In this document: positions 1 to 64,000 of the stretch, piece by piece
Numbering within the stretch: the stretch's first letter is position 1
Layout of the letters: each line of letters begins with the position of its first letter
From: a virus
Lineage: Duplodnaviria; Heunggongvirae; Uroviricota; Caudoviricetes
DNA length: 64,000 nucleotides
Reading direction: 5' to 3' (one strand)
Virus record (IMG/VR): IMGVR_UViG_2861079508_000001
Notes under the pieces: generated by a model
The model's database searches: none
Told to the model about the DNA's origin: nothing
The model's input: the letters and a program-made list of their open reading frames with translations, nothing else
Translations under genes and position numbers: made by a program

Positions 1-1095
1 ATGTCCACAAAAAATAAAAAAGGTAAAAATAACAAAGAAGTAGAAGATAACATCGACAACTTTGAAGAAGGTTCCCTTGAATTGTACACAGGGGAACTTG
101 TCCCTAATAGCAACAATACAGTCCAACCAATTGCGTTGATGCGACTGGGGTTGTTCGTCCCCACGCTTAAGGGAACAAAATACAGTAAACGTAACAAGCC
201 AAATGAGATCGATGCTTCAAAGGAGCTTGTCCAGCTCGAAGTAGCCCGTTCTGAAGGCTATTCCGATATCAAGATAACCGGTCCTCGTCTCGACATGGAT
301 CATGATTTCAAAACGTGGGTGGGCGTTGTGCGTTCGCTGGCAGAATACGGCGAACCTAACGGTCGTGTCGAGTTAAGCATCACGAAATTTGCGAAGTTTT
401 GTGGCTATCCATCGTCACAGATCCGCAAAACACTCCGCGACCGGCTTACAAACAGTCTTTTGAAGATCATGCGTACAACTCTGTCTTTCCAGAGAACGTA
501 TGAAGAAAAGAACGTCGACGGCTCTAACAAGATCTCGCTTCTGATGGTGCACCTCATCAATAGCGTGGACTACAACGAGCAGAAAGATACGGTGGTGTTC
601 TATGCAGAACCGAAGCTGGCCGAACTATATCGCTTTGACCATAAGGTTCTTTTGCAGTTAAAGGTTATCAATAAGCTACCACGCAAAGAAACAGCACAGG
701 CTCTGTACACCTTCATCGAAAGTCTTCCAACCAAGCCTGCGCCGGTATCGCTTGCTCGATTGCGTGCGCGACTCAATTTGAGTAGCAGGAATGTCAGCTC
801 GCAGAATCAGACTATACGTAACGGCTTAAAAGCTCTCCAAGATTTGGGCTATCTCGAATACAGCGAGATTAAGCGTGGGCGGTCGATCTATATCCAGATT
901 CACAGCCGCAATCCAAAACTCAAAGTCGCACCGCCAAAACCTGAAGACATCGAACCCAAAAAACCAGATGAGAAAGCCGGGGAAATTGATGCCAAACAGA
1001 ACATTATCAATAAGATAACCGAACTTTCGCAGAATTTGACGCCTGAAAATATCAAGATGATTGAGATCCTTTCCAATAGTCTCAAACTGCTTTGA
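1..1095 (+). CDS. repA: RepA-type iteron-binding plasmid replication initiator (P1/P7 RepA-like)
   Basis: 364-aa ORF starting at window base 1; segments SNNTVQPIALMRLGLFVP, DIKITGPRLDMD, ALYTFIESLP and HSRNPKLK match P1 RepA as I recall it; followed directly by iterons. Confidence 0.85.
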   Translation: MSTKNKKGKNNKEVEDNIDNFEEGSLELYTGELVPNSNNTVQPIALMRLGLFVPTLKGTKYSKRNKPNEIDASKELVQLEVARSEGYSDIKITGPRLDMDHDFKTWVGVVRSLAEYGEPNGRVELSITKFAKFCGYPSSQIRKTLRDRLTNSLLKIMRTTLSFQRTYEEKNVDGSNKISLLMVHLINSVDYNEQKDTVVFYAEPKLAELYRFDHKVLLQLKVINKLPRKETAQALYTFIESLPTKPAPVSLARLRARLNLSSRNVSSQNQTIRNGLKALQDLGYLEYSEIKRGRSIYIQIHSRNPKLKVAPPKPEDIEPKKPDEKAGEIDAKQNIINKITELSQNLTPENIKMIEILSNSLKLL

Positions 1096-1096
1096 T

Positions 1097-1212
1097 ATGC
1101 TGTCAGCGGTGAAATGTATGCTATCAGCGGCTATTTTTCTGAAAAGTATGCTGTGAACGGTTAAAGATATGCTACCAGCGGTATAGTGAGATGAACGTAT
1201 GCTGTGAGCGGT
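1097..1212. repeat. iteron array 1: five direct ~14-bp repeats ATGCT(G/A)(T/C)(C/G)A(G/A)CGGT, starts 1097/1118/1148/1169/1199
   Basis: read directly; same orientation; alternating 21/30-bp spacing; begins 2 bp after repA stop. Confidence 0.85.
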
Positions 1213-1374
1213 AAATCATCTATCACCACTCAATGCTCTGCCATACCTCCCCAGTGGTTACTAACCTCGAAGAGTGCATTCCATATAGGTTTGCGCTCAC
1301 TAACATTCTATTGCTATTGCGCTGATTGCTTGTAGTGAAAGGCATTTATTGCCTGCTACTCCCTGATAGAATGT

Positions 1375-1627
1375 ATGCTGTCAGCGGTGTTTTATTGAGG
1401 AATTTTTGTTTGGATATGCTATCAGCGGTAATTAATGGTATATGTCAGACCTTCGTATGCTGCCAGCGGTAATTTTGTTCTGGTTATACCCATACCGGGA
1501 CACATTATTCATGCAATGTCTTAAGTATGCTGTCAGCGGTAAAAAATCGAGTAAAGTATGCTGTGAGCGGTGAGATAGACTCTCGATATGCTATCAGCGG
1601 TAGTTGATTGTGTATGCTGTCAGCGGT
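1375..1627. repeat. iteron array 2: seven more copies of the same iteron (starts 1375,1416,1457,1527,1558,1588,1614)
   Basis: read directly; incA-like copy-control locus by analogy with P1. Confidence 0.8.
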
Positions 1628-1642
1628 GACGACTATGAAATA

Positions 1643-1666
1643 TGACTGCGGAACGTGCCGCAGTCA
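1643..1666. terminator. hairpin TGACTGCGG-aacgtg-CCGCAGTCA after the iterons; possible terminator
   Basis: perfect 9-bp inverted repeat; weak T-tract. Confidence 0.35.
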
Positions 1667-1674
1667 GTTTGCAT

Positions 1675-1887
1675 TTAGTGTATTTTCTTTAACAGACCCC
1701 AAAGTGTTCCGGCTTTTGTAGTCAGTTTTCCTGTTTCTGGATCGTACATACGCCATTCACGCCGCTGGTGGACGATATACCCATCTTCACGTTCCAGACG
1801 CTCAAGAATGCCAGGCTGCTTGAAACCCTTAGCACGCCAGTAGCCGCTTGTTTTCTCGATTTCCAGACCTGCCAGTGTTAATGCCAT
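1675..1887 (-). CDS. hypothetical protein (70 aa)
   Basis: ORF in track; stop overlaps start of upstream gene; no recognisable motif. Confidence 0.4.
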   Translation of the reverse strand: MALTLAGLEIEKTSGYWRAKGFKQPGILERLEREDGYIVHQRREWRMYDPETGKLTTKAGTLWGLLKKIH

Positions 1888-2222
1888 TACCCAACCTCCT
1901 TGCAGTCATCGAAAAGGTAGCTGTCGTTCTTCGCGTGAACGCCGTATACATCACCCGATTTGTTGTAAACGAACCTATCTTTACCTACGCCAGATAGTTC
2001 GCCGTTACGTTTAGTGAGAAACGGGGAAGACAGGACGCGATCATCGCGTACCACATAAAACTGTTCGCCACGGTCCACAACCATCGCGCCGTAATTAGCT
2101 TTAACGGCGTTGCGGATCAGGCCGTTTTTCGCTTCGACCACAAACATTTCGCACTCATAGACATGTGTGTCCGCAAAGACGGGGAGAGTGAGCAGCGCCA
2201 GTACCAGGGCTGTTTTCTTCAT
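1887..2222 (-). CDS. secreted hypothetical protein with N-terminal signal peptide
   Basis: N-terminus MKKTALVLALLTLPVFA is signal-peptide-like; 111 aa. Confidence 0.5.
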   Translation of the reverse strand: MKKTALVLALLTLPVFADTHVYECEMFVVEAKNGLIRNAVKANYGAMVVDRGEQFYVVRDDRVLSSPFLTKRNGELSGVGKDRFVYNKSGDVYGVHAKNDSYLFDDCKEVG

Positions 2223-2436
2223 GCCACGACTCCTTTGAAAACGCCTAATGCTGAGTCGAAGACCAGTACTACGGCCAGCGCATTGATCATCACATCATTA
2301 ACAGGCGCCAGCGCTTTACGGATTGCCCCTGTGAAGATGCAGTCGAGCACAAAGGCTATCGAGATAATAAGTAACGTGATATCTAATAAAATTTTCACGA
2401 TAGGTAAATGCTAACTTATATATTTTGCTGTAAATA

Positions 2437-2775
2437 TCACTCAAAAGTGCTGATACCCAAAATGCGCTCAAGATGGGCCGCGTCTTCATCGCTTACCAGC
2501 ATTGTGTCGTCTACGTACCAGCAGCTACCGTTGTGCCAACAAACACCGTCATCATCGATATAAATAGAATCCGCATCCATTCCTGTGTATTCAACTAGAT
2601 TGCGTTCAATTGCCGCTTGAATTTCTTCATCGTTCAGCCCGTCGCACTTGATCATGAACAACGGGTAAACGTCATAGTCGGTACTAGATGAAATGCGAAC
2701 CAAAGTCTTCATGTGTTTTCTCCTTGTTGGTAAGTACTTATCTATCTTAATGGGCGCTATAAGGCGCACAATCAT
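2437..2775 (-). CDS. hypothetical protein; real start probably ATG at 2712 (MKTLVRISS...)
   Basis: GGAG ribosome-binding site a few bases upstream of the ATG at 2712; track start is a longer alternative. Confidence 0.4.
   Translation of the reverse strand: MIVRLIAPIKIDKYLPTRRKHMKTLVRISSSTDYDVYPLFMIKCDGLNDEEIQAAIERNLVEYTGMDADSIYIDDDGVCWHNGSCWYVDDTMLVSDEDAAHLERILGISTFE
2729..2746. promoter_or_regulatory. motif B (inverted ATAAGT/ACTTAT hexamers) upstream of 2437..2712 gene
   Basis: GGTAAGTACTTATCTATC read directly. Confidence 0.4.
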
Positions 2776-2891
2776 TGTGTTCAGGCTGGTGGAAAGAACT
2801 TCTCCAGCGTGTGGTTGATAGCCTTATCAATGTGCATCAGGTGCCAGACGACCATATCTTTGCTTCCAATGCCGCGAGTGTAGATGAAGTG

Positions 2892-6610
<3,719 letters not shown>

Positions 6611-6624
6611 AATTGTAAGTTCCC

Positions 6625-7788
6625 TTAATCAAAATTCTTCTGTTTCATTGCCTCAGCCGCTTTTTGCAGCGGTCCTTTTAAGGCTTTTTCTAACTTTGTC
6701 ATCTGCTCTAAGTGCCACGCAACCGCTTGGGGCCAAGTCTCTTTGTTAAACCCGTCAGCTTTGGTCGAAAACTGGATACGGCAAGATTTCTTCTCATCCA
6801 GCCTCATCCACTCAAGTTCTGCACCAAAAGTATGCTCAATGTCTTGTTTGGACTGACTCAACAAATCAAAAAGGTATTTATTCTCTTCGGTAACCCCACG
6901 GCTGATCCAAAGCTCTACTCGAAGCTCTTTTTGCAGAAATATCAGGTTATACGGACATCCACTTAGCCCTGAGCCTGCTGATAACCAATGATCTTTGCTT
7001 GGGCTAATGTTGTTATAGAGTTGGCAAGAGCTTTTCTGAAACGCCTCTAAGGCACGCTCCCAGTACTCGCGACGCACGGTATGGCGGTTTTTTAGTACCA
7101 CTTCGGTGGTTTTTTCTTCCGCTTCCTTGGCATTAATGCCGATCATCAACTCTTTCGCTTCTGGCGTTGGAATGATCTGGTCAATATTAATCAGTAGCTG
7201 TTCACCCAGTGAATAAGGCGTGATTTTGAAGCAGGCAATGCTAATGCCTTGACCCAATAACCACAGCGCGGTGCTGGTCACTTCTTTGCGAAAGTTTGCC
7301 GCAACTAACATAATGCGCTGGCTGTTACCCAGGTTGAGCTTTAACTCATCGAGATCGGGCGCATCCAAAAACTCACATATTCTAGCAGAGGCACTTGCAG
7401 GGGTATTAAACAAGTCAACCTCTCCTGTTACAGGCTCATAGCGGTCTAAGTACTGCTGGTAAATTTCAACGATTTGCGCTTTGGTTAAACTTGCGCAGTA
7501 GGAGGCATATTTAAGCGCCTGCCACACCACATCGCGGCCACTGTCGTCCAGCTTGTTTTCAATAATGACCAAGTTGCCATCTTTATCCAGTGCCAGTAAA
7601 TCTAAGCGTTCACGGGTGTCATCAAAGCCATCGAACTCTTTTTGAATAATCAGCAGCTCTTCACCCAGTGCGGAAGGCTCGTGTGCCAACCATTCCTGAA
7701 GATTTTTGCGCTCAGTAAAGCCCAACTCACTGAATCTCTTCGTCTTAACCGGACTAATCCTGTTGGTCTGATGATTTACCGTGAACAT
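6625..7788 (-). CDS. PD-(D/E)xK nuclease-like protein embedded in the type I R-M operon (DUF4268-like)
   Basis: 387 aa; N-terminal LDLLALDKDGNLVIIENK fits a D...ExK nuclease motif; 9-14 bp gaps to hsdS and hsdR; family assignment from memory. Confidence 0.5.
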   Translation of the reverse strand: MFTVNHQTNRISPVKTKRFSELGFTERKNLQEWLAHEPSALGEELLIIQKEFDGFDDTRERLDLLALDKDGNLVIIENKLDDSGRDVVWQALKYASYCASLTKAQIVEIYQQYLDRYEPVTGEVDLFNTPASASARICEFLDAPDLDELKLNLGNSQRIMLVAANFRKEVTSTALWLLGQGISIACFKITPYSLGEQLLINIDQIIPTPEAKELMIGINAKEAEEKTTEVVLKNRHTVRREYWERALEAFQKSSCQLYNNISPSKDHWLSAGSGLSGCPYNLIFLQKELRVELWISRGVTEENKYLFDLLSQSKQDIEHTFGAELEWMRLDEKKSCRIQFSTKADGFNKETWPQAVAWHLEQMTKLEKALKGPLQKAAEAMKQKNFD

Positions 7789-7797
7789 ATTCGCTTC

Positions 7798-9126
7798 CTA
7801 TTGCTCAACCATTTCTGGGGTGATCTTGATTTTTCCTGTCACGGCGCTGTTGATCAGGGTGGTTTTATATTCTTTAAGCTTTTCGATTTGTATTTTTTGA
7901 TACTCTATAGCTCGCTCAACATCACCATTTAATCTGTTAATGTACGTAATAATTCCATCTCGTTCATTTTTAGAAGGGGGGAAAGGCACAAAAATGCTAT
8001 TAAGATTCCCCACTGTAAGCTGATTAATTGTTGATGTAAGAAATGTCCCTGATAACATTTTGAAAACATCACTATTTAGAATGCAAAATAAATACTCATT
8101 GTGTTTAGATCTGAATACCGTAGTAAAGGCCCCGAAGCTGTTTCCCTCATCAGCGTCAGATACAAATGCACACTTGCCAATTAGGTCTCGACTTCCATTC
8201 CTGGAGCATATCAAAATATCACCTTTTTTAAGCTTTAAGTGCTCAGGAATAAAGCAATTGACATAAACATTTTCCTTTTCACCATACTTAAACTTCCCTT
8301 CGTATAAGTTTGATGATCGCGCAACTAGAGTTCCGCCTTTTTCATCACTTAAATCATTTGGCGAATAAGTTAACCCAATGATCGATTTACCAAGATATTT
8401 TAACCTCTTAACGTCCCAATGCGCTGGAATCTTACCAATCCAATCCACACCGGAGTCTTTCATTGGCACATTGGGATCAAGCCCTTGGGTCACCGCCTGT
8501 TGGATGATGATCTGCTTACGCTCTTTCAGCAGGCTAATTTGCTGCTCTTTGATCGAAATCGCTTCGTCGATTAGAGCGGTTTTCTTGTCGAGGAAGCAGG
8601 CAATTAGAAGTTGTTCCTCGGTTGGTGGCAAAAATACCAAGGCTCGTTTTAATTGAGGCCAATATAGGTTTCTCTGAATTGTTCCTACACCTTTTGAGCT
8701 AACTAAGTAATTAGCCACCATTGCCCCATCTCTGAACAGATAGTTACCAAAGCGGGGAACTATATCTTCCGATAAAGAAAGAACTAAGTAAGCTGGGCTG
8801 ACTATTCCTCGGTAATCAGAAACACCGACTGAACCACGCCAAGCTTGCTGATTATTTAAAACAAAGTCACCTGGATCTACCAACTGATACTTAGTCAGAT
8901 CCGAACTGGTTGTATTTGTACGTTTTGCATCAACGTCATCGAATTTTATTACTCCTTTGTCCAAATAGACTGATAGAAGCTCTTCATTTTCATTATTAGA
9001 AATAGATTTTAATTTTGATTTTGCGCACAAAGGAAATGAATTCCAGTGAACTGGTATGGCCCCTATCCATTCAACACCTGAATCTTTATAAGCCTCATAT
9101 TTCGGCATTTCAGAAATCTTCATCAT
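7798..9126 (-). CDS. hsdS: type I restriction-modification specificity subunit (HsdS), two target-recognition domains
   Basis: 442 aa; duplicated (V/I)(E/D)WIG.IP.HW signatures at N-terminus and mid-protein; between hsdM and hsdR. Confidence 0.85.
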   Translation of the reverse strand: MMKISEMPKYEAYKDSGVEWIGAIPVHWNSFPLCAKSKLKSISNNENEELLSVYLDKGVIKFDDVDAKRTNTTSSDLTKYQLVDPGDFVLNNQQAWRGSVGVSDYRGIVSPAYLVLSLSEDIVPRFGNYLFRDGAMVANYLVSSKGVGTIQRNLYWPQLKRALVFLPPTEEQLLIACFLDKKTALIDEAISIKEQQISLLKERKQIIIQQAVTQGLDPNVPMKDSGVDWIGKIPAHWDVKRLKYLGKSIIGLTYSPNDLSDEKGGTLVARSSNLYEGKFKYGEKENVYVNCFIPEHLKLKKGDILICSRNGSRDLIGKCAFVSDADEGNSFGAFTTVFRSKHNEYLFCILNSDVFKMLSGTFLTSTINQLTVGNLNSIFVPFPPSKNERDGIITYINRLNGDVERAIEYQKIQIEKLKEYKTTLINSAVTGKIKITPEMVEQ

Positions 9127-9132
9127 AACGAC

Positions 9133-11592
9133 TTACCCCTGAACCTTTTTTACTTCCGCACCAAGAATCTGCGCAATCAAACCTTCGGCTTTTTGTTCTA
9201 GGTTGATGATGTCGGTTGCGACCTCTTCTAAACTACGCAGCGGTTTATGACGGTAGAAATACTTATTGAAGCTGATTTCATAGCCAATTTTTACCGTATC
9301 TAGGTTTATCCATGCTTCATCGACATGAGGCTTCACTTCATCTAGGAAGTACTGGTAAATGCTTTGCTTTAATGGAACAGATTCTGTATCTCGCAGGTCT
9401 GAATTGGTCTCGTAAGTGATATACTCGCCTTTTTTACCGCCTTCTGCTGAAGGAACGGGGTAATAACCAAAATCTGGCAAGTCAGCGACTTCACACTCAT
9501 AGCGCTCCAGCAGGTCGTTTAATTTATCACCCGTTAATTTAACTACCTTTTTAACCACTTTCTTGGCGGTTTCGTCATACCAGCTCACCGCGTGAAGAAT
9601 GGCATTTTTCTCAGGTGCTGAAAGCTTAATAGCATGGGCTTTTAGCGATTTATCAACTTGGGTTTTAAAGCTATTGAAGTCATCAAATTCAATGCTACCG
9701 ATGTCAGCCATCAGCGTTTGTGCAGTTTCAAGCAATGCTTTTAGCGCCAGCCAGTGTTTCACATCAAGCAGTTTGGCCTTAGCCTTAGCATTGAGACTGA
9801 TGTCGTTATCTTCACACCAAGAAAGAATGTCTTTCTCGATGGATTTTAAGAAGCTCTTTTTCTGATCTGACCCGTAGCCAGTTTTTTCGTAAACACGTTC
9901 GCCGTGCTCTGCGTACACGTACTCCATCACTTCACTAAGTTGCTTATCAAAACGCAGTGGGGCTATGGCATCTTGAGTAAACTTGGCTTTGCGGCGATCT
10001 GGGCGCTCGATAGTGACTTTGTAGTAGCCAAAATCGTCATTGCTGAATACCTTACTGGCGATGCCAACAGGATCATTGTTTGCATCCAGTGCTCTTTCAA
10101 CATCCTTACACGCGAGGTAAGTATCGGTAATTTCCGTGATGTGCTCAGGCGCAAATTCGCAGTTTTTGTTACCTAAGTTCTTGCGCAACTTACGGTAGAG
10201 CAAGCTGGCATCAATTAATTGCACCTTACCTTTACGCGCCTCAGGTTTATTGTTGTTCAACACCCAAATGTAAGTGGTAATGCCAGTGTTATAGAACAGG
10301 TTATTAGGTAACTGAACGATGGCATCTAGCATGTCGTTTTCAATGATGAAGCGACGAATATTACTTTCGCCACCGCCCGCATCACCGGTAAAGAGCGATG
10401 AGCCGTTATGAACAGAGGCAATCCGGCTGCCTAATGGACTTACGCTCGGATCTTTCATCTTGTTGACCATCTCCATTAAGAAAAGCAGCTGGCCATCACT
10501 CGAACGTGGCGTGGCATCCACCACTTCGAGATTTCCCCAATAGTCTTTCAGGCTAACCTTAAAACGCGGGTCAATCACATCGCTGCCGTCTTTAATGTAC
10601 TTCTGTTCAGACGCCCAACTCTTACCGTATGGCGGGTTAGACAACATAAAGTCAAAGCGAGAAGCCGCAAACTCGTCGGTAGACAAGGTTGAGCCTACCT
10701 TGATGTTCTCAGGGTTGTTACCTTTGATCATCATGTCCGATTTACAAATCGCGTAGGTCTCGTCATTGATCTCTTTGCCGTAAAGGTAAATATCTCGGCT
10801 GTCGTTCGGGTATTTCTCTTCAATGAAGTTTTGAGATTCAGTGAGCATACCACCGCTACCACACGCAGGGTCGTAAACGGTCATGGTCAATGGTAGCTGC
10901 TCTTTCACTGGGTCAAAAACCAAGTGTGTCATCAGCTCAATCACTTCCCTAGGTGTAAAGTGCTCACCGGCTTCTTCGTTATTCTCCTCGTTGAACTTAC
11001 GGATCAACTCTTCGAACACGTACCCCATACCCAGGTTAGTAAGGGCTGGCATCTTGTTGCCATCTGGGTCTTCGATCGTTTCATGAGTTAAGTTGATGTA
11101 AGGGGAAACAAACTTTTCGACGACATCAAGAAGGACTTGCTTTGAGGCCATGTGACGAATTTGCGACTTGAGGTTAAAGCATTCAATGATTTCTTTAACA
11201 TTATCGCTAAAGCCAAGCAGGTACTCTTCAAAGTTGGCGAGTAATATCTGTTGGTTATTCGTTGCGGTGTTGAACAGGGATTTCAGGGTCCATTTAGATG
11301 TATTGTAAAAAACATAACCACTAGCCGCCTTCAATGGTTCATCATCAAGCTCCGTGGCTTGCATCTCTTCTTTTTGGAACTTGACCTCTTCAAGCACGGC
11401 TTCTTTGGTGGGTTCAAGTAACGTATCTAAACGTCGTAATACCACCATAGGTAAAATCACATCGCGGTACTTACCGCGAACGTACACATCACGTAAACAG
11501 TCGTCGGCAATGTTCCATATAAATGAGATGAGCTTGTTATGTACACTATGATCCATTTTCTTTTCCTGTTCAGTGTTGGTTGCACCCCACAA
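9133..11592 (-). CDS. hsdM: type I R-M N6-adenine DNA methyltransferase (HsdM) with long C-terminal extension; start probably MDHSV (about 11556)
   Basis: AdoMet motif DPACGSGGML and catalytic NPPYG; N-terminal IWNIADDCLR HsdM-N signature; about 800 aa versus roughly 520 typical. Confidence 0.85.
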   Translation of the reverse strand: MWGATNTEQEKKMDHSVHNKLISFIWNIADDCLRDVYVRGKYRDVILPMVVLRRLDTLLEPTKEAVLEEVKFQKEEMQATELDDEPLKAASGYVFYNTSKWTLKSLFNTATNNQQILLANFEEYLLGFSDNVKEIIECFNLKSQIRHMASKQVLLDVVEKFVSPYINLTHETIEDPDGNKMPALTNLGMGYVFEELIRKFNEENNEEAGEHFTPREVIELMTHLVFDPVKEQLPLTMTVYDPACGSGGMLTESQNFIEEKYPNDSRDIYLYGKEINDETYAICKSDMMIKGNNPENIKVGSTLSTDEFAASRFDFMLSNPPYGKSWASEQKYIKDGSDVIDPRFKVSLKDYWGNLEVVDATPRSSDGQLLFLMEMVNKMKDPSVSPLGSRIASVHNGSSLFTGDAGGGESNIRRFIIENDMLDAIVQLPNNLFYNTGITTYIWVLNNNKPEARKGKVQLIDASLLYRKLRKNLGNKNCEFAPEHITEITDTYLACKDVERALDANNDPVGIASKVFSNDDFGYYKVTIERPDRRKAKFTQDAIAPLRFDKQLSEVMEYVYAEHGERVYEKTGYGSDQKKSFLKSIEKDILSWCEDNDISLNAKAKAKLLDVKHWLALKALLETAQTLMADIGSIEFDDFNSFKTQVDKSLKAHAIKLSAPEKNAILHAVSWYDETAKKVVKKVVKLTGDKLNDLLERYECEVADLPDFGYYPVPSAEGGKKGEYITYETNSDLRDTESVPLKQSIYQYFLDEVKPHVDEAWINLDTVKIGYEISFNKYFYRHKPLRSLEEVATDIINLEQKAEGLIAQILGAEVKKVQG

Positions 11593-11764
11593 AGTTGCTG
11601 CAACGGCTTCACTATAAATTTAAAATTCTGTTCTTTCTGTAACGCCTAAATGGCCGCTACATCGTTCGATTAACTTGTTCTACCCGGCGCTAGATTTAAG
11701 TTTATGACACCATAAAGTGAATCGCCACAGGTTTAACAGACACCTCAGAGTCATTTAAGATGAC

Positions 11765-11956
11765 TTAAAGAGAGGTGTACAGCTCGGTATTCAGACCAGT
11801 CCACTGACGGCCAACGCCGACAACTTCACCGATACCTTTGTCTTCACCCAATTTGTTTACTTTGATGCCAACGTACCCAGGCTCAACACGATCGCAGCCT
11901 GTAAGACCCATTGTGCAAACAGCAGCCACGATCACTGCCAGTAAACCTTTCTTCAT
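11765..11956 (-). CDS. small lipoprotein (63 aa)
   Basis: N-terminus MKKGLLAVIVAAVCTMGLTGC has a lipobox. Confidence 0.5.
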   Translation of the reverse strand: MKKGLLAVIVAAVCTMGLTGCDRVEPGYVGIKVNKLGEDKGIGEVVGVGRQWTGLNTELYTSL

Positions 11957-11959
11957 TAC

Positions 11960-12160
11960 TTACTTCCCCTTCGAATTAATTAGTGACTTCAGAAAGTTAC
12001 GACCAACATTAAAGCCGATAACAGGAGCGCCAAAAGCAACAATGATTCCAAGCATTACGGCAATATCGCTTTTAGCCGAGATCAGCGACGGAACCAGCAA
12101 ACAGTAGATGAAAACTACAGATATACCTGTAGCCACTGCCATCAGATAGAGTTTGATCAT
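11960..12160 (-). CDS. small integral membrane protein (66 aa)
   Basis: two hydrophobic helices; 4 bp from the lipoprotein gene. Confidence 0.45.
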   Translation of the reverse strand: MIKLYLMAVATGISVVFIYCLLVPSLISAKSDIAVMLGIIVAFGAPVIGFNVGRNFLKSLINSKGK

Positions 12161-12250
12161 GTGTTTTCCTATGTGGCTATTGTGTGTAGATGGTGAGTAA
12201 GTGTTTATATATTTTCAAGGTATAAAGGCGTCCATTCGGACGCCTGAAAA

Positions 12251-13324
12251 TTAATCTTCTAATTCATCTGTCGGTGATGTCTTCTCGCGCCTGTCATCTA
12301 TTGCCTGTAACGCAGCAATGATTTCAGCTAATGGCTTCTCCCGGTACATCTCGACGATCTGTGATTTGGTGTATTTCTTCTCGCCAATTTCCACACGCCC
12401 GCTGGCGCTCTTGGGCAGGTATCCTTCCTCCAGCATGTATTCAACCAGAGACTCGACGACGTCCAGCCCGCGAGTCGGGTCGAAGTAGAATTTCCATGAG
12501 CATTTGCCAAACGGAGGCGCGACTTTGTTTTTAATGCACTCGGCGCCAACGTCCTGTCCGATCTTCTCTTTGCCATCCTTCATGACGGATGCACCCAGAC
12601 GGATGCGCACCGACGCGTAGAACTTCGGAGAGTCGCCACCCGGAGACGTAGTCGGATCGCCAAACATCACACCAATTTTGGTACGCACCTGGTTCAAGAA
12701 GATGATGCACGCGTTGTACTTACGCGCCCAAAGCGCCAGAGTAGGGAAGTTCGCACTTGTCGCGCGCGCCAGCGCCGTGTTGTCGTTCATGTTCAGCTGA
12801 TCTTTGTCTTTCGCAGTGCCTTCTGCCATCTTGTCGAACTTCTCAGCCTTCGAGTTCGGAACCATCGACGCCAGAGAGTCGGCTACGATGCAGATAGGGG
12901 CTGTTTCCGGAATAAGCTCTTCGTCGCGCACCAGCTTGAGGATTGTGCCGATCAGCTCTACGGAGTCTTCGAAGGTATCCGGCTGTTTGTAGACCCACTG
13001 ACCGTCATCCTCATCTGCGTTCAGGCCATTGGCTACAGCCAGGCCAACGTCAAAACTGTTTTCATGATCGAGGAATACCGCCAGACCATCTTGTTTTTGA
13101 GCGGAGATCATCGCTGCTGTTGCAAGGAACGTTTTCCCTGCACTTGGAGGACCGAATACTTCGACGATACGACCACATGGGAAGCCGCCATCGTAACGAC
13201 CAGAAATAGCTTTGTTTAACGGTGGAAAGCCTGTATCAATCCAATAAGTTACTTTCTGAATTTCGTCGTTGCTACCGATTTTCTTTTTCAGAGCAAGTGC
13301 CAGTGCGGATTTTCCTTTTGCCAT
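12251..13324 (-). CDS. RecA-family recombinase (UvsX/Sak4-like)
   Basis: 357 aa; Walker A GPPSAGKT; RecA-like core. Confidence 0.7.
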   Translation of the reverse strand: MAKGKSALALALKKKIGSNDEIQKVTYWIDTGFPPLNKAISGRYDGGFPCGRIVEVFGPPSAGKTFLATAAMISAQKQDGLAVFLDHENSFDVGLAVANGLNADEDDGQWVYKQPDTFEDSVELIGTILKLVRDEELIPETAPICIVADSLASMVPNSKAEKFDKMAEGTAKDKDQLNMNDNTALARATSANFPTLALWARKYNACIIFLNQVRTKIGVMFGDPTTSPGGDSPKFYASVRIRLGASVMKDGKEKIGQDVGAECIKNKVAPPFGKCSWKFYFDPTRGLDVVESLVEYMLEEGYLPKSASGRVEIGEKKYTKSQIVEMYREKPLAEIIAALQAIDDRREKTSPTDELED

Positions 13325-13326
13325 GA

Positions 13327-13599
13327 TCAGGCTCCTTTTGTTTCGTTGATTCGTTTTAAAGCGGCGGATTCGTCGAATACAATCGCATCGTGGTTAAGGA
13401 GTCTGGATACACGAGCGAGGATTTTTACGACCTGCTCGCTGACTAATCCAAACTCGCGATCTGTCGCTTTCATTCCGGCAGCGCCTAGAATTGACGGCAG
13501 TGCGATGACAGCGTACTCACCGTGATAAAAGACAATCTCTTTTGCCAGTTGGGCAGGGGTGGTTGTAGCGCCATTGATAATCGATTTAAGCATTAGCAA
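13327..13599 (-). CDS. hypothetical protein (90 aa)
   Basis: ORF between exonuclease and recombinase genes. Confidence 0.35.
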   Translation of the reverse strand: MLMLKSIINGATTTPAQLAKEIVFYHGEYAVIALPSILGAAGMKATDREFGLVSEQVVKILARVSRLLNHDAIVFDESAALKRINETKGA

Positions 13600-14588
13600 T
13601 ACCTTTCGAATGGAAGAACAAACACTTCAAGGTCTTCAAGGAACGAACGGAAATTCAGCTCGTAGCACAGTTGCTCGAATGCTTTCACGTCACGATTGCC
13701 TTTGATTGTTTCGATTTCGGTAGGCGGAAACTTCGTCTCAATCAGGTTCATTAGCGTGATGTTTCTCTTGAACGCTTCGAGCATTCGACAGCCTGTTTTC
13801 TCGTTGAAGGCATTCTTCGCTAGTTTGTTGAAGGCGGTCTTATGGCGTCCTTTGTCAACCACGATTGAGCCGTCGTTGATGCCGCGTACCATCGTTGCGA
13901 CACTTCCCCATTCATGCAGCAGCTCTTTCGCACCGCCAGCACCAATGCCACCAACACCGCTAATGTTGTCCGATTTATCGCCTTGTAATGCTTTTGCTTC
14001 CAAAAATGCGCGAGGAGTAGCGAATCCTGTCAGCTCCGCAAATTGCTCAAAATTAACCTGCTTGTTTTTGGCGTCTTCGCGCAGGCTTACCCAGCTTACG
14101 TTTTCGCGAACTAACTGAAGCCAGTCGCTATCGCCTGTTAACAGATAGATGTGTTCAACGATTGGCTGCGGTGCAATGCTGGCTACCAGCAGCCCGGCCA
14201 GATCATCCGCTTCTGCATCTTTTGCAATGAGTTGGGTAACTCCAAGCGCGGTCATCATTTTGAGGATGTATGGCTTCTGGATAGCAAAGCCTTCCTTCAT
14301 CTTTTTCATATCAGGATCGTCGTCGCGATTTGCTTTGTAGTCCGGGTAAAAGTCGCGACGCTTGTCACTAAATCCATCCCAAAGAATCATAGGTCGGGCA
14401 TGGAGGATGGAGGCATAACGACGGACGTTCTTAACAAAGCCGAAAGCAGCCTGTACTTCCATTTCGCCGTTGTGCAATTTGTCAGATTGTTGGTGGTAAT
14501 AACCCAGGCTATTGCCATCTACGAAGAGATAATTCACCGGTACATTCCTTCCAAAAAGTAAGGCGTCCGTAGACGCCTTACTGGTCAC
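13593..14588 (-). CDS. 5'-3' exonuclease / flap endonuclease (T5 D15 / T4 RNase H-like); real start probably downstream of track start
   Basis: NYLFVDGNSLGYY N-terminal, LLTGDSDWLQL and GDKSDNISGVGGIGAGGAKEL helix-hairpin-helix motifs. Confidence 0.8.
   Translation of the reverse strand: MTSKASTDALLFGRNVPVNYLFVDGNSLGYYHQQSDKLHNGEMEVQAAFGFVKNVRRYASILHARPMILWDGFSDKRRDFYPDYKANRDDDPDMKKMKEGFAIQKPYILKMMTALGVTQLIAKDAEADDLAGLLVASIAPQPIVEHIYLLTGDSDWLQLVRENVSWVSLREDAKNKQVNFEQFAELTGFATPRAFLEAKALQGDKSDNISGVGGIGAGGAKELLHEWGSVATMVRGINDGSIVVDKGRHKTAFNKLAKNAFNEKTGCRMLEAFKRNITLMNLIETKFPPTEIETIKGNRDVKAFEQLCYELNFRSFLEDLEVFVLPFERYC
14551..14580 (-). terminator. intrinsic terminator after SSB gene (stem TAAGGCGTC-cgta-GACGCCTTA, then CTTTTTGG on the minus strand)
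   Basis: read directly; lies inside the over-extended 5' end of the track exonuclease ORF. Confidence 0.55.
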
Positions 14589-14597
14589 GTAATGGGA

Positions 14598-15626
14598 TTA
14601 CAGAGAGTCCAGCTCTCTCAGTAGGTCATCCAGACCTTCATCTTCCGTCGCAGATGCGGCTGCTACAGATGTCGCTGCGACTGCTTCAGACTCTTTGACT
14701 GATACTGCAACGGCAGCGGGACTTGCTTCTGGTTTAAATTCAGTTTCAACGGCACGGAGGATTTCTTCATCAACCAGACTGGTTGGTTCAGAAGCTGGGG
14801 TATGAGCGGTAGCTACAGCAGTCGCACCCTCCGTATGACCAGTGACAGAGCCAAATCCAGGTAGTGCCGCAGCCGATGTTTTCGCGGTTGAGGAAATTGC
14901 TGGTGCAGATGCTGCGGCAGTTGGTGCAGCGATGCCAATCAGACGACCCATAGTGCGAACTGTCGACAGAAGACGAGTTTCATCAGCCTGATTTGCGTAT
15001 GCGATCAGATCATGCTGGGTGTTCCAGAATTTATCTTCGATATCGCCTTTGTAGACTTTACGCTTAGGCGAGACGTCATATTTGGTATCGCGACCAGAGC
15101 CAGTACGTTTAATCAGGAATGCGTAGCCTTCCTCTTTGCTCAGTGGATTGCCGATATCATCAGCGATGTCTTCGGTGATTGCTTTGCAGATATCATCGAA
15201 TACAGTAGACGGCAGCTCGATTAACTGGCATTTCTCAGCATCTGCGAAATCCTCACGAGCAGAAAGAATGCCGTTGACCAGGTAGCGAGGAGTGGCACGC
15301 ATTTGACCGATGCGTTCTTCCATTGCTTTGTTACCCTTGTGACGAGCGCGACCTTCCATCACCATTTCGCATAGCTGACAAGCGCGACCGTGAGTATGTT
15401 GCTCACAAATATAAGCGTTGGTTGCTTCTTTACCTTCCTCGTTCTGATACTTAACGTAGTGCATACCGAAAGTCTGGAAGAACTTACCGTTTGGGTCGTC
15501 TTTATTCGGGAAGATGCGGATATAGTTGACGCCGTCTTTTAAGCGAGTCAGATCAACGTTGTTACCACGTTTGGCGGCAATGTCTTCACGAGTTTTGTTA
15601 AGCAAATCAAGTAATGTCTTAGACAT
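14598..15626 (-). CDS. single-stranded DNA-binding protein, T4 gp32-like
   Basis: GVNYIRIFPNKDDPNG and zinc-site-like CEQHTHGRACQLC resemble gp32; Ala/Ser-rich linker; acidic C-terminus EDEGLDDLLRELDSL. Confidence 0.55.
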   Translation of the reverse strand: MSKTLLDLLNKTREDIAAKRGNNVDLTRLKDGVNYIRIFPNKDDPNGKFFQTFGMHYVKYQNEEGKEATNAYICEQHTHGRACQLCEMVMEGRARHKGNKAMEERIGQMRATPRYLVNGILSAREDFADAEKCQLIELPSTVFDDICKAITEDIADDIGNPLSKEEGYAFLIKRTGSGRDTKYDVSPKRKVYKGDIEDKFWNTQHDLIAYANQADETRLLSTVRTMGRLIGIAAPTAAASAPAISSTAKTSAAALPGFGSVTGHTEGATAVATAHTPASEPTSLVDEEILRAVETEFKPEASPAAVAVSVKESEAVAATSVAAASATEDEGLDDLLRELDSL

Positions 15627-15709
15627 GTGTTTCTCCTTGTTGTGATTTGGCCGATGGCGCTATGCGCGTTGGGCTTTCGTTCATTCGTGGCTCTTTCGAG
15701 CTGTTAAAT

Positions 15710-15738
15710 GATAGATCAGTACTTACTTATTATCTATC
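15710..15738. promoter_or_regulatory. motif B upstream of SSB gene
   Basis: GATAGATCAGTACTTACTTATTATCTATC. Confidence 0.4.
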
Positions 15739-15743
15739 AAAAA

Positions 15744-16199
15744 TCAACGGGGAGTAATAAAGCGTTCAGAGCCTAATCGCTCTAATTCAACGATGGCCAT
15801 CTTTGACGCCTGAACGATCATGTCTCGGCGATGCGAAAAGGCGGCGACAGCATGTTTGTATATGTCTGCGATGTGCCGTGCTTCATCCAACTTCTGCCTT
15901 TTAGACAGATACTGTGGGTTTGTTTTAACCTTAGCGTCCAGTACAGATTCGTTGAACTTAATGCCGTTCATACTCAAGTTCTTACGCTCTGTGTCGTATA
16001 GCTTTGCTTCAACAGCTTCAAGGTTAAGTTTTGCCTCTGCGACACTTCTTTCTGCATGAGCGAGTTTTGAGCCATACTCCATTAAAAGGCGGGGTTGTCT
16101 ACGCCAGACTTCCTCCAGATTGTCTCGGTCAAACTCGAGATCAGACATTATTTTCTCGTAAATATCGGCGATCATGCACATTTCCTTATCACTTATCAT
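15744..16199 (-). CDS. hypothetical protein (151 aa, predicted helical)
   Basis: ORF in replication module; no motif recognised. Confidence 0.4.
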   Translation of the reverse strand: MISDKEMCMIADIYEKIMSDLEFDRDNLEEVWRRQPRLLMEYGSKLAHAERSVAEAKLNLEAVEAKLYDTERKNLSMNGIKFNESVLDAKVKTNPQYLSKRQKLDEARHIADIYKHAVAAFSHRRDMIVQASKMAIVELERLGSERFITPR

Positions 16200-16300
16200 T
16201 TTGTATTGATTATATCATTGTAATGATGAGGCAATGAGCTTGAAGATAGGGGGGTGAGGGGATAAGGGAAAACATGGCCTTTATGGCCATGTTTATTGGA

Positions 16301-17470
16301 TCACGTCTTAATAGTTTCTGCTACGTCGGCTAATATCGCTTCTAGTCGTTCTCCCTCTTCAGGTCTGAAGTAAAGAATGTTGGGGTTAAACCCGTAAAAG
16401 ACAGTAACGTCAAGGTCTGGAAGATACTCCTTCCTGCCGACCAAATCGGATGGCTTGTTTTTGTTGTTAAACAATGAAGTTGCCCGGCTGCCACACGTCA
16501 GCACATAGGTCGGACGCACCAGATTGATCTCTTCACGCATAAAGTCGGTGAACTGGCCGATCTCGTCTTTGGTGTAGTCTTTTTCTTTGTCTTTAACCTT
16601 CTTGCAAACACCTGTGACATAGAGATCGCCCATGCGTAAATCTCCAGCCGTCAATAGCTTGGCCTTAAAGTCGTCGTATCCGTTCTCCATAAAGTAACCG
16701 GTTCGAGCATCATTGCCGTTCGCATTGTCCAGAATGATCATGATTTTCGGCTTAATACCAATGCTGGGGCGGATTAGTTCATCACCTAAGCCCATTTCAG
16801 CCGCCATCCGCGTCATGAGTACGTTAATTTCAGCCGAACGTTTGGGGTTCATCTCAAACGGACGTGAGGCTTTAACTGCGTCTATGACAAGGTTTCCCAT
16901 CAATTCAGCCTGGTCGCGTAGGCGCTCTGGATCAGTTGCTGGCAGACTGCCTGGCTCGATGGATGCAAACGCCCCTACTTTTTGCAGCGATTCGCGCACT
17001 CGACTATTACAGGCACGTTTCTCGACAGCTTCTTCGAATTGCGCCAGTGACTCGAATTTGCCGCCAACTTTTTCTCGCGCTCTCATGATGGCTTGGCAGC
17101 CATTCTCAGAACACCCCTTCACAGCAGAGAAGGGCGCATACAGCACCTGGCTGCCATCTTCAAGCGTGCGGATCTCGATTCGGTTAGATGACACGTTAAC
17201 GTCTGGTGGCAATACGCGAATGCCATAGGTCAGCGCATCTTTAACCAGCCCCTGGTGTTTATCTTCGCCAAGAATAGTGAGAGCAGCAGCGAAAAACTCT
17301 GCGGGATAATGAGTTTTCAACCACATAGATTGATAACTGATTAAGGAGTAAGCAACAGAGTGTGATTTGTTGAAGGCATACGCGCCGGATTTCTCAAACA
17401 TATTCCAGATTTCTTCGGCTCGTTCGTGCGTCAGGCCATTGCTCTCTTCGACAACACCGGTAATTTTCAT
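16301..17470 (-). CDS. dnaE: DNA polymerase III alpha (DnaE) C-terminal fragment
   Basis: starts at the conserved FNKSHSVAYSLISYQSMWLKTHYPAEFFAA region; ATG overlaps HNH stop (ATGA). Confidence 0.8.
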   Translation of the reverse strand: MKITGVVEESNGLTHERAEEIWNMFEKSGAYAFNKSHSVAYSLISYQSMWLKTHYPAEFFAAALTILGEDKHQGLVKDALTYGIRVLPPDVNVSSNRIEIRTLEDGSQVLYAPFSAVKGCSENGCQAIMRAREKVGGKFESLAQFEEAVEKRACNSRVRESLQKVGAFASIEPGSLPATDPERLRDQAELMGNLVIDAVKASRPFEMNPKRSAEINVLMTRMAAEMGLGDELIRPSIGIKPKIMIILDNANGNDARTGYFMENGYDDFKAKLLTAGDLRMGDLYVTGVCKKVKDKEKDYTKDEIGQFTDFMREEINLVRPTYVLTCGSRATSLFNNKNKPSDLVGRKEYLPDLDVTVFYGFNPNILYFRPEEGERLEAILADVAETIKT

Positions 17471-18201
17471 GCAGTCACCTCATCAATCTTCACGAACTCA
17501 TACCCATTGGAGGCCAGCCAGTTCCGTTGGCGCTCCCAGCTCCATATCTCTTCACGCATTTCACTATGCAGGCGAATGTGGGCGTCTTCTGGAAGTGCTA
17601 CAAGATTCCCAGGGGCGTTATCTATCGTATCGCGGTTAATATGGTGGACATGTTCATCGTCACGTAGCTCCCGACCGAGACGTTCTTTCGCTATCAATCG
17701 ATGAACGTATTCGTATTGCGAAACGCCATTGTTACCAACCAGCTGCATCATGTAGCCGTTGGTTTTTACGATGATGCCACCTTTGTAGTTGTTCGCTTCT
17801 TCTCCGATCTTTCCGCGTTTGGCAGCCGCCAGCTTTTCCTTCGTCTCCGCGCGGATTGTTCTGCCGGTTAGCTTTTTCGAAACGGTAGCCACTCGCTCAT
17901 CGATATCAGCACGCAGACCGGCATTCCACGAGGTTTTCCCATACATAGGGTTGCCAGTGCCAGTCCGGGCTTCGGAGAGACGCTTCATACGTTCGTCATT
18001 ATTTTTGTTTTTGCCACGATTCCAGGCTGGGGTAGCGGAGATCCGCGCGCTTCCGCGCCTGATCCCCCATTTGGCTAATAAGCGGTCAATATTTGCCTTG
18101 CTGCAACCAGCTTCGGCGGCAATGTCTTCTTTTCTCATCAGGTCAACCATGTAACGCTGACGTAACCATTCTTCTGTGATTTTGTACTTCGTACTCGGCA
18201 T
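17467..18201 (-). CDS. HNH homing endonuclease, free-standing, inserted within dnaE
   Basis: C-terminal HNH motif EHVHHINRDTIDNAPGNLVALPEDAHIRLH; N-terminal helix-turn-helix-like and NUMOD-like segments. Confidence 0.8.
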   Translation of the reverse strand: MPSTKYKITEEWLRQRYMVDLMRKEDIAAEAGCSKANIDRLLAKWGIRRGSARISATPAWNRGKNKNNDERMKRLSEARTGTGNPMYGKTSWNAGLRADIDERVATVSKKLTGRTIRAETKEKLAAAKRGKIGEEANNYKGGIIVKTNGYMMQLVGNNGVSQYEYVHRLIAKERLGRELRDDEHVHHINRDTIDNAPGNLVALPEDAHIRLHSEMREEIWSWERQRNWLASNGYEFVKIDEVTA

Positions 18202-18215
18202 TTCTAAGACTCACT

Positions 18216-18232
18216 AAACAAATTGTTTTCTT
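18216..18232. promoter_or_regulatory. motif A (AAACAAATTGTTTTCT) upstream of HNH / dnaE-C operon
   Basis: near-palindrome 15-30 bp upstream of start codon. Confidence 0.4.
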
Positions 18233-18249
18233 ATCTTATAAATTAATTC

Positions 18250-20613
18250 TCAAATATCGAAGCTCGTTATGTCGGCATTTATTGCCATTGCTTCGGCATA
18301 AGTGCGACGCTCACCATCAGCACAAAGTAGGCGTGCTGCTTTATGGATTTTTCTCGTAGAACCATCATCCAGTGACACTGTCACCCAGCCTTCCTCCGCT
18401 CGCTTAATGAAGTCGCCGCCAATGGATTTCATTTTCTCCATATCTTTTTTCCCGATCGCTTTCCTGACCGAGTCTGCTTCCGCCATTGAGAACCCCGCCA
18501 AGATTCGCGTAGCAGCCATGATCTGTTCCTGATAAATCAGAACTCCGTTTGTGTCGCGAGAGATGTCGTCCAGCATTGGGTGTAAGGAATGTGGGGCCAT
18601 GAAGCCTTTGGCCACGGACACATAATCGTCCAACATGCCGGATTGAATCGGGCCAGGTCGGAAGAGCGCAGTTGTAGCGACGACCGTTTTAAAGCTCATT
18701 GGCTCAATTCCACCACCTAAATCTTTAAGCAGCTTGCGCATTGGGCCTGATTCAAGCTGGAATACGCCCTGTGTATACCCTGCAGCAAAACCATCCAGCA
18801 CCTTGCGATCTTCAAGAGAAATGGCATCAAGATTGATATCTTCACCTGTGTTCTCTTTTATGTAGCGTTTTGCACTATCGAGCAAATCGAGAGTTGCCAG
18901 GCCAAGCACGTCCAGCTTAATTAGGCCCATAGCCTCGCAGTAACGCTTGTCAAATGCGATACAACGCGCGTCACCACGGCGTTCAACCGGTGTACGTTCT
19001 GTCAGAGGAACACCTGCTACGATCATCCCTGCCGCATGTCTACCAAAGCCACGCATAAGGCTTTGTAACTTGCAGGCTGCATTGAATGCATCAGGATATT
19101 TTGTTGCGTATTTGTCGAGACTTGCCAGTTGTTCGCGCAGCTCTTCCAATGGAAGGCTATCATCCTCGACGTTCTTCAGTTCTTTTGATACCGCCATATC
19201 TGCGGACTCCACACCATAAATACGAGCGGTGTCACGTAGTGCAGAGGCTGCGCCCAGGTAGGTGAAGTTCGGAATGCCTGCAACGTAATCTTCGCCGTAG
19301 CGTTCATTCAGATACTCGATCACCTCATGGCGACGTGCCTGGCTGAAGTCCAAGTCCGCATCCGGCAAGTCGAGACGCTCAGGGTTGATGAAACGCTCAA
19401 ACAGAAGACCGTGACGGATTGGGTCGACGTTGGTTATGCCTATGCACCACGCCACCAGAGAACCGGCAGAGGAACCACGACCAGGCCCGACAGGAATGCC
19501 AGTTTCACGGCTGTGATTCATCAGATCGCGTACCATCAGGAAGTAACCACAAAATCCCAGGCGAGTAAGCGTGTCCATTTCGTACTTAAGTCGCTCAACA
19601 TAAACCCTGTTCTCAGAAGCAGGTGGTGTGTATCCAAACTCTTTTGTGGTAAGACGTTTACGCAGCCCTGCAACAGCCAGTTTCATCAGCGTTGCAGGTT
19701 CGTCGTCTGCCATCTTGGGCAGTGCTGGTGGCAATTCATGCCAGCGCCATGTGCAGGCATCGATAATGGAGTCCTGCGTTGTTGAGGCCATTGCAGCTGT
19801 TACCGGCACATCCATGCGAACGGAGAAGGCTTTAAGCGCCTCAAGGAGATGGCGACGACCATTGATGGCGTTATCTCGCTGGTGGGGGATACGCAGACGA
19901 TGCGGCTGGTCGATTTTTATGTTGTTCGTAACCATGTGCGCAATGTCTTTAATGTCTGCATCGTCGATCGATTCGTAATAAGCGGGATAGAACGCTACTG
20001 GCTCTATTTTCAGTGCGCTGGCGACTTTCATCGCCCGGACGTTAATCTGGTCGTAGAATGGGGTAGGGTGCGGATAAACCACACTATAGAAGTTGTCTTT
20101 TCCACCCGCTGTAATCAGTGTGCTTATGATTTTTGCAAAATCGTTGCGTTGGAACACGCTACCGATGTCGGAAGTAAGCAGGATGATGTTGCCTTTGGCA
20201 TATGTAGAAACCAACTGTTCGAGCGAGAGACGCGGTACAAAGTAGAACTGTTCTCGTGTGTTGGCCGCCGTCATTAGTTCGCAGATGTCGCGATATCCTT
20301 TCTCATTTTTAATTAGAGCGGTAAACGAGTAGTTACGTCCTCGCTCTAATGATTCCATACATCTCATAGATTCTTTAGCAAGTTTAGCCCGGTGCTCGTA
20401 TGTGGGATCATCAACAATGTTTAGTTTCACACCACAAATAACCGCCATGTCGTCACCAGCGGCACGTTGTAGTGGAATAACGCTCGCAATATTCATGCTA
20501 TCTGCTGAAATTACAGCGGTGTAGCCAGCTTCTCTGGCAATCTTCACCGCGTTTTCTGCTTTTAGAGCCGACTCCCCAAGTGAGAAGTCAGTTCGAACCA
20601 TCAGTGCCTTCAT
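18250..20613 (-). CDS. dnaE: DNA polymerase III alpha (DnaE) N-terminal fragment (PHP domain plus polymerase core)
   Basis: 787 aa; GRGSSAGSLVAWCIGITNVDPIRHGLLFERFINPERLDLPDADLDF and FQLES...LFRPGP...YQEQIM match the DnaE core; last ~45 aa have no DnaE counterpart. Confidence 0.85.
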   Translation of the reverse strand: MKALMVRTDFSLGESALKAENAVKIAREAGYTAVISADSMNIASVIPLQRAAGDDMAVICGVKLNIVDDPTYEHRAKLAKESMRCMESLERGRNYSFTALIKNEKGYRDICELMTAANTREQFYFVPRLSLEQLVSTYAKGNIILLTSDIGSVFQRNDFAKIISTLITAGGKDNFYSVVYPHPTPFYDQINVRAMKVASALKIEPVAFYPAYYESIDDADIKDIAHMVTNNIKIDQPHRLRIPHQRDNAINGRRHLLEALKAFSVRMDVPVTAAMASTTQDSIIDACTWRWHELPPALPKMADDEPATLMKLAVAGLRKRLTTKEFGYTPPASENRVYVERLKYEMDTLTRLGFCGYFLMVRDLMNHSRETGIPVGPGRGSSAGSLVAWCIGITNVDPIRHGLLFERFINPERLDLPDADLDFSQARRHEVIEYLNERYGEDYVAGIPNFTYLGAASALRDTARIYGVESADMAVSKELKNVEDDSLPLEELREQLASLDKYATKYPDAFNAACKLQSLMRGFGRHAAGMIVAGVPLTERTPVERRGDARCIAFDKRYCEAMGLIKLDVLGLATLDLLDSAKRYIKENTGEDINLDAISLEDRKVLDGFAAGYTQGVFQLESGPMRKLLKDLGGGIEPMSFKTVVATTALFRPGPIQSGMLDDYVSVAKGFMAPHSLHPMLDDISRDTNGVLIYQEQIMAATRILAGFSMAEADSVRKAIGKKDMEKMKSIGGDFIKRAEEGWVTVSLDDGSTRKIHKAARLLCADGERRTYAEAMAINADITSFDI

Positions 20614-20791
20614 GTGTTTTTACCTTTCTGGTTTTTTTGATTTTGTCATTGGGGAAGCCTACGAACTTCCCATGCATCGAAATCGCAACTTCTTTTGCTG
20701 ATTGGTGACAATCGGGCTTGTCTGGACACACCAGACAAGCCTTACCTGTTTCAGAAGCAGCGATAAGAGAGCCGAAACATCCTTTACGCAC
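20588..20791 (-). CDS. small Cys-rich hypothetical protein (67 aa)
   Basis: CLVCPDKPDCH zinc-ribbon-like cluster; overlaps dnaE start by 26 bp. Confidence 0.3.
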   Translation of the reverse strand: MRKGCFGSLIAASETGKACLVCPDKPDCHQSAKEVAISMHGKFVGFPNDKIKKTRKVKTHEGTDGSN

Positions 20792-20793
20792 GA

Positions 20794-22029
20794 TTAACCA
20801 AATATTTTTTGAACAACTTCACGAGCCGCTTGTGCAGAAGCTGAAGGGAGTTTGTTAATGAAAGAACGCTCAATACCTGTCACAAAGTCGCCTCGCATCA
20901 TTCCAATCTTGGCTGACAACAAAAGTTCACGAGGGCCAATTGGCTGACTAATAAGGTGTTCTTCGTATCCATCGCGAACGATACCGGCAAACTTAACCAT
21001 CTTTTCAGCGTATTCATCCACGATGCCTGCATTTGTCAACATGTTGATCTCTGCGTCTTTGCTCATGTATTTCACATTCGAAACGATGCCAAAACGCGAA
21101 AAGTTCGCGGCGTTCTGGATGTTTGTACCCTGGTACAAGCCGGTTTCATCACCAGATCCGTTCGTGTTGCCAGTGCCAATGAAAGCAAACCGTTCATGCG
21201 GAGTAATGCGACGCCATTCTGGAGTTGCCTCTTTGATGACCAACGCTTCACCTTCCAGCACTGGCTGATACACGCCAAGAATTTGTGGAAACGCAAAGTC
21301 GTATTCATCCGCGAGGTAAACCCAGCCATGCTTCATTGCGAGCGCAAGCAAGCCAGGTTCGAAATACGTAGAGCCATCACGCGCCAGAATTTGCCCCGTA
21401 ACATGTGCCTCTTCCATTGATGCTGTATGTTGGGCACGGATCAACGGACGATTGAGCAAAGCACATAGCTGTGTAGGCAATGACGATTTGCCTGTTCCTG
21501 CATGACCCCACAAATAGCCAGGTATGCCAAGTTCAAGCATCATGAAAATATCTTTGATCAGTTCGAAGTCGCCATATACGTAGCCCTTCTTCACTTCTGG
21601 AACGAACTCTGGATACGGCGTATTGACGTTGACGCTAACCATGAGCGGCGTCCCACGTTTTGTTCCGAGTTCTTCCACCGTTACGTTTAGCAGTTCGTGA
21701 GCTGCGACCAGATCTGTCTTGTACTCAACTGTGCCTGTGTAGCCAGGGCTACTGGTCAAGACAGAAGATTTGGCCATTTCGCTTTTTTGCTCGGCACGTT
21801 TAGCTTGAATTGCATCAAGTGCCTTTTTCGATAGCGTTGGTTCATCTGGAAACTGCGTTGTGTACATTTTCAGTACGGTGTCAGGATCGGCATCTTTTAC
21901 TGACTCAGGAATGCCCTCGCAATTACCATTGGCTACATGGGACTTAAAATAGTGAAATGATTTGCCGCACCACTTGCAAACAAGGTAATCAGAAGGATTT
22001 TTTTCATTTTGCAGTGCAGTAGTCGTCAT
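20794..22029 (-). CDS. CobS-like MoxR-family AAA+ ATPase
   Basis: 411 aa; Walker A LWGHAGTGKSSL; paired with a downstream VWA protein as in pHCM2-type phage-plasmids. Confidence 0.7.
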   Translation of the reverse strand: MTTTALQNEKNPSDYLVCKWCGKSFHYFKSHVANGNCEGIPESVKDADPDTVLKMYTTQFPDEPTLSKKALDAIQAKRAEQKSEMAKSSVLTSSPGYTGTVEYKTDLVAAHELLNVTVEELGTKRGTPLMVSVNVNTPYPEFVPEVKKGYVYGDFELIKDIFMMLELGIPGYLWGHAGTGKSSLPTQLCALLNRPLIRAQHTASMEEAHVTGQILARDGSTYFEPGLLALAMKHGWVYLADEYDFAFPQILGVYQPVLEGEALVIKEATPEWRRITPHERFAFIGTGNTNGSGDETGLYQGTNIQNAANFSRFGIVSNVKYMSKDAEINMLTNAGIVDEYAEKMVKFAGIVRDGYEEHLISQPIGPRELLLSAKIGMMRGDFVTGIERSFINKLPSASAQAAREVVQKIFG

Positions 22030-22090
22030 GCGTTTTTCCTTTGTTCTCTAATGAGCGTTCAACTTCTTATATAAATATATCATTATATAT

Positions 22091-22109
22091 CGTAAGTGGT
22101 TACTTATCG
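22091..22109. promoter_or_regulatory. motif B upstream of cobS-like gene
   Basis: CGTAAGTGGTTACTTATCG. Confidence 0.4.
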
Positions 22110-22124
22110 TTAAGGCTGTTTTGT

Positions 22125-24233
22125 TCACTTTAAAATGATACGAGATAGTTCAGTAACTACAGATGAACCAAGACTATCAACGCTCGTTACCAGGGCATGA
22201 TTTGAGTAAAATCTCTCCGGTGCGTCAGTCATGATGCCAATTGCCATCAAATCAATATCAGTCTGCGTTTCAATTTGCTTCGCAACTGAACGCAAATGAG
22301 CGTCAAAACCTCTCCCAACAGCCCACGGCGCGCCATCACTCAGAACAAGCATGATCTTCCTGTCCTCCATGCGACCGGAAAATAACGATGCAAGGCTGGC
22401 TATGCTTTCACCATCCACGTTATTAAGAAGTGGGAATGTGTAGCCTACGCACCCCATACGTGAGCGAACTTCGCGAGAATTTACCTTTTCATTCCAATTT
22501 TTGATGATAGGTAGCATTAAAGATTCAAAGCGAGAGAACTCATACTTGACAGCCTTAAGTTCTCCTGCCGCCATATGACTACCAAATGTAGTGAAGCCGG
22601 TGATAATGTTGGGAACATTTATTCGATCAAGGGCATCGGCGATGGTATATGCACTTGCAAGAGCCAGTTTAATCGTTATACCACTCATTGAACCTGATAA
22701 ATCAATCACTTGTTGAACACAGGCGTTAACGGCTTTAGATTCTTCTTTTTTACGAAACACGCGAGCATCATTCATTGCTAATCTGTAGATACTAGAACCA
22801 TGAATGCGCCCCCGACGCTGGCCCGGTATAAACTGAACTCTGTTTCTGCTTGCTATTGCTCGCTCCAGGTCTTTTGCCAGCGTCGACGAAACACCTGACG
22901 AAAGATGCTTTTCAATATATTTGTCGAAGAGCTGGTTGCCTTCAGGAACGATGCGATAGCGGCTGATTGGATATCCTCCCAAATCAATATCGGAGAATGT
23001 TTTAATAAGCCGTTTGATATGGGCTTCTGCCTGATCAATCGAGCCGATGAAGTCGTATGAGCGATTGTATGGCCTGTATTCGCTTTTCGAGCTTTCTGTT
23101 AACTCGCTTTTAATCGTTTCGGATAGAGCATCTTCTGTCATGCCTCCGACTTCATCTTCTATGCTATCCAGCTCCTCTAAAGCCTCTTCCAGACTCATTT
23201 TTGACGGAGTTGGGATATCTGAAGAGCCATCTTCTGTCGTTTTTCTTTTTTCGTGGTCAGCGGTTAATGATTCTGACGCCGCGTTATCAGAAGCATCAGA
23301 ATCTGATACCTCTTTATCATTTTCTGTATCATCGAATATTGTTTCTGATGATTCAGAATTATCTGAATCATCACTGTCGCTATTATCATGTTTGTACTTA
23401 CTATGTGATTCTGATTTGATAGATTTGTGATTATCTAACACTGAGGGTGTCTCATGATCTTCGTTGTCTTCATTGTTTTCTCCAGAGGCATCCGTCTGGT
23501 CAGCGTCTGAAGGATCGGAAGTTTTTCCCGGAGCTGACTCCTTACCTTTGCTTTCACTTTCAGTGTCTTTGAGGATCTTAGCTATGGTCGCAGCCACCTT
23601 TACACAATCCTCGGTGCAAGACATGTTACGCACGGCCACATCGATACCATGTTCTTTTAATAATGAAATTGGTTTCTCAATGACAGGCCAATGTTCATCC
23701 ATGAAATCTACGAACGGTGCTTGGCCATCCCAGGCTCTTACAACCGGACAGAGAAAGAAGTTTAGAAAAAGCGCGCGCTGATCTTTGCCACAATAAGCAA
23801 TAGCCTCTGAAGCCTTTGGTTTAAAGACTTTTTCGATTATAAGGCGCTGAGTTGCCATCAGATTACGTCTTGTTCCGTTAAAGACCTGACCCATTTTTCG
23901 CTCGATGAACACGTCTTCTAAGGCATTCCATAGCGACCAGGAAGGAACGCGTCCTTTTTCTCTCATTTTGTTGGACACACGAATATCGGTAAACAAAATG
24001 TGAGCAACCTCATGATCGAGAAATCCGCGCACAGCATTCATCAATGCCGGTGTTGCGTTATCCGGGATTGATGGGATGTTTACGAAAATTGGCTCTCCAT
24101 CATCGTTATAGCGTACATAAGCGTCGTCCCCTCGTTCTGCAACAGGGATGTTTTTACCTGAAAGGAGAGCGACTACTCGTTTTACACTGTCACGGAAGTC
24201 CTGAACCTCTTTGATGGAACGTTTTTTAGACAT
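22125..24233 (-). CDS. CobT-like von Willebrand factor A domain protein
   Basis: 702 aa; VWA/MIDAS-like IDLSGSMSG; long acidic Ser/Asp-rich linker. Confidence 0.65.
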   Translation of the reverse strand: MSKKRSIKEVQDFRDSVKRVVALLSGKNIPVAERGDDAYVRYNDDGEPIFVNIPSIPDNATPALMNAVRGFLDHEVAHILFTDIRVSNKMREKGRVPSWSLWNALEDVFIERKMGQVFNGTRRNLMATQRLIIEKVFKPKASEAIAYCGKDQRALFLNFFLCPVVRAWDGQAPFVDFMDEHWPVIEKPISLLKEHGIDVAVRNMSCTEDCVKVAATIAKILKDTESESKGKESAPGKTSDPSDADQTDASGENNEDNEDHETPSVLDNHKSIKSESHSKYKHDNSDSDDSDNSESSETIFDDTENDKEVSDSDASDNAASESLTADHEKRKTTEDGSSDIPTPSKMSLEEALEELDSIEDEVGGMTEDALSETIKSELTESSKSEYRPYNRSYDFIGSIDQAEAHIKRLIKTFSDIDLGGYPISRYRIVPEGNQLFDKYIEKHLSSGVSSTLAKDLERAIASRNRVQFIPGQRRGRIHGSSIYRLAMNDARVFRKKEESKAVNACVQQVIDLSGSMSGITIKLALASAYTIADALDRINVPNIITGFTTFGSHMAAGELKAVKYEFSRFESLMLPIIKNWNEKVNSREVRSRMGCVGYTFPLLNNVDGESIASLASLFSGRMEDRKIMLVLSDGAPWAVGRGFDAHLRSVAKQIETQTDIDLMAIGIMTDAPERFYSNHALVTSVDSLGSSVVTELSRIILK

Positions 24234-24252
24234 GGCTAATCCTTTGTTATGA

Positions 24253-24268
24253 AAACAAATTATTTACT
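24253..24268. promoter_or_regulatory. motif A variant (AAACAAATTATTTACT) upstream of cobT-like gene
   Basis: 20-35 bp upstream of ATG 24233. Confidence 0.35.
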
Positions 24269-24331
24269 AGTGTGTTTAATGTAGCACTGCGCGAACAGGG
24301 AACTAAGCCATTCGCGCAGGGAGAAGAGGGG

Positions 24332-24544
24332 TTAACAGATTCTGACGGCTAAAGACCCGGAGCCGATATTGAGAAGCGTGAAGCGTTTGTTGTTAAGTTC
24401 GAATATAAAGCCAGTTGTGTCATTCACACCAACCTGAATCTGCTCATTCGGTAGATCGGTGAGGATGTCAGCTACACACTCATCAGCTAATTTCTGTACG
24501 TGTCCGATCTCAAGAGCGATTAGGCTGGAAATAGTGGTGTTCAT
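24332..24544 (-). CDS. hypothetical protein (70 aa)
   Basis: ORF only. Confidence 0.3.
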   Translation of the reverse strand: MNTTISSLIALEIGHVQKLADECVADILTDLPNEQIQVGVNDTTGFIFELNNKRFTLLNIGSGSLAVRIC

Positions 24545-24795
24545 TCAATCAATCCATTCTAACTTATACTATGGTAAGGAATACTACTAAAATTTATATC
24601 AATACTGAATACATTCATATCATATGCAAGTTAATTTTCTTACCTGTTTTGGGCTAATTTTTCTCCGTGCAATGGCCTTTAACCGGTCTTTTAAGTGCCT
24701 ATCGAAAAAAATGATAATAGCTTTACAACCCTAACCTTTGATGTAATATCGGTAAGCACTTACCAGAGAGAATTGAACGCGCAAAGGTTGTAACA

Positions 24796-25182
24796 ATGTC
24801 TGACAACAAGATTGAATTTATAGAAAGTCGCTATGCTGCTTTTATCGCAGGGCTGATTGAATCCTCACCTATGAGTCAGGCCCAAATAGCCAGACTTATT
24901 GGTTATAAAAATGCCAACAACCTTTCTTTAATTAAAAGTGGCAAAATTCCTTTGCCTATCGATAAGGTTCGTCCGTTGGCGCTGGCGCTGGGTATTGAGC
25001 CAAGTCGTCTTATGATGATGGTGCTGGAAGAACGCCAACCTGAACTCGCAGCATTTTTATACAAAGAAGGCACCGCTCCTCTTAACGAGGACGAAAAACA
25101 GGTTCTTGCTGCATATAACGAGCGATTCGGTAAAGAGAAAGGCGCATCACAAAAGGTTGTTGAGGCCATAAAGTCTCTATGA
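24796..25182 (+). CDS. helix-turn-helix (XRE-like) transcriptional regulator
   Basis: 128 aa; SQAQIARLIGYKNANNLSLIKSGK helix-turn-helix; AT-rich 250-bp upstream region. Confidence 0.55.
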   Translation: MSDNKIEFIESRYAAFIAGLIESSPMSQAQIARLIGYKNANNLSLIKSGKIPLPIDKVRPLALALGIEPSRLMMMVLEERQPELAAFLYKEGTAPLNEDEKQVLAAYNERFGKEKGASQKVVEAIKSL

Positions 25183-26280
25183 AAAATTTACACGAATAAG
25201 CTCTGTTGATAGACGATCTCCCTTGAATTTGTGGTCAATTTCGTCTAAATCCGGTTGCTCTACGATTGATGCGATGTACGTCGAGAAACTTTCTAAGGCG
25301 TCTCGCATCTCGTCCATATAATCGTGCCGGTCGTAGACTCGATCTATCCCCTCAAGACTGTGGTTCATGATTTTGCGTGATACCTCCTGGCTTATGCCTA
25401 ATGCTGGGAAGTAACTACGCGCAGTGCGGCGCAAGTCTCGGGGTGTAAATGGCTCAAGCTCCATCAGTTCTGGTCGTTCCAGAATACGACGTAATGCCTG
25501 GGCTATTGCCACTTTAGACATAGGAAGGTCTTTCCCGATTTTTTTATTCGAAGGCACGAGCCACTGGCTGCCTTTACCGTATTCGAACAACTCTTCAATG
25601 CATGTGCGCATTAATGAGCTTAAAGGCAGAGAATGCTCACGGGCAGATTTGTTCCTCTTGCCTTGATTCCAAACCCCACGCTTAAGATTGAACTCACTTT
25701 TTTTAGCCCGCAGTACTTCGTCAGGTCGTCTTGCGGATACAAGACATAGCCTGGCCGCCCATTTTGTACCAGCACACACATTGAAGTAGTCCCATATATT
25801 CCAGAACACCCATACCTCTGCGTCGGTTAGCTTCCGCTCGCGAGGTGTGGGCTTTGCGCCACCGGCAACTTTGTTAAGTGACATATCGTTTAACGGTGAC
25901 ACGTCGATCATCCCCTGGAAGGCGCACCAGCTGAGGAACTGCTTCATCAGAGAGAAAACGCGGCGACCCATAACAATTTTGCCATCCAGTATTAGTGGGT
26001 TGACCAGTTGGTTCACCATGAACCTATTAATATCACTTACTTTTACATCGGCAATGTGCGGCAAAACATGTATCAAAATACAATGAACAGCGATCTCTGG
26101 CCGACGTCTTGTTATCAGCAGAGATAAGCGAGTGAATAACATGAATGCGTCCGAGAATCTCATGTCATTGCTGACCTGGGAGATCATAACGGCCTGCATT
26201 TGAGATGCTCTTTCGAGATACTCAATCGCCTCTTTTGAGGTGTTCTCCGCAGCGCGTGCTCTGTCAAAGCTATTTTTCAT
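25177..26280 (-). CDS. tyrosine recombinase / integrase (lambda Int-like catalytic domain)
   Basis: 367 aa; C-terminal TPRDLRRTARS and NHSLEGIDRVYDRHDY (box II, His, Tyr nucleophile). Confidence 0.7.
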   Translation of the reverse strand: MKNSFDRARAAENTSKEAIEYLERASQMQAVMISQVSNDMRFSDAFMLFTRLSLLITRRRPEIAVHCILIHVLPHIADVKVSDINRFMVNQLVNPLILDGKIVMGRRVFSLMKQFLSWCAFQGMIDVSPLNDMSLNKVAGGAKPTPRERKLTDAEVWVFWNIWDYFNVCAGTKWAARLCLVSARRPDEVLRAKKSEFNLKRGVWNQGKRNKSAREHSLPLSSLMRTCIEELFEYGKGSQWLVPSNKKIGKDLPMSKVAIAQALRRILERPELMELEPFTPRDLRRTARSYFPALGISQEVSRKIMNHSLEGIDRVYDRHDYMDEMRDALESFSTYIASIVEQPDLDEIDHKFKGDRLSTELIRVNFS

Positions 26281-26530
26281 ATGACAATCACCGAGTTACG
26301 CCGATGCACTGTATAAGTAAACAGTATATTAGGCATAGATTCTTATAGGATCAAGAGTAAAAGTAACTCATTTTCAGTAATGATTCCATACATAGTAGGT
26401 ATGGAATCATTGTAGGCCTTTTTTATAAAATCTGTGATTCTTCTCAGGATAAATTATCTAAACTAAAAATTGTGTTTTGTGTTGGCATCTGCTTGAATAG
26501 ACGCATGTTTATTCAGATATGGAATAATCA

Positions 26531-27067
26531 GTGAACAACCAAATTCATTGGGACTACCCATTCTCAGAAGAATTCGGCAGTGGGATGGTACACAGACAAT
26601 TCACTGTGGGAAGCACTATTTATGCCGTTGGGTTTGAACAAATATTGACGATGGATGATTTCACACGTAAGGGAGTTGATATCCTAAATGTACATCCAAC
26701 ATTCCGGTTTCCTCTGAGTGGTGTATGGGGAGTGATTTTTGACGAAATTGACCCTGTAGAAATGGATTTCAAAGGATTTCGGCATATCCAACATCAAGGC
26801 TTGGCAGGTGGTCAAGTGCTTTTGAATGTTGCAAGTATAATCTTTGACCATTATACTGTTTGTAACGCAGGAGCTTATGTCTTCTCCGCCGCAGACGACC
26901 ATCAGCATTTACGCAGAACTGACTTGGTAGACATTTACTGTAAGATACTAGGTCTAAATGGAAAACGTAAAAGTAGATTGTTCGCCAATGGTTTTCCTGG
27001 ATGGGAGGCATACTGTGATGTACCAACAGGAGGAAGAGGCTATGTCGTCACGACTGAAAGTTATTAA
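26531..27067 (+). CDS. hypothetical protein (178 aa, GTG start)
   Basis: plus-strand ORF in a minus-strand backbone; overlaps next small gene by 26 bp. Confidence 0.35.
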   Translation: MNNQIHWDYPFSEEFGSGMVHRQFTVGSTIYAVGFEQILTMDDFTRKGVDILNVHPTFRFPLSGVWGVIFDEIDPVEMDFKGFRHIQHQGLAGGQVLLNVASIIFDHYTVCNAGAYVFSAADDHQHLRRTDLVDIYCKILGLNGKRKSRLFANGFPGWEAYCDVPTGGRGYVVTTESY

Positions 27068-27269
27068 TTATTACCCCACCTCTGCAGAACGTTTGAGCCT
27101 TGAAATGGGCGAAAGACTACAGAAAGCTGCTGGTCAGGATTTAAAGAACAAGTTGGGTTCAGGGGAAATTAAACTGATTAACGGTAAATATGTAGGTGAA
27201 AGCCTGAAAGTTAATAGCACCTCTATGCTAAAAGCGCGGTTGCGTAAAGCGTATATCCCCGCTAAATGA
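27042..27269 (+). CDS. small hypothetical protein (75 aa, MSSRLKVINYYPT...)
   Basis: strong ribosome-binding site AGGAGGAAGAGG before ATG 27042; ends at an intrinsic terminator; track shows a longer ORF from 26958. Confidence 0.45.
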   Translation: MSSRLKVINYYPTSAERLSLEMGERLQKAAGQDLKNKLGSGEIKLINGKYVGESLKVNSTSMLKARLRKAYIPAK

Positions 27270-27298
27270 AAAGGCCTATATGGGCCTTTTCATTTTTA
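27270..27298. terminator. bidirectional intrinsic terminator (AAAGGCC-tatat-GGGCCTTTT plus T-run)
   Basis: read directly between convergent genes ending at 27269 and 27296. Confidence 0.6.
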
Positions 27299-27541
27299 TA
27301 GTGTACTCACCAGCGCCGCAAATTCCGTATACCCCCCAATATGCTCTCCATGTATGAATATCTGAGGTATGGTATCCACTGGTTTACCAACCTGGTTGCT
27401 CAACGTTTCTTTGTTGATCCCCGCAGATGTAATATCTATATACTCATAATCACCGTAGCCATGTCCCTTTAGTTGCTTCGCCAACTCGACCGCACGTTTG
27501 CAGTATGAGCAGTTATCTCGTCCGTAGATAGTGATCGTCAT
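27296..27541 (-). CDS. glutaredoxin-like protein (NrdC/GrxA-type)
   Basis: 81 aa; CSYC active site near N-terminus; thioredoxin-fold size. Confidence 0.7.
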   Translation of the reverse strand: MTITIYGRDNCSYCKRAVELAKQLKGHGYGDYEYIDITSAGINKETLSNQVGKPVDTIPQIFIHGEHIGGYTEFAALVSTL

Positions 27542-27608
27542 AACTTAACAAATACCTTTATAAATATTGATTCGAACATATCAGACTATACTACAAACAG
27601 ATTTTTTT

Positions 27609-27629
27609 GATAAGTATGTAGTAACTTAT
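27609..27629. promoter_or_regulatory. motif B upstream of the AT-rich orphan gene (plus orientation)
   Basis: GATAAGTATGTAGTAACTTAT; AAACAATTG half-site of motif A at 27643-27651. Confidence 0.4.
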
Positions 27630-27714
27630 TGATTGACTAGTAAACAATTGAAGTGATTACGACAATAGATTACAGTAAGGATTGCCTTGAAATGTACATT
27701 TTATAGAGGTTTTA

Positions 27715-28623
27715 ATGATTGGTAAGTTGTCTGATTCTTTGATTGAAAATAAATACAACGAATTTAGAGAAGAAATATCTTTACTTTTTGACTATTTAAA
27801 TCAGATAAATGATACAACAAAGAAAAATATAAAACGTCTTCTTAAAGAAGTGGAGTATGCACAAAATCCAGATACTATTATTAATATTAATGAAACTATT
27901 AAGATTAAGTGTGGCACAACGTTAGCTCGCCATTTATGTTCAAACCCATATACAGGTTCAACATTAGAGATAGGTAACAGCGCCATTGATTTAGAAGAAA
28001 AGATAAGATTGTGTAATACTTTGAAAAATAAACAATATCAGTGGGTTATTACTGAAGCCTATGAGTTACTGGAAGACTATATTGAGGCAATATATGTCTA
28101 TACTGTATGTGTTCGAAATGATTTATGGTCCTCAAGTGATTTTGGTAAGGTTGAAGATGATGAAATTGGGAAAAGGGAAGTTTATTACAGATTATTAAAA
28201 GCAAAAAGTAACCCATCGAAAAAAATAACTAAAATTTTCAGAAATAAAATACCTGGCTTCAAAGAGATAGAAACAAACAACAAGATTGGCAAAAACTATC
28301 GCTTTAACATCAAGCTAATTGAACTACTAAGACATACAATAGTACACAATAGTGGACGATTCAATGATACAGAAAAATTTATAAATAAGGTTTTAGATGA
28401 ATCTGAAATAAACGGTAAGAAAAGAGTTATTGGAGAAAGAGCTGTTAGAAGTTACATTACTAAAGTGCAAGAAGATGATATTGTGATGCTCTTAGAAAGA
28501 CCATCTGAAATTTTAGGTTCTTTTGGTGGGTATTTTAACAGAGCAAAATTTTTACTAAGTGATATTTTAGAATACTCACTAATCATTAAAGAAGAACTAA
28601 AATCATATCTAGGCAATCATTAA
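27715..28623 (+). CDS. AT-rich orphan protein with HEPN-like Rx4H motif; candidate Abi-like defence/anti-defence
   Basis: 302 aa; coding region visibly AT-rich versus flanks; motif LLRHTIVHNSGRF (R-x4-H); own upstream motif and own terminator; function is inference. Confidence 0.5.
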   Translation: MIGKLSDSLIENKYNEFREEISLLFDYLNQINDTTKKNIKRLLKEVEYAQNPDTIININETIKIKCGTTLARHLCSNPYTGSTLEIGNSAIDLEEKIRLCNTLKNKQYQWVITEAYELLEDYIEAIYVYTVCVRNDLWSSSDFGKVEDDEIGKREVYYRLLKAKSNPSKKITKIFRNKIPGFKEIETNNKIGKNYRFNIKLIELLRHTIVHNSGRFNDTEKFINKVLDESEINGKKRVIGERAVRSYITKVQEDDIVMLLERPSEILGSFGGYFNRAKFLLSDILEYSLIIKEELKSYLGNH

Positions 28624-28630
28624 CAAAAAA

Positions 28631-28658
28631 GGGGCCGAAGCCCCTTTGGATTTTGCGC
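28631..28658 (+). terminator. intrinsic terminator GGGGCCGAAGCCCC plus TTTGGATTTT
   Basis: read directly, 8 bp after the 27715..28623 stop. Confidence 0.65.
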
Positions 28659-28720
28659 TTAAAAAAGTGTTGCTAGGATGTTAGCAAGCTATGGTTAAGA
28701 ACGTCTGCCGTAATTGTCTA

Positions 28721-28799
28721 TCACAGCGTTGAGCGGTCTGGTTTATGTTAGCGGAGTCTTAATCGAGTTGATTAAAAGGCCAAACCGCTCAACGCTGTG
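28721..28799. repeat. long hairpin H0 (arms CACAGCGTTGAGCGGTCTGG / CCAAACCGCTCAACGCTGTG, ~38-nt loop)
   Basis: inverted repeat read directly, just 3' of tRNA-Ser on the minus strand. Confidence 0.5.
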
Positions 28800-28801
28800 T
28801 C

Positions 28802-28888
28802 TGGCGGAGAGTAATGGAATCGAACCATCATCGCTTGCGCAATGGGACGGTTTTCAAGACCGCTTGAGCACCATGCTCCCTACTCTCC
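28802..28888 (-). tRNA. tRNA-Ser (anticodon UGA), class II long variable arm
   Basis: folded by hand from the reverse complement: acceptor GGAGAGT/ACTCTCC, anticodon loop CTTGAAA, T-loop TTCGATT, 3' CCA. Confidence 0.8.
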
Positions 28889-28987
28889 AGCTATTGTGAT
28901 GGTCGGTGCTGAACTCCGACACAGGGTTGTAGCAAGCCCCGCAAAGCGCGCACTACTGTAGTTGCGGCACATCAGCCTGTGCATTCA

Positions 28988-29070
28988 TCACAACGGTAAG
29001 ATCACTACCTTTCGACCAGTCATTGTGCACATGAACGACGATTAACCGTAATGATCTTATCGTTGTGTTG
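28988..29070. repeat. long hairpin H1 (arms CACAACGGTAAGATCA / TGATCTTATCGTTGTG)
   Basis: inverted repeat read directly between tRNA-Ser and tRNA-Thr. Confidence 0.5.
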
Positions 29071-29115
29071 TGAAGCCAGATGCTTATCTTCTGGTTGCTT
29101 CAAAGAGCTGCACTT

Positions 29116-29208
29116 CCTCACAACGGTAAGAGCACTGGTCTGACTCTATCGATTTACGGCCTTGTGGGTCAGTATCGCCGATTCGCCCAATGCTCTTACC
29201 TGTTGTGT
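29116..29208. repeat. long hairpin H2 (arms CACAACGGTAAGAGCA / TGCTCTTACCTGTTGTG), paralogue of H1
   Basis: inverted repeat read directly; ends at tRNA-Thr. Confidence 0.5.
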
Positions 29209-29284
29209 TGGTGCCGGTTAACGGACTTGAACCGCTGGCCATTCGCTTACAAAGCGACTGCTCTACCAACTGAGCTAAACCGGC
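29209..29284 (-). tRNA. tRNA-Thr (anticodon UGU)
   Basis: hand fold: acceptor GCCGGTT/AACCGGC, D-arm GCTCAGTTGGTAGAGC, anticodon loop TTTGTAA, T-loop TTCAAGT, CCA. Confidence 0.8.
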
Positions 29285-29288
29285 AATT

Positions 29289-29375
29289 TGGTGGGGAGTG
29301 ATGGAGTCGAACCACCCGAGTCGCCATGACAGTAGATTTACAGTCTACACCGCTACCTCTACGGACTAACTCCCC
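29289..29375 (-). tRNA. tRNA-Tyr (anticodon GUA), class II
   Basis: hand fold: anticodon arm CAGACTGTAAATCTG-like (GACTGTAAATC), long variable arm, T-loop TTCGACT, CCA. Confidence 0.85.
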
Positions 29376-29380
29376 TAAAT

Positions 29381-29455
29381 TGGCGATGGTGGGTGGATTC
29401 GAACCACCGACCAGTTGGTTAACAGCCAACTGCTCTACCGCTGAGCTACACCATC
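29381..29455 (-). tRNA. tRNA-Asn (anticodon GUU)
   Basis: hand fold: perfect 7-bp acceptor GATGGTG/CACCATC, anticodon loop CTGTTAA, T-loop TTCGAAT, CCA. Confidence 0.85.
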
Positions 29456-29717
29456 AATTCAGCACTGCCAGTATTTATTACTCAACAGTGCCAATCGCGA
29501 CGGTTTAGTTTCTGCCAGGAAACGCACCGCTACTTGCACTTTTCGTTAGTGCCAGACGCTTTCGACTTCGCTCAATAGTAGAAGGCAAAATCTTTAAGTA
29601 GATGATGTTTCTGAGGACAGCACCTACTTTGTAATTTATACAATGTGATGTATGGAATCATTTGTTGTGAAAACAGGCACCAATGGCAACAGTGGTTAAA
29701 CCTACACAACAATCCCG

Positions 29718-29846
29718 TCTTCACAACGTTGAGGCCACTACTCCGATTGAATGTTTGCCCAACATGTTACATATCAACGCTCGCCGGTATCTCTGTGAAT
29801 AGAACCTTAGAATTGATAAAAATGTAATGGCCTCAACGTTGTGTGC
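29718..29846. repeat. long hairpin H3 (arms CACAACGTTGAGGCCAC / ATGGCCTCAACGTTGTG, ~93-nt loop)
   Basis: inverted repeat read directly in the non-coding region. Confidence 0.45.
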
Positions 29847-30004
29847 TGGCTAACCATACCAGCCGGGCTACGTCGCCGCTTTTTAACCCAGTATAAACGA
29901 CATAATTGAACAAAATGACGTAACAGGATGGGCGGTCAGTGGCTAAGAATCCGGGAGTCATATGGAGTTGAAAATATACCAACCGCCCATTCTGTTACTT
30001 CATC

Positions 30005-30028
30005 GGAGGGAACATGAATGTTCCCTCC
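30005..30028. other. perfect 10-bp stem hairpin GGAGGGAACA-tgaa-TGTTCCCTCC
   Basis: read directly; contains a GGAGG and ATG. Confidence 0.45.
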
Positions 30029-30202
30029 TGCGTTCTGCAATCACACTCGCTCAGTGTGTCCCATTTCGGTAACGAGGCTGGAAACTGACCTCGCTGGTGT
30101 TTGGCTTATTAGGCTACTGCCAGATAGACTTCTTCGTTTGCACTTGTATTTAAGTTCAAACAGTCGCGTCTCAACGAAAACAAAGTCATCTTATACATAA
30201 AA

Positions 30203-30225
30203 GATAGGTAAGTAAATACTTATCG
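30203..30225. promoter_or_regulatory. motif B at the edge of the 770-bp non-coding region
   Basis: GATAGGTAAGTAAATACTTATCG. Confidence 0.35.
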
Positions 30226-30233
30226 AAATGTTT

Positions 30234-30524
30234 TTATTCGGTTGTGACTTTTTTGATCAAGGCCACTCTACGATCAGGTGTTCTTGTGATGGTGGCAGTG
30301 AATCGTTTCGCTTGGATAGTAATGGTTTCGTTCTCATTAAGTTGCCCGTAGCGAGTTTCCACAAGGGTACCAAGACGCCACAGGCCATCATCAATACGTT
30401 TATGGCTAGCAAATTTAATCAGCAGCAGTTTTACGACTAACTGCCCTACGTAAAAAGCGAATGCGACTCCGGCTGCCATAAAATAGGTTGCCAACCACCA
30501 TTCCCAAGAAGTTAAATTGCTCAT
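30234..30524 (-). CDS. small membrane protein (96 aa)
   Basis: N-terminal hydrophobic helix WWLATYFMAAGVAFAFYVGQLVV. Confidence 0.4.
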   Translation of the reverse strand: MSNLTSWEWWLATYFMAAGVAFAFYVGQLVVKLLLIKFASHKRIDDGLWRLGTLVETRYGQLNENETITIQAKRFTATITRTPDRRVALIKKVTTE

Positions 30525-30669
30525 TTTCTCACCTTTGTTTCATGAACTACCCGATACACACGCTTTCCGATGCACAGTGTTTTGGTTTTAAGTTCCTGCT
30601 TAATTAAGTCACGACAGATGCCGAAGCCGATAAGGAAGCCACCCATAAAAGCTAATGAGATGTATGGAA

Positions 30670-30885
30670 TCATTTTAACACTCCTGATTCTACTAATTGC
30701 TGTAGCAATACTTTCCCTTTATCAGTTAACTGGTAGTTGGCCGAACACTTCGTTTCAGAAACGTTTGCAACCAACCCTAAACGCTCTAACTTAGCTCGCG
30801 TTTTAGGCTTCCAGTACTCAGGGAACTCCGGCCACTTACTGATTTCATGAAGCGTTTCCTTCTCCCGTTTACTTAATACGATCAT
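30670..30885 (-). CDS. hypothetical protein (71 aa)
   Basis: ORF only. Confidence 0.35.
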   Translation of the reverse strand: MIVLSKREKETLHEISKWPEFPEYWKPKTRAKLERLGLVANVSETKCSANYQLTDKGKVLLQQLVESGVLK

Positions 30886-31044
30886 CCTTAATCTCCTTCA
30901 CGGTGTTGGTTATTTCTACAATGCGATAAATGCGACCGCGTCTTTCTATAACACCGTTTTTAATGTAGTCATTAATGCAACTGGACATCACCACAATACC
31001 GATGAAAAAACCAACTGCTAAAAATGCAATCATCCAGCCGAGCA

Positions 31045-32367
31045 TCATTCTTTATCTCCGATTCGATCTTCTGTATCGCGTAAGCAACGCGGCCATTTCA
31101 GTCGTGGGTGGCGTAAGCTGCCATCAGGTGTTTTCTCGTGACAATGAACCTCGACAATACGACCACGGTACTTCTCTTTGTTGTTCCAGATCTCGTCCAG
31201 ATATTTATGCTTAATGCCGCTCGCACGAACGATGACGCCGTTTTCAAGACGAATAACAATTTTTCCAAGCGTGTTGGCAAAACCAGAGTCCGGGTCGCCC
31301 GGCTCAAAATCGATAATTTCACCATCTTCTGAATCTTCGTCTTTTAACTTCCACCAGCTGCGGGTACGTTTAAATTCGTAAACAGAGTTCGGATCTTTGC
31401 CCATCTCCCCTTCTTCGTTATCGTCCAGGCGTTTCATGAAGCGTTCGATGAAGTCTTCGTGGCTATGGATGATGTAGAACGGATGCAGGTGAATGTCTTG
31501 TGCGTAGCCTTCACTGCGATCGTTTTTGAACAACGCCACGAGCATAGCCAGGCGCTCTTTCAGCTTCATACCTGTCTTTGCATACTCTTTGGATTTAGCC
31601 TGTGCTCGCCATTCCGGTAGGAAGAAGTCGAAAACATGATAAATAGCGCCAATTGCCTGCACGTTCTTTTTGCGCAATGCAGATACGGACTGGTTAAATG
31701 AACCGGCTGTGCCTTCACCATCGAAGAAGATGTGTTTGTGGCCTGAAAGTTTGCCTAATTCGAGCATGGCTGGCTTTAGGTGATCGAGAGACGTGATTGG
31801 ATTACCAGTACGAGAAAGGAAGTTAACCTCTTCTTCGTCAACAATAACCTCGCAAATTACTCGCAAACCATCGAGCTTAAGGCTGCCAATCATCGGCCAT
31901 TTTGCTTTAGGGTTTGGCTTGAAGGGGTATTTGTCGCCTTTTTCTTTATACGGTGACGCCAGCTGCACCTCGAATTTCGGAATGGGATTTTCAAAAACCT
32001 TGTTACATAGGCTAATCCCAACGCCAGCTTTCGGATCTTTTAAGAGGAAACGACGGAAGACGTCCTGCCCATCGGCGCACATTGACGCCACGATAGACTC
32101 AACAGCAACTATTGCTGCGTTCCCCGTCAGCTCGCGAGAGGCCAGCTTATTCAGTATATCAATGGCTTTTTCGTCACTTGGGACGGACTCACTAAGCGGC
32201 TCTGCCACTTTGTATTTTTTTACCCCAAAACGGATGAAAGGGTTGAGCATCAATGAAACCATGCTTTGCTCGAAGTCATCCATGTTGGCCAATGCCTCTT
32301 TTTTTGCATTGGTTCCCATAGCTTTCATTTCGTCCAGCTTATGCTTAAGTGCGATCAACTTTTTCAT
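31045..32367 (-). CDS. ATP-dependent DNA ligase
   Basis: 440 aa; adenylation motif I SLKLDGLR (KxDG). Confidence 0.8.
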   Translation of the reverse strand: MKKLIALKHKLDEMKAMGTNAKKEALANMDDFEQSMVSLMLNPFIRFGVKKYKVAEPLSESVPSDEKAIDILNKLASRELTGNAAIVAVESIVASMCADGQDVFRRFLLKDPKAGVGISLCNKVFENPIPKFEVQLASPYKEKGDKYPFKPNPKAKWPMIGSLKLDGLRVICEVIVDEEEVNFLSRTGNPITSLDHLKPAMLELGKLSGHKHIFFDGEGTAGSFNQSVSALRKKNVQAIGAIYHVFDFFLPEWRAQAKSKEYAKTGMKLKERLAMLVALFKNDRSEGYAQDIHLHPFYIIHSHEDFIERFMKRLDDNEEGEMGKDPNSVYEFKRTRSWWKLKDEDSEDGEIIDFEPGDPDSGFANTLGKIVIRLENGVIVRASGIKHKYLDEIWNNKEKYRGRIVEVHCHEKTPDGSLRHPRLKWPRCLRDTEDRIGDKE

Positions 32368-32834
32368 TGTTGTTTTACCTCCATATGTTGATCGATTTGC
32401 TCATGTGTTTCTTTTGTTGTTTCTTCAAGCAACGCCGCATACACGTCAGTGATCGCTGTTTGTGATGTGGTGCTCTTCTTAACCATGCTATTAATCGTTA
32501 CACTGTCACGTTTTCGTTTTATAGTTCTGGCTTGTTTATTCCGTTCTTCAACCTCCTTAATGAGCGCGGTCATATCTTCGAAATACAGAGATTCTCCTTT
32601 ACGAATCTCTTCAACCATCATTTTTAACGCCTTGCATTTGCCTGCTTTAATAGCGGTTGCGCACGACTGGAAAGAAGTTCGAGGAAGACGGTTTTCTTTG
32701 AAGGCAAGAATGGTGTGCTGGCAAACGGAATAGCTGCAATATGTCGACTCACCGTTTATCTTTACTTCCTCACAACGAAGTGAATAACCGTTATTTCCTG
32801 AAATAGAAGGGATTTTTGACAAATCAGCTTTCAC
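32364..32834 (-). CDS. hypothetical protein (156 aa)
   Basis: ORF; stop overlaps ligase start. Confidence 0.4.
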   Translation of the reverse strand: MKADLSKIPSISGNNGYSLRCEEVKINGESTYCSYSVCQHTILAFKENRLPRTSFQSCATAIKAGKCKALKMMVEEIRKGESLYFEDMTALIKEVEERNKQARTIKRKRDSVTINSMVKKSTTSQTAITDVYAALLEETTKETHEQIDQHMEVKQQ

Positions 32835-32900
32835 AATTACCGCCAGAAATAATCTTGTGCTTACCTATCATTATTTGCGTAAAAACGACACACAGAGAGC

Positions 32901-33677
32901 TTACCAACTTCCCCAGCTAATCATCTTGCGCTGATCGCTTTCTAAGCGATAAGGGGCAAGAAGCTCTGTGACATGATTGGTGGCGTATGATTTAGCCTCT
33001 TGCTTAATCATCGGTAATTCGTTAGCAATCCTGACCATCTTCCCAGCAAATTCCGCCATTACGCCATCACAAGCCTTCCCCGCATCAACAACGATATGCA
33101 CAAGATCCAACTGGCTTTTGCACATATCCCAAAGAGACGCGTATTCACTCTCTCTGATTACATTTACGGCACTATTAGCCCCTTTATTAATCAAAACTTC
33201 CAACAGATTTTTCGGGGTAACGAAATCTGCTTTCAGAGATAATGTCTTTTCACCACTTATCGAACGCAAGTACTCTTCGTAGTTATTCTTCATCAAACCG
33301 CTGCTGCGCATTGCTAGAACTGCTTCTTGAATGGCCGCTTCAATAGTTTCGTCGTTTGAAAGACAAAAAACGGTATTTGTGTAGATCACTCTGCCATCAA
33401 GCCATGCTCCAACCTGCACTTTAAGACTGAGCGGGTTTTCTTTGCTAATAAAAACAACTAATGCAGAACGCCGTGCACAAGAAGGTTCGCCCCATACGTG
33501 TAACTCAACCTTCAGATAAGGCAACCCTGGTAGCGGGATCTCGTCCATACGAGCAGCGATATGATTCATTGCTGTATTGACGGCCTTTCCAATGATGTCT
33601 AGTCGACTGCCCTCGCTGATTTCTAAACCTGTTTTATCAATGATGTCACAGGCCAATTTCTGAATTTCGTCTTTCAT
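32901..33677 (-). CDS. hypothetical protein (258 aa)
   Basis: ATG at 33677 checked in sequence; motif B site 45 bp upstream. Confidence 0.45.
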   Translation of the reverse strand: MKDEIQKLACDIIDKTGLEISEGSRLDIIGKAVNTAMNHIAARMDEIPLPGLPYLKVELHVWGEPSCARRSALVVFISKENPLSLKVQVGAWLDGRVIYTNTVFCLSNDETIEAAIQEAVLAMRSSGLMKNNYEEYLRSISGEKTLSLKADFVTPKNLLEVLINKGANSAVNVIRESEYASLWDMCKSQLDLVHIVVDAGKACDGVMAEFAGKMVRIANELPMIKQEAKSYATNHVTELLAPYRLESDQRKMISWGSW

Positions 33678-33719
33678 ACCAACTCCTAGCTAACAGATGA
33701 AAGTATTCTTACAAAAAAC

Positions 33720-33739
33720 TAAGTATGTATCTACTTATC
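33720..33739. promoter_or_regulatory. motif B upstream of 32901..33677 gene
   Basis: TAAGTATGTATCTACTTATC. Confidence 0.4.
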
Positions 33740-33802
33740 ATTTTAGGCGCAATAGTTCCCTATACGAAGATGCCGGGCTTATAGTCTGCCCGGCATTCAC
33801 CA

Positions 33803-34216
33803 TTAATGAGCTACAGCCTCACTGTTGCACATCTTTCTGTAGACCTGCTTATAACGCTGTAAGTCATGAGGATCATTAGGTGCCAACGACTTCGATAGGA
33901 TTTTGTATACCACCCCTTTCGAAAACATGCCCTTTGGCTTCATTTCGAGTTCAACAACATATGAGTGATAGCCCACGTATGCACCAAAGCCATTTTTGGC
34001 GTTCAATTCTCCGCACACAAAGCCTGTCACACTCCCATCGTCATGATCAGTCCTGACAAACTTATCTTTCCTAAACATCACCGACGTGGGATCTTTCATA
34101 TCATCCGCAATTGCTTGTTGGCCCAGAGCAATAGCCTTCTCGTCTGTAGGCTTACACCCCACTAAAGCAAACAAAGACAATAAAGCTCCTGTTAAAATCA
34201 GCTTATTTTTGCTCAT
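33803..34216 (-). CDS. lipoprotein (137 aa)
   Basis: N-terminus MSKNKLILTGALLSLFALVGC has a lipobox. Confidence 0.55.
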   Translation of the reverse strand: MSKNKLILTGALLSLFALVGCKPTDEKAIALGQQAIADDMKDPTSVMFRKDKFVRTDHDDGSVTGFVCGELNAKNGFGAYVGYHSYVVELEMKPKGMFSKGVVYKILSKSLAPNDPHDLQRYKQVYRKMCNSEAVAH

Positions 34217-34449
34217 GTTGGCTTCCCTTTATTTATATTTATCGCAGGTATTAGTTAATCAAAACACGAGCAGTGCCACAATAATTAAATGGCGTACTAT
34301 TTCTTATGGTTATTAGTTTCCTAGTAACTTTACCGACCATAAACTAAATCAACAAAGCTGACATATTAACTAAATTTAAGTACCATTTTTCGCACACTTG
34401 ACACTTGCCGCGTCTAAACTGTTCATCCTATATCAACAGAACAAAAAAT

Positions 34450-35595
34450 ATGAAATACATAAAATCTTCATCGTTGCTGGCATTAACTTTGCTTTTTAGC
34501 TCTGGATTCGTTAACGCAGACAATAAACAAACGCTGATAGAAGCCGCTACCGCAGGGGATACCGCAGCACAAAGTGAGTTAGGGACAAATTATTTTGATG
34601 GTATCAATGGTTTTGATAAGGATGTAGTTGAGGCCAAGAAGTGGATTGATCTCGCTGCAGAAAAGGGAGACAAAGTAGCATATTATGCACTTGGGGTTAT
34701 GTACACATTTGGCGAGGGTGTAGATAAAGACTTAAATAAAGCAGTTGAGTACTACAAACTTGCGGGAGATGCTCGTGAAGGTAGAGCCTATAACAATCTT
34801 GGTGCTATTTATCAAAAGGGGATGCTTGGTAAAGTAGATCATGCGCTCGCCATTAAATACTTCAAACTAGCCTCTGATGCCGGGTATGTTAAAGCTAGCT
34901 ACCTTCTTGGTGCGTATTACCAATATGGTAAAGGTGTACAAAAGAGTTATAAAAAAGCTTTTACTTATTACAAAAAAGCGGCGGATCAAGGTAGTTCAGA
35001 TGGCATGTTCGCATTAGGCACCTTATACGATGACGGTTTAGGTGTTAAACGCAACGATGCCGAAGCAATTAAGTGGTATAAAAAAGCTGCTGAACTCGGA
35101 AACGCCGATGCCATGACAAATCTTGGCATTATGTATGAGTATGGTGAAGGGGTTAAAAAAGACTATAAAAAAGCAGCTGAGCTTTATCAGGCTGCTTGTG
35201 ATAAAGAAGATAAAAATGGCTGTGATTACATTGCAGAACTGAAAGAAAGCGGCAAATATCGAGCGCCGGCTTCCAAAGCCAAAACAAAATCCGCCACCCA
35301 GCGACTTATTGCTAAATCCATTGATAAGGGCGTTAACGCTACATTTACCTGGCAGGGTGATGATGCTACCTTCACCGCTAATGATGGCAAAGTTGACTGC
35401 ACCTTCCTGAAGGATTTTTCAGAGAAAGGAGGCAATCTGGCTACCTCGTTTGTTTGCACCGATAACGTTCAAATCATACTGAAGCAATTCAGAGATACCA
35501 AGAATGCCTACCTCGCGGTAATGACTGACAACTTCAACACAGAAGTTAAATCATTTTCGGTCAATGTGTACGTGACTAATACTGGTTCAAACTAA
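34450..35595 (+). CDS. secreted Sel1-repeat (TPR-like) protein
   Basis: signal peptide MKYIKSSSLLALTLLFSSGFVNA; repeated A..YY.LG.MY..G.GV.KD...A..W Sel1 units; ATG at 34450 preferred over track start 34405. Confidence 0.75.
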   Translation: MKYIKSSSLLALTLLFSSGFVNADNKQTLIEAATAGDTAAQSELGTNYFDGINGFDKDVVEAKKWIDLAAEKGDKVAYYALGVMYTFGEGVDKDLNKAVEYYKLAGDAREGRAYNNLGAIYQKGMLGKVDHALAIKYFKLASDAGYVKASYLLGAYYQYGKGVQKSYKKAFTYYKKAADQGSSDGMFALGTLYDDGLGVKRNDAEAIKWYKKAAELGNADAMTNLGIMYEYGEGVKKDYKKAAELYQAACDKEDKNGCDYIAELKESGKYRAPASKAKTKSATQRLIAKSIDKGVNATFTWQGDDATFTANDGKVDCTFLKDFSEKGGNLATSFVCTDNVQIILKQFRDTKNAYLAVMTDNFNTEVKSFSVNVYVTNTGSN

Positions 35596-36840
35596 TGCTG
35601 CTATGCCTTTTACCTTGCTTAAAAGTTCAAGCTGTCGTGAGTAAGGTTTTGCGCAATAGTAGGCTTTGATAATCTGCCCCGGGGTCGCATCGCCGGGGTC
35701 GAGTCCTTCCTCGCCCAAACATGCAATTTTCACATTAAGACCGATACTGGTCAGTCGCCTGGCTGCGGCCATAGTGTTTCGTATAGCTTGCTTTTCACTA
35801 TCCCACATCATGATCACATTACGTAATCCACGCGCCTTGAGCGTCAGGAACGCGCCCAACTGATCTTCTGCATCCTGAGTGGTGTTACCAGATAGATGCA
35901 TCCCGAACGTTCCTATTGGTTCCACGTAATCGCGTAATGTTTCTTCGTCAAAAATAGCTCGTTTGACCCCCATAACATCGAACGCCCCCTCACAGACAAC
36001 TACAGTCTGTTTGCCGACTGCATTGTGGCCGTTGTAGAGAAACTTACCTGAAGCTGGAAGCTGCATAGGAAAGAGGTAGCGGCGTTCTGCTGTACCGGTA
36101 ATGTCTCGTCCTTGAAATGTCTTCATTACCCCATCCAGATCGTAAACCGGTATCAGTATTCGCATATCGAAAATCTGTCCTTTAACCTGATCTGTATACG
36201 GATCTACATAAGCGTGCTTGCCTTCGACGCAGTATCGTAGGTCAAAATACTTTGCCATTTCAGGCGATATATTTCGTTCAACCAGATAGTCTGGAAGATG
36301 GCCATCTATAGGAAGATCGTAATGACGAGGGAGTGCAACTGGTCCCTCTAACTCGACTGTGCTTGCAAGCACTATCTCTTCTTTCTTTGGTGCCCACCCC
36401 TGGGAAAGAAGAGCGTTCTGCACATATTCCTCGAACTGTCGTCGTGATTTACCGCTGTAGTGCTTGAGGAAGACCAGCTTATTGAACTGAATCTCTTCGG
36501 GATGATCACCAGCGAAGCATTTACCGACGCCACTGGTCAGATTGAAATATACCTTCCAGTTGGAGCTGCCGCATACCGGACACTCCTTGATATTCACTTC
36601 ACGACCGCGAGTACTCACGCCTCCACGTCGATAAACGATACCTTCAGTATCCAACCATTGTTCAAAATCTAATTCGGTAATTAGCTCTTTCAGCTCGCTC
36701 ACGATAATTCCACTTTTAACAGGCAATATTGTGACCAACCTAAATGTTGATATAACATAAAGGCTCATGTGTTTTTCTTTTGTGGTTTGGCAAAAGAAAA
36801 GTTGTTTCACCAATGAATCAAGCGTGGAGGTGTTCTCCAC
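35587..36840 (-). CDS. DNA primase (zinc-ribbon plus TOPRIM)
   Basis: CPVCGSSNW...C..GDH zinc ribbon; TOPRIM-like VVVCEGAFDVMG; start uncertain (ATG at 36768 possible). Confidence 0.7.
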   Translation of the reverse strand: MENTSTLDSLVKQLFFCQTTKEKHMSLYVISTFRLVTILPVKSGIIVSELKELITELDFEQWLDTEGIVYRRGGVSTRGREVNIKECPVCGSSNWKVYFNLTSGVGKCFAGDHPEEIQFNKLVFLKHYSGKSRRQFEEYVQNALLSQGWAPKKEEIVLASTVELEGPVALPRHYDLPIDGHLPDYLVERNISPEMAKYFDLRYCVEGKHAYVDPYTDQVKGQIFDMRILIPVYDLDGVMKTFQGRDITGTAERRYLFPMQLPASGKFLYNGHNAVGKQTVVVCEGAFDVMGVKRAIFDEETLRDYVEPIGTFGMHLSGNTTQDAEDQLGAFLTLKARGLRNVIMMWDSEKQAIRNTMAAARRLTSIGLNVKIACLGEEGLDPGDATPGQIIKAYYCAKPYSRQLELLSKVKGIAALV

Positions 36841-36849
36841 GCTTATTTT

Positions 36850-38190
36850 TTAGGTAACGTCTAAGATTCGCTCAATGAAGCGCATTTGTTCGAGGTTTTG
36901 TTTAACGCGAATGCTGATCCCTCCCTGCTGGTTACGCGAACCAGCAAAGTAGAGACGAGCCTCTCCTTTCGCTTCTTCTTCTTCGGTTTTGTTGATCGTT
37001 ATTACCAGGTCAGCAATACGTACTTTTTCGATGTTGTCGGCAGCGTGCATCATTGTGGCAACTTCTGACGCGCCACCTTCACGGTTTGTTTGCGACGCCG
37101 TGATACCAGCAACGTTATGCTTGTCATAAAGAGCACGTAAATCGGTGTAGATACTACGAATGTTGGCGCGATCATCACGAAGGTCATAACTGGCACGCAT
37201 CAAATCTGCGTAGTCGACAACAACCATGTCAGGCACCATGCCATTGGCTTTCATACTGTTAAGCATACGGTCCAGATCTGCCGGTGACATACTTCCTGAC
37301 GGACGCTCAACAACCCACAAACTACCAATCCCCTTCGTGGCTCCCAACTCTGCCAACTTGCGATGAACTTCATCGCGCCGTTCCACCAGCTTGGACATTT
37401 CCGTCTCCGACAATCTTGCATCAAAACGGTCGGACAAAATGGTGGTGTGAACCTCCAGCGAGAGATACAGAACATTGTAGCCAGCAAGCGTAGCGTTTAT
37501 GGAAAACTCACCCATTGCGGTCGATTTACCGGATTTAGCAAAACCCATGAAGAGCACCATTTCGCGCTTTGCCCAGCCTTTTTGGTACAGCAATCTATCA
37601 AGCAGAGGGAGTCCAGTTGTAATGCTGTTTGGCACATACTCCTCTGAAGCCTCATATTCACGCGCTTTCAATCGCTCACTTGCGGAGGTGTAGTAGTCAT
37701 AGATTCCGGTCGCTTCGTTCGAGCCTATCTGCTGAACCTTGGCCATGATTGCCATCGCCCCCTGAAAGTCGCCCTTCTCTTTCAGTTCAGCAGCTTTAAT
37801 CAGAGCATCATCAAACGCTACACTTTTTGCGAATGTGGATACCTGGTCAACCATGTACGAGGTATCAGACAATTTTTCTGCAAGGATGCGCTTAAACGCA
37901 GCAACAACATCCGGGAAGAGTTCCTCACGGATGGTCTTATCGCGTTTCGCACGCTTAAGCATATCCAGAATCGCAGATGAAGAAGGCGCGCTCTTGTACA
38001 TACGGTAATAGCCCGAAACCATATTAACCAATATGGCATTGGCCGCATTGGCAAATTGGCTAGGCACAACCAGATCTCCCGCACGAGTAAGAAACTCGTG
38101 ATCACGACAAAAATATGCCGTCAGTCTGTTCTGGAAATCTTCATCAAACTCTTCGGACAGCCCGCGTCCTGTATGGCAAAGTTCGGTCAT
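36850..38190 (-). CDS. DnaB-like replicative DNA helicase
   Basis: 446 aa; Walker A GFAKSGKST in RecA-like C-terminal domain; ATG at 38190 with AAGGAAAG ribosome-binding site. Confidence 0.8.
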   Translation of the reverse strand: MTELCHTGRGLSEEFDEDFQNRLTAYFCRDHEFLTRAGDLVVPSQFANAANAILVNMVSGYYRMYKSAPSSSAILDMLKRAKRDKTIREELFPDVVAAFKRILAEKLSDTSYMVDQVSTFAKSVAFDDALIKAAELKEKGDFQGAMAIMAKVQQIGSNEATGIYDYYTSASERLKAREYEASEEYVPNSITTGLPLLDRLLYQKGWAKREMVLFMGFAKSGKSTAMGEFSINATLAGYNVLYLSLEVHTTILSDRFDARLSETEMSKLVERRDEVHRKLAELGATKGIGSLWVVERPSGSMSPADLDRMLNSMKANGMVPDMVVVDYADLMRASYDLRDDRANIRSIYTDLRALYDKHNVAGITASQTNREGGASEVATMMHAADNIEKVRIADLVITINKTEEEEAKGEARLYFAGSRNQQGGISIRVKQNLEQMRFIERILDVT

Positions 38191-38209
38191 GTGCTTTCCT
38201 TTGTTTTTT

Positions 38210-38225
38210 AAACAAATTGTTTTCT
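38210..38225. promoter_or_regulatory. motif A (AAACAAATTGTTTTCT) upstream of helicase gene
   Basis: 20-35 bp upstream of ATG 38190. Confidence 0.4.
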
Positions 38226-38233
38226 AGTATTAG

Positions 38234-38983
38234 TTAATTAGATAGGGGATCAATAAACCGCCGTGCTTCTTCCAGTTCTTCTGGAAAGTGGGCGGAAATA
38301 AGGCGCTCTGGAACGATTTCCATTAGCCAGATAGCGGAGAAAATTGCGCGTATGCGCTTGCTGCGGGGGATGGTGCGTAAACGCTCCAGAATCCACTCAA
38401 AATAGCTTTCCTGGATCGGGTTGAACTGCATGTCTCCCATATGCTTAAAGCTAACTAGAGAGTCATCCAGACGGGTTGTTGCGCGTCTGGCTAATTTCTC
38501 TTCGAATATCTCAACCAGCTCTGGCTGCCATAAATGCTGTGGGCGCGGCAGCTTGTCCCACAGCCGTCGTGCAGCTGCGGAAAGAACGGTGGAGATAAAG
38601 TAGTCGTATGAGCAGCAATAGCGGTCAGCAAACTGGCGTGCTTTCCATAGAGACGTTTTATTGGCAGTCGACAACTCCTGATAAGGCAGGCGTTTTAACC
38701 CGGTGGTGAACGGAGCTGTTTCAAAGTGTTCGCGACCGTGCGTCAGCATGATATTTGAGTACTGACGTTTGTATGCCTCCGTAAAAAGACAGGTGGCCAT
38801 GAGAGGATGCATGTCGCGGTAATCAAACCACTTCGTCTCGAAGAGTTCAGCCTCGTCTTTACAGCGCGACAAACCAATGTTTTCAGCGACCCACTTGTCC
38901 ATAACAGCGGTATTCCACTCTGTCATGAAGTCGTACTGGTCGTTGTCGATGGTATCGAAAAAGATTTGGCTCATGTGGCTCAC
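38234..38983 (-). CDS. hypothetical protein (about 246 aa; ATG probably at 38974)
   Basis: ORF with AGGTGA ribosome-binding site; motif B abuts it. Confidence 0.4.
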   Translation of the reverse strand: MSHMSQIFFDTIDNDQYDFMTEWNTAVMDKWVAENIGLSRCKDEAELFETKWFDYRDMHPLMATCLFTEAYKRQYSNIMLTHGREHFETAPFTTGLKRLPYQELSTANKTSLWKARQFADRYCCSYDYFISTVLSAAARRLWDKLPRPQHLWQPELVEIFEEKLARRATTRLDDSLVSFKHMGDMQFNPIQESYFEWILERLRTIPRSKRIRAIFSAIWLMEIVPERLISAHFPEELEEARRFIDPLSN

Positions 38984-38985
38984 CT

Positions 38986-39008
38986 GGTAGGTAGTTACTT
39001 ACTTATCA
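38986..39008. promoter_or_regulatory. motif B upstream of 38234..38974 gene
   Basis: GGTAGGTAGTTACTTACTTATCA. Confidence 0.4.
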
Positions 39009-39090
39009 CAATGAGCGGATGATAGCGACTGGTGGCAGTTTTTGGAAGTGGAAACGGAAGGGAGTTGTTCTGGTGGTGTCTTTTAAAAGA

Positions 39091-39144
39091 CCTGCTTCCG
39101 TATATATTTAATAAGTTACTTATTATTTATATATACAGAAGCAG
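39091..39144. promoter_or_regulatory. 54-bp imperfect palindrome (arms CCTGCTTC(C/T)GTATATAT...) centred on a motif B core AATAAGTTACTTATT
   Basis: read directly; intergenic upstream of the GIY-YIG-like gene. Confidence 0.5.
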
Positions 39145-39256
39145 GCATAACTTGTCGTCTTAGACGCCCAGAAGCTCTACACTTTGAGCCTGTTAAATTG
39201 ATTAAAAACTTATGTGTAAAATAGAACGCATTAGTCAGTAGCAAAGAGATGCAATA

Positions 39257-40024
39257 ATGGACGATTTATCGGTATACGCGAGATCATTGGATAAGGCTAA
39301 ATACTATGTTTACTGTCTCTATGATACAGAAGACAAGATGAAAAGACCGTTTTACATAGGAAAAGGCAAATCGACTCGTTGTCTCGATCACATCAAGTAT
39401 CCCGATGACTCTCCCAAATCCATGCGGATCAAAGAACTTTTGGCTAATAAAAAATTAGGCATAGATATACTTCGTCATGGTATGGATGAAACCACAGCCA
39501 AACTTGTTGAGGCGACATGCATCGACCTTATGGGGGTCGGAGAGCTTACGAATAAGGTACGAGGAAGTGGTTCCATGATGGGCAGAATATCACTGGACGC
39601 CTACCATCACTTAGTGCTGCAAGAGGAAACTGAAATTGCTCCTGAGCACGCCGGTCTTGCCTTCCTGCTAAACAGCACCTACAAGTCAGGAATGTCCGCT
39701 CTGGCATTATATGAGGCTACGCGTGGCGTATGGGCAAAGGTTCCAAGAGACGAGAATCTCAAATATGCCTACGCTACATATGGTGGGCTGATAATGGAAG
39801 TTTATCAGATTGAATGCTGGGTCAAAGCCGGTTCTCAGCAGTACTTTACAAGGGATATAGCTCTTGGCCCCGACACAAAACGTTATGAATTTGTTGGCAG
39901 AATAGCCGATGAGCATATTAGAAAACTGTATGTAGGCAAATTAATCAAGAAGCCACCAAGCTACGGTAGCCCTTTTGTGAAGGTTGGGGTGGTTAGGACT
40001 GAACATAGTGTTAGCGCGGCATAA
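39257..40024 (+). CDS. GIY-YIG-like nuclease domain protein (possible free-standing homing endonuclease)
   Basis: N-terminal KYYVYCLYDTEDKMKRPFYIGKGKSTRCLDH resembles the GIY...YIG...R...H pattern; plus-strand orphan behind a 54-bp palindrome. Confidence 0.4.
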   Translation: MDDLSVYARSLDKAKYYVYCLYDTEDKMKRPFYIGKGKSTRCLDHIKYPDDSPKSMRIKELLANKKLGIDILRHGMDETTAKLVEATCIDLMGVGELTNKVRGSGSMMGRISLDAYHHLVLQEETEIAPEHAGLAFLLNSTYKSGMSALALYEATRGVWAKVPRDENLKYAYATYGGLIMEVYQIECWVKAGSQQYFTRDIALGPDTKRYEFVGRIADEHIRKLYVGKLIKKPPSYGSPFVKVGVVRTEHSVSAA

Positions 40025-40076
40025 AGCTGACACTGTAGTTATGCATTGGCGCAATGTACGCGCCAATGCATGATTT

Positions 40077-40436
40077 TTAACCTTTCTTCATCAACTCTCG
40101 TTTGATTTCATCGGTACGCATCGTGACATCGGCAGCGGTGATCGCCTCATTCAATTTCACGATGTCCTCGATTTCCTGCGGTGACTTCTCTGCCAGATGG
40201 AAAATGGCTGCTCGAATCACGTCAGAACGAGTGAACTTCTCGAAGCGAGGGATGAACTTCATCATCTCCAGCAGTTCGAAGTATTCGTCCTCCAGTGACA
40301 TTGTGCGGCTTTTAATTTTCTCTTTGCCACGAGTCGGGCGTCCCTGTGGTCTGACTGGTTGGCGCAAAGGAGTTGTGTTCTTAGCCGGTGCATCAGGCTC
40401 TTTGCGCTTTGCTAGGTCACCCATTTTCATGGACAT
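40077..40436 (-). CDS. ParG-like centromere-binding protein (ribbon-helix-helix), partner of ParA
   Basis: 119 aa; basic N-terminal tail, C-terminal ribbon-helix-helix-like segment; 1-bp overlap with parA. Confidence 0.5.
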   Translation of the reverse strand: MSMKMGDLAKRKEPDAPAKNTTPLRQPVRPQGRPTRGKEKIKSRTMSLEDEYFELLEMMKFIPRFEKFTRSDVIRAAIFHLAEKSPQEIEDIVKLNEAITAADVTMRTDEIKRELMKKG

Positions 40437-41104
40437 TATTCTTCTTCCTCCAGACTCAACAGATAATCTACAAATTCTTCAAACTCGGCTTCCGCCTTTT
40501 TGTCGCGCTCGCTACCGGTCATTTCAAAGATAGAACGACCAGACTCTTCCGCATCATCATAGACGTTGCGGTTATATAGATTGACTGGCGCAGACTCGAT
40601 GCCAAACGTCTCAACAATCTCTTTAGCCGCCAGAATGCGAGACACTTGTGATGGCAAAGCCGGGCACTGGTTCATGACCGCGCGGACCTTCACTTTATCG
40701 TTTACATTACGAACATTGTCGATAATAGGATCGATGTCACGCAGAGATTTCAAATCACGACGCTTAGGACGAAGCGGGATAATGATAACGTCGGCCATCA
40801 GCATCGCTTGTCGCTGAATTTCGGAGTCAAAGCCACCAGCATCTACCACTACATACTCAGCTCTACCCTGAAGCGATTTTAGGTGCTTAATGATGTCATC
40901 CTGAACGTATGCAAAAGGAATCAGCTCAAGGTCTTCGTTCTGTCGACGGTCTTCACACCAGCTCGTTGTCGTGCGCTGAATATCTATATCGGTGATATAA
41001 ACCTTCTTCTTCTTTTTGACTTTCAGGCAAACGGCAATTTGCTGGGCAACGGTGGATTTGCCAGGCCCGCCCTTTGTGCCGCCAACCACAAAGATCTTGG
41101 TCAT
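40436..41104 (-). CDS. parA: ParA/ParF-type partition ATPase
   Basis: 222 aa; deviant Walker A GGTKGGPGKST. Confidence 0.85.
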   Translation of the reverse strand: MTKIFVVGGTKGGPGKSTVAQQIAVCLKVKKKKKVYITDIDIQRTTTSWCEDRRQNEDLELIPFAYVQDDIIKHLKSLQGRAEYVVVDAGGFDSEIQRQAMLMADVIIIPLRPKRRDLKSLRDIDPIIDNVRNVNDKVKVRAVMNQCPALPSQVSRILAAKEIVETFGIESAPVNLYNRNVYDDAEESGRSIFEMTGSERDKKAEAEFEEFVDYLLSLEEEE

Positions 41105-41139
41105 TGGAGAGTTCCCTTTGCGTATATAATTATCGTCTG

Positions 41140-41155
41140 AAACAACTTGTTTTCT
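41140..41155. promoter_or_regulatory. motif A (AAACAACTTGTTTTCT) upstream of parA
   Basis: 36-51 bp upstream of ATG 41104. Confidence 0.4.
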
Positions 41156-41258
41156 TATATGTGATATAGCCTAAATGCCTACGGCTGTGGTGTAAAGGTT
41201 AAATGGTAGGTGCTGCCTTAGAATTTTTAGGCGAGAATCAATGGCTGTTAACAAAAAA

Positions 41259-41282
41259 GGCGACCAAAGTCGCCTGATTTTT
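41259..41282 (-). terminator. intrinsic terminator GGCGAC-caaa-GTCGCC flanked by A/T runs
   Basis: read directly; minus-strand reading ends in TTTTTTGT after the stem. Confidence 0.65.
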
Positions 41283-42033
41283 AATCTTTTAGGTATAAAC
41301 CTACTGGAGTTCTTGTTTTGCGGGAGATGATAAGTACGATAAATTTCTGAACGTTAACTTGCACTTTGTTTGGGAGCCAAGAGCTTAACTCTGCATCAAG
41401 CAACAATCCTCTGTTCCACGGCAAAAATCCGGTTTCTTTCCCCATCCCGTACTCGCCTAACACATCCTCGAACGTTTCTGTTTTGGCATTGTATATACGC
41501 ACATCGCCGGTTCGCATGAGAGGCCCTGCCCAGATCTTAGCACCAGGAATGGTTTGTGTATCGTCGCAGACTAAATGCTCATACCAATGAAGAAGAAAGA
41601 GATAGGTACGGTGACACAATCCTCGCTGACGACGCTCTCTGACAGTTTCGACACCGGCTACCTGGTAACATTCGATCTCATTACCGTCTTCAACAAAACT
41701 ATATTCACGCAGAGCTATCCTACCAGCGATCGTATTTTTGTTTTCGTCCAGAAGCCCGGACTGGAGCACCTCTTTGATAATCTCTTCTTCAGGGGCATCT
41801 TCATCCGCTCGATCTAAGATGAATTCGCTCAGGTCGCCTTGGTCGCGCGCACCTACAAGTTCCATAGAGACATACAGGCAAATGTCATCTTCTGGTTCAA
41901 TGATTTCAATTTCTGAGATTTTATAGAGGGAGGCTTCATTGATAAGAAAGCCAAAACGAACAACACGAGTCTCCCCTTTATGAGGAAACTCGCTTAGATC
42001 TTTTGAATATGCGCTATCTAGTGTAGGAGCCAT
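41281..42033 (-). CDS. hypothetical protein (250 aa)
   Basis: ORF only. Confidence 0.4.
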   Translation of the reverse strand: MAPTLDSAYSKDLSEFPHKGETRVVRFGFLINEASLYKISEIEIIEPEDDICLYVSMELVGARDQGDLSEFILDRADEDAPEEEIIKEVLQSGLLDENKNTIAGRIALREYSFVEDGNEIECYQVAGVETVRERRQRGLCHRTYLFLLHWYEHLVCDDTQTIPGAKIWAGPLMRTGDVRIYNAKTETFEDVLGEYGMGKETGFLPWNRGLLLDAELSSWLPNKVQVNVQKFIVLIISRKTRTPVGLYLKD

Positions 42034-42401
42034 TTTGTAGCAGAATCATCAGCCTTAACCGTGCTGACAATGCTACCATGATTGCGTAAGAAGCGGCGAA
42101 TAGAATGTTCAATAACCTCCGAAAAAGCCTCGATAAAACGAGACAGCTCAGGGTACTGTTTAGCTGGCTTGACTACAAAACGAACACGACCATTCAGGTA
42201 AATTGCTTCAGCTAATGGCTTCACGCTTGCACCAGCGCGCTCAACATCGTCTTTGAAGGTAACGATGAAGCGTGAGTCTTCCGGTTCAATAGCGTCATTA
42301 TTGAGCTTACGTACTTCAAGCTTGTGCTGATTCAGCACATGAGTCTCGATAATACTCGTGCAATCGCGAATAGTTTGTATAGAACGTTTCTCGTTCAGCA
42401 T
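42018..42401 (-). CDS. hypothetical protein (127 aa)
   Basis: ORF only. Confidence 0.4.
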   Translation of the reverse strand: MLNEKRSIQTIRDCTSIIETHVLNQHKLEVRKLNNDAIEPEDSRFIVTFKDDVERAGASVKPLAEAIYLNGRVRFVVKPAKQYPELSRFIEAFSEVIEHSIRRFLRNHGSIVSTVKADDSATKWLLH

Positions 42402-42625
42402 GTGTCCACCTTAGCCGTTAACACAAGTGTCATTGCGGCACCCCTCTCGGGGTTGAAGGCTACGAGGATGCGTAGCCTGTATGTGCCCACTTACGTGGAT
42501 GCCTAATAAATCTACATCAAATTACTAAATGATTCAACATGAGCTTGAGTGAACAGGCGTGTATATGAGTGAAGATGCCATCTTTAGGATAAAAGGTAAA
42601 CTGAGACCACTCATCAATCATCGAC

Positions 42626-42958
42626 TCAGTTCAGGTGCCCCCACTCACACAGCCTTTCACCTATCGTATTGTGGATAAGCAACTGTCGCTCCGTTTCCTC
42701 AGTCATAAAATCCTCTCTACTCACATAAATAGGATTTGCAGCATCGCAGAATAGCACGCCTGGAGCCTGCGTCTTAATCACGCACCCATTTATCAAACAG
42801 CTCGCGATGAACACCAGAGGCATCTTTTTGCCGCACTTCATTAACCGTTTCATTTTTGACATCCACTGTGCTTTGAAGTCGTTTTCTGTCTTCCTGTTTT
42901 GCCTTCTCTTCCATTGCTCGTCGCGCCGCATTTCCGCCCATCGTGTAAGCGCCGACAA
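42626..42958 (-). CDS. possible o-spanin (Rz1-like lipoprotein), probably starting at an internal Met
   Basis: lipobox-like FIASC within MKRLMKCGKKMPLVFIASCLINGC; out of frame within the upstream gene. Confidence 0.35.
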   Translation of the reverse strand: MSALTRWAEMRRDEQWKRRQNRKTENDFKAQWMSKMKRLMKCGKKMPLVFIASCLINGCVIKTQAPGVLFCDAANPIYVSREDFMTEETERQLLIHNTIGERLCEWGHLN

Positions 42959-43025
42959 GAACGAAAAGAACGGCAGCCAGCGTAATCAAAGCAACTTTTA
43001 GCTTTGTCATCAGGCTGCCTAGCAT
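42774..43025 (-). CDS. possible i-spanin (Rz-like) membrane protein
   Basis: N-terminal helix LKVALITLAAVLFVLVGAY then charged helical region; overlaps the putative o-spanin ORF. Confidence 0.4.
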   Translation of the reverse strand: MLGSLMTKLKVALITLAAVLFVLVGAYTMGGNAARRAMEEKAKQEDRKRLQSTVDVKNETVNEVRQKDASGVHRELFDKWVRD

Positions 43026-43026
43026 A

Positions 43027-43746
43027 TTAGACCATCCCTTTCTGGTGTTTTCTTACCTGCGACCAGGCAATGAATCCTGCCACAACAATAGTGGCAATAC
43101 CGAAGATGATGCGTACTGTATCCCCGCTAGAGATATGACCTTGTGCTTTATCCATAGCAGCGGAAACCTGCGGCATAACATCGGCAAGCTGCGCCAGACC
43201 AATACCTGCTGTGACAGTTGCGCCTGCGGTTTCTTTAGTTACAGGAACAGCCTTCACGGTTTTCACCGGCTTAACGACGCCGGCTCGACGCAGACCTTCC
43301 TCAATAACTTCTGCCGCATACCAGGTGTTCAGCGTTTTTAGTGGACCTCGACCATTCTCGTGGCGAATGATTGCCTCAACCAAAGGTCGAAGGATGTCGT
43401 AATCATGCAGATCGATGATCATGTCTGCGGTTACACCAACGGCTTTAGACACCTCATTAATGTAGGCGTCAGTGTTGTTTTCATTCGGCGGTGCCCAACG
43501 TTCAATAACTTCACGAATGGTATCGATACTTGAGCCGTCTTTTGCGCGACGTTTGTCGTGGTAGGTAATTAGAGTCACCGCCAGCGCACGAATCCCCCAA
43601 ACAGGGTCTTTAAACGTGCAAAAGCGCGGTTCGTCTGGATTCGCAACCAGACCTTGCCACGGTGATCCTTTATCAAGATTACCGGGGTTATTATTACGAA
43701 TGCCTCTCGGAGTCTTCATCCTTGATCTCCTGTTATTGCAGTCCAT
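43027..43746 (-). CDS. putative endolysin / cell-wall hydrolase with C-terminal transmembrane helix
   Basis: position between holin-like and spanin-like genes; N-terminal GIRNNNPGNL motif; C-terminal IIFGIATIVVAGFIAW; family not confidently recognised. Confidence 0.4.
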   Translation of the reverse strand: MDCNNRRSRMKTPRGIRNNNPGNLDKGSPWQGLVANPDEPRFCTFKDPVWGIRALAVTLITYHDKRRAKDGSSIDTIREVIERWAPPNENNTDAYINEVSKAVGVTADMIIDLHDYDILRPLVEAIIRHENGRGPLKTLNTWYAAEVIEEGLRRAGVVKPVKTVKAVPVTKETAGATVTAGIGLAQLADVMPQVSAAMDKAQGHISSGDTVRIIFGIATIVVAGFIAWSQVRKHQKGMV

Positions 43747-44068
43747 TTTTTACGCCATACGCGGCTAACCCCAAAAGCAGTGCAGTAATAATGAACGACG
43801 TTATTTTAGAAACAATGCCGCCAAAGAACCCACTGGAGATGGAATCTAACCGGTTAAGGAGTTTGTCCAGATTGGAGTGTTGAATACTATGTTGCGCCGG
43901 GGTCATATCACCAAAGTAGGTTTTCAGCTGATCATTGACCTCCTGGCCAATTTCTTCACGTAGCTCTTTACCTAATTTGCCAACAACCTCCCGAGCAACG
44001 ATCGCGGCAATACGCTCAACTTGCTCTGTTGTAACGCTCGCCATCTCGTTCGACATGTTTTCCTCCAT
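43733..44068 (-). CDS. holin-like protein with one C-terminal transmembrane helix (start probably ATG at 44057)
   Basis: GGAGGAAAAC then ATG at 44057; C-terminal ITSFIITALLLGLAAYGV. Confidence 0.4.
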   Translation of the reverse strand: MEENMSNEMASVTTEQVERIAAIVAREVVGKLGKELREEIGQEVNDQLKTYFGDMTPAQHSIQHSNLDKLLNRLDSISSGFFGGIVSKITSFIITALLLGLAAYGVKNGLQ

Positions 44069-44118
44069 GAAAAGTCAAATCGGGATGGCGGATTTATATC
44101 ACATTTCACCCTTTTATT

Positions 44119-44140
44119 GTAGGTGTGTACCTACCTATCA
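44119..44140. promoter_or_regulatory. motif B variant upstream of holin-like gene
   Basis: GTAGGTGTGTACCTACCTATCA. Confidence 0.4.
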
Positions 44141-44371
44141 TTCAGCATTGCAACGGACTGATGAGAAAGCACCTACTCCTACCCATCGCCAGTTATAGAT
44201 ACTACCCGCTTTGTATAAGGTATAGTCGTTCACTTTTTTAACAGCATATATGGGTATGACTGTCTCCTGTCCACCAATGATAGCCTCACCGTAACATATA
44301 GGTGTCGGCAATTTCTGGCAGCCAGTAAGAGAGAGAACAACAGCTATTATTAGAAATAATCTTTTCATCAT
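44138..44371 (-). CDS. small lipoprotein (77 aa), possible superinfection-exclusion factor
   Basis: MMKRLFLIIAVVLSLTGC has a lipobox; sits between lysis genes and tail-fiber genes. Confidence 0.5.
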   Translation of the reverse strand: MMKRLFLIIAVVLSLTGCQKLPTPICYGEAIIGGQETVIPIYAVKKVNDYTLYKAGSIYNWRWVGVGAFSSVRCNAE

Positions 44372-44378
44372 TTACTCA

Positions 44379-44987
44379 TCAGTTATACAGATTTCTATTT
44401 ATTACCGGTACTCTGCCATTTACGCTAAAACTATGGCCGCCATTAAGTTGGTTTACGAATATCGAGCTAACAGTATTTCCATATGCCGCATATCCATAAA
44501 CCATTGTCATGGCTCCGCCCGGTACTGGAACAGCGAACACATTCGCATATGTTGGGATTATCGCTGGTGGGTAATCAAAAACATGCCCTCCAGAGCTGTT
44601 CCACTCCGTATTATTAAGAAAGGTAAATGAAAGTGGGATATTTGCCGTATTATAGATTTCCTCCCCTTGTGCATTGAAAAAACTCATGCCCCAAGTTTCT
44701 TTTTTGGCTATACCTTTCGAAAATACGTATATCGTGGCACTAGAGTCGCTACCCTGACCTCCGAAACTGTAAATCACCTGGTTGTTACGCACTATTCTGT
44801 TGGCTATTAATGAAACAGCTTTCGAATAGGCAACAAAAATCATCGGTGAACGATCTGGAGATATTTGGGTGTTAAACTCTGTCCCGCCGGACAAAGAAAC
44901 AACCTGCTTTCTCTGAAAAACGATAGGAGACAAAGAAGGAGACATCCAGACCTTCCCGTCAGATCGATATATCTTGCTTCCGTACAT
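44379..44987 (-). CDS. hypothetical tail-fiber-associated protein (202 aa)
   Basis: ORF directly downstream of the tail fiber locus; Gly/Ser/Asn-rich. Confidence 0.35.
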   Translation of the reverse strand: MYGSKIYRSDGKVWMSPSLSPIVFQRKQVVSLSGGTEFNTQISPDRSPMIFVAYSKAVSLIANRIVRNNQVIYSFGGQGSDSSATIYVFSKGIAKKETWGMSFFNAQGEEIYNTANIPLSFTFLNNTEWNSSGGHVFDYPPAIIPTYANVFAVPVPGGAMTMVYGYAAYGNTVSSIFVNQLNGGHSFSVNGRVPVINRNLYN

Positions 44988-45241
44988 TATTTTTGAAAAA
45001 CCAATATGTTTAAATTACCACTAGCTCCAGACCACGAAATGGTATTTCCAGAAACCGTAAGACTTGTGTATTTTCCATTGGTTACGTCCATTATGTAATA
45101 GTCGATTCCCAATCCCGCCTCAACCTCATATGTTCTACTTCCTGAACCAGAGGGAGTAAAATAATCGAGGTAATAAACAGGGGCCAACGCATCGACCATC
45201 TCCTGTCTTGATGGCGACCAAACCTGTGCACCATAGCTCAT
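44987..45241 (-). CDS. hypothetical tail-fiber-associated protein (84 aa)
   Basis: ORF; 1-bp overlap with the next gene. Confidence 0.35.
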   Translation of the reverse strand: MSYGAQVWSPSRQEMVDALAPVYYLDYFTPSGSGSRTYEVEAGLGIDYYIMDVTNGKYTSLTVSGNTISWSGASGNLNILVFQK

Positions 45242-45266
45242 AAATATATCCTTATACTTTTAAGCA

Positions 45267-45289
45267 GGGGCTGGTTTAGTTCCAGCCCC
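45267..45289. terminator. hairpin GGGGCTGG-tttagtt-CCAGCCCC downstream of tail fiber gene
   Basis: 8-bp GC stem; no clear T-tract. Confidence 0.35.
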
Positions 45290-45301
45290 GATTGAAGTTG
45301 T

Positions 45302-48300
45302 TTATTCTTTAGGTGAATTTAACTTCGTTTCAAGCTCCTCAACCCTTTTGGTCAATTGCTGAATATGATGAATGAGTGGTACAACCAAACGCTCATACAT
45401 CACTCCTTCAGCGACCATACCATTTGAGGAAATATCTTCTGGAGAATCATTATTTGTTGGTTCACGCCAATGGACATATTGCGGGGCAATCTCACCAACC
45501 TCTTCAGCAATAAGGCCGTAATACCCCCAATCCTTTCGGTCACCTCGACAAATTGAACGATACCAAACAGGTCTTAATGACAAAAGTTCATCAGCATATC
45601 GATCTTGTAATGTTTCAATATCCTTTTTATAGCGCCTTGAAGAGGTTGAACGCCAAACTGTATTGATACCTGGGTTTGGATCAATGTACATATTGGCACC
45701 GCTAGTAGTTGTGCCAATATCCCATATAGCAAACCCTCCACTACCGCCTGATTTGACAACCAGTGTTTCAGCAATAATATCCAGGTTGCCACTATAGCCT
45801 GTCAGTGATGATCTGCTTGCATAGGAACTTAGAAGGTTTGTTACCTCTGTTTTCGTGTAAGCATTAAGGTTAGCCGCAGTCAAAGTTATATCGGCAGAGC
45901 CATCAAACGCCACACCAGCAATTTTCCTTGCTGTCTGCAATTTTGTGGCGGTTGCGGCATTACCAGTAGTGTTCTGATTACCAGTTGTATTCACACCAGG
46001 GATTGAATCCTTAGCGGTATATACCTGCGCCCACGCTGACCATGCCGCACCTGTGTTATCTCTTCGTGAGCGAATGAAAACTGGCGCATGTGCACCGCTC
46101 GTACCACTCCAGCCAATAAGCAACTCTCCCTCACCAGCAGCACTCGCACCTTTCATGTGCAATACGTTGCCATACATGGTCGGGTAGCTATTGTTGTACG
46201 CCTCGTACATTTGAATGCCAGCAGTGCCTTGAGTAGAGCCGCTTAACGCCGTAACTCGGCCACGAGATACCAATGTATTAATGTTGATATCGCCTGAGCC
46301 ATCAAACTTAACACCATTGATGTTTCTCGCTGTTTGCAACTTCGTAGCTGTTGAAGCATTACCGTTCAAACTACCATTTACGCCACCAGTCACATTTAGT
46401 CCATTACCAATTGATACAGCACCGCTGGTATTATTAATTGTAATAGGTCGCAAACCGTTCCATGAACCTAATGTGTCTCCTGATGCTGTTAGCATGAAAT
46501 ATGTGTTCGATCCATCATTACGGATAAAGAACCCAAAGCTACCGTAAGCAATGCGGAAACCATTTGCATATTTTGAAATGATCTCGCCAGAAGATGTCAA
46601 ACCTCCAGATAATGTACCACCGGTAAGAGGTAATGCACCGACATCAGAGGCTGTTGGTTTGTTTTTCGTGTTATATACTCTTCGCCATCCCGGAGAATAA
46701 TCTGTGCCATTAAATACATAGATAAACTCCGCATTAGTGAGAGCACCAGAGACACTCGTCGTTGTGGCCGTTGTTATACGGATCGTATAATTGTTTGAGC
46801 TACTACCGTTATTAAATACCTCTATAACAGCTCCTGCCAATGGAATAACGCCACAACCAGTTTCACTATTTGGTATGGTTGCACTATTGGCATAGGCCCA
46901 CGCACATCGAGCAATCCATGACTTTGTGTTAAATGCTCCATTATTTTGCAATAACGTCACTAACTGTGCTGTTGTTATTGCTCCGCCATTACTTCCTGTA
47001 GTTAACCAACCAGTAGGAGATGCCGGGCAACCTATATTTGCTGGCGACAAGGAAATATTTGCCGAGCCGTCAAACGACACCCCATTGATAGTACGCGCAG
47101 TCTGCAACTTCGTAGCAGTAGCCGCGTTGCCCGTTGTATTCTGATTACCAGTCGTATTAACACCTGGCAAATTAATATTCGCAGTACCATCAAAGCTCAC
47201 GCCGCCGATAGTTCTTGCCGTCTGAAGTTTTGTAGCAGTTGCAGCATTACCAGTGGTGTTCTGATTACCCGTAGTATTTACACCTGGAAGGTTGATATTT
47301 GCAGAACCGTCGAAACCAACTCCACCGATAGATCTTGCCGTCTGCAATTTCGTTGCTGTACTTGCATTACCATTTAATGTTCCGGTGATCCCACCAGTAA
47401 CAGACAACGGACCTGAAACTGTTCCTCCGGTTGTTGGCAGTGCTCCAATATCTAACGGCGTCGGTTTCTGATGTGTGCTATACATCGTATAAACAACACC
47501 ATCGGTAACGCTGGAAGGCTTACTAGCTGAATATGTTGGCGATGTATAAATAGAAACTGTCGCATTTGCAGTACAATCCCAATGGATATTTACACGAGTC
47601 GCATAATTGCCAATCTCAACGTAAATATCATATGTATCGCCGGATGTGTTGATCCAGGCGAAATTCGTTAATCCGACAGCTGTACGCTTCCACAAAGCAC
47701 CTGTAATCCCTTTGGGGTTTCCATTGCCTGCTCGTAGAACCAGTTCTGAAATGCCTGCCTGATGTGGGGAGCCGACGTTGTAACCAGCGCCACCAATCAA
47801 TGCGATGTAAACGATGGAACTCGCTTGTGGCATGGTAACCGTAGCCAGTTTGAACCACCCTGCCCCGCCAGAGAAAGACATCGTTACTGAATTTAAAGTA
47901 CCAATATCTTTCGGCGTTAATGTGATATCCGCAGTCAGTGCTTTACCGTTAACTTTTCGGTTAGATGGCACCCTGCTATTCGCATTGTCATTGGCTGCTT
48001 TAACTGCTTTTGGCGTTGCGGCCAGCGATTCACTGGTGCTGTCGACAGCACTGCTAAGTTTCACAACACCTTTAGTTGTAAGGCTTGCGTCTTCCATCGC
48101 AACTGCACCGGCAATCTCTTCAGCACGATCAGCAGCAGCTTCCGCACGGGTCGCAGCGGATTCAGCAGCAGTTTTGCTCTGAGATGCTGCCGTCGCACTG
48201 CCTGCCGCCTCTGTTGCTTTCGTGGATGCCGTCGTGGCGCTGCCCTTCGCTGCTGACGCCTGTCTGGTCGCCTCATCTTTTGAAGCAGACGCAGATGATG

Positions 48301-49459
48301 CCGATGACGCTGCCGAACTGGCGGACGATGCGGCTGCCGTTTTTGAGGATTCTGCACGGGTTTCCGACGCTTTCGCGTTCGTTTCGGATGTCTTCGCTGC
48401 GGAAGCAGACCTCGCTGCTGCGCTGGCCTGTTCAGTGGCTTCGCCAGCCTTCGTTGTGGCTGTTGAAGCAGACGATGCGGCACTTTCTGCCGATTTTCCG
48501 GCGGCTGTGGCACTGGCTGAGGCCTGCCCGGCACTTGTTGACGCGGCACTGGCAGACGACGCAGCCGCTGTTTTTGAGCCTGCTGCAGCCGAGGCGCTCT
48601 GTCCCGCTGCCGTTTCAGAAGACTTGGCGTTCGTCTCGGACGTTTTTGCCGCCTTCGCGGAATTTCCTGCCGCCGTTGCCGAGGAAGCTGCGCTACTGGC
48701 GCTCGAGGATGCGTTCGTTTCTGATGATTTCGCTGCCTCTTTTGAGGCCGCCGCATCCCGGGCTGAGGTGGCAGCTTCTGACGCTTTCGTGGTCGCGGTG
48801 GATGCAGAAGTGGCTGCTGATTGTTGTGACGCTGCGGCATTCGTTTCAGATTTTTTCGCAGCAGTTGCACTCGCACTTGCGGCACTTTGTGAGGATGCCG
48901 CAGCGGATGCACTTTGAGACGCTTGAGAGGCTTTTTCTCCAGCGGTATTGGCGCTTTCTGCTGCTGCGGCAGCACTGGCCGCCGCCTCACGAGCTTTGTC
49001 GCCAGCAGCATCAATCGCGTCAGTGTTATTTTTATACCACTCAACGTTTTCGTTGTGCTCGTTGACGATCTGCATTAGCGGCTTAACGGTTACTTCTGAA
49101 CCGTCTTCACGCTCGATTGTCACCTCATCCAGAGCAGTCAACCAACTGCGCATGGACTTGGAATCAGCCGACATACGCGACATTAGTGCTGTAAAGCGCG
49201 CGCTAAACTGTGTTAAGTCGCCTTCATAGGTCGTAATGATTCGGCACGGAACTTCAGACTGAGTTTCGCCGGTATAAGGTTCTGAGAGAACAATGTTCGT
49301 ATCACTGGTTACGCGCTTGATCTCATACAGCTTATTGTCGGGGCCAATGACGATCATCCCCGGCAACACACCATTAGCTGTTACGTTCCAGGCTGTCCCT
49401 GCCCCAACCAGAGTATTGCTGCCCTGTGTAAATGTGATAGTACCTTCCCTGTACCACAT
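45302..49459 (-). CDS. tail fiber protein with Ala/Ser-rich region, repeated NTTGNQNTTGNAATATKLQTAR modules and C-terminal S74-type self-cleaving chaperone domain
   Basis: 1385 aa; repeats visible in protein and DNA; C-terminal STSSRRYKKDIETL...LSLRPVWYR motif. Confidence 0.8.
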   Translation of the reverse strand: MWYREGTITFTQGSNTLVGAGTAWNVTANGVLPGMIVIGPDNKLYEIKRVTSDTNIVLSEPYTGETQSEVPCRIITTYEGDLTQFSARFTALMSRMSADSKSMRSWLTALDEVTIEREDGSEVTVKPLMQIVNEHNENVEWYKNNTDAIDAAGDKAREAAASAAAAAESANTAGEKASQASQSASAAASSQSAASASATAAKKSETNAAASQQSAATSASTATTKASEAATSARDAAASKEAAKSSETNASSSASSAASSATAAGNSAKAAKTSETNAKSSETAAGQSASAAAGSKTAAASSASAASTSAGQASASATAAGKSAESAASSASTATTKAGEATEQASAAARSASAAKTSETNAKASETRAESSKTAAASSASSAASSASSASASKDEATRQASAAKGSATTASTKATEAAGSATAASQSKTAAESAATRAEAAADRAEEIAGAVAMEDASLTTKGVVKLSSAVDSTSESLAATPKAVKAANDNANSRVPSNRKVNGKALTADITLTPKDIGTLNSVTMSFSGGAGWFKLATVTMPQASSIVYIALIGGAGYNVGSPHQAGISELVLRAGNGNPKGITGALWKRTAVGLTNFAWINTSGDTYDIYVEIGNYATRVNIHWDCTANATVSIYTSPTYSASKPSSVTDGVVYTMYSTHQKPTPLDIGALPTTGGTVSGPLSVTGGITGTLNGNASTATKLQTARSIGGVGFDGSANINLPGVNTTGNQNTTGNAATATKLQTARTIGGVSFDGTANINLPGVNTTGNQNTTGNAATATKLQTARTINGVSFDGSANISLSPANIGCPASPTGWLTTGSNGGAITTAQLVTLLQNNGAFNTKSWIARCAWAYANSATIPNSETGCGVIPLAGAVIEVFNNGSSSNNYTIRITTATTTSVSGALTNAEFIYVFNGTDYSPGWRRVYNTKNKPTASDVGALPLTGGTLSGGLTSSGEIISKYANGFRIAYGSFGFFIRNDGSNTYFMLTASGDTLGSWNGLRPITINNTSGAVSIGNGLNVTGGVNGSLNGNASTATKLQTARNINGVKFDGSGDININTLVSRGRVTALSGSTQGTAGIQMYEAYNNSYPTMYGNVLHMKGASAAGEGELLIGWSGTSGAHAPVFIRSRRDNTGAAWSAWAQVYTAKDSIPGVNTTGNQNTTGNAATATKLQTARKIAGVAFDGSADITLTAANLNAYTKTEVTNLLSSYASRSSLTGYSGNLDIIAETLVVKSGGSGGFAIWDIGTTTSGANMYIDPNPGINTVWRSTSSRRYKKDIETLQDRYADELLSLRPVWYRSICRGDRKDWGYYGLIAEEVGEIAPQYVHWREPTNNDSPEDISSNGMVAEGVMYERLVVPLIHHIQQLTKRVEELETKLNSPKE
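47040..47400. repeat. three tandem ~120-bp repeats inside the tail fiber gene (further diverged copies near 45890-46010 and 46270-46390)
   Basis: repeated ...gtattaacacctgg...gccgatagttcttgccgtctg... blocks seen directly. Confidence 0.6.
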
Positions 49460-49503
49460 GTTGAATATGCTCCTTGATTTGGTGGGCTATCCTTGCCCAC
49501 CAT

Positions 49504-49522
49504 TAAGTATGTACCTACTTAT
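49504..49522. promoter_or_regulatory. motif B upstream of tail fiber gene
   Basis: TAAGTATGTACCTACTTAT. Confidence 0.4.
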
Positions 49523-49551
49523 TTTTACCGATATAAATATTTTTTTCTACA

Positions 49552-52500
49552 TTACAGAAGGCCAATTCTTACTCGTAGGACGTTGTTATCGTCATAAACG
49601 TCAATCCGCTGACCATTTATGACCAGTCGCCCATTACCCCCGCTATTACCGTTGATCTCAAGCGTTCCATTTTTGCCGAACCGCCATCCAGATCTACCGC
49701 TAACAAAATTGGTAGATTGCAGATCGCCTACTTTTGCATTGGTGATTGTGCCATCCTTGATATACGCACCATTCATATAGGCGATACTGTTTTCGATAAC
49801 AAATGGCGTGGTGATCTTCCCGTTAACAGAGTTGACCAAACCAAACCTGTCAGCCTGCACCAAAAACTGAGAAAGGCCAGTGGTGTCGATACCAAGCGCA
49901 ATACCAGCAACATACTTCTGCCCTCCGCTCGTTGAAGTTTCCATTTTCAACGTCCACGCGGTTGACACTTTTTTGTTGGTATCAGCAATAGCTGTTGCCT
50001 GCTGTTGAATTGTCGCGGTATTTCCATCCACCTCTGCTTTCAGAGTATCGATTCGCCCACTCAGAGCATTATCTGCCTGCGTTCTCGCTGTCGTTTCAGT
50101 TGTTACCGCCGCGGAAATGTTGGCTGCCGTTTGAGACTCTAAGTTTGTGATTTGAGTCGCCAATGCAGCATCTTGCTCTGTACGCGTTTTCGTTTCGGTT
50201 GCTACAGCCGCTTTAATATCCTCTTTGTATTGAGAGGTCAGCTTGGTGATCTGAGACGACAACGCCGAGTCAGCATCAGTTCGAGCCTGCGTTTCAACTG
50301 CAACGGCCGCACTAATATCTTTCGCTGTCTGTGCTTTTAAACTTGAAACCTCTTTTGTTAAAGCGGTATCACCATCAGCACGAGCCGTTGTTTCTCTGGC
50401 AAGAGATGCCTCGAGATCATTAGCTTTTGCTGTAAGAGACGAAATCTGAGTGGACAATGCACTATCGGCATCAGTCCTTGCCTTTGTCTCTACAGCAACC
50501 GCTGCGGCAATATCAGTTCCGGTTTGTGCTCGCAGGCTGTTAATTTCTCGTGAGAGCGCCTGGTCAGCACTTGCTCTGGCCTCCTGCTCCTGAGTGATGG
50601 CAGCGGATATATCACCGTCAACCTTTGACTGAAGCTGGTTTATTTGTTTGGCTAACGCAGAGTCCCCGCTTGCTCGGGCCTCCTGCTCACTACGTATTGC
50701 AGCAGAAATATCATCATCAACCTTTGCCTGAAGTTGGGTGATCTGGCTTGCCAGAGCCGAATCTTCCGTTGCTCGGGCTTCTTGCTCTTCCTTAATAGCT
50801 GCGACGATATCGTTGCTTACTTTCGACTCAAGCTGAGTGATCTGTGTCGTCAGAGCTTCATCGGCAGATGTGCGAGCCTCCTGCTCTGTACTAATCGCCG
50901 CGCTGATATCTCCTTCAAACTTAGATTGCAGCTGAGTGACACGCTTTGCCAACGCTTCATCGCCATCGGCACGAGCGGTGGACTCTTCCAGAATACTGGC
51001 CTTAATGTCTTCGCCAATTTCTACGCGAATTTCCTCAACCTTCGTGGCCATTGCAGACATATCATCAGCAAAGGTTTTCTGTGTTGTTGCGATCTTCGCG
51101 TTATTGACCATCTGCTTGTGCTGGTCTTCATCTTGACGAAGAGCTAGGTCAATATTTGTTTTGGCTAACGCCTCAATGTTCGTAGTCAGTTCTGCACTGG
51201 CACGATCGACCTCTGCAACCGTCTTTTTCATTTCTTCAACGGCAGCGGAGCTTTCCTCTACCGTTGACTGCAACACTTCCAGTTGTTTAGCGTTTGCAGC
51301 ATCGCCTTCAACACGAGCCTCGCTTTCCTTAGCAATAAGAGCCGCCGCTTCATCTCTTGCAGCCTTTATTGCCTCGACTGTATTAGCGAGAGCTTTATCG
51401 TGTTCAGATACGGTGTTTTCGATTTCAACAATTGCAGCATCAGTAGCATCAATTTTTTCAAACGCTTCATTGACCTTGTCGATCGTTGCCGAAACCTCAC
51501 CTTTAAGCTCGGTTTGTGCGTTCTCCAAAGCATCGCTACGCTCGTTGAATTTTATTTCAAAACCCGCGAGGTTATCGCTGAACTGCTTATCTAATTCAGC
51601 TATATCTTCCTTAACGTCGTTTACCGACCCCTCCAAAGATTCGACGCTCTGGTTGATATGCTCATTTAACTCGTCAACTGCTTCTTGAGAGGCTTTGCTG
51701 TTGATGTCCTCAAGCAGAGCCTGACCAAGCTCGGAAGATGTAATTTTGCCAGCCAGGAACGACAGTACATCGCGAGTTGTCGCCTCTGTACCCAAGTTTG
51801 AGTTCGGAGGGCTTAACATACCTCGCTTGTTCGATGCTCGAACCCAGTAATACCACGTTTCGCTATCCCCAAGACCAGCATGTGTAAAGGTGGTGCTTGC
51901 AGACTCTGCGATCAGTTTCGCCGTATCCAGATTGTTGGTCTGGGATGCGTAAACATTAATGTGATCAAGGTCTACCGAATCTGGATTAACCCAATTCAGT
52001 ATCACATTACGATAGTCTCCAACGGCCGTTAATGACGTTGGTGCATCCGGCGGTGTCATTGTGCCCAGCACCTGATAAACGGTACTGATAATTTCTGTTT
52101 TTTTACCGTTGAATGAAACCGCATACAGTTGGAAGTCGTAGCGTCCATTCTCCGCGACATTAACGATTTCGTATTGTTCTTCGGTTACACGCGCCGATTG
52201 CCAGTTCGATACATTGTTTTCATCAGAACGTCGCCAACTGATCCAATACTCTGGAGATTTCCCTTCCCATGTTGCAGTCAGTTTTACTGACAGGTTGCCC
52301 GGGCTTGAGAGGTAAGTCCCTTCAGTGATTTGCAAATTAGACGGCTTGGAGTAAGTCGGGTCCAATACCGTCGTATTCTGCGGGATAAGCGTTGCACCAT
52401 TGTCGATCGCCTCATATTTAGACGGATTGTTTTCAACAGCGGTGATGTCAAAGCTACCCGACGTTTCCCCCTGAGCGATGTTAACGATGCGAACGCGCAT

Positions 52501-54270
52501 AGGTTCGAGATCTGGTTCTGTAATTGTCCAGACACCGTTCAAAACAGGCGTTTCCGCTGACGACAGAGCTTTTGAAAACGTAACCTTTGTTATGTTTTCG
52601 CCAGTTTCAAGAACATCGCGCTCAACGATTTTGCCTTCCTGATTCAATATCCGAATAAAGCTGCCGCTTTTAGCTAACGACACAGGCGCATCGAGAGTGA
52701 TGCTGTTTTTGGTAAACTCCACAATTCGACCGGAGTTACGTTTACCTGCACGATATTTGTTCTGAATCAGAACGGTTTCACCGGGCATCAGAAATGAGGC
52801 GTCTAAGCCGGCAGTAAATGTAATTACATCCGACTCCATTCTGGCGGTATACAAAAGCCACAAACCAACTCGGTGAGCCTGGCCTCGGCTTGTACATCCA
52901 AATGCTACGACTTCTGTTTTACGCTCACCATAACGGCGCATTGCGTCCTGATCTTCAACGTACTCGATGTTTTGCTTATAACCGTCCTCCTTGTTGTTGT
53001 AGGTTACGAGCGCAACGGATGGGCGATCTTTACGCGCAGAACCTTTATAGGTAAACAGTCCATCTTTGACGTTGGAGTTGGTAAACATCATTACTGGATC
53101 TGATGGGCTATCCTGCATGATGTTAACCATGCCACCAGCCCAAAACACCATGCCGCGGAATGCACCGGCAATATCCTGAATTAATCGGTATGCGTCTTGT
53201 CGACTGGTGATCTGCGTATTGATTGCAAAGCGTTTCTCTTTACCCCCAAAGCCATCATCGACCTCTTCGTCACAATATCGACCAATCTGGTAGAGCTGGC
53301 CGAGGTCAATCATGGATTCCGACACAAATTGCCCAAGACCATACCGAGTATTGGTAAGCAAATCGTAGAGAATCCACGCAGGGTTTGAAGAAGACAACAG
53401 CTTAAAAGTACCGTCCCATACGCCGACATAAGTATTGGTGTATTCGTTGTCTCGGATTTTGATACCGCGCACCAAATACGAACGGGAAGGCATTGTGCTA
53501 CCAAACTGCTCTGAATTGACCTTCAAGCCAACAAGAGCAGAGTTAGGGTAGTTCATTGGCGTGTCGACAATCTCACCTATGGAATCAACCCATGTGTCGT
53601 TGTAGAGGTACTGGCTACTGTTATCATCTGTAAGACGAATCACCCTAACCTTGTATGCACGACCAGGCTTAGGTAGTTTCAGCTCATAGCTACGGTAATA
53701 CACGCCGGTTTTCTTTGCCGTTAGCGTGATATCAACGCTTTTCTCACCTTCTGCCACTACATCAGAAAATGTTGCGTCTCCGTTGGCGATCTGGAATTTG
53801 TACTTCACCGTAGTGCCATTTGTATCGCCAGAGCTTTTATCAACGCTACGTAAAGAGGGGAATTTCATGATGACACGAACGCGATCAGCTTCATCGTTAT
53901 CGATTGAAACCGTAACGTCGTGTGTTTTTTTAAGCTGAATATTTACGGACTTAGGCGTTTCGACAAAATCAAAACCAGCCATTGGCGTCTGGTCTTGTGA
54001 GCCGTCACGAAAATCCCATGTAATACCGCTGAAGTTGGAAGAGCCATCTTCATTCAAGATCGGTAAATCGTCGATGAAGATCGACTTTGCGCCATTTACC
54101 AGGCCACCGATAACCCCCTCGCCAAGAAGGTCGAGGATGGCTGCCATAGCACGAGAATTGACAGTATCATCAGCTTCAACCGGGGTACGGCTGGAGCTTT
54201 TACTTTTCTTGCCACCAGCACCGGCAATAAGAAGCGGTAATTTTTTCTTCTTGAACTGTTCCATGTCCAA
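49552..54270 (-). CDS. lambda J-like tail tip / host-specificity protein with long coiled-coil repeat insertion
   Basis: 1572 aa; ILDLLGEGVIGGLVNGAKSIFIDD, YPNSALVGLKVNSEQFGS and VVAFGCTSRGQAHRVGLWLL match lambda J; ~330 aa of ~28-aa helical repeats. Confidence 0.85.
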   Translation of the reverse strand: MDMEQFKKKKLPLLIAGAGGKKSKSSSRTPVEADDTVNSRAMAAILDLLGEGVIGGLVNGAKSIFIDDLPILNEDGSSNFSGITWDFRDGSQDQTPMAGFDFVETPKSVNIQLKKTHDVTVSIDNDEADRVRVIMKFPSLRSVDKSSGDTNGTTVKYKFQIANGDATFSDVVAEGEKSVDITLTAKKTGVYYRSYELKLPKPGRAYKVRVIRLTDDNSSQYLYNDTWVDSIGEIVDTPMNYPNSALVGLKVNSEQFGSTMPSRSYLVRGIKIRDNEYTNTYVGVWDGTFKLLSSSNPAWILYDLLTNTRYGLGQFVSESMIDLGQLYQIGRYCDEEVDDGFGGKEKRFAINTQITSRQDAYRLIQDIAGAFRGMVFWAGGMVNIMQDSPSDPVMMFTNSNVKDGLFTYKGSARKDRPSVALVTYNNKEDGYKQNIEYVEDQDAMRRYGERKTEVVAFGCTSRGQAHRVGLWLLYTARMESDVITFTAGLDASFLMPGETVLIQNKYRAGKRNSGRIVEFTKNSITLDAPVSLAKSGSFIRILNQEGKIVERDVLETGENITKVTFSKALSSAETPVLNGVWTITEPDLEPMRVRIVNIAQGETSGSFDITAVENNPSKYEAIDNGATLIPQNTTVLDPTYSKPSNLQITEGTYLSSPGNLSVKLTATWEGKSPEYWISWRRSDENNVSNWQSARVTEEQYEIVNVAENGRYDFQLYAVSFNGKKTEIISTVYQVLGTMTPPDAPTSLTAVGDYRNVILNWVNPDSVDLDHINVYASQTNNLDTAKLIAESASTTFTHAGLGDSETWYYWVRASNKRGMLSPPNSNLGTEATTRDVLSFLAGKITSSELGQALLEDINSKASQEAVDELNEHINQSVESLEGSVNDVKEDIAELDKQFSDNLAGFEIKFNERSDALENAQTELKGEVSATIDKVNEAFEKIDATDAAIVEIENTVSEHDKALANTVEAIKAARDEAAALIAKESEARVEGDAANAKQLEVLQSTVEESSAAVEEMKKTVAEVDRASAELTTNIEALAKTNIDLALRQDEDQHKQMVNNAKIATTQKTFADDMSAMATKVEEIRVEIGEDIKASILEESTARADGDEALAKRVTQLQSKFEGDISAAISTEQEARTSADEALTTQITQLESKVSNDIVAAIKEEQEARATEDSALASQITQLQAKVDDDISAAIRSEQEARASGDSALAKQINQLQSKVDGDISAAITQEQEARASADQALSREINSLRAQTGTDIAAAVAVETKARTDADSALSTQISSLTAKANDLEASLARETTARADGDTALTKEVSSLKAQTAKDISAAVAVETQARTDADSALSSQITKLTSQYKEDIKAAVATETKTRTEQDAALATQITNLESQTAANISAAVTTETTARTQADNALSGRIDTLKAEVDGNTATIQQQATAIADTNKKVSTAWTLKMETSTSGGQKYVAGIALGIDTTGLSQFLVQADRFGLVNSVNGKITTPFVIENSIAYMNGAYIKDGTITNAKVGDLQSTNFVSGRSGWRFGKNGTLEINGNSGGNGRLVINGQRIDVYDDNNVLRVRIGLL

Positions 54271-54281
54271 AAAATCCTTGA

Positions 54282-54872
54282 TTACATAAGCTGGTCGATG
54301 GTGATAGAAGAACTCACGACCTGTGAGCCAACTAAAATTTCCTCGCCATAGATAAGCTGTACAGGGTTCCCCTGGTTTGTTGTGTTTTGAGGTCCATCAA
54401 AGTAATAAGAGTTCGAGTTATCCGCCTGCCTCACACTTTCGTTAGTGGCTTGCGGAGATATGATTTGCGCTATACCGCCCATCATCAGTGACAAACCGAG
54501 AGGCGCAAGAGCGGGCACCCATATCGAGGCAACCATTAATACTGCTCCAACAACCGTCTGAAACCATCCAAAAGCAGATCCACCACTTCCTCGCGGAACA
54601 GGGGTAATGCGGATTTTTGCAATATTGTCAGACTGCCCCATCATCTGATATTCACTCTCGTCCACAGACCACTTGTGGCCCTGTTTATTGGTGATCTGGA
54701 TGTGGTATCTGTCATAGGTTTTGATATTGCGCTTCATCCATGCTTTAAACCCAGGCTTGTTGGCCTCAATTAAATCCAGAGCCTGTTTTGTATTACGCAC
54801 CTTTAGATGCCAGTGGCGGCCAAAATGTTTGGCCATAGGGCCGCCAAGCTGCACATGAACTAACTCAGACAC
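54282..54872 (-). CDS. lambda I-like tail assembly protein
   Basis: 196 aa; position between K-like and J-like genes; C-terminal hydrophobic segment. Confidence 0.75.
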   Translation of the reverse strand: MSELVHVQLGGPMAKHFGRHWHLKVRNTKQALDLIEANKPGFKAWMKRNIKTYDRYHIQITNKQGHKWSVDESEYQMMGQSDNIAKIRITPVPRGSGGSAFGWFQTVVGAVLMVASIWVPALAPLGLSLMMGGIAQIISPQATNESVRQADNSNSYYFDGPQNTTNQGNPVQLIYGEEILVGSQVVSSSITIDQLM

Positions 54873-55684
54873 GTCTCATCTCCCTTGAGCAAGTCTCTGT
54901 GACGCAAGTGATGCGTCGTATGTTTCTGATACATTCCGCCGTAATAAGCACGACAACTTAGGCGGTCGATCTGGTGATGAAGAATCATTCCATCGCCGAT
55001 ATAAACCGCGCAGTGGTCAGGCATTTTCCCGTATTGGATAAAGAATACGTCCCCACGTTGAGGCTCTGTTCCGGGCGCAAGACGCACCAATCCCTCGTTA
55101 CGGTAGTTCTGATCGAGAATGTCGTTATCGCCGGTGTACCACGATGGAATATGCAGGTGTGCGTTCGGGTTTAGTTCGACGTTAAACTCACGCTTCAAAT
55201 AGTCCCGACACAACATCCAGCAATCAAATACGCCAAATACATACGGTCTGCCCAGGTATGGCATTTCGAAACCATCAGGTGTGATCACATTCATCTCGCT
55301 AAAATGGAAAGGGGCATCTCCCTCAACATTCTTGCGAATAGCCAGAATCATCCACGGAACTTCCGTCGCTTCGCAGCCTGCACGATCGGCATCAGATGCT
55401 TCTGCTGATTCATCAGTATGTGAATGCCAGATTGCGATAACATCACCCGCATCCTCTGCCGCCATAATGTCGTCAACGTGCATTACAAAAGTGTTCTGCG
55501 GGTTCTCCGAAACATTCCGCGCTTCCATAAAGCGATATTTGTCGCCATTAGTTCTAACCAGAAAGCCACACGCTTCATTAGGGTAGCGATTTATGGCGCA
55601 GAGATAGATTTGCTGCATAACGTCAGAGCCAAGCTCAGGGATTGCTTTATTACCCATACCGCGTAGCTCCAATAAATCCGCCAA
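54860..55684 (-). CDS. lambda K-like tail assembly protein (JAMM/MPN plus NlpC/P60)
   Basis: JAMM-like WHSHTDESAEASDAD and Cys/His C-terminal domain. Confidence 0.8.
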   Translation of the reverse strand: MADLLELRGMGNKAIPELGSDVMQQIYLCAINRYPNEACGFLVRTNGDKYRFMEARNVSENPQNTFVMHVDDIMAAEDAGDVIAIWHSHTDESAEASDADRAGCEATEVPWMILAIRKNVEGDAPFHFSEMNVITPDGFEMPYLGRPYVFGVFDCWMLCRDYLKREFNVELNPNAHLHIPSWYTGDNDILDQNYRNEGLVRLAPGTEPQRGDVFFIQYGKMPDHCAVYIGDGMILHHQIDRLSCRAYYGGMYQKHTTHHLRHRDLLKGDETCLS

Positions 55685-56381
55685 AATGGATCACACCGTC
55701 GGCAAAATAATTCCGACGCGCATTACAGGCGTCATAACGTTTTGTGCAGTAATCCGCACCAGACATAGACGTCTGCTGGTTATTTTTGTCGAAATATGGA
55801 CCGGTATAGCCGCATTCTGGCCCTCGGTATTTCCACGGGCAGGTGTTTTTAATGATCTGACGATACGGCAGTTGCACCCCCATCAAATCGAACACACTGG
55901 ACAATTCAAACTCGACAACCTGATGAGTTTCGAGAGTTTTCTGTTCGATAAACCACATTTCATCCGGGAAATGTTGGTTTGGATCTGCTGTTGGGTTGCC
56001 GTCTTTAAAATTAACGGCATCGAGGAAGCGAGCCAGCGTCATCTTGCGAATAATGCGGCAGCCAACAAGATCGTCGTTCGCCTGAACTTCCGCAGAGACG
56101 GTTCCGGCAAAGTTCGATACCTGAATTTTTGGACGTGGCAACGTTCCCTGGCCCGTTTTGTCAAAGCCTGATGCTTTTATTGGCCACGGCTCGTATGTCA
56201 CTCCTTGCCAGACGACCGGTTGCATCAGTTCGTTTGTTCCGGCGTGGAAGAATAGCTTCCCCCCTGAAGTTGTGTTCGACATATCCAGTACGAACAACTC
56301 AATGAGTGCAGAGGGAGATAAGCTCTGAATATCAGCTTTAATTCCCATTGTTTCATCCTTGAAATAAGTAGGCGCTAACAT
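55650..56381 (-). CDS. lambda L-like minor tail protein (real start probably ATG at 56348)
   Basis: KNTCPWKYRGPECGY matches the lambda L motif; AAGGA ribosome-binding site before 56348. Confidence 0.8.
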   Translation of the reverse strand: MLAPTYFKDETMGIKADIQSLSPSALIELFVLDMSNTTSGGKLFFHAGTNELMQPVVWQGVTYEPWPIKASGFDKTGQGTLPRPKIQVSNFAGTVSAEVQANDDLVGCRIIRKMTLARFLDAVNFKDGNPTADPNQHFPDEMWFIEQKTLETHQVVEFELSSVFDLMGVQLPYRQIIKNTCPWKYRGPECGYTGPYFDKNNQQTSMSGADYCTKRYDACNARRNYFADGVIHFGGFIGATRYG

Positions 56382-56403
56382 CCTGTCAGCGCCACAATGA
56401 TAG

Positions 56404-56424
56404 TAAATCAGTACTTACTTATCC
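56404..56424. promoter_or_regulatory. motif B upstream of L-like gene, followed by hairpin 56371-56393
   Basis: TAAATCAGTACTTACTTATCC then GGCGCT...AGCGCC. Confidence 0.4.
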
Positions 56425-56430
56425 AGATGC

Positions 56431-56766
56431 TTAAGCCTCAAATACTTGTCTGAATGTAGCAGTTAAGACACAGTACCCCTGATATCGCTTGACCGTATGA
56501 CTGTCACATACAACTACAATCTGCTTGCCTCTTGGATTAACCCAATAGAACGATTCAACGCCTGATCGCTCAGTCAGGAAGTCATCGATTGCATTAATTT
56601 CGTTGTATGATCTGGTAAAGGTTAACGACCATTCTTCTTTAATACGATTAAGACCTTGAGCCTGTCGCTGCTCGTAGTCATCACCAAAATTAAGTACCGT
56701 TACATTCGGTTTTACGCTTTTTTCAGATTCGTAATCTGGATACCAATTAAACGTTTGTCTTTCCAT
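56431..56766 (-). CDS. lambda M-like minor tail protein
   Basis: 111 aa; LNFGDDYEQRQAQGLN resembles lambda M; position. Confidence 0.75.
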   Translation of the reverse strand: MERQTFNWYPDYESEKSVKPNVTVLNFGDDYEQRQAQGLNRIKEEWSLTFTRSYNEINAIDDFLTERSGVESFYWVNPRGKQIVVVCDSHTVKRYQGYCVLTATFRQVFEA

Positions 56767-56808
56767 CTCACATCCTTGTGAGACTGCCCCGGTCGGGGCA
56801 GTCGATAG

Positions 56809-59800
56809 TTAGTTACGTTGAGTGTTTGGGTTGAGAGATCCGCCAGGGCGTTTCTCTTGAGCGATAGTCTCAAGCGCGATTGCTTTCATCCGTTGAGCGG
56901 CATTGTTCCATATGCTTTCTGTATCGCCGGATTCAGTTGTGCTACCGTCACTATGGACGTTGATCTCAATTGATACCGGAGAAAGAACATTTCCTCCTCC
57001 ACTCATACCATCGGTACTGAGCGTTACAGGGATTGTTCGACCATCAGGCAATGGAACATACGCCTCATTCATATCGCCTTCCCCAAACAACGCCAATTGA
57101 GGTGAGTTGGCGATACCGCCTTTCTGGTATGCCCGGAGCGGGATCACGCCGTCTTTTCCGAATATGCCACCATTTGCAAACTTCGGAATTGCAGGAATAC
57201 CATTCGTGCCATCGGCAGCAGAACTGGTCAGATTGTTGAACCCGGAAGTTGAGCCAGAAGAACCGGACATCAATCCATCGAATCCACCACCAGCCCATAC
57301 TGAAACCAAACCAGATGCAACTGTCGCGCCGAAATTCAACCACTTATTACCAGAGCCGGAAGCATTAGCTCCAAGCATTGCAAACGCGGCAGACAGAGCG
57401 CCGGTAACAGAGCTGAGGTTCTGCATCGAGAAGATGGAGTCCTTCACTGCTTTTGTCTCAGCATCTTTGGCTTCGGTGCTATCAAATAGCCCCGATACCC
57501 AGCTACCAATCGCATTTGTTGCTGTGCCAATTGCGCTGGTGGTCTGCTGTGTTGTTTGCCCCAATCCAGTTACCGAACTGGACGTCTCCTTCGTGGCTTC
57601 TCCTACCGACTTGTCGCCATTAACAGTGTTGCCCATTCGTACACCTTGATTGGCAACGGCAGAAGCAACTCCAGTGAGCAAATTGCCACTCTGTGAACTA
57701 CCAGCTGCGGTGGTTCCCATCCCCAACATGTTCATTAGAGGCAGCGTGATTTGCGACTTCACGACCATATTGGTGATATCTTTCAAAATGGACTGAGATA
57801 GGCTGGAGAAGCTCATCTTCCCGTTAATAACGAAATCAGTCAGGACATCAGTTAAGCCACTAAACAAATCAGTCCAGGTGCTTTCGATCTGCTCTGCCAA
57901 GTTTTCGTATTCCAGTGCCAACTTCTGCGTCGCAGTCCCCGTCTCTTTAATAAGCGCGGTATTGCCAGCAGCAATCAGTTGATTGATTTTCTTTGTATAA
58001 AGCGCCACAACTTTAGGATCAGACGCCTTATCACGAAGTTCTATCAACGCTTTGAGATTGCGGTTGTAGGTGTCTTCGAAATCGGCAACTTTCTCTTCGC
58101 GAGACGGCGTATAGCCAGCACTAATAATGGAATCCGCCTCCGGTGCCCAAGTGGAGATCATCTGCTCAACATTGCGGCGATTAAACATCTCACGATATTC
58201 AGGTGTCGCATTTTTGAGGTCTTCAAGACGTTTTTTCGCCTTGTCGATCATCTCTTGAGTGATGAACTCGTTAGGAACCGCATTAGCCAAATCTGTCAGC
58301 GATTTCGTTGTATCGCGAAGAGACTGATCAAACGATACCGTAGCCTTAGAGCTTTCACCCATTTGCCCCATAAGCTGATCGGCTTTGTCCAGAGCCTTCT
58401 GGTATCCGGCTGCCAGTTTCTGTTGCGCTGCCTGTTCCTTCTTGGCCGCACGCTGCGAGGCGTTAGCTGATCGTTGGGCTGCTTTCTCGGCAGCTGCTGC
58501 ATCCTGTTCACGAGCTTTAGTTAGTGCAGCAATGGCTGCGGCACGCTCTTCATCGCTCATTTTCTCCAGAGAGCTGGCGCTGGATGCTTTCTGCAAATTA
58601 AGCTGCGTCTTGAGTTGTTTAGGCCCAATAATCGGCTTACCTTCGAAGTCCATCATCGGAGTGCCGTCAGGCAAAGTACGCTGATAAGTCGCAGAATTCA
58701 TCTGGTTTCGCATATATTGCGCCAACGCCTTCTGAGCAGCTTTATCAGTTGTACCTAACCCAAGAACAGTCCCCTGGTTTGACATTACGCCCTTACCAGT
58801 TTTGGCCGCGTTATCTCTCTCGAACTCTGCCTGAGTAAGTTCCTGAGCAACGGCTTCCAAATGCTCCTGATAACCACGAATACTGCCTTGCAGTTTCTGG
58901 ATTTGCTCGGTATTGCCATCCTTTTTGGCTTTTTCAAGCTGATCATTAAGAGTCGCGATTTGCTTCTCGGTCGCATTCTTACGAGAAGAAAGTGAATCAA
59001 CCAGTTTTTGCGCAGGCTCCAGATAGCTTTTGTTTACCGTTTCACGTAACGGTGCCAATAGCTTGTTCTTTTCGTCATCTGAAAGTGAACCGTCATCATT
59101 GATTTTCTGGATCTTATCCAGAGCCTCCTGCCGGGCTTTCACGAATGTTGCCGCGAAAATCTGGTTTTCCGCTCGAATTTTCTCAATCTGAGATTCGGCA
59201 GCCTCTTTAGCCAAACGCTTTGCTACAGCGCCGTCACCAAGAGCTATCGTGCCGGTTATCTTTTGATACTCTTCCTGATTTTTTTTCAGGCGTGCTTCGA
59301 TGTCAGCCTTCGACTCTTTGTGAGTAATAACACCGGCAGAGTTAGATACGTAATTAACACCCTCACCAGTTTTTAATGCTCGTTGATCAGCAAGAATCTG
59401 CTTTTCGAGCTTTTCTGCGCGGTCGGCCATTTGTGCACGTTTGGCCGCCGTCATCGCCTCTGGTATTTTCCTAATCTCGTCAACGACCTTTGAAGTTTCG
59501 CTGCGGAGCATGGTCATGTACGTGATTAGGCCAGCAACAGCTACAGTGGCAACTGTAAATGCTGCCCCTATAGGGTTTGCTGCAATGAACGCCGTTAATC
59601 CAGCAAAAGCGCCTTTAAGCCCCGTAATCGCCCCACGGATGGCGAAAATAAGAGAGGGGATCGGAGCCAGCCCCATACGTGCCGCACGATTGAATCGGGT
59701 TACTGCTGTAGCGCCGAGGTTAAATGGAGTCTGTATGGCGGTCGCCATCGTGGCAAAGGTGCTAACCATCTGGCTGCCTGCGCCAACTACCCCCATGATC

Positions 59801-60547
59801 CCTGCTCGCATCAGTTTGAACGCAACCATCGCGGCCACGACCTTACCGAGATTAATTACCAGCTCTTGGTTCTTTGCTAACCATTGAGCAAGCTGACGCA
59901 ACCCATCAATTGCCGTCGTTAACCCCGAGCCTAAAGAATTGGCAAACGAAATCCCTTCGGCGCTATTCATGATTGAAGCCAGTTCTTTCATCCCCTTCGA
60001 TAGAGAATCCAGATATCCGGCCTGACCAACCCGATCAGCAAATAACGTGAATGACGTCTGAAGTTGCGCCAGCGCACCTGTGTAGGTTTGCATCATGTCT
60101 TTCGCTGCGTTCTCATTCTCCGCACGCAGACCAACAAACATCAGAGACAACGCCTGTTTTGCCTCAACCGTACCGCTGGCAACGGCTTTAGTCAGTTCCC
60201 CCATAGTGATGCCTGCGGCGTCTGCCATTGCCTGCATCGCGTTAGGAACGGCTTCACCTAATTGCTGACGTAGCTCTTCCATTGACACAACGCCCTTACC
60301 GGACATCTGCTGAACGGCCACAGCCGCACGTTTCAACAGCTCACTATCACCACCAAAACGAGCAACGGAGTCCACCAGCGCCTTCAGAGAACCATCGGTT
60401 GGATCTAAGCCAGCAGAACGAAACTTCACGAAGGAATCTGTTAACGCCTGCATCGCGAACGGCGCATTTTGCGCCATGTCTACGATGTACTTCATATCAT
60501 CAGCGGCAGCCTGGCCAGGGTTGGACTTCTCCTTATTCAACCCTCGA
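56809..60547 (-). pseudogene. tail tape-measure protein, C-terminal ~1245 codons, separated from its 5' part by IS629
   Basis: long helical Ala/Gln-rich ORF upstream of M; reading frame stays open up to the IS boundary at 60547. Confidence 0.8.
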
Positions 60548-60601
60548 TGAACCGCCCCGGGAATCCTGGAGACTAAACTCCCTGAGAAAGAGGTAAACAG
60601 G

Positions 60602-60928
60602 ATGACTAAAAATACTCGTTTTTCCCCCGAAGTCCGTCAGAGGGCGATTCGTATGGTTCTGGAAAGTCAGGGCGAATATGACTCACAGTGGGCGGCAATT
60701 TGTTCCATTGCCCCAAAGATTGGCTGTACACCGGAGACTCTGCGTGTCTGGGTACGCCAGCATGAGCGGGATACCGGAGGCGGTGATGGCGGGCTCACCA
60801 CCGCTGAACGTCAGCGTCTGAAAGAGCTGGAACGTGAAAATCGTGAACTGCGCCGCAGTAACGATATCCTTCGCCAGGCTTCCGCTTATTTTGCGAAGGC
60901 GGAGTTCGACCGCCTCTGGAAAAAATGA
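60602..60928 (+). CDS. IS629 OrfA
   Basis: 108 aa [23 protein letters not shown]...; A6 run at 60920-60925 at orfA/orfB overlap. Confidence 0.9.
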
Positions 60929-61815
60929 TGCCACTGCTGGATAAGCTGCGTGAGCAGTACGGGGTCGGACCGCTATGCAGCGAACTGCATATTGCCCCGT
61001 CAACGTATTACCACTGTCAGCAACAGCGACATCATCCGGATAAACGCAGTGCCCGTGCGCAGCGCGATGACTGGCTGAAGAAAGAGATACAGCGCGTATA
61101 CGATGAAAATCATCAGGTGTACGGTGTGCGTAAAGTCTGGCGTCAGTTGTTACGGGAAGGTATCAGAGTGGCCAGATGCACTGTGGCACGTCTCATGGCG
61201 GTTATGGGACTTGCCGGTGTTCTCCGGGGTAAAAAGGTCCGTACGACCATCAGCCGGAAAGCCGTTGCCGCAGGCGACCGCGTAAACCGTCAGTTCGTGG
61301 CAGAACGACCTGACCAGCTGTGGGTGGCTGATTTTACTTACGTCAGCACATGGCGGGGCTTCGTCTATGTGGCGTTCATCATTGATGTGTTTGCCGGATA
61401 CATCGTGGGGTGGCGGGTCTCATCGTCTATGGAAACGACATTCGTGCTGGATGCTCTGGAGCAGGCGTTATGGGCCCGTCAACCGTCCGGCACAGTCCAT
61501 CACAGTGATAAAGGTTCTCAGTATGTATCGCTGGCCTACACACAGCGGCTTAAGGAAGCCGGATTACTGGCATCAACAGGAAGTACTGGTGACTCGTATG
61601 ACAACGCGATGGCGGAGAGCATCAATGGCCTTTACAAAGCGGAGGTAATACACCGTAAGAGCTGGAAAAACCGGACAGAAGTGGAGCTGGCCACACTCAC
61701 GTGGGTGGACTGGTATAACAATCGACGATTGCTGGAAAGGCTGGGCCATATCCCACCGGCAGAAGCAGAAAAAGCTTATTATGCTTCCATCGGAAACGAT
61801 GATCTGGCAGCCTGA
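60925..61815 (+). CDS. IS629 OrfB (DDE transposase), -1 frame relative to OrfA
   Basis: 296 aa with rve core (WVADFTYV...HHSDKGSQY...YDNAMAES). Confidence 0.9.
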
Positions 61816-61857
61816 GTTCACAGATAAAACACTCTCCAGGAAACCCGGGGCGGTTCA

Positions 61858-62714
61858 CGAAGCATCACCCGCATACGTTCCATTTCGGCCGCAGCTTCAA
61901 CAATAGGCTTCTGCCACCCAAACATGATGTCAGTAACCGTTCTGGCTGCATCTCCGATCTCGCCAAGCAGGAAAATGTTGCCACGAAGGCCAGAGAACAT
62001 ACCTCCTTCGTTACTTTTACCGCTATGGCCAGAAGCGCCGCTACGCCGCCCGCTACCACCATCGCCACTTCCAGATGTACGAACGCGTACCGGCTTGCTA
62101 ATCAGTTGCTGACGTCCGATAACTTCGTCCATCTGCTCACGAACCTTTTTCAGTCCCTCGGCAGCCTGACTCGTTGTGACACCCCAATTACTGAGTCGCT
62201 TCGTCGTGGTATTAAGGCGCGTATTCATGCCACTCACGGACGCAGAGGCTTCTTTGACCTCCGTACCAAAGCGGCTTGCGCTTTTGCTTGCATAGGTCGC
62301 CCAATCAGAGAAATCATTTAGCTCTGATTGCACTTTACGTAATGACGCGGTGAGTTTATCTACTGAAGAAGTTGTCGTATCGACGCGCTCAATCAGGGCT
62401 TTAAGACCAGAATTGAGGCTGGTGATGTTGCCACGCATTTTACGCGTAGCATCTGAAGCAAGCTCAAAACCGGCAGCTACATCCTGTAGTTTATCTGCTG
62501 TAGAATCGAGCTTGCTTTCCAGAACGCCAATGATACGGGCGACCGAACCCAAAGAGCGTTCAAAGGTTTGGATTTTTTGAGCAGGCTTTGTTACCTGCTC
62601 ACCAAATCGAGTAAGCAGTTTCCCCGCACGATCGATTGACGCTGTAAACTGTTTGTCTTCCAGCGACAGGATAAACTCTACGTTTTGTGACATTCCCTTG
62701 TCATCCTCTGCCAA
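61858..62714 (-). pseudogene. tail tape-measure protein, N-terminal ~285 codons (track ORF continues into the IS to 61818)
   Basis: follows G/T chaperone genes; frame arithmetic shows continuity with 56809..60547 after removing IS plus one CGA. Confidence 0.8.
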
Positions 62715-62970
62715 ATATTTGCATCAGTTGCTCTTTGGCGTCAGGGTCTGCCTTATCCTGGCTTGGATCGTAGACTTTATCTGTTACGACTGGTCTTCCA
62801 ATCCTGAGTTGCAAACCCTCCATGAACGCCTTCACAGCCTCGCCATCCGCCTGGGACGCACGAGCGACTTGTAAGTTGCGGACATCCTCTTCCGCACGCA
62901 GACGGTCTATATTGCGACTGAGCATCCAGAACATCGTGAGAGGAACGTTCAGTAGCTCTAATGGCGACAC
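62701..62970 (-). CDS. tail assembly chaperone T-frame segment (GT-like, probably via -1 frameshift from G)
   Basis: in the -1 frame relative to G and overlapping the tape-measure start; lambda G/GT synteny. Confidence 0.45.
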   Translation of the reverse strand: MSPLELLNVPLTMFWMLSRNIDRLRAEEDVRNLQVARASQADGEAVKAFMEGLQLRIGRPVVTDKVYDPSQDKADPDAKEQLMQIFGRG

Positions 62971-63050
62971 GGCGTAGTGAGCAACTACACGACTGAAATA
63001 GAATCCGAGATCTATTGAGACGGTCCTTGTCCCGGATTCATCGCGGGAAA

Positions 63051-63368
63051 TTACTTTGCCCCTTCGCCAGCCGCTTTTTCGTTTTCTTCATCAATCACTT
63101 CCATAGCGAAGGTGAAGATCTGCTGGAGTTGCGGAACAGTCAGTTTTTCAAGAACTTCATCAGGCACTGAAGGGATAACCTTACGAACCAGATCTGCATA
63201 AGCTGTCACTTGCTCAACAGGAGACATGTTCATGAGATCTTTGCCTTCCATCTGCTTGATGGAAACGAACAAACCTACCGTCATTTCAACGATGGGATAT
63301 TCCTGACCGCCAAATTTGATGCTTTTCTTCGGAGGCAGAATGGAATCGAGATCGAGTAATTTGGTCAT
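63051..63368 (-). CDS. tail assembly chaperone (lambda G-like)
   Basis: 105 aa acidic protein between major tail gene and tape-measure gene. Confidence 0.6.
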   Translation of the reverse strand: MTKLLDLDSILPPKKSIKFGGQEYPIVEMTVGLFVSIKQMEGKDLMNMSPVEQVTAYADLVRKVIPSVPDEVLEKLTVPQLQQIFTFAMEVIDEENEKAAGEGAK

Positions 63369-63423
63369 TGGTTTAAATCCTTTTAAAAGAGAGGCTCATC
63401 CTGAGCCTCTGCTTAGTTACTGA

Positions 63424-64000
63424 TTAATCTGCGGAGTTAATCGTTACTGACTTAGTAGCCTTCTTAGAACCGCTATTGCTGGTGAAGGAGATGTTTGCAG
63501 TACCCTGCGCCACACCGCGCACAAGACCCGTTTGATCTACCGTGGCCTTTTCCTGGTCTTCGGATTCCCAAACACCGGTTTTGTCTGCGGCATCAGCTGG
63601 AGTGATTTCGGCTGTCAGTTGCACAGTTTCTCCAGCTTTTACGGTTGGAGATTCCGGTTTGATCGACACGGTTTTTACCGGTTTAGGGCCGCTCATTCTT
63701 CCCAGAACGCCTTCGTCATCAGGGTACGCACTGAACTGAACAGAGAACACACGAACATCATCAGACTGGTAAGTCATGGTGAAGTTACCTGCGGTCGCAG
63801 CTTTCGGGATGGTCAGAACGTAGTCGGTAGTGTCCTGCGGAGTCAGAACCAGCTCTTTGGCTACGTCGATCAGGTTGACACCCTGTGCGGAAGTGATGGT
63901 CACAGCGTTGTCGTCTTCGTTCAGAGTAGACCCCGGCATCAGATCGACCATATTTTTCAACACAGACTCGGCCAGCGGCGCAGTAATGGTAATGTTACGA
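63424..64000 (-). CDS. major tail protein (lambda V-like) with C-terminal Ig-like domain; 5' end beyond window
   Basis: frame stays open to base 64000; C-terminal VQLTAEITPADAADKTGVWESEDQEKATVDQTGLVRGVAQGTANISF is Ig-like. Confidence 0.7.
   Translation of the reverse strand, partial: RNITITAPLAESVLKNMVDLMPGSTLNEDDNAVTITSAQGVNLIDVAKELVLTPQDTTDYVLTIPKAATAGNFTMTYQSDDVRVFSVQFSAYPDDEGVLGRMSGPKPVKTVSIKPESPTVKAGETVQLTAEITPADAADKTGVWESEDQEKATVDQTGLVRGVAQGTANISFTSNSGSKKATKSVTINSAD

Follow-up and report, generated by a model that had tools for sequence, protein, structure and literature searches.

A phage-plasmid of the SSU5_pHCM2 group, probably virion-defective through an IS insertion, carries its dnaE gene in two pieces

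Replicon and partition genes

The stretch of DNA analysed here in full (64 000 nucleotides; hereafter the window) opens with repA, on the plus strand at positions 1–1095, whose 364-residue product, read from the ATG at position 1, is an iteron-binding replication initiator (Pfam Rep3_N). This RepA shares 43.5% identity with those of P1 and P7 over 76% of the protein (tblastn, E = 2e-64); elsewhere, identity amounts to about 48–49% with SSU5, 85–87% with Klebsiella phage-plasmid RepA and 100% with phage CMS-2020a. As the RepA of SSU5/pHCM2 is only about 49% identical, the window carries a different replicon allele. The segment 3′ of repA (1096–1627, plus strand) forms an incA-like control locus in which pattern counting finds 12 matches to the iteron TATGCTRTCAGCGGT, with 0.21 expected by chance. 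Four further iterons lie directly upstream of repA in CP057685.1, beyond the start of the window, so that iteron arrays stand on both sides of the gene, the P1/RepFIB-type arrangement. The P1-type replicon proposed by the initial annotation is thus upheld by a clear P1/P7 RepA homologue and by the 12 downstream iterons.

The partition pair lies on the minus strand at 40077–41104 (Pfam; PDB). Its ParA (40436–41104; 222 residues) has ParF as its best match among solved structures (PDB entry 4dzz; E = 3e-10) and is a small Walker-type protein without an N-terminal DNA-binding domain, as in type Ib (ParF/ParG) systems. Directly downstream of parA, 40077–40436 encodes a putative centromere-binding protein of 119 residues, and both genes are 89–94% identical to those of SSU5 and pHCM2. 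Because sequence comparison of the partner yields neither ParG nor any solved structure as a match, we only infer, from a pattern judged by eye, that it may be a ribbon–helix–helix protein binding the centromere. The earlier description as a ParA/ParG-like pair holds for the ParF-like ATPase and its adjoining partner gene, but finds no sequence counterpart for ParG.

Replication, tail and lysis genes

The following genes are all on the minus strand. RecA (12251–13324), a 5′–3′ exonuclease (13593–14588) and a gp32-type SSB (14598–15626) were recognized with Pfam and have 83–96% amino-acid identity to SSU5 and pHCM2. A CobS-like AAA+ ATPase (20794–22029) and a CobT-like VWA protein (22125–24233) match Pfam AAA_5, CobT and CobT_C; glutaredoxin (27296–27541; Pfam Glutaredoxin) and an ATP-dependent DNA ligase (31045–32367; Pfam DNA_ligase_A_M; 91% identical to SSU5) are also present. 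ARAGORN locates tRNA-Ser(TGA), tRNA-Thr(TGT), tRNA-Tyr(GTA) and tRNA-Asn(GTT) at 28802–29455, three of the four being confirmed by Rfam. Apart from the exonuclease, all of these had been listed by the initial annotation. Its 'primase-helicase' is present as two separate genes, a Toprim primase (35587–36840) and a DnaB-like helicase (36850–38190; Pfam; 85–94% identical to SSU5), and its label of 'T4-like replication genes' suits gp32 and, weakly, a UvsY-like protein, whereas DnaE, RecA and the DnaB-like helicase are of bacterial types.

The tail genes comprise a tail fibre (45302–49459), J (49552–54270), I (54282–54872), K (54860–55684), L (55650–56381) and M (56431–56766), identified with Pfam and from the PGAP names in CP057685.1, followed by the tail chaperone genes T (62701–62970) and G (63051–63368) and the major tail protein gene V (63424–64000), which is truncated by the window end. 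G, T and V are 94–98% identical to SSU5_012–014, and frame analysis shows the T frame open in the −1 register across the final codons of G. The lambda-like set V-G-T-H-M-L-K-I-J is present between 45302 and 64000, with the tail fibre in addition, with V truncated and with the tape-measure gene split. The lysis genes also announced earlier (42626–44068) consist of spanins (42626–43025), endolysin (43027–43746) and a holin homologue (43733–44068), and are followed by a Cor-like exclusion gene (44138–44371), as assigned by PHROGs and by identity to SSU5_025–030.

Accessory cargo

The largest accessory block is a 9 kb island on the minus strand (2736–11776; Pfam; PADLOC), made up of an IS911 3′ remnant (2884–3512), hsdR (3593–6610), a DUF4268/PDC-S11 gene (6625–7788), hsdS (7798–9126) and hsdM (9133–11592). 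With hsdR, hsdM and hsdS all matched by Pfam and PADLOC, it encodes a type I restriction-modification (RM) system, to which the DUF4268/PDC-S11 gene between hsdS and hsdR is an extra. The island replaces about 1.2 kb of backbone, leaving an SPFH gene remnant at 11765–11956, and is absent from SSU5, pHCM2 and NZ_CP113488.1, the three records compared. The same three lack the hot-spot cargo at 33739–35611, namely a lipoprotein-like gene of 137 codons (33803–34216, minus strand) and a gene for a Sel1-repeat protein (34405–35595, plus strand; Pfam Sel1).

Further cargo lies on the plus strand: an overlapping two-gene cassette of 178 and 75 residues with no assigned function (26531–27269), an orphan of 29% GC whose 302-residue product is a candidate HEPN-domain protein (27715–28623), and a GIY-YIG nuclease (39257–40024; PADLOC; PDB). 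The latter matches PADLOC PD-T4-3 over residues 11–231 (1.3e-23) and PDB entry 9U7U over residues 12–230 (2e-15), which amounts to full-length CMoRE homology. Given the mechanism of the PD-T4-3/CMoRE family (PMC12923530), it is a candidate for type IV restriction of hydroxymethyl-cytosine DNA.

An HTH regulator (24796–25182, plus strand; PHROG phrog_8) and a tyrosine recombinase (25177–26280, minus strand; Pfam Phage_integrase) are, by tblastn, both kept in pHCM2 and absent from SSU5. The ORF map bears out that the backbone runs nearly entirely on the minus strand. The corollary that plus-strand genes are accessory is right for the hot-spot cargo, RepA excepted, but misses the minus-strand type I RM island, the homing endonuclease gene described below and the lipoprotein-like gene. 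The HTH regulator, which that rule would class as accessory, is missing from SSU5 yet conserved in pHCM2 and NZ_CP113488.1.

A dnaE gene in two pieces

Within 16301–20613 (minus strand; Pfam), dnaE is present as two ORFs, DnaE-N (18250–20613), with the PHP, palm and fingers domains, and DnaE-C (16301–17470), with HhH. A free-standing HNH/NUMOD3 homing endonuclease gene (17467–18201, minus strand; Pfam) lies between them. Aligned on the intact DnaE of SSU5, the two halves abut collinearly, with no residues missing and none extra. The junctions comprise a stop codon, an AT-rich spacer of 48 nt, which is all that lies outside ORFs at the split, an ATGA overlap and a GAGGTG Shine–Dalgarno sequence. 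Rfam contains no self-splicing intron matching the split, even at E ≤ 1. An intein-split ('fractured') or intron-split dnaE was accordingly rejected, as the halves are collinear without extra residues, no Rfam intron is found and the spacer is only 48 nt long. The break precedes by about 30 residues the FNKSHS motif, the site at which a split intein divides cyanobacterial DnaE.

Both halves have low dN/dS values (0.02–0.05; for dnaE, 0.02–0.08). The chances seem to us evenly balanced that the two-piece DnaE is a working non-covalent heterodimeric replicative polymerase, which the free-standing HNH endonuclease would have made and then spread through phage-plasmids belonging to three or more genera; if so, it would be a natural intein-free split of a C-family polymerase. 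The split occurs in no record of the phage collection, and lytic replication could therefore also be impaired.

An IS element interrupts the tape-measure gene

Junction alignment delimits an IS629-type element of the IS3 family, 1310 bp long, at 60548–61857 (plus strand). It contains orfA (108 residues) and orfB (296 residues) with an ALIL frameshift pseudoknot recognized by Rfam, has TGAACCGCCCCGG ends and is flanked by a 3 bp target duplication, CGA, at 60545–60547 and 61858–61860. Its length of about 1.3 kb, orfA/orfB frameshift, 3 bp duplication and IS3-type ends are those of IS629/IS1203. Copies that are 100% identical occur in many E. coli genomes, and since RefSeq labels these only 'IS3 family', the exact name is our assumption, made from the size and end sequences and from the label 'IS1203 family' carried by related copies in relatives of the element.

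The insertion cuts the tape-measure gene (minus strand) after about codon 278. The 5′ part (61858–62693, about 278 codons) was placed by alignment; the 3′ part (56809–60547; Pfam TMP_3 and Tape_meas_lam_C; alignment to CP057685.1) is severed from the start codon and lacks any start context itself. The intact ORF in the closest relatives counts 1523 codons (CP057685.1). The IS had been placed in the accessory set, and it is indeed an IS3-family element on the plus strand; it is however no mere or neutral cargo, since it disrupts the tape-measure gene. This copy is therefore probably locked in plasmid mode and unable to build tails or infectious particles, an expectation based on tape-measure proteins being essential in other siphoviruses. 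The IS is absent from this site in CP057685.1 and NZ_CP080257.1, both 99.9% identical to the window, which makes the defect recent.

We may ask whether the element is nevertheless a fully functional temperate phage-plasmid in which the IS is tolerated, or excised often enough for virions to form, possibly helped by a host IS-excision enhancer. Every other phage gene in the window is an intact ORF, the exact 3 bp duplication means that precise excision would restore the gene, and IEE-enhanced excision of IS629 is documented in E. coli. We consider this unlikely: the ORF is cut after about codon 278 of 1523, its downstream part lacks a start context, and relatives bear IS copies in V, in J and at another tape-measure site, a pattern that suggests recurrent decay of the tail module and not toleration of the insertions. 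A copy probably confined to plasmid mode thus remains our preferred reading.

Relatives and identity of the element

The E. coli plasmid pRHB17-C18_2 (CP057685.1, 112 kb, circular) matches the window at 99.9% identity over its full length except for the IS; NZ_CP080257.1 (pSJC33-type) likewise has 99.9% nucleotide identity to the whole window. The closest records are circular plasmids, and nearly all of the closest relatives come from E. coli or Shigella, which is why the Escherichia/Shigella host inferred earlier stands. The window would belong to the pECOH89/pRHB17-C18_2 lineage within the SSU5_pHCM2 group. Whole-replicon comparison, which had been called for, shows it to be collinear with Salmonella phage SSU5 (positions 9.3–60.4 kb) and with pHCM2; 48 of the 64 window ORFs have collinear SSU5 homologues, mostly with 80–96% amino-acid identity (tblastn), and the nucleotide match to SSU5 is about 82%. 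The SSU5/pHCM2-type assignment is thereby confirmed. Relatives in the phage collection (CMS-2020a, PhiR41_1 and Cyrano) are 94–96% identical, but cover only 53–60% of the first 25 kb. As in the SSU5 group, phage structural and lysis genes (the tape-measure gene interrupted) coexist with plasmid replication and partition genes (RepA with iterons; ParA with its partner gene). The capsid genes lie just beyond the window in CP057685.1, and the terminase genes are also outside it.

The tyrosine recombinase gene, 2.5 kb from the tRNA cluster, could suggest an integrated prophage or chromosomal island with the recombinase acting as integrase. This is extremely unlikely. The plasmid backbone continues past both window ends, no direct repeats of tRNA origin flank the region and pHCM2, with the same recombinase, is a plasmid. 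Moreover, the backbone segment 12251–16199 occurs at 257 places in 251 of 5426 complete E. coli genomes, all 257 on plasmids and none on a chromosome, which contradicts integration at the family level. A phage-derived plasmid that retains phage remnants only and was never an active phage would account for the broken tape-measure gene and split dnaE of the source copy, and most relatives are known solely as plasmid records. We regard it as very unlikely, in view of the isolation of SSU5, with the same gene order, as a phage, of backbone genes that are intact and highly conserved (dnaE included, by its dN/dS) and of a defect that is recent, being missing from the 99.9%-identical relatives.

We conclude, with a probability of about 0.88, that the window covers the opening 64 kb of an E. 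coli phage-plasmid, circular and about 113 kb in size, of the SSU5_pHCM2 group, probably virion-defective from the IS; circularity, size and copy number of the source element are those suggested by its relatives. Each feature listed by the initial annotation was found. It had not mentioned the type I RM island, the endonuclease gene splitting dnaE, the tyrosine recombinase or the position of the IS inside the tape-measure gene.

Proposed life cycle and significance

In the prophage state, the element would be maintained as a plasmid at low copy number. The iterons on both sides of repA would be bound by its product, an arrangement that in P1/RepFIB-type replicons serves to fire the origin and to control copy number, while the ParF-like ATPase and its small DNA-binding partner would segregate the copies and the tyrosine recombinase would probably resolve multimers. 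The remaining backbone makes up a siphovirus programme, with its own DnaE, primase, helicase, gp32, RecA, exonuclease, ligase, CobS/CobT-like pair and tRNAs, a lysis cassette and a lambda-type tail. Between backbone blocks, exchangeable cargo slots appear to hold defence-type genes here: type I RM with DUF4268, the PD-T4-3/CMoRE-like GIY-YIG nuclease, the HEPN-like orphan, the Cor-like exclusion gene and the two-gene cassette. With the recent gain of the IS629-type element, this copy most likely persists as a plasmid only, forming no infectious particles.

This work is chiefly of value as a clean annotation of an element that is common: about 5% of complete E. coli genomes contain SSU5-type phage-plasmids, which bear genes for defence and at times for resistance. 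The present copy offers a snapshot of how such an element can shift from phage to plain plasmid by one IS insertion, and illustrates cargo slots gathering genes directed against phages. Research on homing endonucleases or polymerase architecture may find a small lead in the split dnaE, which is conserved across genera.

Comparison with known systems

Overall the element is of an ordinary kind that was known before; its sole modestly new detail is the split dnaE. The SSU5 supergroup has been described (PMC7969092), and those of its members that come from E. coli/Shigella have been reported to carry RM and PD-T4-3 (bioRxiv 10.1101/2025.09.12.675607). CP057685.1 and NZ_CP080257.1 share the RM island, split dnaE and cargo genes with the window and differ from it by lacking the IS629-type insertion, by a 24 bp indel at 11737, by an in-frame indel of 12 bp at 53451, within J, and by two intergenic indels of 1 bp each; NZ_CP080257.1 also has an extra LAGLIDADG element in recA. 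SSU5 and the S. Typhi plasmid pHCM2 have the same gene order from tail to repA and backbone proteins 80–96% identical, but their dnaE is intact, they have no type I RM island and their cargo slots hold other genes; SSU5 further lacks the block of HTH regulator, recombinase and glutaredoxin, and has one tRNA gene instead of four.

The P1 plasmid replicon (repA with incC and incA iterons) and RepFIB have a homologous RepA and, as here, iterons flanking repA on both sides, although the P1 iteron sequence presumably differs from that of the window. P1 partitions by its ParA/ParB rather than by a small ParF-type ParA, and the rest of its genome is unrelated. The split dnaE has its closest parallel in T4-related phages, in which free-standing homing endonuclease genes split other genes, for instance nrdA by mobE in Aeh1 (PMC3045599, PMC2988022). 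In both cases an essential replication gene is present as two conserved ORFs with an endonuclease gene between them and neither intron nor intein; in the window, however, the host gene encodes the C-family polymerase DnaE, in a phage-plasmid, and the heterodimer is putative.

Identity and backbone of the element

The window holds about 65 genes, which the ORF map places almost entirely on the minus strand, and four tRNA genes. The element is already known, since it belongs to a described family, the SSU5 supergroup (PMC7969092), and is nearly identical to a deposited plasmid. Over its full length, the window aligns in reverse orientation and at 99.9% identity with the E. coli plasmid pRHB17-C18_2 (CP057685.1; circular, 112,153 bp, from pig faeces, UK). 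The two differ by a 1,310-bp insertion, 20 substitutions, two short in-frame/intergenic deletions and two intergenic indels of 1 bp. Several related plasmid records (for example NZ_CP113488.1 and the CMS-2020a records) have their position 1 at the same point as the window, so that the window most likely represents the first part of a plasmid record rotated to open at the repA start codon.

We took the genomes of Salmonella phage SSU5 and of the S. Typhi plasmid pHCM2 whole and compared each ORF of the window with them by tblastn. The window is collinear with SSU5 from 9.3 to 60.4 kb and with the corresponding part of pHCM2, and its backbone proteins are mostly 80-96% identical to their counterparts, which supports the kinship proposed in the initial annotation. 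Genes were assigned using Pfam, PHROGs and the PGAP names of the near-identical record, and the gene inventory drawn up there from the sequence alone agrees with these assignments. The replication and recombination set comprises RecA, a 5'-3' exonuclease, a gp32-type SSB, DnaE, CobS-like and CobT-like proteins, a glutaredoxin, an ATP-dependent ligase, a Toprim primase and a separate DnaB-like helicase. The predicted partition genes encode a small ParA, with ParF as its nearest solved structure, and a 119-aa partner, for which sequence comparison gave no match to ParG. Lysis and exclusion genes encode spanins, an endolysin, a holin homologue and a Cor-like exclusion protein. The tail genes encode a 1,385-aa tail fibre, J, I, K, L, M, the tape-measure protein, the G/T chaperones and V. 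Across the final codons of G, frame analysis shows T to be open in the -1 register, as expected for the conserved tail-chaperone frameshift. At 53451, the J (tail tip) gene carries a 12-bp in-frame deletion relative to CP057685.1.

Missing from both SSU5 and pHCM2 are an IS911 remnant, the type I restriction-modification (RM) genes with a DUF4268 gene, an HNH gene within dnaE, a cassette of 178 and 75 aa, a 302-aa orphan, a 137-aa lipoprotein-like gene, the Sel1 and GIY-YIG proteins and the IS629-type element. The two references also differ from each other: pHCM2 has the helix-turn-helix (HTH) regulator, tyrosine recombinase and glutaredoxin found in the window, whereas SSU5 lacks all three. 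Measured against NZ_CP113488.1, a relative free of the RM island with a backbone about 97% identical, the variable stretches are 2736-11776, 26412-27405, 27542-28621, 33739-35611, 39146-40080, 41212-42638 and 45257-47974.

Probably a plasmid rather than a prophage

Using the mobile-element-free backbone segment 12251-16199 as a probe, we found it in 251 of 5,426 complete E. coli genomes, and all 257 places of occurrence were on plasmids. No tRNA-derived repeats flank the tyrosine recombinase region; the repeats seen there are short and at chance level, and an integrative island bounded by such repeats was therefore rejected. Together, these two results argue at the family level against the chromosomal integration that had been named as the finding that would overturn the phage-plasmid interpretation, which is instead supported by the collinearity with SSU5 and pHCM2 and by relatives found on plasmids only. 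To this first interpretation, the present analysis adds a probable tail defect, a type I RM island on the backbone strand as the main cargo, and a DnaE split by a homing endonuclease gene.

The repA replicon

The repA gene with iterons that had been noticed at the start of the window is indeed present. RepA (1-1095, plus strand) matches Pfam Rep3_N, and 12 iterons TATGCTRTCAGCGGT lie downstream of it at 1096-1627, compared with 0.2 expected by chance. In CP057685.1, four further iterons are located 21-121 bp upstream of the ATG equivalent to window position 1 (32348-32448 in locus L001), and the 404-aa repA annotation of that plasmid overlaps them. Since these four iterons precede the ATG, the 364-aa reading of RepA is more likely to be the true one than the 404-aa reading. 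The P1 plasmid replicon likewise has two iteron arrays, the upstream one being seen here in CP057685.1.

RepA shares 43.5% identity with its P1/P7 homologue (E 2e-64), about 48-49% with that of SSU5/pHCM2 and 85-87% with that of Klebsiella phage-plasmids, and it is 100% identical to that of 'Escherichia phage CMS-2020a'. The rest of the backbone is nearer to SSU5 than to the Klebsiella elements. This difference points to an exchange of the replicon within the SSU5 supergroup, which would give the mosaicism a concrete sense.

An IS629-type element in the tape-measure gene

The IS629-type element (60548-61857, 1,310 bp) contains orfA (108 aa) and orfB (296 aa), together with the frameshift pseudoknot of the IS3 type. 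Its ends are TGAACCGCCCCGG, a CGA target duplication flanks it, and copies identical to it occur widely in E. coli. It is inserted after about codon 278 of the tape-measure gene. The two closest relatives have this gene uninterrupted, as one ORF of 1,523 codons, which indicates from the sequence comparison that the insertion is recent. Judging from other siphoviruses, tail assembly should be lost, and this copy of the element is probably tail-defective.

Insertions of IS3-family elements (and IS100) are also found in the relatives CP056801.1, NZ_CP025883.1 and NZ_CP117972.1 (L009, L010 and L011), where the IS copies are located in V, in J and at a different site of the tape-measure gene. As these sites differ, a tape-measure hot spot common to other plasmids was rejected, and the three are independent events. 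IS insertion has thus damaged tail genes repeatedly in the lineage; the survey of relatives was queried with the tail region only and hence supports no claim of a site or tail-gene preference.

The RM island and other cargo

The initial annotation had taken the plus-strand genes as the likely accessory set. This holds for the genes that it listed, but misses the largest block, the type I RM genes on the minus strand; in addition, RepA is a backbone protein encoded on the plus strand, and the plus-strand HTH regulator missing from SSU5 is kept in NZ_CP113488.1 as in pHCM2. The RM genes form a 9-kb island beside the replicon, composed of a 3' IS911 remnant, hsdR, the DUF4268 gene, hsdS and hsdM. 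The DUF4268 gene (6625-7788, minus strand), between hsdS and hsdR, matches the PADLOC candidate defence family PDC-S11 with an E value of 1.8e-182; no homologue with a solved structure was found. The island took the place of a small gene and of an SPFH-domain gene, except for the first 61 codons of the latter, which remain at 11765-11956. At the island edge, the 60-bp stretch 11718-11777 recurs with 100% identity in two Shigella phages, SfIV and VIT_AJPSC, and with 97% identity in phages ev099 and Kp4865-2. Within this stretch lie a hairpin (CACCTC...GAGGTG) and a 24-bp unit, which is single here and tandemly duplicated in CP057685.1.

The GIY-YIG gene (39257-40024) matches PADLOC PD-T4-3 and, over its full length, the solved CMoRE structures; this family comprises type IV nucleases that degrade DNA containing hydroxymethyl- and glucosyl-hydroxymethyl-cytosine (PMC12923530). 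Both RM and PD-T4-3 have already been reported in E. coli/Shigella members of the SSU5 supergroup (bioRxiv 10.1101/2025.09.12.675607). The overlapping 178-aa and 75-aa cassette (26531-27269, plus strand) has no family match, and the pair is kept together, though in unrelated contexts, on chromosomes of Dickeya and Yersinia; the 178-aa protein gives a weak GNAT-like fold signal. The 302-aa orphan (27715-28623, plus strand, 29% GC) adjoins the tRNA cluster and belongs to a family of only eight clusters, nearly all on E. coli contigs of phage-plasmid size. Its invariant R-x4-H motif and HEPN-like predicted fold make it a possible RNase-type defence gene.

The split dnaE gene

In SSU5 and pHCM2, dnaE is a single ORF of about 1,172 codons, whereas the window has two. 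The locus (16301-20613, minus strand) consists of DnaE-N (787 aa; PHP, palm and finger domains), a free-standing HNH/NUMOD3 homing endonuclease gene (244 aa) and DnaE-C (389 aa; HhH domain). The end of DnaE-N and the start of DnaE-C adjoin on the SSU5 protein, with no residues lost or gained. At the split, the sequence outside the ORFs amounts to a stop codon and an AT-rich spacer of 48 nt. The stop of the endonuclease gene overlaps the start of DnaE-C (ATGA), and GAGGTG precedes this start. An intron of group I or II enclosing the HNH gene was rejected, as Rfam gave no match at the split either at the gathering score or at E<=1, and so was an intein or 'fractured gene', since both halves match the intact SSU5 protein collinearly and contain no Hint sequence.

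Plasmid records with the same arrangement number 24 and come from E. coli, Enterobacter and Cronobacter. Across these, the DnaE halves have a dN/dS of 0.02-0.05 at a dS of 0.66-1.33, whereas the dS of the endonuclease gene is much lower (0.16-0.38; dN/dS about 0.19). These values fit a homing endonuclease that spread among already diverged dnaE alleles, with both halves still under strong purifying selection. Assembly of the two halves is putative. The split was found in 0 of 12 related records of the phage collection, which counts against function and lends no support to a plaque-forming phage with a split dnaE.

The recA gene of the window is uninterrupted, unlike that of many relatives (for example NZ_CP080257.1, NZ_CP058309.1 and NZ_CP015915.1), which carries a 1.3-kb LAGLIDADG/Hint (intein-like) insert, and in some relatives dnaE carries a group II intron (ltrA). 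The replication genes of the SSU5-type family are thus frequent targets of selfish elements, and the split dnaE resembles the genes-in-pieces of T4-related phages (PMC3045599, PMC2988022).

Follow-up and report, generated by a model that had tools for sequence, protein, structure and literature searches.

The PDC families comprise genes that sit inside BREX, DISARM or type I restriction-modification (R-M) loci and are defined by "guilt by embedding" (Payne et al. 2024, bioRxiv 10.1101/2024.01.29.577857). One of these families, PDC-S11, is a bioinformatic candidate without an assigned mechanism. Nested nucleases that complement a modification-blocked system are represented by TgvAB and by BrxU/GmrSD, which are found in type I R-M or BREX loci. 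In VPI-2 of V. cholerae, the slot between hsdS and hsdR is occupied by TgvAB, a GmrSD-like type IV system whose restriction of hypermodified T-even phages does not depend on the nuclease activity of HsdR (PMC11411939).

Another line of work led to MdgA (modification defence gene A), which was identified by functional metagenomics (Cell Host Microbe 2025; PMC12366544; bioRxiv 10.1101/2025.02.28.640651). T4 and Mu carry the modifications targeted by MdgA, glucosyl-hydroxymethylcytosine and Mom-modified adenine, respectively: the protein protects against Mu as well as T4, but not against T4-GT7, whose cytosine is unmodified, and GT7 DNA is a far poorer substrate than T4 DNA for purified MdgA, whose activity is abolished by the E77A substitution (PMC12366544; bioRxiv 10.1101/2025.02.28.640651). 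MdgA is sufficient as a single gene, the only other named ORF on the metagenomic insert being a dehydrogenase, adh_short_c2 (bioRxiv 10.1101/2025.02.28.640651). Its DUF4268 domain was called "a potential substrate recognition motif" by the authors (PMC12366544; bioRxiv 10.1101/2025.02.28.640651). MdgB, in which DUF4268 is combined with PD-(D/E)xK, has the same phenotype, with protection against T4 but not GT7 (bioRxiv 10.1101/2025.02.28.640651). DUF4268 is also found as a C-terminal fusion on some GmrSD enzymes; MdgA, MdgB and the GmrSD fusions are three lines that tie this domain to type IV restriction. Our literature search found no follow-up work on MdgA.

The locus described here lies in a 64,000-nucleotide stretch of DNA (the window) from a tailed-phage record, IMGVR_UViG_2861079508_000001. 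The ORF list of the window has four consecutive minus-strand genes in the order hsdM-hsdS-X-hsdR. The type I methyltransferase subunit is encoded by hsdM (9133..11556, minus strand; the annotated start is an ATG, and the longest ORF extends up to a TTG at 11592). Its product is matched by Pfam HsdM_N and N6_Mtase (E=2e-60) and by PADLOC MTase_I (E=3.5e-268), and it is annotated in CP057685.1 as a SAM-dependent DNA methyltransferase. The specificity subunit gene hsdS (7798..9126, minus strand) is matched by Pfam Methylase_S and PADLOC Specificity_I (E=1.8e-128), and the product of hsdR (3593..6610, minus strand), the restriction subunit with nuclease and translocase functions, by Pfam HSDR_N, SWI2_SNF2, ResIII and T1R_D3-like and by NCBIfam TIGR00348 hsdR (E=2e-62). 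According to Pfam, NCBIfam and PADLOC, the neighbours of X are thus a complete, bona fide type I set. Gene X itself (6625..7788, minus strand) encodes a 387-amino-acid protein with a NucS-like PD-(D/E)xK nuclease domain and a DUF4268 domain, and belongs to the PDC-S11/MdgA family. The original prediction, which was made from the sequence alone, had placed a 387-residue ORF between hsdS and hsdR with gaps of 9-14 bp, and that is how the ATG-started frame reads: 9 nt lie between the hsdS stop codon TAG (7798-7800) and the ATG of X at 7788, with a Shine-Dalgarno-like GGAAG that overlaps the hsdS stop ahead of this ATG, and 14 nt separate the X stop codon TAA (6625-6627) from the ATG of hsdR at 6610. 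Because all four genes share one strand, the gaps are tiny, and a consensus scan found no promoter-like or terminator-like sites in either the hsdS-X or the X-hsdR junction, it is reasonable to expect that hsdM, hsdS, X and hsdR are co-transcribed. A leader or promoter region upstream of the operon (11557..11717, minus strand) travels with the cassette, as judged by its blastn similarity to copies in SXT/R391 ICEs. At the other, hsdR-distal end, the cassette is abutted by an ORF with transposase-like sequence, recognised by eye (2892..3578, minus strand). This ORF lies outside the system and marks the cassette boundary, because homology to the ICE copies stops at window position 3500.

X is an abundant gene. 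In a 90%-clustered database we scored 7422 homologues at E<=1e-5, and 5541 representatives of 50%-identity clusters were found at E<=1e-3, including 477 at E<=1e-30. The dN/dS ratio was 0.04-0.055 against three copies with approximately 96% nucleotide identity (comparisons with L021 and L027 were left out as invalid due to indels, and that with L026 because it was saturated and dS was undefined). This value, about 0.05, indicates strong purifying selection on X. The DUF4268 score given below, the 5541 cluster representatives and the low dN/dS show that X is more than a chance ORF.

The PADLOC model PDLC04913 for PDC-S11 matches residues 1-383 of X over profile positions 1-373 of 375 (E=1.8e-182), and seven more PDC-S11 models in PADLOC match it as well. 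X is therefore a PDC-S11 member by its end-to-end match, as a single gene and by its location inside a type I R-M operon. The embedding argument behind the original prediction had already been applied systematically to the family of X in the PDC work; what we add to PDC-S11 is the link to MdgA and a structural description.

X is a two-domain protein. In an AlphaFold2 model built from a 74-sequence alignment (mean pLDDT 94.8, pTM 0.76), an alpha/beta domain spans residues 1 to ~207, a long helix residues 209-251, and an alpha-beta-alpha domain residues ~265-383. The N-terminal nuclease domain (residues 1 to ~207; 7168..7788, minus strand) is of the PD-(D/E)xK, NucS_C-like type, and the long connecting helix between the domains (residues 209-251 by DSSP on the AlphaFold model) is encoded by 7036..7164 (minus strand). 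The catalytic motif block D63 ... D68 ... E77-N-K79 ... Q90-x3-Y94 corresponds to 7507..7602 (minus strand). It includes the peptide LDLLALDKDGNLVIIENK (residues 62-79, with D63, E77 and K79), which was quoted in the original prediction as a PD-(D/E)xK-like signature near the N-terminus and proved to be just that. In an alignment of 74 homologues at 30-60% identity, no variation was seen at E26, D63, K79, Q90 and Y94, and conservation was at least 90% at D68 and E77; X thus has a conserved PD-(D/E)xK/QxxxY centre. The family profile aligns the motif block with residues 159-192 of P. abyssi NucS, such that D63, E77 and K79 match positions 160, 174 and 176. We take D160, E174 and K176 to be the catalytic residues of NucS as described by Ren et al. 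(2009). The predicted structure, which combines a restriction-endonuclease-like alpha/beta core with the D...(D/E)xK residues, places X in the PD-(D/E)xK superfamily. The check by structure prediction that had been proposed along with the original prediction hence found a nuclease fold, both in the AlphaFold2 model and in the alignment with the NucS profile.

NucS (EndoMS; PDB 2vld and 5gke) is the best structural and sequence neighbour of X, with the same nuclease fold and the same D-ExK-QxxxY block, which raises the question of whether X might be a mismatch-repair endonuclease of the NucS/EndoMS type, or another housekeeping nuclease, that came to lie in the operon by chance. The similarity is distant, however: phmmer of X against PDB sequences gave no match, NucS being reached by the family profile only, and Pfam NucS_C has no match in X at E<=0.01, although it reaches or exceeds its threshold in two relatives. 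The NucS equivalog model NF003270 aligns X residues 16-101 with NucS positions 118-201 at 23.9 bits, so far under its cutoff of 216 that X does not count as an orthologue of NucS. What the two proteins have in common is just the nuclease domain, which is C-terminal in NucS, and X has a DUF4268 domain whereas NucS does not. X presumably also lacks the N-terminal DNA-binding and dimerisation domain and the clamp-binding tail of NucS. The genomic settings differ as well, NucS being a repair enzyme and X lying in a mobile defence context: X is distributed on ICEs, plasmids, phage-plasmids and defence islands, and is present in just 58 of 5426 complete E. coli genomes (39 chromosomal and 19 plasmid copies). 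A role in repair or housekeeping is therefore very improbable.

The C-terminal DUF4268 domain (PF14088; residues 238-372; 6673..7077, minus strand) was identified at 136 bits (E=1.1e-39) over profile positions 1-138 of 140, far above the Pfam gathering score of 27 bits, in agreement with the earlier suggestion of a DUF4268-like protein. That suggestion had treated the PD-(D/E)xK signature and DUF4268 as one architecture; both are present, but as two separate domains (residues 1 to ~207 and 238-372). The domain has a fold like that of type III secretion chaperones and YbjN, with secretion chaperones and YbjN proteins as the closest structural matches. It is unlike the folds of established modified-base readers, namely SRA, EVE/YTH/PUA and the winged helix of the McrB-N type. 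A Providencia homologue of X (L011) has another C-terminal domain; the idea that this domain is EVE/PUA-like found no support in Pfam and was dropped.

MdgA and X have the same composition, a single polypeptide with a NucS-type PD-(D/E)xK nuclease followed by DUF4268. The correspondence extends to the catalytic site. The primer used to make the E77A substitution in MdgA, GTTATTGTTGCAAACAAGCTAGATGAT, encodes V-I-V-[A]-N-K-L-D-D, and X reads V74-I-I-E77-N-K-L-D-D, with the glutamate at the identical residue number; in P0065, a natural variant 98% identical to X, the sequence at position 74 is VIVENKLDD itself. The MdgA start-codon primer contains TAT AAG GTA AAT ATT, which encodes Y-K-V-N-I, and a family representative 41% identical to X (P0171) starts with the matching MYKVNI. 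The homology of X and MdgA rests on the stated domain architecture and these two primer-encoded peptides; their identity is probably about 40%, and specificity could differ. The wild-type MdgA 27-mer had no match in JGI metagenome contigs, and a homologue search seeded with P0182 returned no protein having both MYKVNI and VIVENKLDD. The settings of the two genes also differ: MdgA was recovered on an insert from a human faecal metagenome and assayed as a lone gene, whereas X lies in a type I operon, in a cassette of ICEs and a phage-plasmid.

The explanation that we consider probable is that X, although nested in a type I operon, acts autonomously and as a single polypeptide, as a modification-dependent (type IV-like) restriction endonuclease of the MdgA/PDC-S11 family. 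The N-terminal NucS-type PD-(D/E)xK domain would cleave DNA through a metal-dependent centre formed by D63, E77 and K79, with Q90 and Y94 as a putative RecB-type motif, and the C-terminal DUF4268 would limit cleavage to DNA with bulky phage hypermodifications. By analogy with MdgA, we infer that X cleaves hypermodified phage DNA. That DUF4268 serves as the selectivity module, or substrate sensor, of X is a conjecture, because its fold is unlike that of established modified-base readers.

A nuclease linked to DUF4268 could also work in a way that does not depend on modification. For example, X might be a Shedu-like or abortive-infection-like effector, in which DUF4268 holds the PD-(D/E)xK domain inactive until an infection cue (such as free DNA ends, a phage protein or replication intermediates) releases it to degrade phage and/or host DNA. 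We consider this unlikely: MdgA separates T4 from T4-GT7 not only in vivo but also as a purified protein on naked DNA, where a cue is unneeded, and DUF4268 recurs on GmrSD type IV enzymes.

The remaining question is whether X is tied to the type I enzyme. The original prediction held that the family is often linked to type I systems, and to examine its neighbourhoods we compared 80 loci, one per species, containing relatives at 54-98% identity to X; the search was seeded with a 16-sequence alignment, and HsdM, HsdS and HsdR were called by iterated profiles built from the window proteins. The order hsdM-hsdS-X-hsdR was found in 34 of the 80 loci. In six others hsdM-hsdS-X was found and hsdR was not seen (four of these have less than 3.1 kb of contig beyond X), X follows hsdR in four (hsdM-hsdS-hsdR-X), and in three it adjoins hsdR only. 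Consequently, the relatives of X adjoin same-strand type I genes in 47 of 80 loci (59%), which bears out the predicted linkage. Five loci have another arrangement with type I genes nearby, and in one the X ORF was uncalled. In the other 27, a type I gene is absent within ~8 kb, several of these contigs being shorter on one side; stand-alone relatives of this kind include L015 and L016, at 93% identity, as well as L017, L020, L032, L033 and L037. The association of X with type I genes is thus strong, yet not obligatory.

The type I partners vary as well. Relatives at 74-98% identity that accompany the same type I family have HsdR proteins ~82% identical to that of the window, but two members of this identity class (L025 and L035) follow hsdR in unrelated type I families, with HsdR only 21-25% identical, and a clade at 55-65% identity is embedded in another type I family, with HsdR ~25% identical. 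Among plasmid-borne copies, one that is 54% identical to X lies inside a type I operon, and one that is 62% identical shares its slot with a Fic gene. Another, at 51% identity, is present in ~230 records of Klebsiella plasmids; inspection of a single record, an IncFII plasmid, showed this copy next to SIR2 and ATPase genes and a Tn3-family transposase, with no type I genes in the vicinity. In other species, the slot between hsdS and hsdR holds extra genes beside X, which encode GmrSD_N/GmrSD_C pairs, Fic, RhuM-Fic, Abi_2, Schlafen AlbA_2 and a NERD-helicase with a TOTE domain. The GmrSD-like pairs beside X homologues are separate genes and were found in three species (L026, L027 and L046). Such a pattern is what one would expect of an autonomous module that uses a permissive, co-expressed slot, and not of a dedicated subunit.

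These data bear on the possibility that X is an accessory or guard of the type I enzyme, which either binds HsdR or HsdM or acts as a PrrC-like back-up when Ocr, ArdA or Stp-like proteins disable type I restriction. PrrC and RloC occupy the same kind of slot in type I operons as X, and PrrC, an ABC-ATPase tRNA nuclease silenced by the type I enzyme and switched on by its inhibition, is nearly always embedded in type I systems. This precedent, the tight operon position with gaps of 9 and 14 nt, the order hsdM-hsdS-X-hsdR in 34 of 80 relatives and the adjacency in 47 of 80 all speak for such a role, and the adjacency leaves room for some functional coupling. On the other hand, X has neither the PrrC domain set nor an obligatory type I partner: searches with Pfam, NCBIfam and PADLOC detected no ATPase or anticodon-nuclease features in X, and no HsdR, HsdM or HsdS domains. 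Moreover, 27 of 80 relatives, some at 93% identity, lack a nearby type I gene, and the type I partners of X come from at least two families, whose HsdR proteins are only ~25% identical; X is also found after hsdR. Finally, MdgA was sufficient alone on its metagenomic insert, and its expression host, MegaX DH10B, lacks hsdRMS. We therefore regard an accessory or guard role as improbable. The original prediction had proposed an accessory restriction or anti-phage module. The anti-phage part agrees with the full-length PDC-S11 match and the MdgA precedent; a role as a type I subunit or accessory is less favoured than that of an autonomous nuclease.

As an autonomous modification-dependent endonuclease, X would divide the work with its neighbours. 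The type I enzyme, HsdM2-HsdS-HsdR2, would attack unmodified DNA that lacks the host m6A mark, and X would attack phages that escape the type I enzyme by base hypermodification. Since it is co-encoded with an m6A methyltransferase, X would have to ignore simple N6-methyladenine. Placed in one transcription unit, the two complementary barriers would be expressed and horizontally transferred together. X resembles TgvAB and BrxU/GmrSD as a nested nuclease of this kind, but its machinery is different: GmrSD consists of a DUF262 ParB-like NTPase and a DUF1524 HNH domain, whereas X is a PD-(D/E)xK protein without an NTPase, and Pfam detects neither DUF262 (GmrSD_N) nor DUF1524 (GmrSD_C, HNH) in it. 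In addition, TgvAB requires two proteins, whereas X is a single polypeptide.

A more far-reaching idea, which we offer tentatively, is that DUF4268 represents an unrecognised class of hypermodified-DNA reader with a type III secretion chaperone/YbjN-like fold, unrelated to the SRA, EVE/PUA and McrB-N readers. The hsdS-hsdR junction would then be a plug-in slot in which readers of this class, fused to a portable NucS-type nuclease, give type I cassettes a second specificity. An extension of this idea, in which X is physically or kinetically coupled to translocating HsdR, is less likely.

The family was already catalogued as PDC-S11, MdgA is a characterised relative, and the logic of type IV inside type I or BREX is published, so that current understanding is not overturned by X. 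What novelty is left lies in the way in which DUF4268, with a chaperone-like fold, would work, and in part in the very wide spread of this exact cassette. As a well-folded and abundant orthologue, X would be a convenient model for substrate recognition by DUF4268. If X restricts hypermodified phages, then ICEs and the phage-plasmid are guarded on two fronts, against unmodified as well as hypermodified DNA, which would bear on phage therapy and gene flow.

At 100% identity, the window matches pRHB17-C18_2 (CP057685.1), a non-mobilizable E. coli plasmid of 112 kb with a RepB replicon. Its backbone is that of an SSU5-like phage-plasmid, with genes for tail fibre, tape measure, DNA polymerase, DnaB, primase and ligase, and shares 95-97% identity with Escherichia phages CMS-2020a, PhiR41_1 and Cyrano, and 81% with SSU5. 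The cassette had no match in the phage collection that contains the records of these four phages. It is shared with ICEs: DNA similarity between the window and ICE copies covers exactly 3500..11717 at 92-96% identity (blastn), except for the target-recognition regions of hsdS, where alone the cassette departs from the ICE copies. The shared part thus consists of the four genes and a leader of ~125-160 nt, without brxR, and the cassette is mobile. A protein 98% identical to X (P0072) is recorded in 1454 index blocks, and the six places listed for it are all in hotspot 5 of SXT/R391 ICEs, between rumAB and traI. Hotspot 5 of the SXT ICE is a documented phage-resistance determinant in V. cholerae, including in epidemic cholera. 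The hotspot 5 copies have a BrxR-type WYL regulator before the operon and a CBASS system after it. The four-gene cassette is thus very widespread, and copies with at least 97% protein identity were found in Vibrio cholerae, V. parahaemolyticus, Proteus, Providencia, Salmonella, Alteromonas and E. coli.

The junction between hsdS and hsdR looks like a general slot for the insertion of defense genes. In three other species, genes with GmrSD_N and GmrSD_C domains, resembling those of TgvAB (the GmrSD-like type IV system that sits between hsdS and hsdR in V. cholerae VPI-2), are found directly after the X homolog and ahead of hsdR (L026, 9161..12507; L027, 9273..13227; L046, 9155..12522); in L026 and L046, they form a pair. 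Thus, two different putative type IV nucleases would be encoded within a single type I operon in these loci. Other genes that we detected beside X homologs at this junction encode Fic, RhuM-Fic, Abi_2, and DUF6615 proteins, as well as a Schlafen AlbA_2 domain together with HATPase_c_4, and a NERD-helicase that carries a TOTE TBP-like domain (loci L053, L067, L076, L077, L078, L080, L083, L042, and L073).

The window (1..64000) has the backbone of an SSU5-like phage-plasmid and matches E. coli pRHB17-C18_2 at 100% identity; most of it is occupied by phage genes. On one side of the cassette comprising the type I genes and X (3500..11717) lies a repB-type initiator (window start..1095), and on the other side lies a RecA/UvsX-like gene (12251..13324). 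The cassette had no matches in the 'phages' collection, which includes the close relatives of the backbone, CMS-2020a, PhiR41_1, Cyrano, and SSU5. Elsewhere in the backbone, the DNA polymerase gene is closely followed by two genes with a 4-nt overlap (16301..18201, minus strand), which encode a protein annotated as a uracil-DNA glycosylase, unusually long for this annotation (389 aa), and an HNH endonuclease.

In the SXT/R391 ICE hotspot 5 loci (L002-L007; e.g., L002, 5212..18781), a BrxR-type WYL regulator is encoded ahead of the operon, and behind the operon come two genes of no known function and then a CBASS system with a SAVED-HNH effector and a DncV-like cyclase. In contrast, brxR was lost from the phage-plasmid copy, and therefore expression of the cassette may be unregulated there. 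Also missing from the window is what lies beyond hsdR in the ICEs, namely a gene encoding 361 aa, a faint match to MarR_2, and CBASS. An ORF with transposase-like sequence, recognized by eye, adjoins the hsdR end of the cassette (2892..3578, minus strand). Because similarity to the ICE copy ends at position 3500, exactly at this putative transposase ORF, IS-mediated capture or truncation is suggested.

The nuclease module of X also occurs without a recognizable DUF4268 domain. In proteins encoded on a Providencia plasmid (L011, 6001..7086) and a Haloarcula plasmid (L012, 5998..7053), and in nine further family representatives (P0183, P0187, P0203, P0215, P0226, P0230, P0239, P0255, and P0259), the shared module (residues 1 to ~230; 41-60% identity in bacterial examples, 34% in Haloarcula) is joined to several C-terminal domains of ~130-150 aa that are unrelated and have no match in Pfam. 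This suggests that the nuclease module is portable and its sensor domains are exchangeable; some of these C-terminal domains may be highly divergent DUF4268. Conversely, P0173 (726 aa), P0205 (536 aa), and P0228 (739 aa) contain three to five tandem DUF4268 domains as their sole significant Pfam domain, with no nuclease detected; a scaffold, a decoy, and a sensor are possible roles.

An X homolog with 51% identity was found in ~230 Klebsiella plasmid records. In one of them, the K. pneumoniae IncFII plasmid pGMI16-006_2 (L008, 27..5376), it stands alone, apart from type I genes, and its neighbors encode a SIR2-family protein and an ATP-binding protein, possibly another defense pair, and a Tn3-family transposase.

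Among viral predicted structures in BFVD, the only Foldseek match to the X model at E<=0.001 was G3MBC4, the 296-aa protein Gp54 of Bacillus phage G (E=2.7e-9 over 349 alignment columns), and the DUF4268 half of X is matched by the PHROG family phrog_27742 (E=2.7e-17). Thus, X-related proteins are encoded by phages.

Follow-up and report, generated by a model that had tools for sequence, protein, structure and literature searches.

A split dnaE gene with a free-standing HNH endonuclease gene and putative split-intein remnants at the break in an SSU5-like phage-plasmid

Fractured genes bring together a split intein and a free-standing homing endonuclease gene, and three metagenomic DnaE loci are included among them (Dassa et al. 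2009, PMC2677866). A free-standing HNH gene is also found inside essential nucleotide-metabolism or replication genes, as in Aeh1 nrdA-a/mobE/nrdA-b and T4 gene 39/60 with mobA (PMC2988022). The two polypeptides of Aeh1 NrdA were shown to reassemble into an active enzyme, and no intein-derived sequence is reported at the breaks of either gene (PMC2988022). In gene 43 of Aeromonas phages 25 and 44RR, the replicative DNA polymerase is encoded by two cistrons with either a homing endonuclease gene or only a short untranslated spacer in the gap, and the halves co-purify and are active (PMC2988022). The cyanobacterial Ssp and Npu DnaE proteins are encoded as two widely separated halves that lack an intervening endonuclease gene and are joined by trans-splicing of a split intein, the native junction being AEY|CFNK (PMC3759424).

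Here, we describe a split dnaE gene within a 64,000-nucleotide window (the whole stretch of DNA that was analysed) from an SSU5-like phage-plasmid of E. coli. As in fractured genes, the N-terminal piece has an IntN-like end, a free-standing endonuclease gene follows and the C-terminal piece has an IntC-like start. The host gene likewise encodes a phage-type replication enzyme, the extra sequence at the break appears to be homologous to DnaE-type inteins, and there are alleles without the endonuclease gene, comparable to the gp41-7 locus (PMC2677866). Unlike in fractured genes, all that remains is ~45 IntN residues by the split site together with ~7 residues of IntC, and because the nucleophile and Asn blocks are missing, ligation is not expected. 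The locus differs from Aeh1 nrdA and T4 39/60 in its host gene and in that its cassette brings coding extensions for both halves. In T4-like lytic phages, gene 43 encodes a family B polymerase and the associated endonuclease is of the GIY-YIG (seg) type, whereas the present locus combines a family C polymerase and an HNH endonuclease in temperate phage-plasmids, with a putative intein vestige flanking the break. Cyanobacterial DnaE is the same host protein, and the extra sequence is closest in sequence to its Ssp/Npu split inteins. Cyanobacterial DnaE is split at the FNKSHS motif, downstream of the present break by 25 residues. In contrast to the cyanobacterial arrangement, the halves are neighbors separated by the HNH gene, and the catalytic blocks of the intein are missing.

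The three open reading frames, DnaE-N, HNH and DnaE-C, have exactly the coordinates given in the initial annotation and all lie on the minus strand (Table 1). The 48-bp spacing between DnaE-N and HNH and the overlap between the HNH stop and the DnaE-C start could both be read directly in the sequence, the latter as an ATGA in which the HNH stop TGA (17467-17469) overlaps the DnaE-C ATG (17468-17470). Together, the two halves comprise the PHP, palm/NTPase, fingers and HhH domains of a family C polymerase (Pol III alpha). NCBIfam DnaE models match DnaE-N at positions 4-741, and DnaE-C is matched by DnaE models over 725-886, with FNKSHS beginning at its residue 33. The OB fold/tau-binding end of bacterial DnaE is absent from DnaE-C and replaced by a family-4 UDG-like fold, whose AF2 model matches 4zbx, 1l9g and 1ui0 in Foldseek (TM (target) 0.76-0.79). 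The hairpin immediately beyond DnaE-C is a probable terminator of the dnaE-N/HNH/dnaE-C transcription unit; no minus-strand terminator-like sites were found inside the dnaE locus. The palindrome in the 48-nt spacer occurs at four window sites, each upstream of a gene start (seven matches counting both strands versus 0.16 expected). Conservation of this spacer extends to the Enterobacter, Cronobacter and Buttiauxella alleles, and the HNH-less gap of another lineage (L090) holds two copies of the palindrome. The Shine-Dalgarno/ATGA signal of DnaE-C is conserved: GAGG(T/A)GACTGCATGA is kept in the Aeromonas allele (41% protein identity), and most alleles have purine-rich sites upstream of the C-half ATG.

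Table 1. Features of the split dnaE locus, in window coordinates.
Feature	Position	Strand	Description
DnaE-N ORF	18250..20613	-	787 aa; PHP, palm/NTPase, most of fingers; Pfam PF02811, PF07733, PF17657
C-terminal tail of DnaE-N (W743-I787)	18253..18387	-	45 aa; putative remnant of the last third of a DnaE-type IntN (block-B region to natural split site)
Spacer, DnaE-N stop to HNH start	18202..18249	-	48 nt, read in sequence; contains palindrome AAAACAATTTGTTT (18216-18229)
Free-standing HNH endonuclease gene	17467..18201	-	244 aa; N-terminal HTH-like region, NUMOD3, C-terminal HNH_3
Shine-Dalgarno GAGGTG for DnaE-C	17476..17481	-	within HNH ORF 3' end; read in sequence
DnaE-C ORF	16301..17470	-	389 aa; head, remaining fingers from FNKSHS, HhH; HHH_6 5e-17
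DnaE-C head MKITGVV	17450-17470	-	7 aa; putative vestige of first IntC strand
Family-4 UDG-like C-terminal domain of DnaE-C	16304..16828	-	TIGR00758 5e-8 (below model cutoff); Foldseek on AF2 model
GC-rich hairpin and U-run just 3' of DnaE-C stop	16270..16294	-	RNA fold: 10-bp stem, region z = -3.3
Mobile cassette / co-conversion tract	17375..18781	.	~430-530 nt of DnaE-N 3' end, spacer, HNH gene, 96 nt of DnaE-C 5' end

The contiguous dnaE genes of PhiR41_1, SSU5 and Cyrano encode 1168-1172 aa and the two halves of the window 1176 aa. Alignment with these close relatives, a check proposed in the initial annotation, maps the insert in the window allele as a clean 794 bp. A split allele is present in 22 of the 106 E. 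coli genomes with an SSU5-like region, always with the insert at the identical position, and the insert occurs in 24 of 118 plasmids. An artefact of assembly can be excluded as the source of the split, because 22 complete E. coli genomes, as well as plasmids of Enterobacter and Cronobacter, show the identical arrangement; a sequencing error can likewise be dismissed as its cause. The two adjacent cistrons are thus collinear with the single gene of relatives, and both are kept by selection: across split alleles from four genera, dN/dS is 0.03-0.05 for DnaE-N and 0.015-0.023 for DnaE-C, so that both halves are under strong purifying selection. The corresponding value for the HNH gene is 0.17-0.20.

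The contents of the gap vary between lineages. Buttiauxella, L090 and L097 have the split without an HNH gene and with a gap of 69-72 nt. The Buttiauxella gap retains the HNH start codon and upstream spacer, as if the HNH gene had suffered an internal deletion. An unrelated NUMOD4-HNH gene occupies the same gap in a Klebsiella pneumoniae assembly (L098), as does a 184-aa ORF of no known kind in L095. The split together with an HNH gene is also found at 35-42% protein identity (Aeromonas, L015, L016, L091 and L093). The C half always starts 32-33 aa ahead of FNKSH (81 proteins), and the ORF lengths of both halves are constant across lineages. The earlier description of a dnaE split by an HNH gene is too simple as to cause, since the gap contents vary. 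The same DnaE family also includes a genuine split-intein dnaE with a homing endonuclease gene, at other insertion sites (L096). Truncated or fused dnaE derivatives occur among the database entries (P0014, P0022 and P0343).

The HNH gene is a cistron of its own with a separate start and stop, located outside any intron and not in frame within an intein. Its product matches Pfam HNH_3 (1e-7) and NUMOD3 (2.7e-6), and PHROG 21964 over its full length. Homologues with as little as 42% identity retain H184/H186/H187, N199, H208 and H212 without exception, the catalytic motif being encoded at ~17566-17655. The gene is present or absent at one fixed site among close genomes. Compared with the HNH-less E. 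coli plasmid p4_0.2, the dnaE locus is ~99% identical outside 17375-18781 and only 30-80% identical inside this tract. Within the tract, identity between the window and the alleles of Enterobacter, Cronobacter and Buttiauxella is 93-100%, against only 75-88% for their backbones. Across genera, the HNH gene and its near flanks are 89-100% identical versus 75-88% for the dnaE backbones, with a dS of 0.16-0.38 for HNH versus 0.66-1.7 for dnaE. This mosaic identity profile demonstrates horizontal spread with co-conversion of the flanks; a ~1.4-kb cassette was horizontally acquired by a backbone that is elsewhere ~99% identical to that of an HNH-less plasmid, which is a homing signature.

The 45-aa tail of DnaE-N was initially reported to have no DnaE counterpart. 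This is correct with respect to canonical DnaE, but the contiguous DnaE of the closest relatives does have a counterpart. The tail sits within a ~56-aa insertion (hereafter the patch) flanked by residues 730 and 731 in E. coli Pol III alpha numbering; past the head MKITGVV, the C half resumes DnaE sequence (E. coli residues 731 onward). Judged by sequence similarity, the tail is a putative vestigial split-intein fragment, a point absent from the initial annotation. In profile searches with the patch, DnaE inteins fill the top ranks and the E-value improves from 3.5e-4 to 1.1e-6 with a better profile, the PDB intein matches deriving from approximately three independent intein sequences only. 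The hhalign alignment between patch and intein runs through the split junction and places the C-half Met on Met1 of Npu IntC. The window's own patch sequence gave no intein match as a single query, and the Pfam intein HMMs did not detect the patch. About 52 of ~138 intein residues are retained. The intein alignment begins at residue ~57; residues 1 to ~53, including the Cys1 nucleophile and block A, are absent, and no N-terminal Cys/Ser is conserved at the tail start, where the patch opens with G-W-(V/I) straight after DnaE sequence. Everything past the first IntC strand is missing as well, including blocks F/G, the terminal Asn and the +1 Cys/Ser/Thr. Among 221 contiguous DnaE proteins, the spacing is strictly bimodal, with either 43-44 aa or 91-99 aa. 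The patch is present with every split allele and missing from deep contiguous lineages except P0150. In contiguous relatives it is in frame and lacks splice-junction residues. In the AF2 model of a contiguous allele (pLDDT 90.7), the patch is a compact module whose last strand spans the break. The stubs flanking the break therefore appear to be the remains of a DnaE-type split intein that is apparently unable to splice, and since the splicing blocks are gone, no peptide bond between the halves is predicted.

HNH ORFs occur in phage group I introns, for example in the DNA polymerase intron of SPO1. The initial annotation left open whether the locus encodes a polymerase made as two polypeptides or contains such an intron. 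The 794-nt insert does lie in a conserved, presumably essential gene, and RNA splicing of a group I (or group II) intron with an HNH ORF would restore a contiguous dnaE mRNA. The probability of this is negligible, however: when both strands of 16000-21000 were scanned with Rfam 15 (cmscan, E ≤ 10), no Intron_gpI or group II model was returned, only spurious miRNA/snoRNA matches, and the non-coding sequence amounts to 48 nt on the 5' side of the HNH ORF and 0 nt on its 3' side. HNH-less alleles have 69-72 nt in all, with intact halves under purifying selection, and DnaE-N has its own stop and DnaE-C its own Shine-Dalgarno sequence and ATG, kept down to 41% identity. Two polypeptides are the supported option, given intact halves under selection with their own translation signals. 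A working fractured gene (Dassa et al. 2009), in which tail and head form an active split intein and protein trans-splicing joins the halves, would fit the order of N-piece, free-standing endonuclease gene and C-piece, the apparent homology of tail and head to DnaE split inteins, the position of the break at the intein split site and the true split inteins in dnaE of the same family. It is nevertheless extremely improbable, as the nucleophile, block A, blocks F/G, Asn and +1 residue are gone from the ~52 residues left, the G-W tail start lacks a conserved Cys/Ser, Pfam intein models are silent and contiguous relatives carry the patch in frame without splice-junction residues.

That the HNH insertion killed dnaE, leaving two decaying pseudogene fragments in an element that uses the host Pol III, is very unlikely. 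Many SSU5-like plasmids live in hosts with their own DnaE and the truncated or fused derivatives noted above exist, but dN/dS is 0.015-0.05 in both halves over a dS of ~1 in four genera, where the ORFs are intact and do not vary in length, and the same split persists at 35-42% identity, with the signals for translating the C half conserved. That the patch is simply a lineage-specific insertion domain unrelated to inteins, into which the HNH gene inserted directly like mobE in Aeh1 nrdA, is unlikely in view of the specificity of the intein profile search, the Met-to-Met alignment through the junction, the bimodal spacing and the way the patch tracks split alleles, P0150 being the sole exception among deep contiguous lineages. 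More plausible, though still doubtful, is that the split is older and that the window-type HNH gene, rather than having caused it, is a later squatter in the inter-cistronic gap. Split alleles without HNH occur commonly, other genes occupy the same gap, and a like ambiguity has been described for gene 43 in phages 25 and 44RR of Aeromonas (PMC2988022). In the window, however, HNH gene and split came as one cassette, the nearest backbone relatives are contiguous, and the Buttiauxella gap resembles an HNH deletion. This alternative is limited to the question of ancient origin and can be reconciled with the explanation that we favor.

Overall, a gene in pieces with an HNH homing cassette and a vestigial split intein at the break is the best explanation, to which we assign a probability of roughly 80%. 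The best reading of the sequence is that DnaE-N and DnaE-C would be made by separate translation, which for the latter would start from a GAGGTG ribosome-binding site of its own and be coupled to the stop codon of HNH, and would then reassemble. Because finger catalytic elements are located on both halves, these would have to reassemble non-covalently into one C-family polymerase. The cassette (gap, HNH gene and ~0.5 kb of flanking dnaE) would spread among related phage-plasmids by homing with co-conversion, in which the HNH endonuclease presumably cleaves HNH-less alleles specifically and recombinational repair follows. The extensions at the break would represent the last ~45 IntN residues and the first IntC strand of a DnaE-type split intein; if they are an intein vestige, the break is located at the natural split and endonuclease-insertion point of that intein, and the arrangement may be called a degenerate fractured gene. 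The retained strands may build a single small beta-sheet module that spans the break and probably aids docking of the halves. Any order of appearance of the split and the contiguous gene with patch would be tentative, being based on a rough NJ tree.

Tentatively, and with somewhat less than even odds, the mobile unit may be the whole fractured-gene cassette, which would turn an intact dnaE into two cistrons in one step. Its parts would be the IntN remnant, the stop codon, a spacer with a possibly regulatory palindrome, the endonuclease gene, the Shine-Dalgarno sequence with ATG and the IntC remnant. On homing, the cassette would then also bring a stop, a start and a non-covalent docking module derived from a non-splicing split-intein interface. 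SSU5-like elements may thus display a full endonuclease life cycle, from invasion through endonuclease swap or loss (the 69-72-nt gaps) and re-fusion to re-invasion, as in the window, with the re-fused contiguous genes of SSU5, PhiR41_1 and Cyrano keeping a 56-aa intein scar.

Over its dnaE region, the window shares 95-96% identity with Escherichia phages CMS-2020a and PhiR41_1, 91% with Cyrano and 85% with Salmonella phage SSU5, which identifies its source as an SSU5-like phage-plasmid. These relatives are annotated with a single contiguous dnaE of 1168-1172 aa; the two window halves, DnaE-N and DnaE-C, add up to 1176 aa. Both halves are collinear with the contiguous homologues in a protein alignment, with nothing missing, and the extra DNA amounts to 794 bp. 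The three ORFs of the initial annotation (DnaE-N, an HNH gene and DnaE-C) were recovered by ORF calling, domain searches and reading of the sequence, as were the 48-nt spacer downstream of the DnaE-N stop codon and the ATGA in which the HNH stop codon overlaps the DnaE-C start codon.

Features of the split dnaE locus and related sites in the window
Feature	Position	Strand	Description
DnaE-N	18250..20613	-	787 aa; PHP, Pol III alpha NTPase and finger domains (Pfam, NCBIfam)
HNH gene	17467..18201	-	244 aa; HNH_3 and NUMOD3 (Pfam, NCBIfam)
DnaE-C	16301..17470	-	389 aa; HHH_6 and weak family-4 UDG signal (Pfam, NCBIfam)
UDG-like region of DnaE-C	16304-16828	-	C-terminal ~175 aa
Hairpin and U-run	16262-16294	-	10-bp GC-rich stem, directly 3' of the DnaE-C stop codon
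ORF overlapping the dnaE start	20588-20791	-	67 aa; overlap of 26 nt
Foreign tract	about 17375..18781		sliding identity profile
Palindrome	18216-18229	-	
Palindrome	24252-24265	-	
Palindrome	38210-38223	-	
Palindrome	41140-41153	-	

Compared with E. coli Pol III alpha, this DnaE family has an insertion of ~56 aa between residues 730 and 731 (the patch). The break between the two halves interrupts this patch, leaving about 49 aa of it on the N side and 7 aa (MKITGVV, the head) on the C side. The statement that the ~45-aa tail of DnaE-N has no DnaE counterpart therefore holds for canonical DnaE, but not for the contiguous DnaE of close relatives, which contains an equivalent, very divergent patch. 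The break had also been placed just before FNKSHS. This segment starts 25 residues further downstream and is where the cyanobacterial DnaE intein sits (AEY/CFNK; PMC3759424), so that the two sites are related but not identical.

A Shine-Dalgarno sequence (GAGGTG) is located 5 nt upstream of the DnaE-C ATG. Most alleles have a purine-rich ribosome-binding site ahead of the C-half ATG, and GAGG(T/A)GACTGCATGA is common to the window and an Aeromonas allele with only 41% protein identity. The GC-rich hairpin and U-run after DnaE-C form a probable intrinsic terminator, which was missed by a simple terminator consensus scan. Rfam miRNA matches at 16163-16270, adjoining this hairpin and covering a weaker AU-rich stem downstream, are spurious. 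Given the strong hairpin at the end and the scan for sigma-70 promoters and terminators, which returned no site on the coding strand within the dnaE locus, the locus is consistent with one transcription unit of dnaE-N, HNH gene and dnaE-C. The small ORF overlapping the dnaE start has SSU5_051 (hypothetical protein) as its positional counterpart. A palindrome, AAAACAANTTGTTT (AAAACAA-N-TTGTTT; extended form roughly A[TC][AT]AG[AT]AAA[CT]AANTTGTTT), occurs at four window sites, giving 7 matches over both strands versus 0.16 expected by chance. Each copy lies about 16-40 nt upstream of a gene start (the HNH gene and genes for a 702-aa CobT-like, a 446-aa and a 222-aa protein), and two copies are present in the HNH-less dnaE gap of the related contig L090. 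The palindrome is a probable promoter or operator motif of the phage.

Among split alleles of Escherichia, Enterobacter, Cronobacter and Buttiauxella, dN/dS was 0.03-0.05 for DnaE-N and 0.015-0.023 for DnaE-C, at a dS of 0.7-1.7 (Nei-Gojobori); at the sequence level, both are functional genes. Finger elements of the E. coli type are divided between the two halves, so that, judging from established Pol III alpha structures, the two polypeptides would have to associate for an active polymerase. The C terminus of DnaE-C has a family-4 UDG-like fold (Foldseek TM 0.76-0.79: 4zbx, 1l9g, 1ui0) in place of the OB/tau-binding region; in this fold, the canonical motif GE(A/G)PG seems to be replaced by LDNANG. 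This fold explains the RefSeq name 'uracil-DNA glycosylase' for the C half; that name, like 'helix-hairpin-helix protein', hides its identity as half a DnaE.

We assign a probability of about 0.8 to the reading that the dnaE halves are made as separate polypeptides and that the cassette of HNH gene, spacer and flanking dnaE is, or was, mobile by homing. The initial annotation had weighed a split polymerase made as two polypeptides against a group I intron carrying the HNH ORF. The former is favored by the low dN/dS of both halves and by the C half's own Shine-Dalgarno sequence and ATG. The intron reading failed the covariance-model check: at a permissive cutoff (E ≤ 10), Rfam detected neither a group I nor a group II intron on either strand of 16000-21000, and what it did return were chance matches to miRNA/snoRNA models. 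The non-coding DNA of the insert comprises 48 nt on one side and 0 on the other. Moreover, Buttiauxella plasmid p1WJP83 lacks the HNH gene and encodes the same two halves, DnaE-N with 787 aa and DnaE-C with 389 aa. The 69 nt between them are made up of the conserved spacer, a mini-ORF (ATG-TCA-TGA), AAGGTGG and the ATG; the HNH-less gaps of L090 and L097 measure 70 and 72 nt. Gaps of 69-72 nt cannot encode a ribozyme, and together with the Rfam result this rules out an intron of either group.

Ribosomal bypass of the T4 gene 60 type was considered because the N half ends in ATT-TGA and codon 3 of the C half is also ATT. It was set aside in view of the 779-nt gap and the conserved Shine-Dalgarno sequence and ATG of the C half. 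A sequencing error or frameshift is rejected, as the 794-bp insert contains an intact ORF and is common to many independent assemblies. Of the 106 complete E. coli genomes with this dnaE region, 22 have the 1.1-kb junction region at 97-99.9% identity, always on plasmids, and it is also present at 94% in Enterobacter and 90% in Cronobacter plasmids; the remaining records match the outer flanks only.

In a sliding identity profile, the window's dnaE is ~99% identical to that of the HNH-less E. coli plasmid p4_0.2, except between about -420 and +120 nt relative to the break, where identity is only 30-80%. This tract is instead 93-100% identical to the alleles of Enterobacter, Cronobacter and Buttiauxella, with which the backbone shares only 75-88% identity. 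The dS of the HNH gene is 0.16-0.38, versus 0.66-1.7 for the surrounding dnaE, and its catalytic residues are invariant among homologues down to 42% identity. A foreign tract and a low HNH dS are the signature expected of homing with co-conversion of the flanks, cleavage itself being putative. No other copy of the window-type or Klebsiella-type HNH gene was found elsewhere in the window.

Every placeable full-length relative of the HNH protein lies between DnaE-N and DnaE-C: at 89-100% identity on six IMG/VR contigs, at 36% on two (L015 and L016), and on an Aeromonas jandaei plasmid, where all three proteins are 41-42% identical to the window's. The C halves of L091 and L093 (41% and 35% identity) likewise follow an HNH_3 gene. 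A word-indexed protein search with the HNH protein returned relatives of ≥ 88% only, a profile search of genome contigs with the HNH alignment nothing relevant, and tblastn against a phage collection only distant partial matches (< 50% identity). The gap of Klebsiella pneumoniae assembly L098, whose N half belongs to a cluster of 1105 member sequences, is occupied by an unrelated NUMOD4-HNH_3 gene (5361-6062), and that of L095 by a 184-aa ORF without Pfam match (3681-4235), so that one landing site takes different genes. The break point is constant, with FNKSH starting at residue 32-33 in nearly all of 81 stand-alone C halves (33-97% identity). Several of the aberrant proteins P0022, P0014, P0343, P0361 and P0385 join DnaE N-terminal domains to a RecA domain or miss the middle; in P0022, the last ~230 aa of DnaE-C are preceded by an N-terminal portion of the Klebsiella-type HNH protein. 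Their sequences suggest deletions around the dnaE locus in some plasmids.

The patch is likely derived from an intein. A 14-sequence patch profile against all PDB sequences had DnaE split inteins as its top 14 matches (13 at E-values of 3.5e-4 to 0.014, the fourteenth at 0.12), and with a profile of split alleles only, the top 12 were all DnaE inteins (1.1e-6 to 3e-5). Using hhalign, patch positions 4-50 were aligned to residues 57-107 of what we take to be the Npu DnaE intein sequence, at 89.8% probability. This alignment crosses the natural junction between the N- and C-terminal intein parts (IntN and IntC) and thereby aligns the DnaE-C initiator Met with IntC Met1. The window's own single patch gave no intein with phmmer against PDB, only insignificant Tudor-like matches (E 0.3-0.6), and a Pfam scan of nine patch sequences (E ≤ 10) gave no intein or Hint match. 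In an AlphaFold2 model of the contiguous fragment P0009 (544 aa, 69-sequence alignment, mean pLDDT 90.7), the patch is a small module of strands and one helix, the last strand spanning the break position; outside the patch, the model matches the fingers/HhH part of Pol III alpha and, at its C-terminal end, uracil-DNA glycosylases of family 4. The tail is best read as the final ~45 residues of IntN, which extend from the block-B region as far as the split site, and the head (MKITGVV) as the initial strand of IntC. On the N side, intein residues 1-~53 with the Cys1 nucleophile are missing; on the C side, nothing is left beyond the first IntC strand, so that the terminal Asn and the +1 nucleophile are missing as well. 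The patch is therefore not expected to splice, and an active split intein is ruled out by the missing catalytic blocks.

A word-indexed search with the C half listed no protein > 700 aa and was unfit for counting contiguous alleles. An HMMER search of 1.84 billion representative proteins was used instead, which recovered both stand-alone C halves and contiguous proteins, 221 of the latter being fetched. Their GKK-to-FNKSH distance is strictly bimodal: 43-44 aa in the patch-less bacterial DnaE and deep phage-family members (n = 122), and 91-99 aa in the enterobacterial SSU5 clade and one deep protein, P0150 (n = 99). N halves all end 65-69 aa past GKK. The contiguous patch of Cyrano is similar to the one in the split allele of the K. 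pneumoniae type (L098), and that of SSU5/PhiR41 to the one in split alleles of the L097/Enterobacter kobei type; this pairing across states implies at least two split/contiguous conversions. In a rough NJ tree of the C region, enterobacterial contiguous proteins with patch are nested within the split alleles, which are themselves dispersed among lineages lacking the patch; this topology loosely fits re-fusion after endonuclease loss and horizontal cassette spread. That the stub serves as a docking module and, jointly, that contiguous alleles with patch are re-fusions is a tentative proposal, to which we give somewhat less than even odds.

In this phage family, dnaE is a hot spot for split-intein/endonuclease elements. 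In the related ~107-kb contig L096 (134-6150), it is in at least four pieces, doubly 'fractured', with two genuine split inteins (GRGS/CFLAGS... with ...GIPVHN/SSGS, and FQFE/CLSGET... with ...EIVVHN/SGG) and a 339-aa ORF and an HNH_3 gene in the gaps. In the distant member P0158 (1528 aa), the fingers motif (LRK/.../MGKK) is interrupted by an intein of full size that has a large central domain, the third intein site of this dnaE family. The 'fractured gene' arrangement was described for loci that include three DnaE loci and a gp41 locus that had lost its endonuclease gene, and loss of splicing chemistry in a gene that stays split was proposed as a route to permanent gene breaking (Dassa et al., PMC2677866). 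Precedents without inteins, covered in a review of T4-type mobile elements, are Aeh1 nrdA/mobE, T4 39/60/mobA, and gene 43 in Aeromonas phages 25 and 44RR, where the endonuclease gene may be present or absent (PMC2988022). Full-text literature searches found no paper on the split dnaE of SSU5-like elements.

Endonuclease-associated genes in pieces are a known class, to which this element belongs. It is best read as an undescribed variant, namely a fractured gene in which decay of the split intein has left a non-catalytic stub travelling with the endonuclease cassette. There is precedent both for genes split by homing endonucleases and for 'fractured' genes with split inteins; a chemistry-less split intein in a still-split, selected gene would link the two. 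The natural E. coli allele series (contiguous with or without scar, split with or without endonuclease gene) would be tractable for studying how a large replicative polymerase tolerates breakage, and could show whether intein remnants act as docking modules and how an endonuclease cassette cycles in clinically common phage-plasmids.

What the first reader, a model, noticed from the sequence alone, without database searches (positions are those of the whole stretch)
18216..41155. Second palindromic motif A (AAACAAATTGTTTTCT) immediately upstream of replication and partition operons
Four close matches lie 15-50 bp upstream of the start codons of the HNH/dnaE-C unit, the cobT-like gene, the helicase gene and parA. 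Each abuts the ribosome-binding site. The core AAACAA-AT-TGTTT is dyad-symmetric. It is a candidate operator for a repressor, or a translational operator, that coordinates the replication genes.
Basis: seen in the sequence. Interest (0 to 1): 0.55.

Follow-up and report, generated by a model that had tools for sequence, protein, structure and literature searches.

The report
Repressor operator shared by phage-plasmid promoters
The four repeats are real copies of a 13-bp palindrome that sits in or just after the promoters of at least 17 operons of an SSU5/pHCM2-type phage-plasmid, and it is most likely the binding site of a plasmid-encoded repressor, probably the small partition protein encoded next to parA.

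Summary
All four sites exist at the stated coordinates, 14-35 nt before the start codons of minus-strand genes. Matches are about 1000-fold above chance: 16 replicon hits with at most 1 mismatch against 0.017 in shuffles.

The window is an E. coli SSU5/pHCM2-like phage-plasmid. The motif is wider than "replication and partition". The full replicon has at least 17 sites, including terS, nrdB and many small genes. They are conserved at orthologous positions in SSU5, Klebsiella, K. oxytoca, Cyrano and Y. pestis pMT1, while the flanks diverge.

The core is AAACAA-N-TTGTTT with an uninformative centre. Variants show no compensatory changes and no RNA fold. Sigma-70-like promoters lie directly upstream, so the palindrome falls at about +4 or +13 to +15. 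In published Cyrano lysogen RNA-seq, motif genes are silent except the parA operon.

Best reading: a DNA operator of a lysogen-expressed repressor. The leading candidate is the 119-aa probable ribbon-helix-helix protein after parA. Its promoter site is the only one kept in every diverged lineage examined.

Site S1 travels inside a mobile HNH cassette that splits dnaE. The binder remains unproven. I found no published description of this motif.

The parts
18216..18231 (-). Site S1. It reads AGAAAACAATTTGTTT on the coding strand (0 mismatches) and ends 14 nt before the ATG of the HNH endonuclease gene. It lies in the 48-bp gap after the dnaE N-terminal part.
   Evidence: invariant in the Cronobacter and Enterobacter copies of the cassette
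18233..18260 (-). Putative sigma-70 promoter of S1: -35 TCGATA (18260-18255), 16-nt spacer, -10 TAAGAT (18238-18233). The -10 abuts the motif.
   Evidence: PWM scan, score 7.7 against a control 95th percentile of 7.15. Consensus match only; the transcription start is not mapped.
17421..18370 (-). A 950-bp mobile HNH (HNH_3 + NUMOD3) cassette that replaces 144 bp of intact dnaE and carries S1. It splits dnaE into 18250-20613 and 16301-17470.
24253..24268 (-). Site S2. It reads AGTAAATAATTTGTTT (2 mismatches) and ends 19 nt before the ATG of the cobT-like gene. That gene heads the cobT-like / AAA ATPase / dnaE gene string.
   Evidence: orthologous sites in SSU5, pJN2-26 and pMT1 are perfect or have 1 mismatch
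24278..24286 (-). Putative extended -10 of S2: TGcTACATT. The hexamer ends 9 nt before the motif.
   Evidence: read; orthologues TGaTAAATT (SSU5) and TGTTATTTT (pJN2-26)
38210..38225 (-). Site S3. It reads AGAAAACAATTTGTTT (0 mismatches) and ends 19 nt before the ATG of the DnaB-like helicase gene (helicase-primase operon). It lies in a 43-bp intergenic gap.
   Evidence: invariant island in alignment A5
38226..38253 (-). Putative helicase promoter: -35 TTGATC (38253-38248), 16-nt spacer, -10 AATACT/TAATAC that abuts the motif. Orthologues have TAGTAT, TACGAT and CATAAT.
   Evidence: scores 8.0-10.2
41140..41155 (-). Site S4. It reads AGAAAACAAGTTGTTT (perfect to the degenerate consensus) and ends 35 nt before the ATG of parA.
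   Evidence: retained in every lineage examined that has the RHH protein
41168..41196 (-). Putative parA promoter: -35 TTTACA (41196-41191), 17-nt spacer, -10 TAGGCT (41173-41168), then 12 nt to the motif. It follows the terminator hairpin at 41258-41275.
   Evidence: same geometry in the diverged locus L143
40436..41104 (-). parA: a 222-aa Walker-type ParA with no N-terminal DNA-binding domain (type Ib).
   Evidence: Pfam AAA_31, MipZ, CbiA and ParA matches start at residues 2-6
40077..40436 (-). A 119-aa probable ribbon-helix-helix centromere-binding protein (ParG/omega-like). It is the leading candidate for the motif-binding repressor.
   Evidence: expressed at 9x background in a Cyrano lysogen

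Best explanation
Motif A (AGA-AAACAA-N-TTGTTT on the coding strand) is a DNA operator. Each copy lies within or just downstream of a sigma-70-type promoter, so the palindrome centre falls at about +4 (helicase, HNH) or about +13 to +15 (parA, cobT, most small genes). A bound protein would then block RNA polymerase binding or promoter escape, as LacI does at O1.

One replicon-encoded protein that binds as a symmetric oligomer would hold at least 17 operons down in the plasmid-prophage state. These include the lytic replication genes (helicase-primase, cobT-like-dnaE, nrdB), the packaging and structural operon, and many small early genes.

The most likely binder is the 119-aa probable ribbon-helix-helix protein encoded directly after the type Ib parA. 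On this reading it autoregulates PparA through S4, as ParG, omega and other type Ib adaptors do. Its site has been copied into other promoters in the SSU5 core lineage, which couples partition-protein level to silencing of lytic functions. The same sites could also act as dispersed centromeres.

What is shown: the motif, its enrichment, its conservation, its promoter context, and the silence of motif genes in lysogens. What is inferred: that it acts on DNA as a repressor site (I rate this about 0.7), and which protein binds it (the RHH adaptor, about 0.4). The confidence of 0.55 is for the statement as a whole.
For: Symmetry. In the logo of 17 sites, the 12 palindromic positions carry 1.4-1.9 bits each and the centre carries 0.00 bits. 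Variant sites carry only single-sided changes.

Enrichment. There are 16 hits against 0.017 expected.

Conservation. S2, S3 and S4 are invariant islands in alignments of E. coli, Salmonella SSU5, Klebsiella pJN2-26, K. oxytoca and Y. pestis pMT1, while adjacent intergenic bases diverge.

Promoter context. Upstream sequences score far above random as sigma-70 promoters (Mann-Whitney p = 6e-11). About 40% exceed the control 95th percentile, and several have a TGn extended -10. The operator-to-promoter distance falls in two classes, which fits an operator rather than a fixed promoter element.

Expression. In Cyrano lysogen RNA-seq (PMC9928086, S1 Table; background 9.8) the values are terS 7.1, cobT-like 7.8, dnaE 10, helicase 21 and other motif genes 5-13. 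The parA operon reads 50/89/55.

Link to the RHH protein:
- S4 sits in PparA of a type Ib par operon.
- The 119-aa protein has a disordered basic tail followed by a strand-helix-helix core, KSRTMSLEDE...FTRSDVIRAAI.
- Family members hit Pfam RHH_1 and RHH_8 in that region, and one remote member is above the curated cut-offs.
- The putative DNA-reading strand SRTxS is invariant across the family, matching the invariant motif.
- In diverged lineages the parA site is the one that persists. L143 (RHH 63% identical) has a single perfect site in 20 kb, in PparA. L144 and K. oxytoca (48-53%) keep only the parA and helicase sites.
- Acinetobacter relatives have an unrelated adaptor. They lack motif A at helicase, primase and cobT. 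A 13-mer with one mismatch does lie in the parA-side intergenic region.

The CI-like repressor's own control region (24545-24795) has a different palindrome, GGTAAGCACTTACC, and no motif A.
Against: - No binding data exist, and no transcription start sites are mapped.
- Type Ib centromeres and operators are usually arrays of repeats, not a single dyad.
- The terS sites have no recognisable sigma-70 promoter.
- Seventeen of 18 sites carry AGA/AGT on one side only, on the 5' side in the sense of the downstream gene wherever there is one. A purely symmetric DNA binder does not explain this.
- Y. pestis pMT1 keeps perfect sites at cobT and terS without the RHH gene. pMT1 is a recent, decaying relative, so this is weak evidence.
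- Moellerella has the RHH homologue with the same strand residues but no dispersed regulon, and only a degenerate site near parA.
Confidence: 0.55

Rival explanations
1. It is a DNA operator, but for a different regulator. Candidates are another conserved small replicon protein, such as the 71-aa winged-helix-like protein (window 30670-30885), the Cra-like 70-aa protein or the 88-aa protein upstream of terS, or a host transcription factor shared by Escherichia, Salmonella and Klebsiella.
For: All the operator evidence above applies equally. Several conserved small proteins give weak DNA-binding-domain hits. Core genes absent from Moellerella, which lacks the dispersed regulon, include the 71-aa, Cra-like and FljA-like proteins. 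pMT1 keeps sites without the RHH gene.
Against: None of these genes has a motif A site in its own promoter. None is known to be expressed in lysogens above about 2x background. The one site that persists through all diverged lineages is in PparA, next to the RHH gene. I know of no enterobacterial factor with this site, and a full-text search for the sequence found nothing.
Confidence: 0.22
2. It is an RNA-level (translational) operator. The motif acts in the 5' leader of the mRNAs and is bound by the replicon's FljA homologue. FljA represses fliC by binding its mRNA leader. The 'orphan' motif copies followed by hairpins would be short decoy RNAs.
For: - The motif always lies between the putative promoter and the Shine-Dalgarno sequence, and its AGA extension is strand-oriented.
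- A full-length FljA homologue (Pfam Flag1_repress, 1e-80) is a core gene in 830 plasmids of this family.
- The fliC leader contains CAAGTTGT, which matches the inner 8 nt of the motif.
- Orphan sites outside the window are each followed by hairpins whose stems differ between copies but stay complementary.
Against: - The centre base N is free, so CAAGUUGU is present in only about a quarter of sites.
- fliC matches only 8 of the 12 specified positions.
- There is no stable RNA hairpin (MFE 0 kcal/mol; z-scores not significant).
- There are no compensatory substitutions.
- Perfect two-fold symmetry is the signature of a DNA dimer site.
- The FljA homologue is only about 2x background in lysogens, where the motif genes are silent.
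- FljA's actual binding site could not be read, because the paper is not held.
Confidence: 0.08
3. It is a family-specific promoter or initial-transcribed element recognised by a modified or phage-directed RNA polymerase, rather than a repressor site.
For: The element is directional. There is a conserved AT-rich block 8-13 nt upstream (T at -10 in 16 of 17 sites). It heads nearly every lytic transcription unit. The terS sites lack a sigma-70 promoter.
Against: No RNA polymerase or sigma gene is annotated or detected among the proteins scanned. The distance to the -10-like hexamer is not fixed, at about 0 or about 10-12 nt. Perfect dyad symmetry has no role in a promoter. In related lineages the same genes use a different palindrome instead (cobT in K. 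oxytoca), as expected for interchangeable operators.
Confidence: 0.07
4. The sites are dispersed partition (centromere) sites with no regulatory role, like the four sopC-type sites scattered in phage-plasmid N15.
For: The motif lies next to parA. The candidate binder is the partition adaptor. The sites are dispersed round the replicon.
Against: All sites that precede a gene sit at the same place relative to promoters and start codons. A pure centromere does not need this. This reading is compatible with the best explanation as an added role.
Confidence: 0.05

Closest known systems
Omega (ω) repressor of pSM19035 (inc18 plasmids): an RHH global regulator and centromere-binding partner of the ParA δ
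   Same: It is a small RHH protein with a flexible N-terminal tail, encoded with a Walker ParA. Its sites lie in the promoters of the partition, copy-control and stability operons, so one partition adaptor coordinates several maintenance functions. The half-site centres are 7 bp apart, as in converging ω heptads (established knowledge; the geometry is read).
   Different: ω sites are arrays of 7-10 heptads (WATCACW) upstream of or over the -35. Here each site is a single dyad at +4 to +15. There are at least 17 sites on a 113-kb phage-plasmid, and they include lytic phage operons. There is no sequence similarity, and binding is untested.
ParG / parH of TP228 and other type Ib partition operators
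   Same: ParA is short with no HTH. It is followed by a small protein with a disordered basic tail and a strand-helix-helix core. The operator lies in the parA promoter.
   Different: ParG recognises arrays of ACTC boxes confined to the par locus. Here the site is a 13-bp palindrome dispersed replicon-wide.
KorA / KorB regulon of RK2 (IncP)
   Same: These are 12-13-bp palindromic operators (OB is a 13-bp dyad with a central base) repeated at many promoters for replication, partition and other functions. KorB is itself the ParB of the plasmid.
   Different: KorB is a ParB/HTH protein that acts at a distance with KorA. No ParB-type protein is linked to motif A here. The two ParB-domain genes of the replicon are not expressed in lysogens.
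C1 operators of phage-plasmid P1
   Same: This is a phage-plasmid whose repressor controls many dispersed operators, including one in front of a DnaB-like helicase gene (ban).
   Different: C1 sites are asymmetric 17-mers bound by a monomer. Here the CI-like repressor appears to have its own, different palindrome, and motif A forms a second regulon.
Stoperators of mycobacteriophage L5 / cluster A (PMC6550527)
   Same: There are dozens of short sites in short intergenic gaps, oriented with transcription, which silence lytic genes in the prophage.
   Different: Stoperators are asymmetric 13-mers that block elongation. Motif A is a dyad associated with promoters.
Dispersed SopB centromere sites of phage-plasmid N15
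   Same: Palindromic partition-protein sites are scattered through a phage-plasmid genome, near phage genes, with reported effects on phage gene expression (recalled, not checked here).
   Different: N15 uses a type Ia SopAB system with four 16-bp sites. Here the system is type Ib, there are at least 17 sites, and they are precisely placed in promoters.

Membership tests
Type Ib partition operator/centromere (ParG- or omega-like RHH adaptor) | Walker-type ParA of about 200-230 aa without an N-terminal DNA-binding domain | tested here: met
   ParA is 222 aa. Pfam P-loop matches start at residues 2-6.
Type Ib partition operator/centromere (ParG- or omega-like RHH adaptor) | The downstream small adaptor has a ribbon-helix-helix fold | tested here: inconclusive
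Type Ib partition operator/centromere (ParG- or omega-like RHH adaptor) | Adaptor-binding repeats located in the parA promoter (autoregulation) | tested here: met
   S4 lies 12 nt downstream of the TTTACA-17-TAGGCT promoter. It is conserved in all lineages with the adaptor. It is a single dyad, not an array.
Type Ib partition operator/centromere (ParG- or omega-like RHH adaptor) | The adaptor binds the repeats, and the repeats confer ParA-dependent stability | not testable with these tools
   Needs EMSA or footprinting and plasmid stability assays.
Global plasmid/phage repressor regulon (KorA/KorB, omega, P1 C1 type) | The same operator is repeated at many promoters of one replicon, far above chance | tested here: met
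   16-17 sites against 0.017 expected. Thirteen sites lie 5-65 nt before a start codon.
Global plasmid/phage repressor regulon (KorA/KorB, omega, P1 C1 type) | The operator overlaps the promoter or transcription start | tested here: inconclusive
   Sigma-70-like promoters are predicted directly upstream, well above random. Transcription starts are not mapped, and the terS sites lack a predicted promoter.
Global plasmid/phage repressor regulon (KorA/KorB, omega, P1 C1 type) | Target genes are repressed when the regulator is present | tested here: inconclusive
   Published lysogen RNA-seq shows motif genes at background except the parA operon. This is correlative only.
LexA (SOS) box | CTGT-N8-ACAG dyad | tested here: not met
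   The motif is AAACAA-N-TTGTTT.
CI-type immunity operator of this replicon | Copies lie in the divergent control region of the CI-like repressor gene (24796-25182) | tested here: not met
   No motif A with up to 3 mismatches lies in 24545-24795. That region has GGTAAGCACTTACC and related half-sites.
Structured RNA leader / known RNA family | Stable or covarying RNA structure, or an Rfam match | tested here: not met
   MFE is 0 kcal/mol for the motif. The leaders are not different from shuffles. There are no compensatory changes. Rfam finds only three tRNAs in 17000-42500.
L5-type stoperator | Asymmetric site that works in one orientation inside transcription units | tested here: not met
   The core is a perfect dyad. 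Only a 3-nt one-sided extension is oriented.

The most novel reading that the evidence does not exclude
Motif A is read on the mRNA, not the DNA. On this reading the family's core FljA homologue, an mRNA-leader-binding translational repressor borrowed from flagellar phase variation, controls about 20 phage-plasmid leaders through this element. The 'orphan' motif copies followed by hairpins would be short decoy RNAs that titrate it, giving a CsrA/CsrB-like post-transcriptional switch for a phage-plasmid.
Probability: 0.07. Interest if true: 0.85.

Novelty: new member of a known kind. Interest (0 to 1): 0.5.

Why it matters
SSU5/pHCM2-like phage-plasmids are among the commonest large plasmids of clinical Escherichia, Klebsiella, Enterobacter and Salmonella. 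About 750-930 records in PLSDB carry their helicase, adaptor or FljA genes, and Y. pestis pMT1 is a relative. How they stay quiescent as plasmids and switch to lytic growth is essentially unknown. I found no paper that mentions this motif or an operator for SSU5.

A conserved regulon of about 20 sites gives a concrete map of their transcription units. It also yields a testable prediction: the partition adaptor, not only the CI-like repressor, silences lytic replication and packaging. If that is right, plasmid partition and the lysis-lysogeny decision are wired through one protein. Motif A also becomes a simple handle for engineering these elements or for detecting them.

Tried and rejected
- Covariation between motif and candidate regulator. 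The motif and the adaptor's putative DNA-reading strand are both invariant across the family, so no covariation test was possible.
- Natural knock-outs. Nearly all enterobacterial members carry the adaptor. pMT1 lacks it but is too recent a relative to be informative.
- Moellerella plasmid. I fetched it whole hoping for a variant regulon. It has no enriched palindrome at all.
- FljA binding site in the literature. The key paper (PMC1347349) and a 2026 preprint on SSU5-like promoters (10.64898/2026.08.19.745698) are not held.
- Exact-pattern scan of viral contigs.
- Rejected readings. It is not a LexA box or a CI operator. It is not an RNA hairpin. It is not an IHF, KdgR or PurR-like site (recalled consensus sequences do not fit the spacing). 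It is not a ParB-type parS, because the ParB-domain genes are silent in lysogens and unlinked to the motif.

Full report
**What the window is.** The region matches complete E. coli plasmids at 100% identity (CP057685.1, NZ_CP080257.1). It matches phage-plasmids Cyrano and CMS-2020a at about 97% and Salmonella phage SSU5 at about 79%. It is therefore an SSU5/pHCM2-type phage-plasmid. I used NZ_CP080257.1 (113,446 bp) as the whole replicon. For record positions 1-36286, the window coordinate equals the record coordinate plus 27714. Window 1-27714 corresponds to record positions from about 84439 to 113446. Nearly all genes in the finding's range are on the minus strand.

**The observation.** With up to 3 mismatches there are 9 hits against 1.35 expected. 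With up to 1 mismatch to the oriented 16-mer there are 3 hits in the window and 16 in the replicon, against 0 and 0.017 in shuffles. On the coding strand the motif reads AGAAAACAAnTTGTTT. It ends 14, 19, 19 and 35 nt before the ATGs of four genes. These are the HNH endonuclease, the CobT/VWA protein, the DnaB-like helicase and a 222-aa ParA.

**It is a replicon-wide regulon.** The whole replicon has at least 17 good sites, and 13 of them lie outside the window. They precede several kinds of gene. These include a tandem pair before the small terminase gene that heads the head-tail string, and one before nrdB. They also include DUF4942, DUF1380 and TerB-like genes and several small genes of unknown function. 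A blind scan for enriched palindromes finds only two. One is this motif (AACAA-N1-TTGTT, 12 against 0.33). The other is an unrelated palindrome, TAAGT-N4-ACTTA (7 against 0.07).

**Anatomy.** In the 17-site logo the twelve dyad positions carry 1.4-1.9 bits each, and the centre carries 0.00 bits. Three extra bases (AGA or AGT) occur on one side only in 17 of 18 sites. Wherever a gene follows, that side is 5' in its sense. Variant sites show single-sided changes only. The motif RNA has no fold (0 kcal/mol), and the four leaders fold no better than shuffles. Rfam finds nothing but three tRNAs.

**Promoter context.** Sequences upstream of the sites score much higher as sigma-70 promoters than random positions (p = 6e-11), and about 40% exceed the control 95th percentile. 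There are two geometries.
- The -10 ends 10-12 nt before the motif. Examples are parA (TTTACA-17-TAGGCT) and many small genes with TGnGATAAT.
- The -10 abuts the motif. Examples are the helicase (TTGATC-16-TAGTAT, TACGAT or CATAAT in different genera) and the HNH gene (TCGATA-16-TAAGAT).

The dyad centre therefore falls at about +13 to +15 or about +4. Both placements are classic for steric repression. The terS sites have no recognisable sigma-70 promoter. PparA follows a terminator hairpin at 41258-41275, so it is a true operon start.

**Conservation.** Orthologous sites occur in the following replicons:
- SSU5, about 20 sites.
- Klebsiella pJN2-26, about 20 sites.
- Cyrano.
- K. oxytoca pCAV1752-111.
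- Y. pestis pMT1.

In alignments of the helicase, parA and cobT upstream regions, the motif is an invariant block while neighbouring intergenic bases differ. Acinetobacter relatives (helicase 37% identical) lack the motif at helicase, primase and cobT. They use TAGTAAGCGCTTAyT-type palindromes over the -35/spacer instead.

**Site S1 is special.** Comparison with the intact dnaE of Cyrano shows that window 17421-18370 is a 950-bp insertion that replaces 144 bp. The insertion encodes an HNH_3/NUMOD3 endonuclease. It occurs in only 24 plasmids of Escherichia, Enterobacter and Cronobacter, always in dnaE. It carries S1 and its promoter-like sequence unchanged, although the cassette as a whole has diverged to about 90%. 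A mobile gene has thus adopted the family's regulatory signal. That signal is not an ancestral control of dnaE.

**Expression.** The lysogen RNA-seq table for Cyrano (PMC9928086, S1 Table; background 9.8) gives these values:

| Gene | Value |
|---|---|
| terS | 7.1 |
| cobT-like | 7.8 |
| dnaE | 10 |
| helicase | 21 |
| other motif genes | 5-13 |
| ParA | 50 |
| 119-aa protein | 89 |
| next gene in the parA operon | 55 |
| CI-like repressor | 96 |

. Motif promoters are therefore off in the plasmid state, except the partly active parA promoter. Promoters that look constitutive must be held down by something made in the lysogen.

**Who binds?** The CI-like HTH protein (24796-25182) is unlikely. 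Its own divergent control region has GGTAAGCACTTACC and no motif A.

The gene after parA encodes a 119-aa protein with a disordered basic N-terminus followed by KSRTMSLEDE, a helix, and FTRSDVIRAAI plus a helix. The window protein itself gives no Pfam hit. Homologues hit RHH_1 at E = 0.005-0.1, and a remote homologue passes the RHH_1 and RHH_8 cut-offs in the same columns. With the 222-aa ParA this makes a type Ib partition pair, in which the adaptor normally binds the parA promoter.

The parA site is also the most persistent one.
- In a lineage with a 63%-identical adaptor, it is the only motif A in 20 kb, and it is perfect, with the same promoter geometry.
- In lineages at 48-53% identity, only the parA and helicase sites remain. 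Other genes there carry the second palindrome.
- In Moellerella, the 27%-identical homologue keeps the same strand pattern (SRTVSM). Only a degenerate site near parA is left.

The half-site centres are 7 bp apart, as in converging omega heptads. I therefore favour the adaptor as the repressor, but I rate that step at only about 0.4.

**Rivals.**
- Another regulator of the replicon or the host (0.22).
- An RNA operator for the family's core FljA homologue (Pfam 1e-80; 830 plasmids). The fliC leader shares the inner 8-mer CAAGTTGT, but the free centre base, the lack of RNA structure and the perfect dyad argue against this (0.08).
- A special promoter element (0.07). This is weakened by the variable spacing and by the exchange of motif A for the other palindrome at cobT in related lineages.
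- A purely centromeric role (0.05).

**Known or new.** Full-text searches found no description of this motif or of any SSU5-family operator. The mechanism proposed is of a known kind. It resembles omega of pSM19035 most closely, and also ParG, KorA/KorB and P1 C1. I therefore rate it a new member of a known kind, with moderate interest.

Noticed in passing
window 16301-20613 (cassette 17421-18370): The phage-plasmid's DNA polymerase III alpha gene is split into a 787-aa N-terminal part and a 389-aa C-terminal part by a free-standing HNH/NUMOD3 homing-endonuclease cassette. The dnaE-C start overlaps the HNH stop. The cassette occurs in only 24 of about 750 related plasmids, always at this site.
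   Followed up: yes
window 22093, 30209, 15716, 27615, 33724, 38988, 42480, 49504 (and about 12 more outside the window): A second dispersed palindrome, TAAGTAnnTACTTA ('motif B', 7 exact against 0.07 expected), lies a few bases upstream of TATAAT-like hexamers, over the -35/spacer. It may define a second promoter/operator class. Related lineages (K. oxytoca, L143/L144, Acinetobacter) use variants of it at genes that carry motif A here.
   Followed up: partly
window 24545-24795 and 24796-25182: This looks like the immunity switch. A CI-like HTH repressor (128 aa, expressed in Cyrano lysogens) lies divergent from a 70-aa gene of unknown function. The region holds a perfect palindrome GGTAAGCACTTACC at 24751 and GGTAAG/CTTACC half-sites nearby.
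   Followed up: partly
window 24283-24318 (minus strand): An inverted repeat, CTGCGCGAA...TTCGCGCAG, lies between the 70-aa gene and site S2. It is conserved with compensatory changes in SSU5 and pMT1 (CTGTACGAA...TTCGTACAG). It may be a structured RNA or a protein site just upstream of the cobT promoter.
   Followed up: no
outside the window: NZ_CP080257.1 49897-50421; Cyrano CYRAN_114: A full-length homologue of FljA, the translational repressor of phase-1 flagellin mRNA, is a core gene of SSU5-like plasmids and of Y. pestis pMT1 (830 PLSDB records). No flagellin gene was seen beside it in the replicons examined. It could shut off host fliC, whose leader is identical in 859 E. coli genomes.
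   Followed up: partly
outside the window: NZ_CP080257.1 54053, 58015, 61638; SSU5 85602, 87625, 88319; pJN2-26 21773, 23662, 24759: These are 'orphan' motif A copies in the opposite orientation with no ORF downstream. Most are followed at once by a hairpin whose stem differs between copies but stays complementary (GGCCACAA...GTGGCC, GGCTAT...ATAGCC, GGCAGTG...CTGCC). One pair flanks the DUF1380 promoter at a conserved 48-bp spacing. They could be short RNAs or bidirectional terminators.
   Followed up: partly
window 39257-40024 (+): A 255-aa GIY-YIG (LEM-3-like) nuclease gene lies on the opposite strand between the parA operon and the helicase operon. It may be another free-standing homing endonuclease.
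   Followed up: no
window 12251-14588 (-): The RecA-like gene is annotated in the reference plasmid as one 780-aa 'LAGLIDADG family homing endonuclease' CDS, and is 2340 bp in Cyrano. This suggests an intein-containing recombinase. In the window it reads as three consecutive ORFs.
   Followed up: no
window 3593-11592 (-): A complete type I restriction-modification system (R, DUF4268, S, M) is carried as cargo.
   Followed up: no
window 29212-29455 (-): Three tRNA genes in a row. The matching cluster in Cyrano is annotated Asn, Thr and Ser.
   Followed up: no
outside the window: NZ_CP080257.1 58115-61406: Copies of metG (methionyl-tRNA synthetase) and apbC, annotated like host housekeeping genes, sit inside the small-gene region of the phage-plasmid. 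In Cyrano the apbC-like gene is expressed in lysogens.
   Followed up: no
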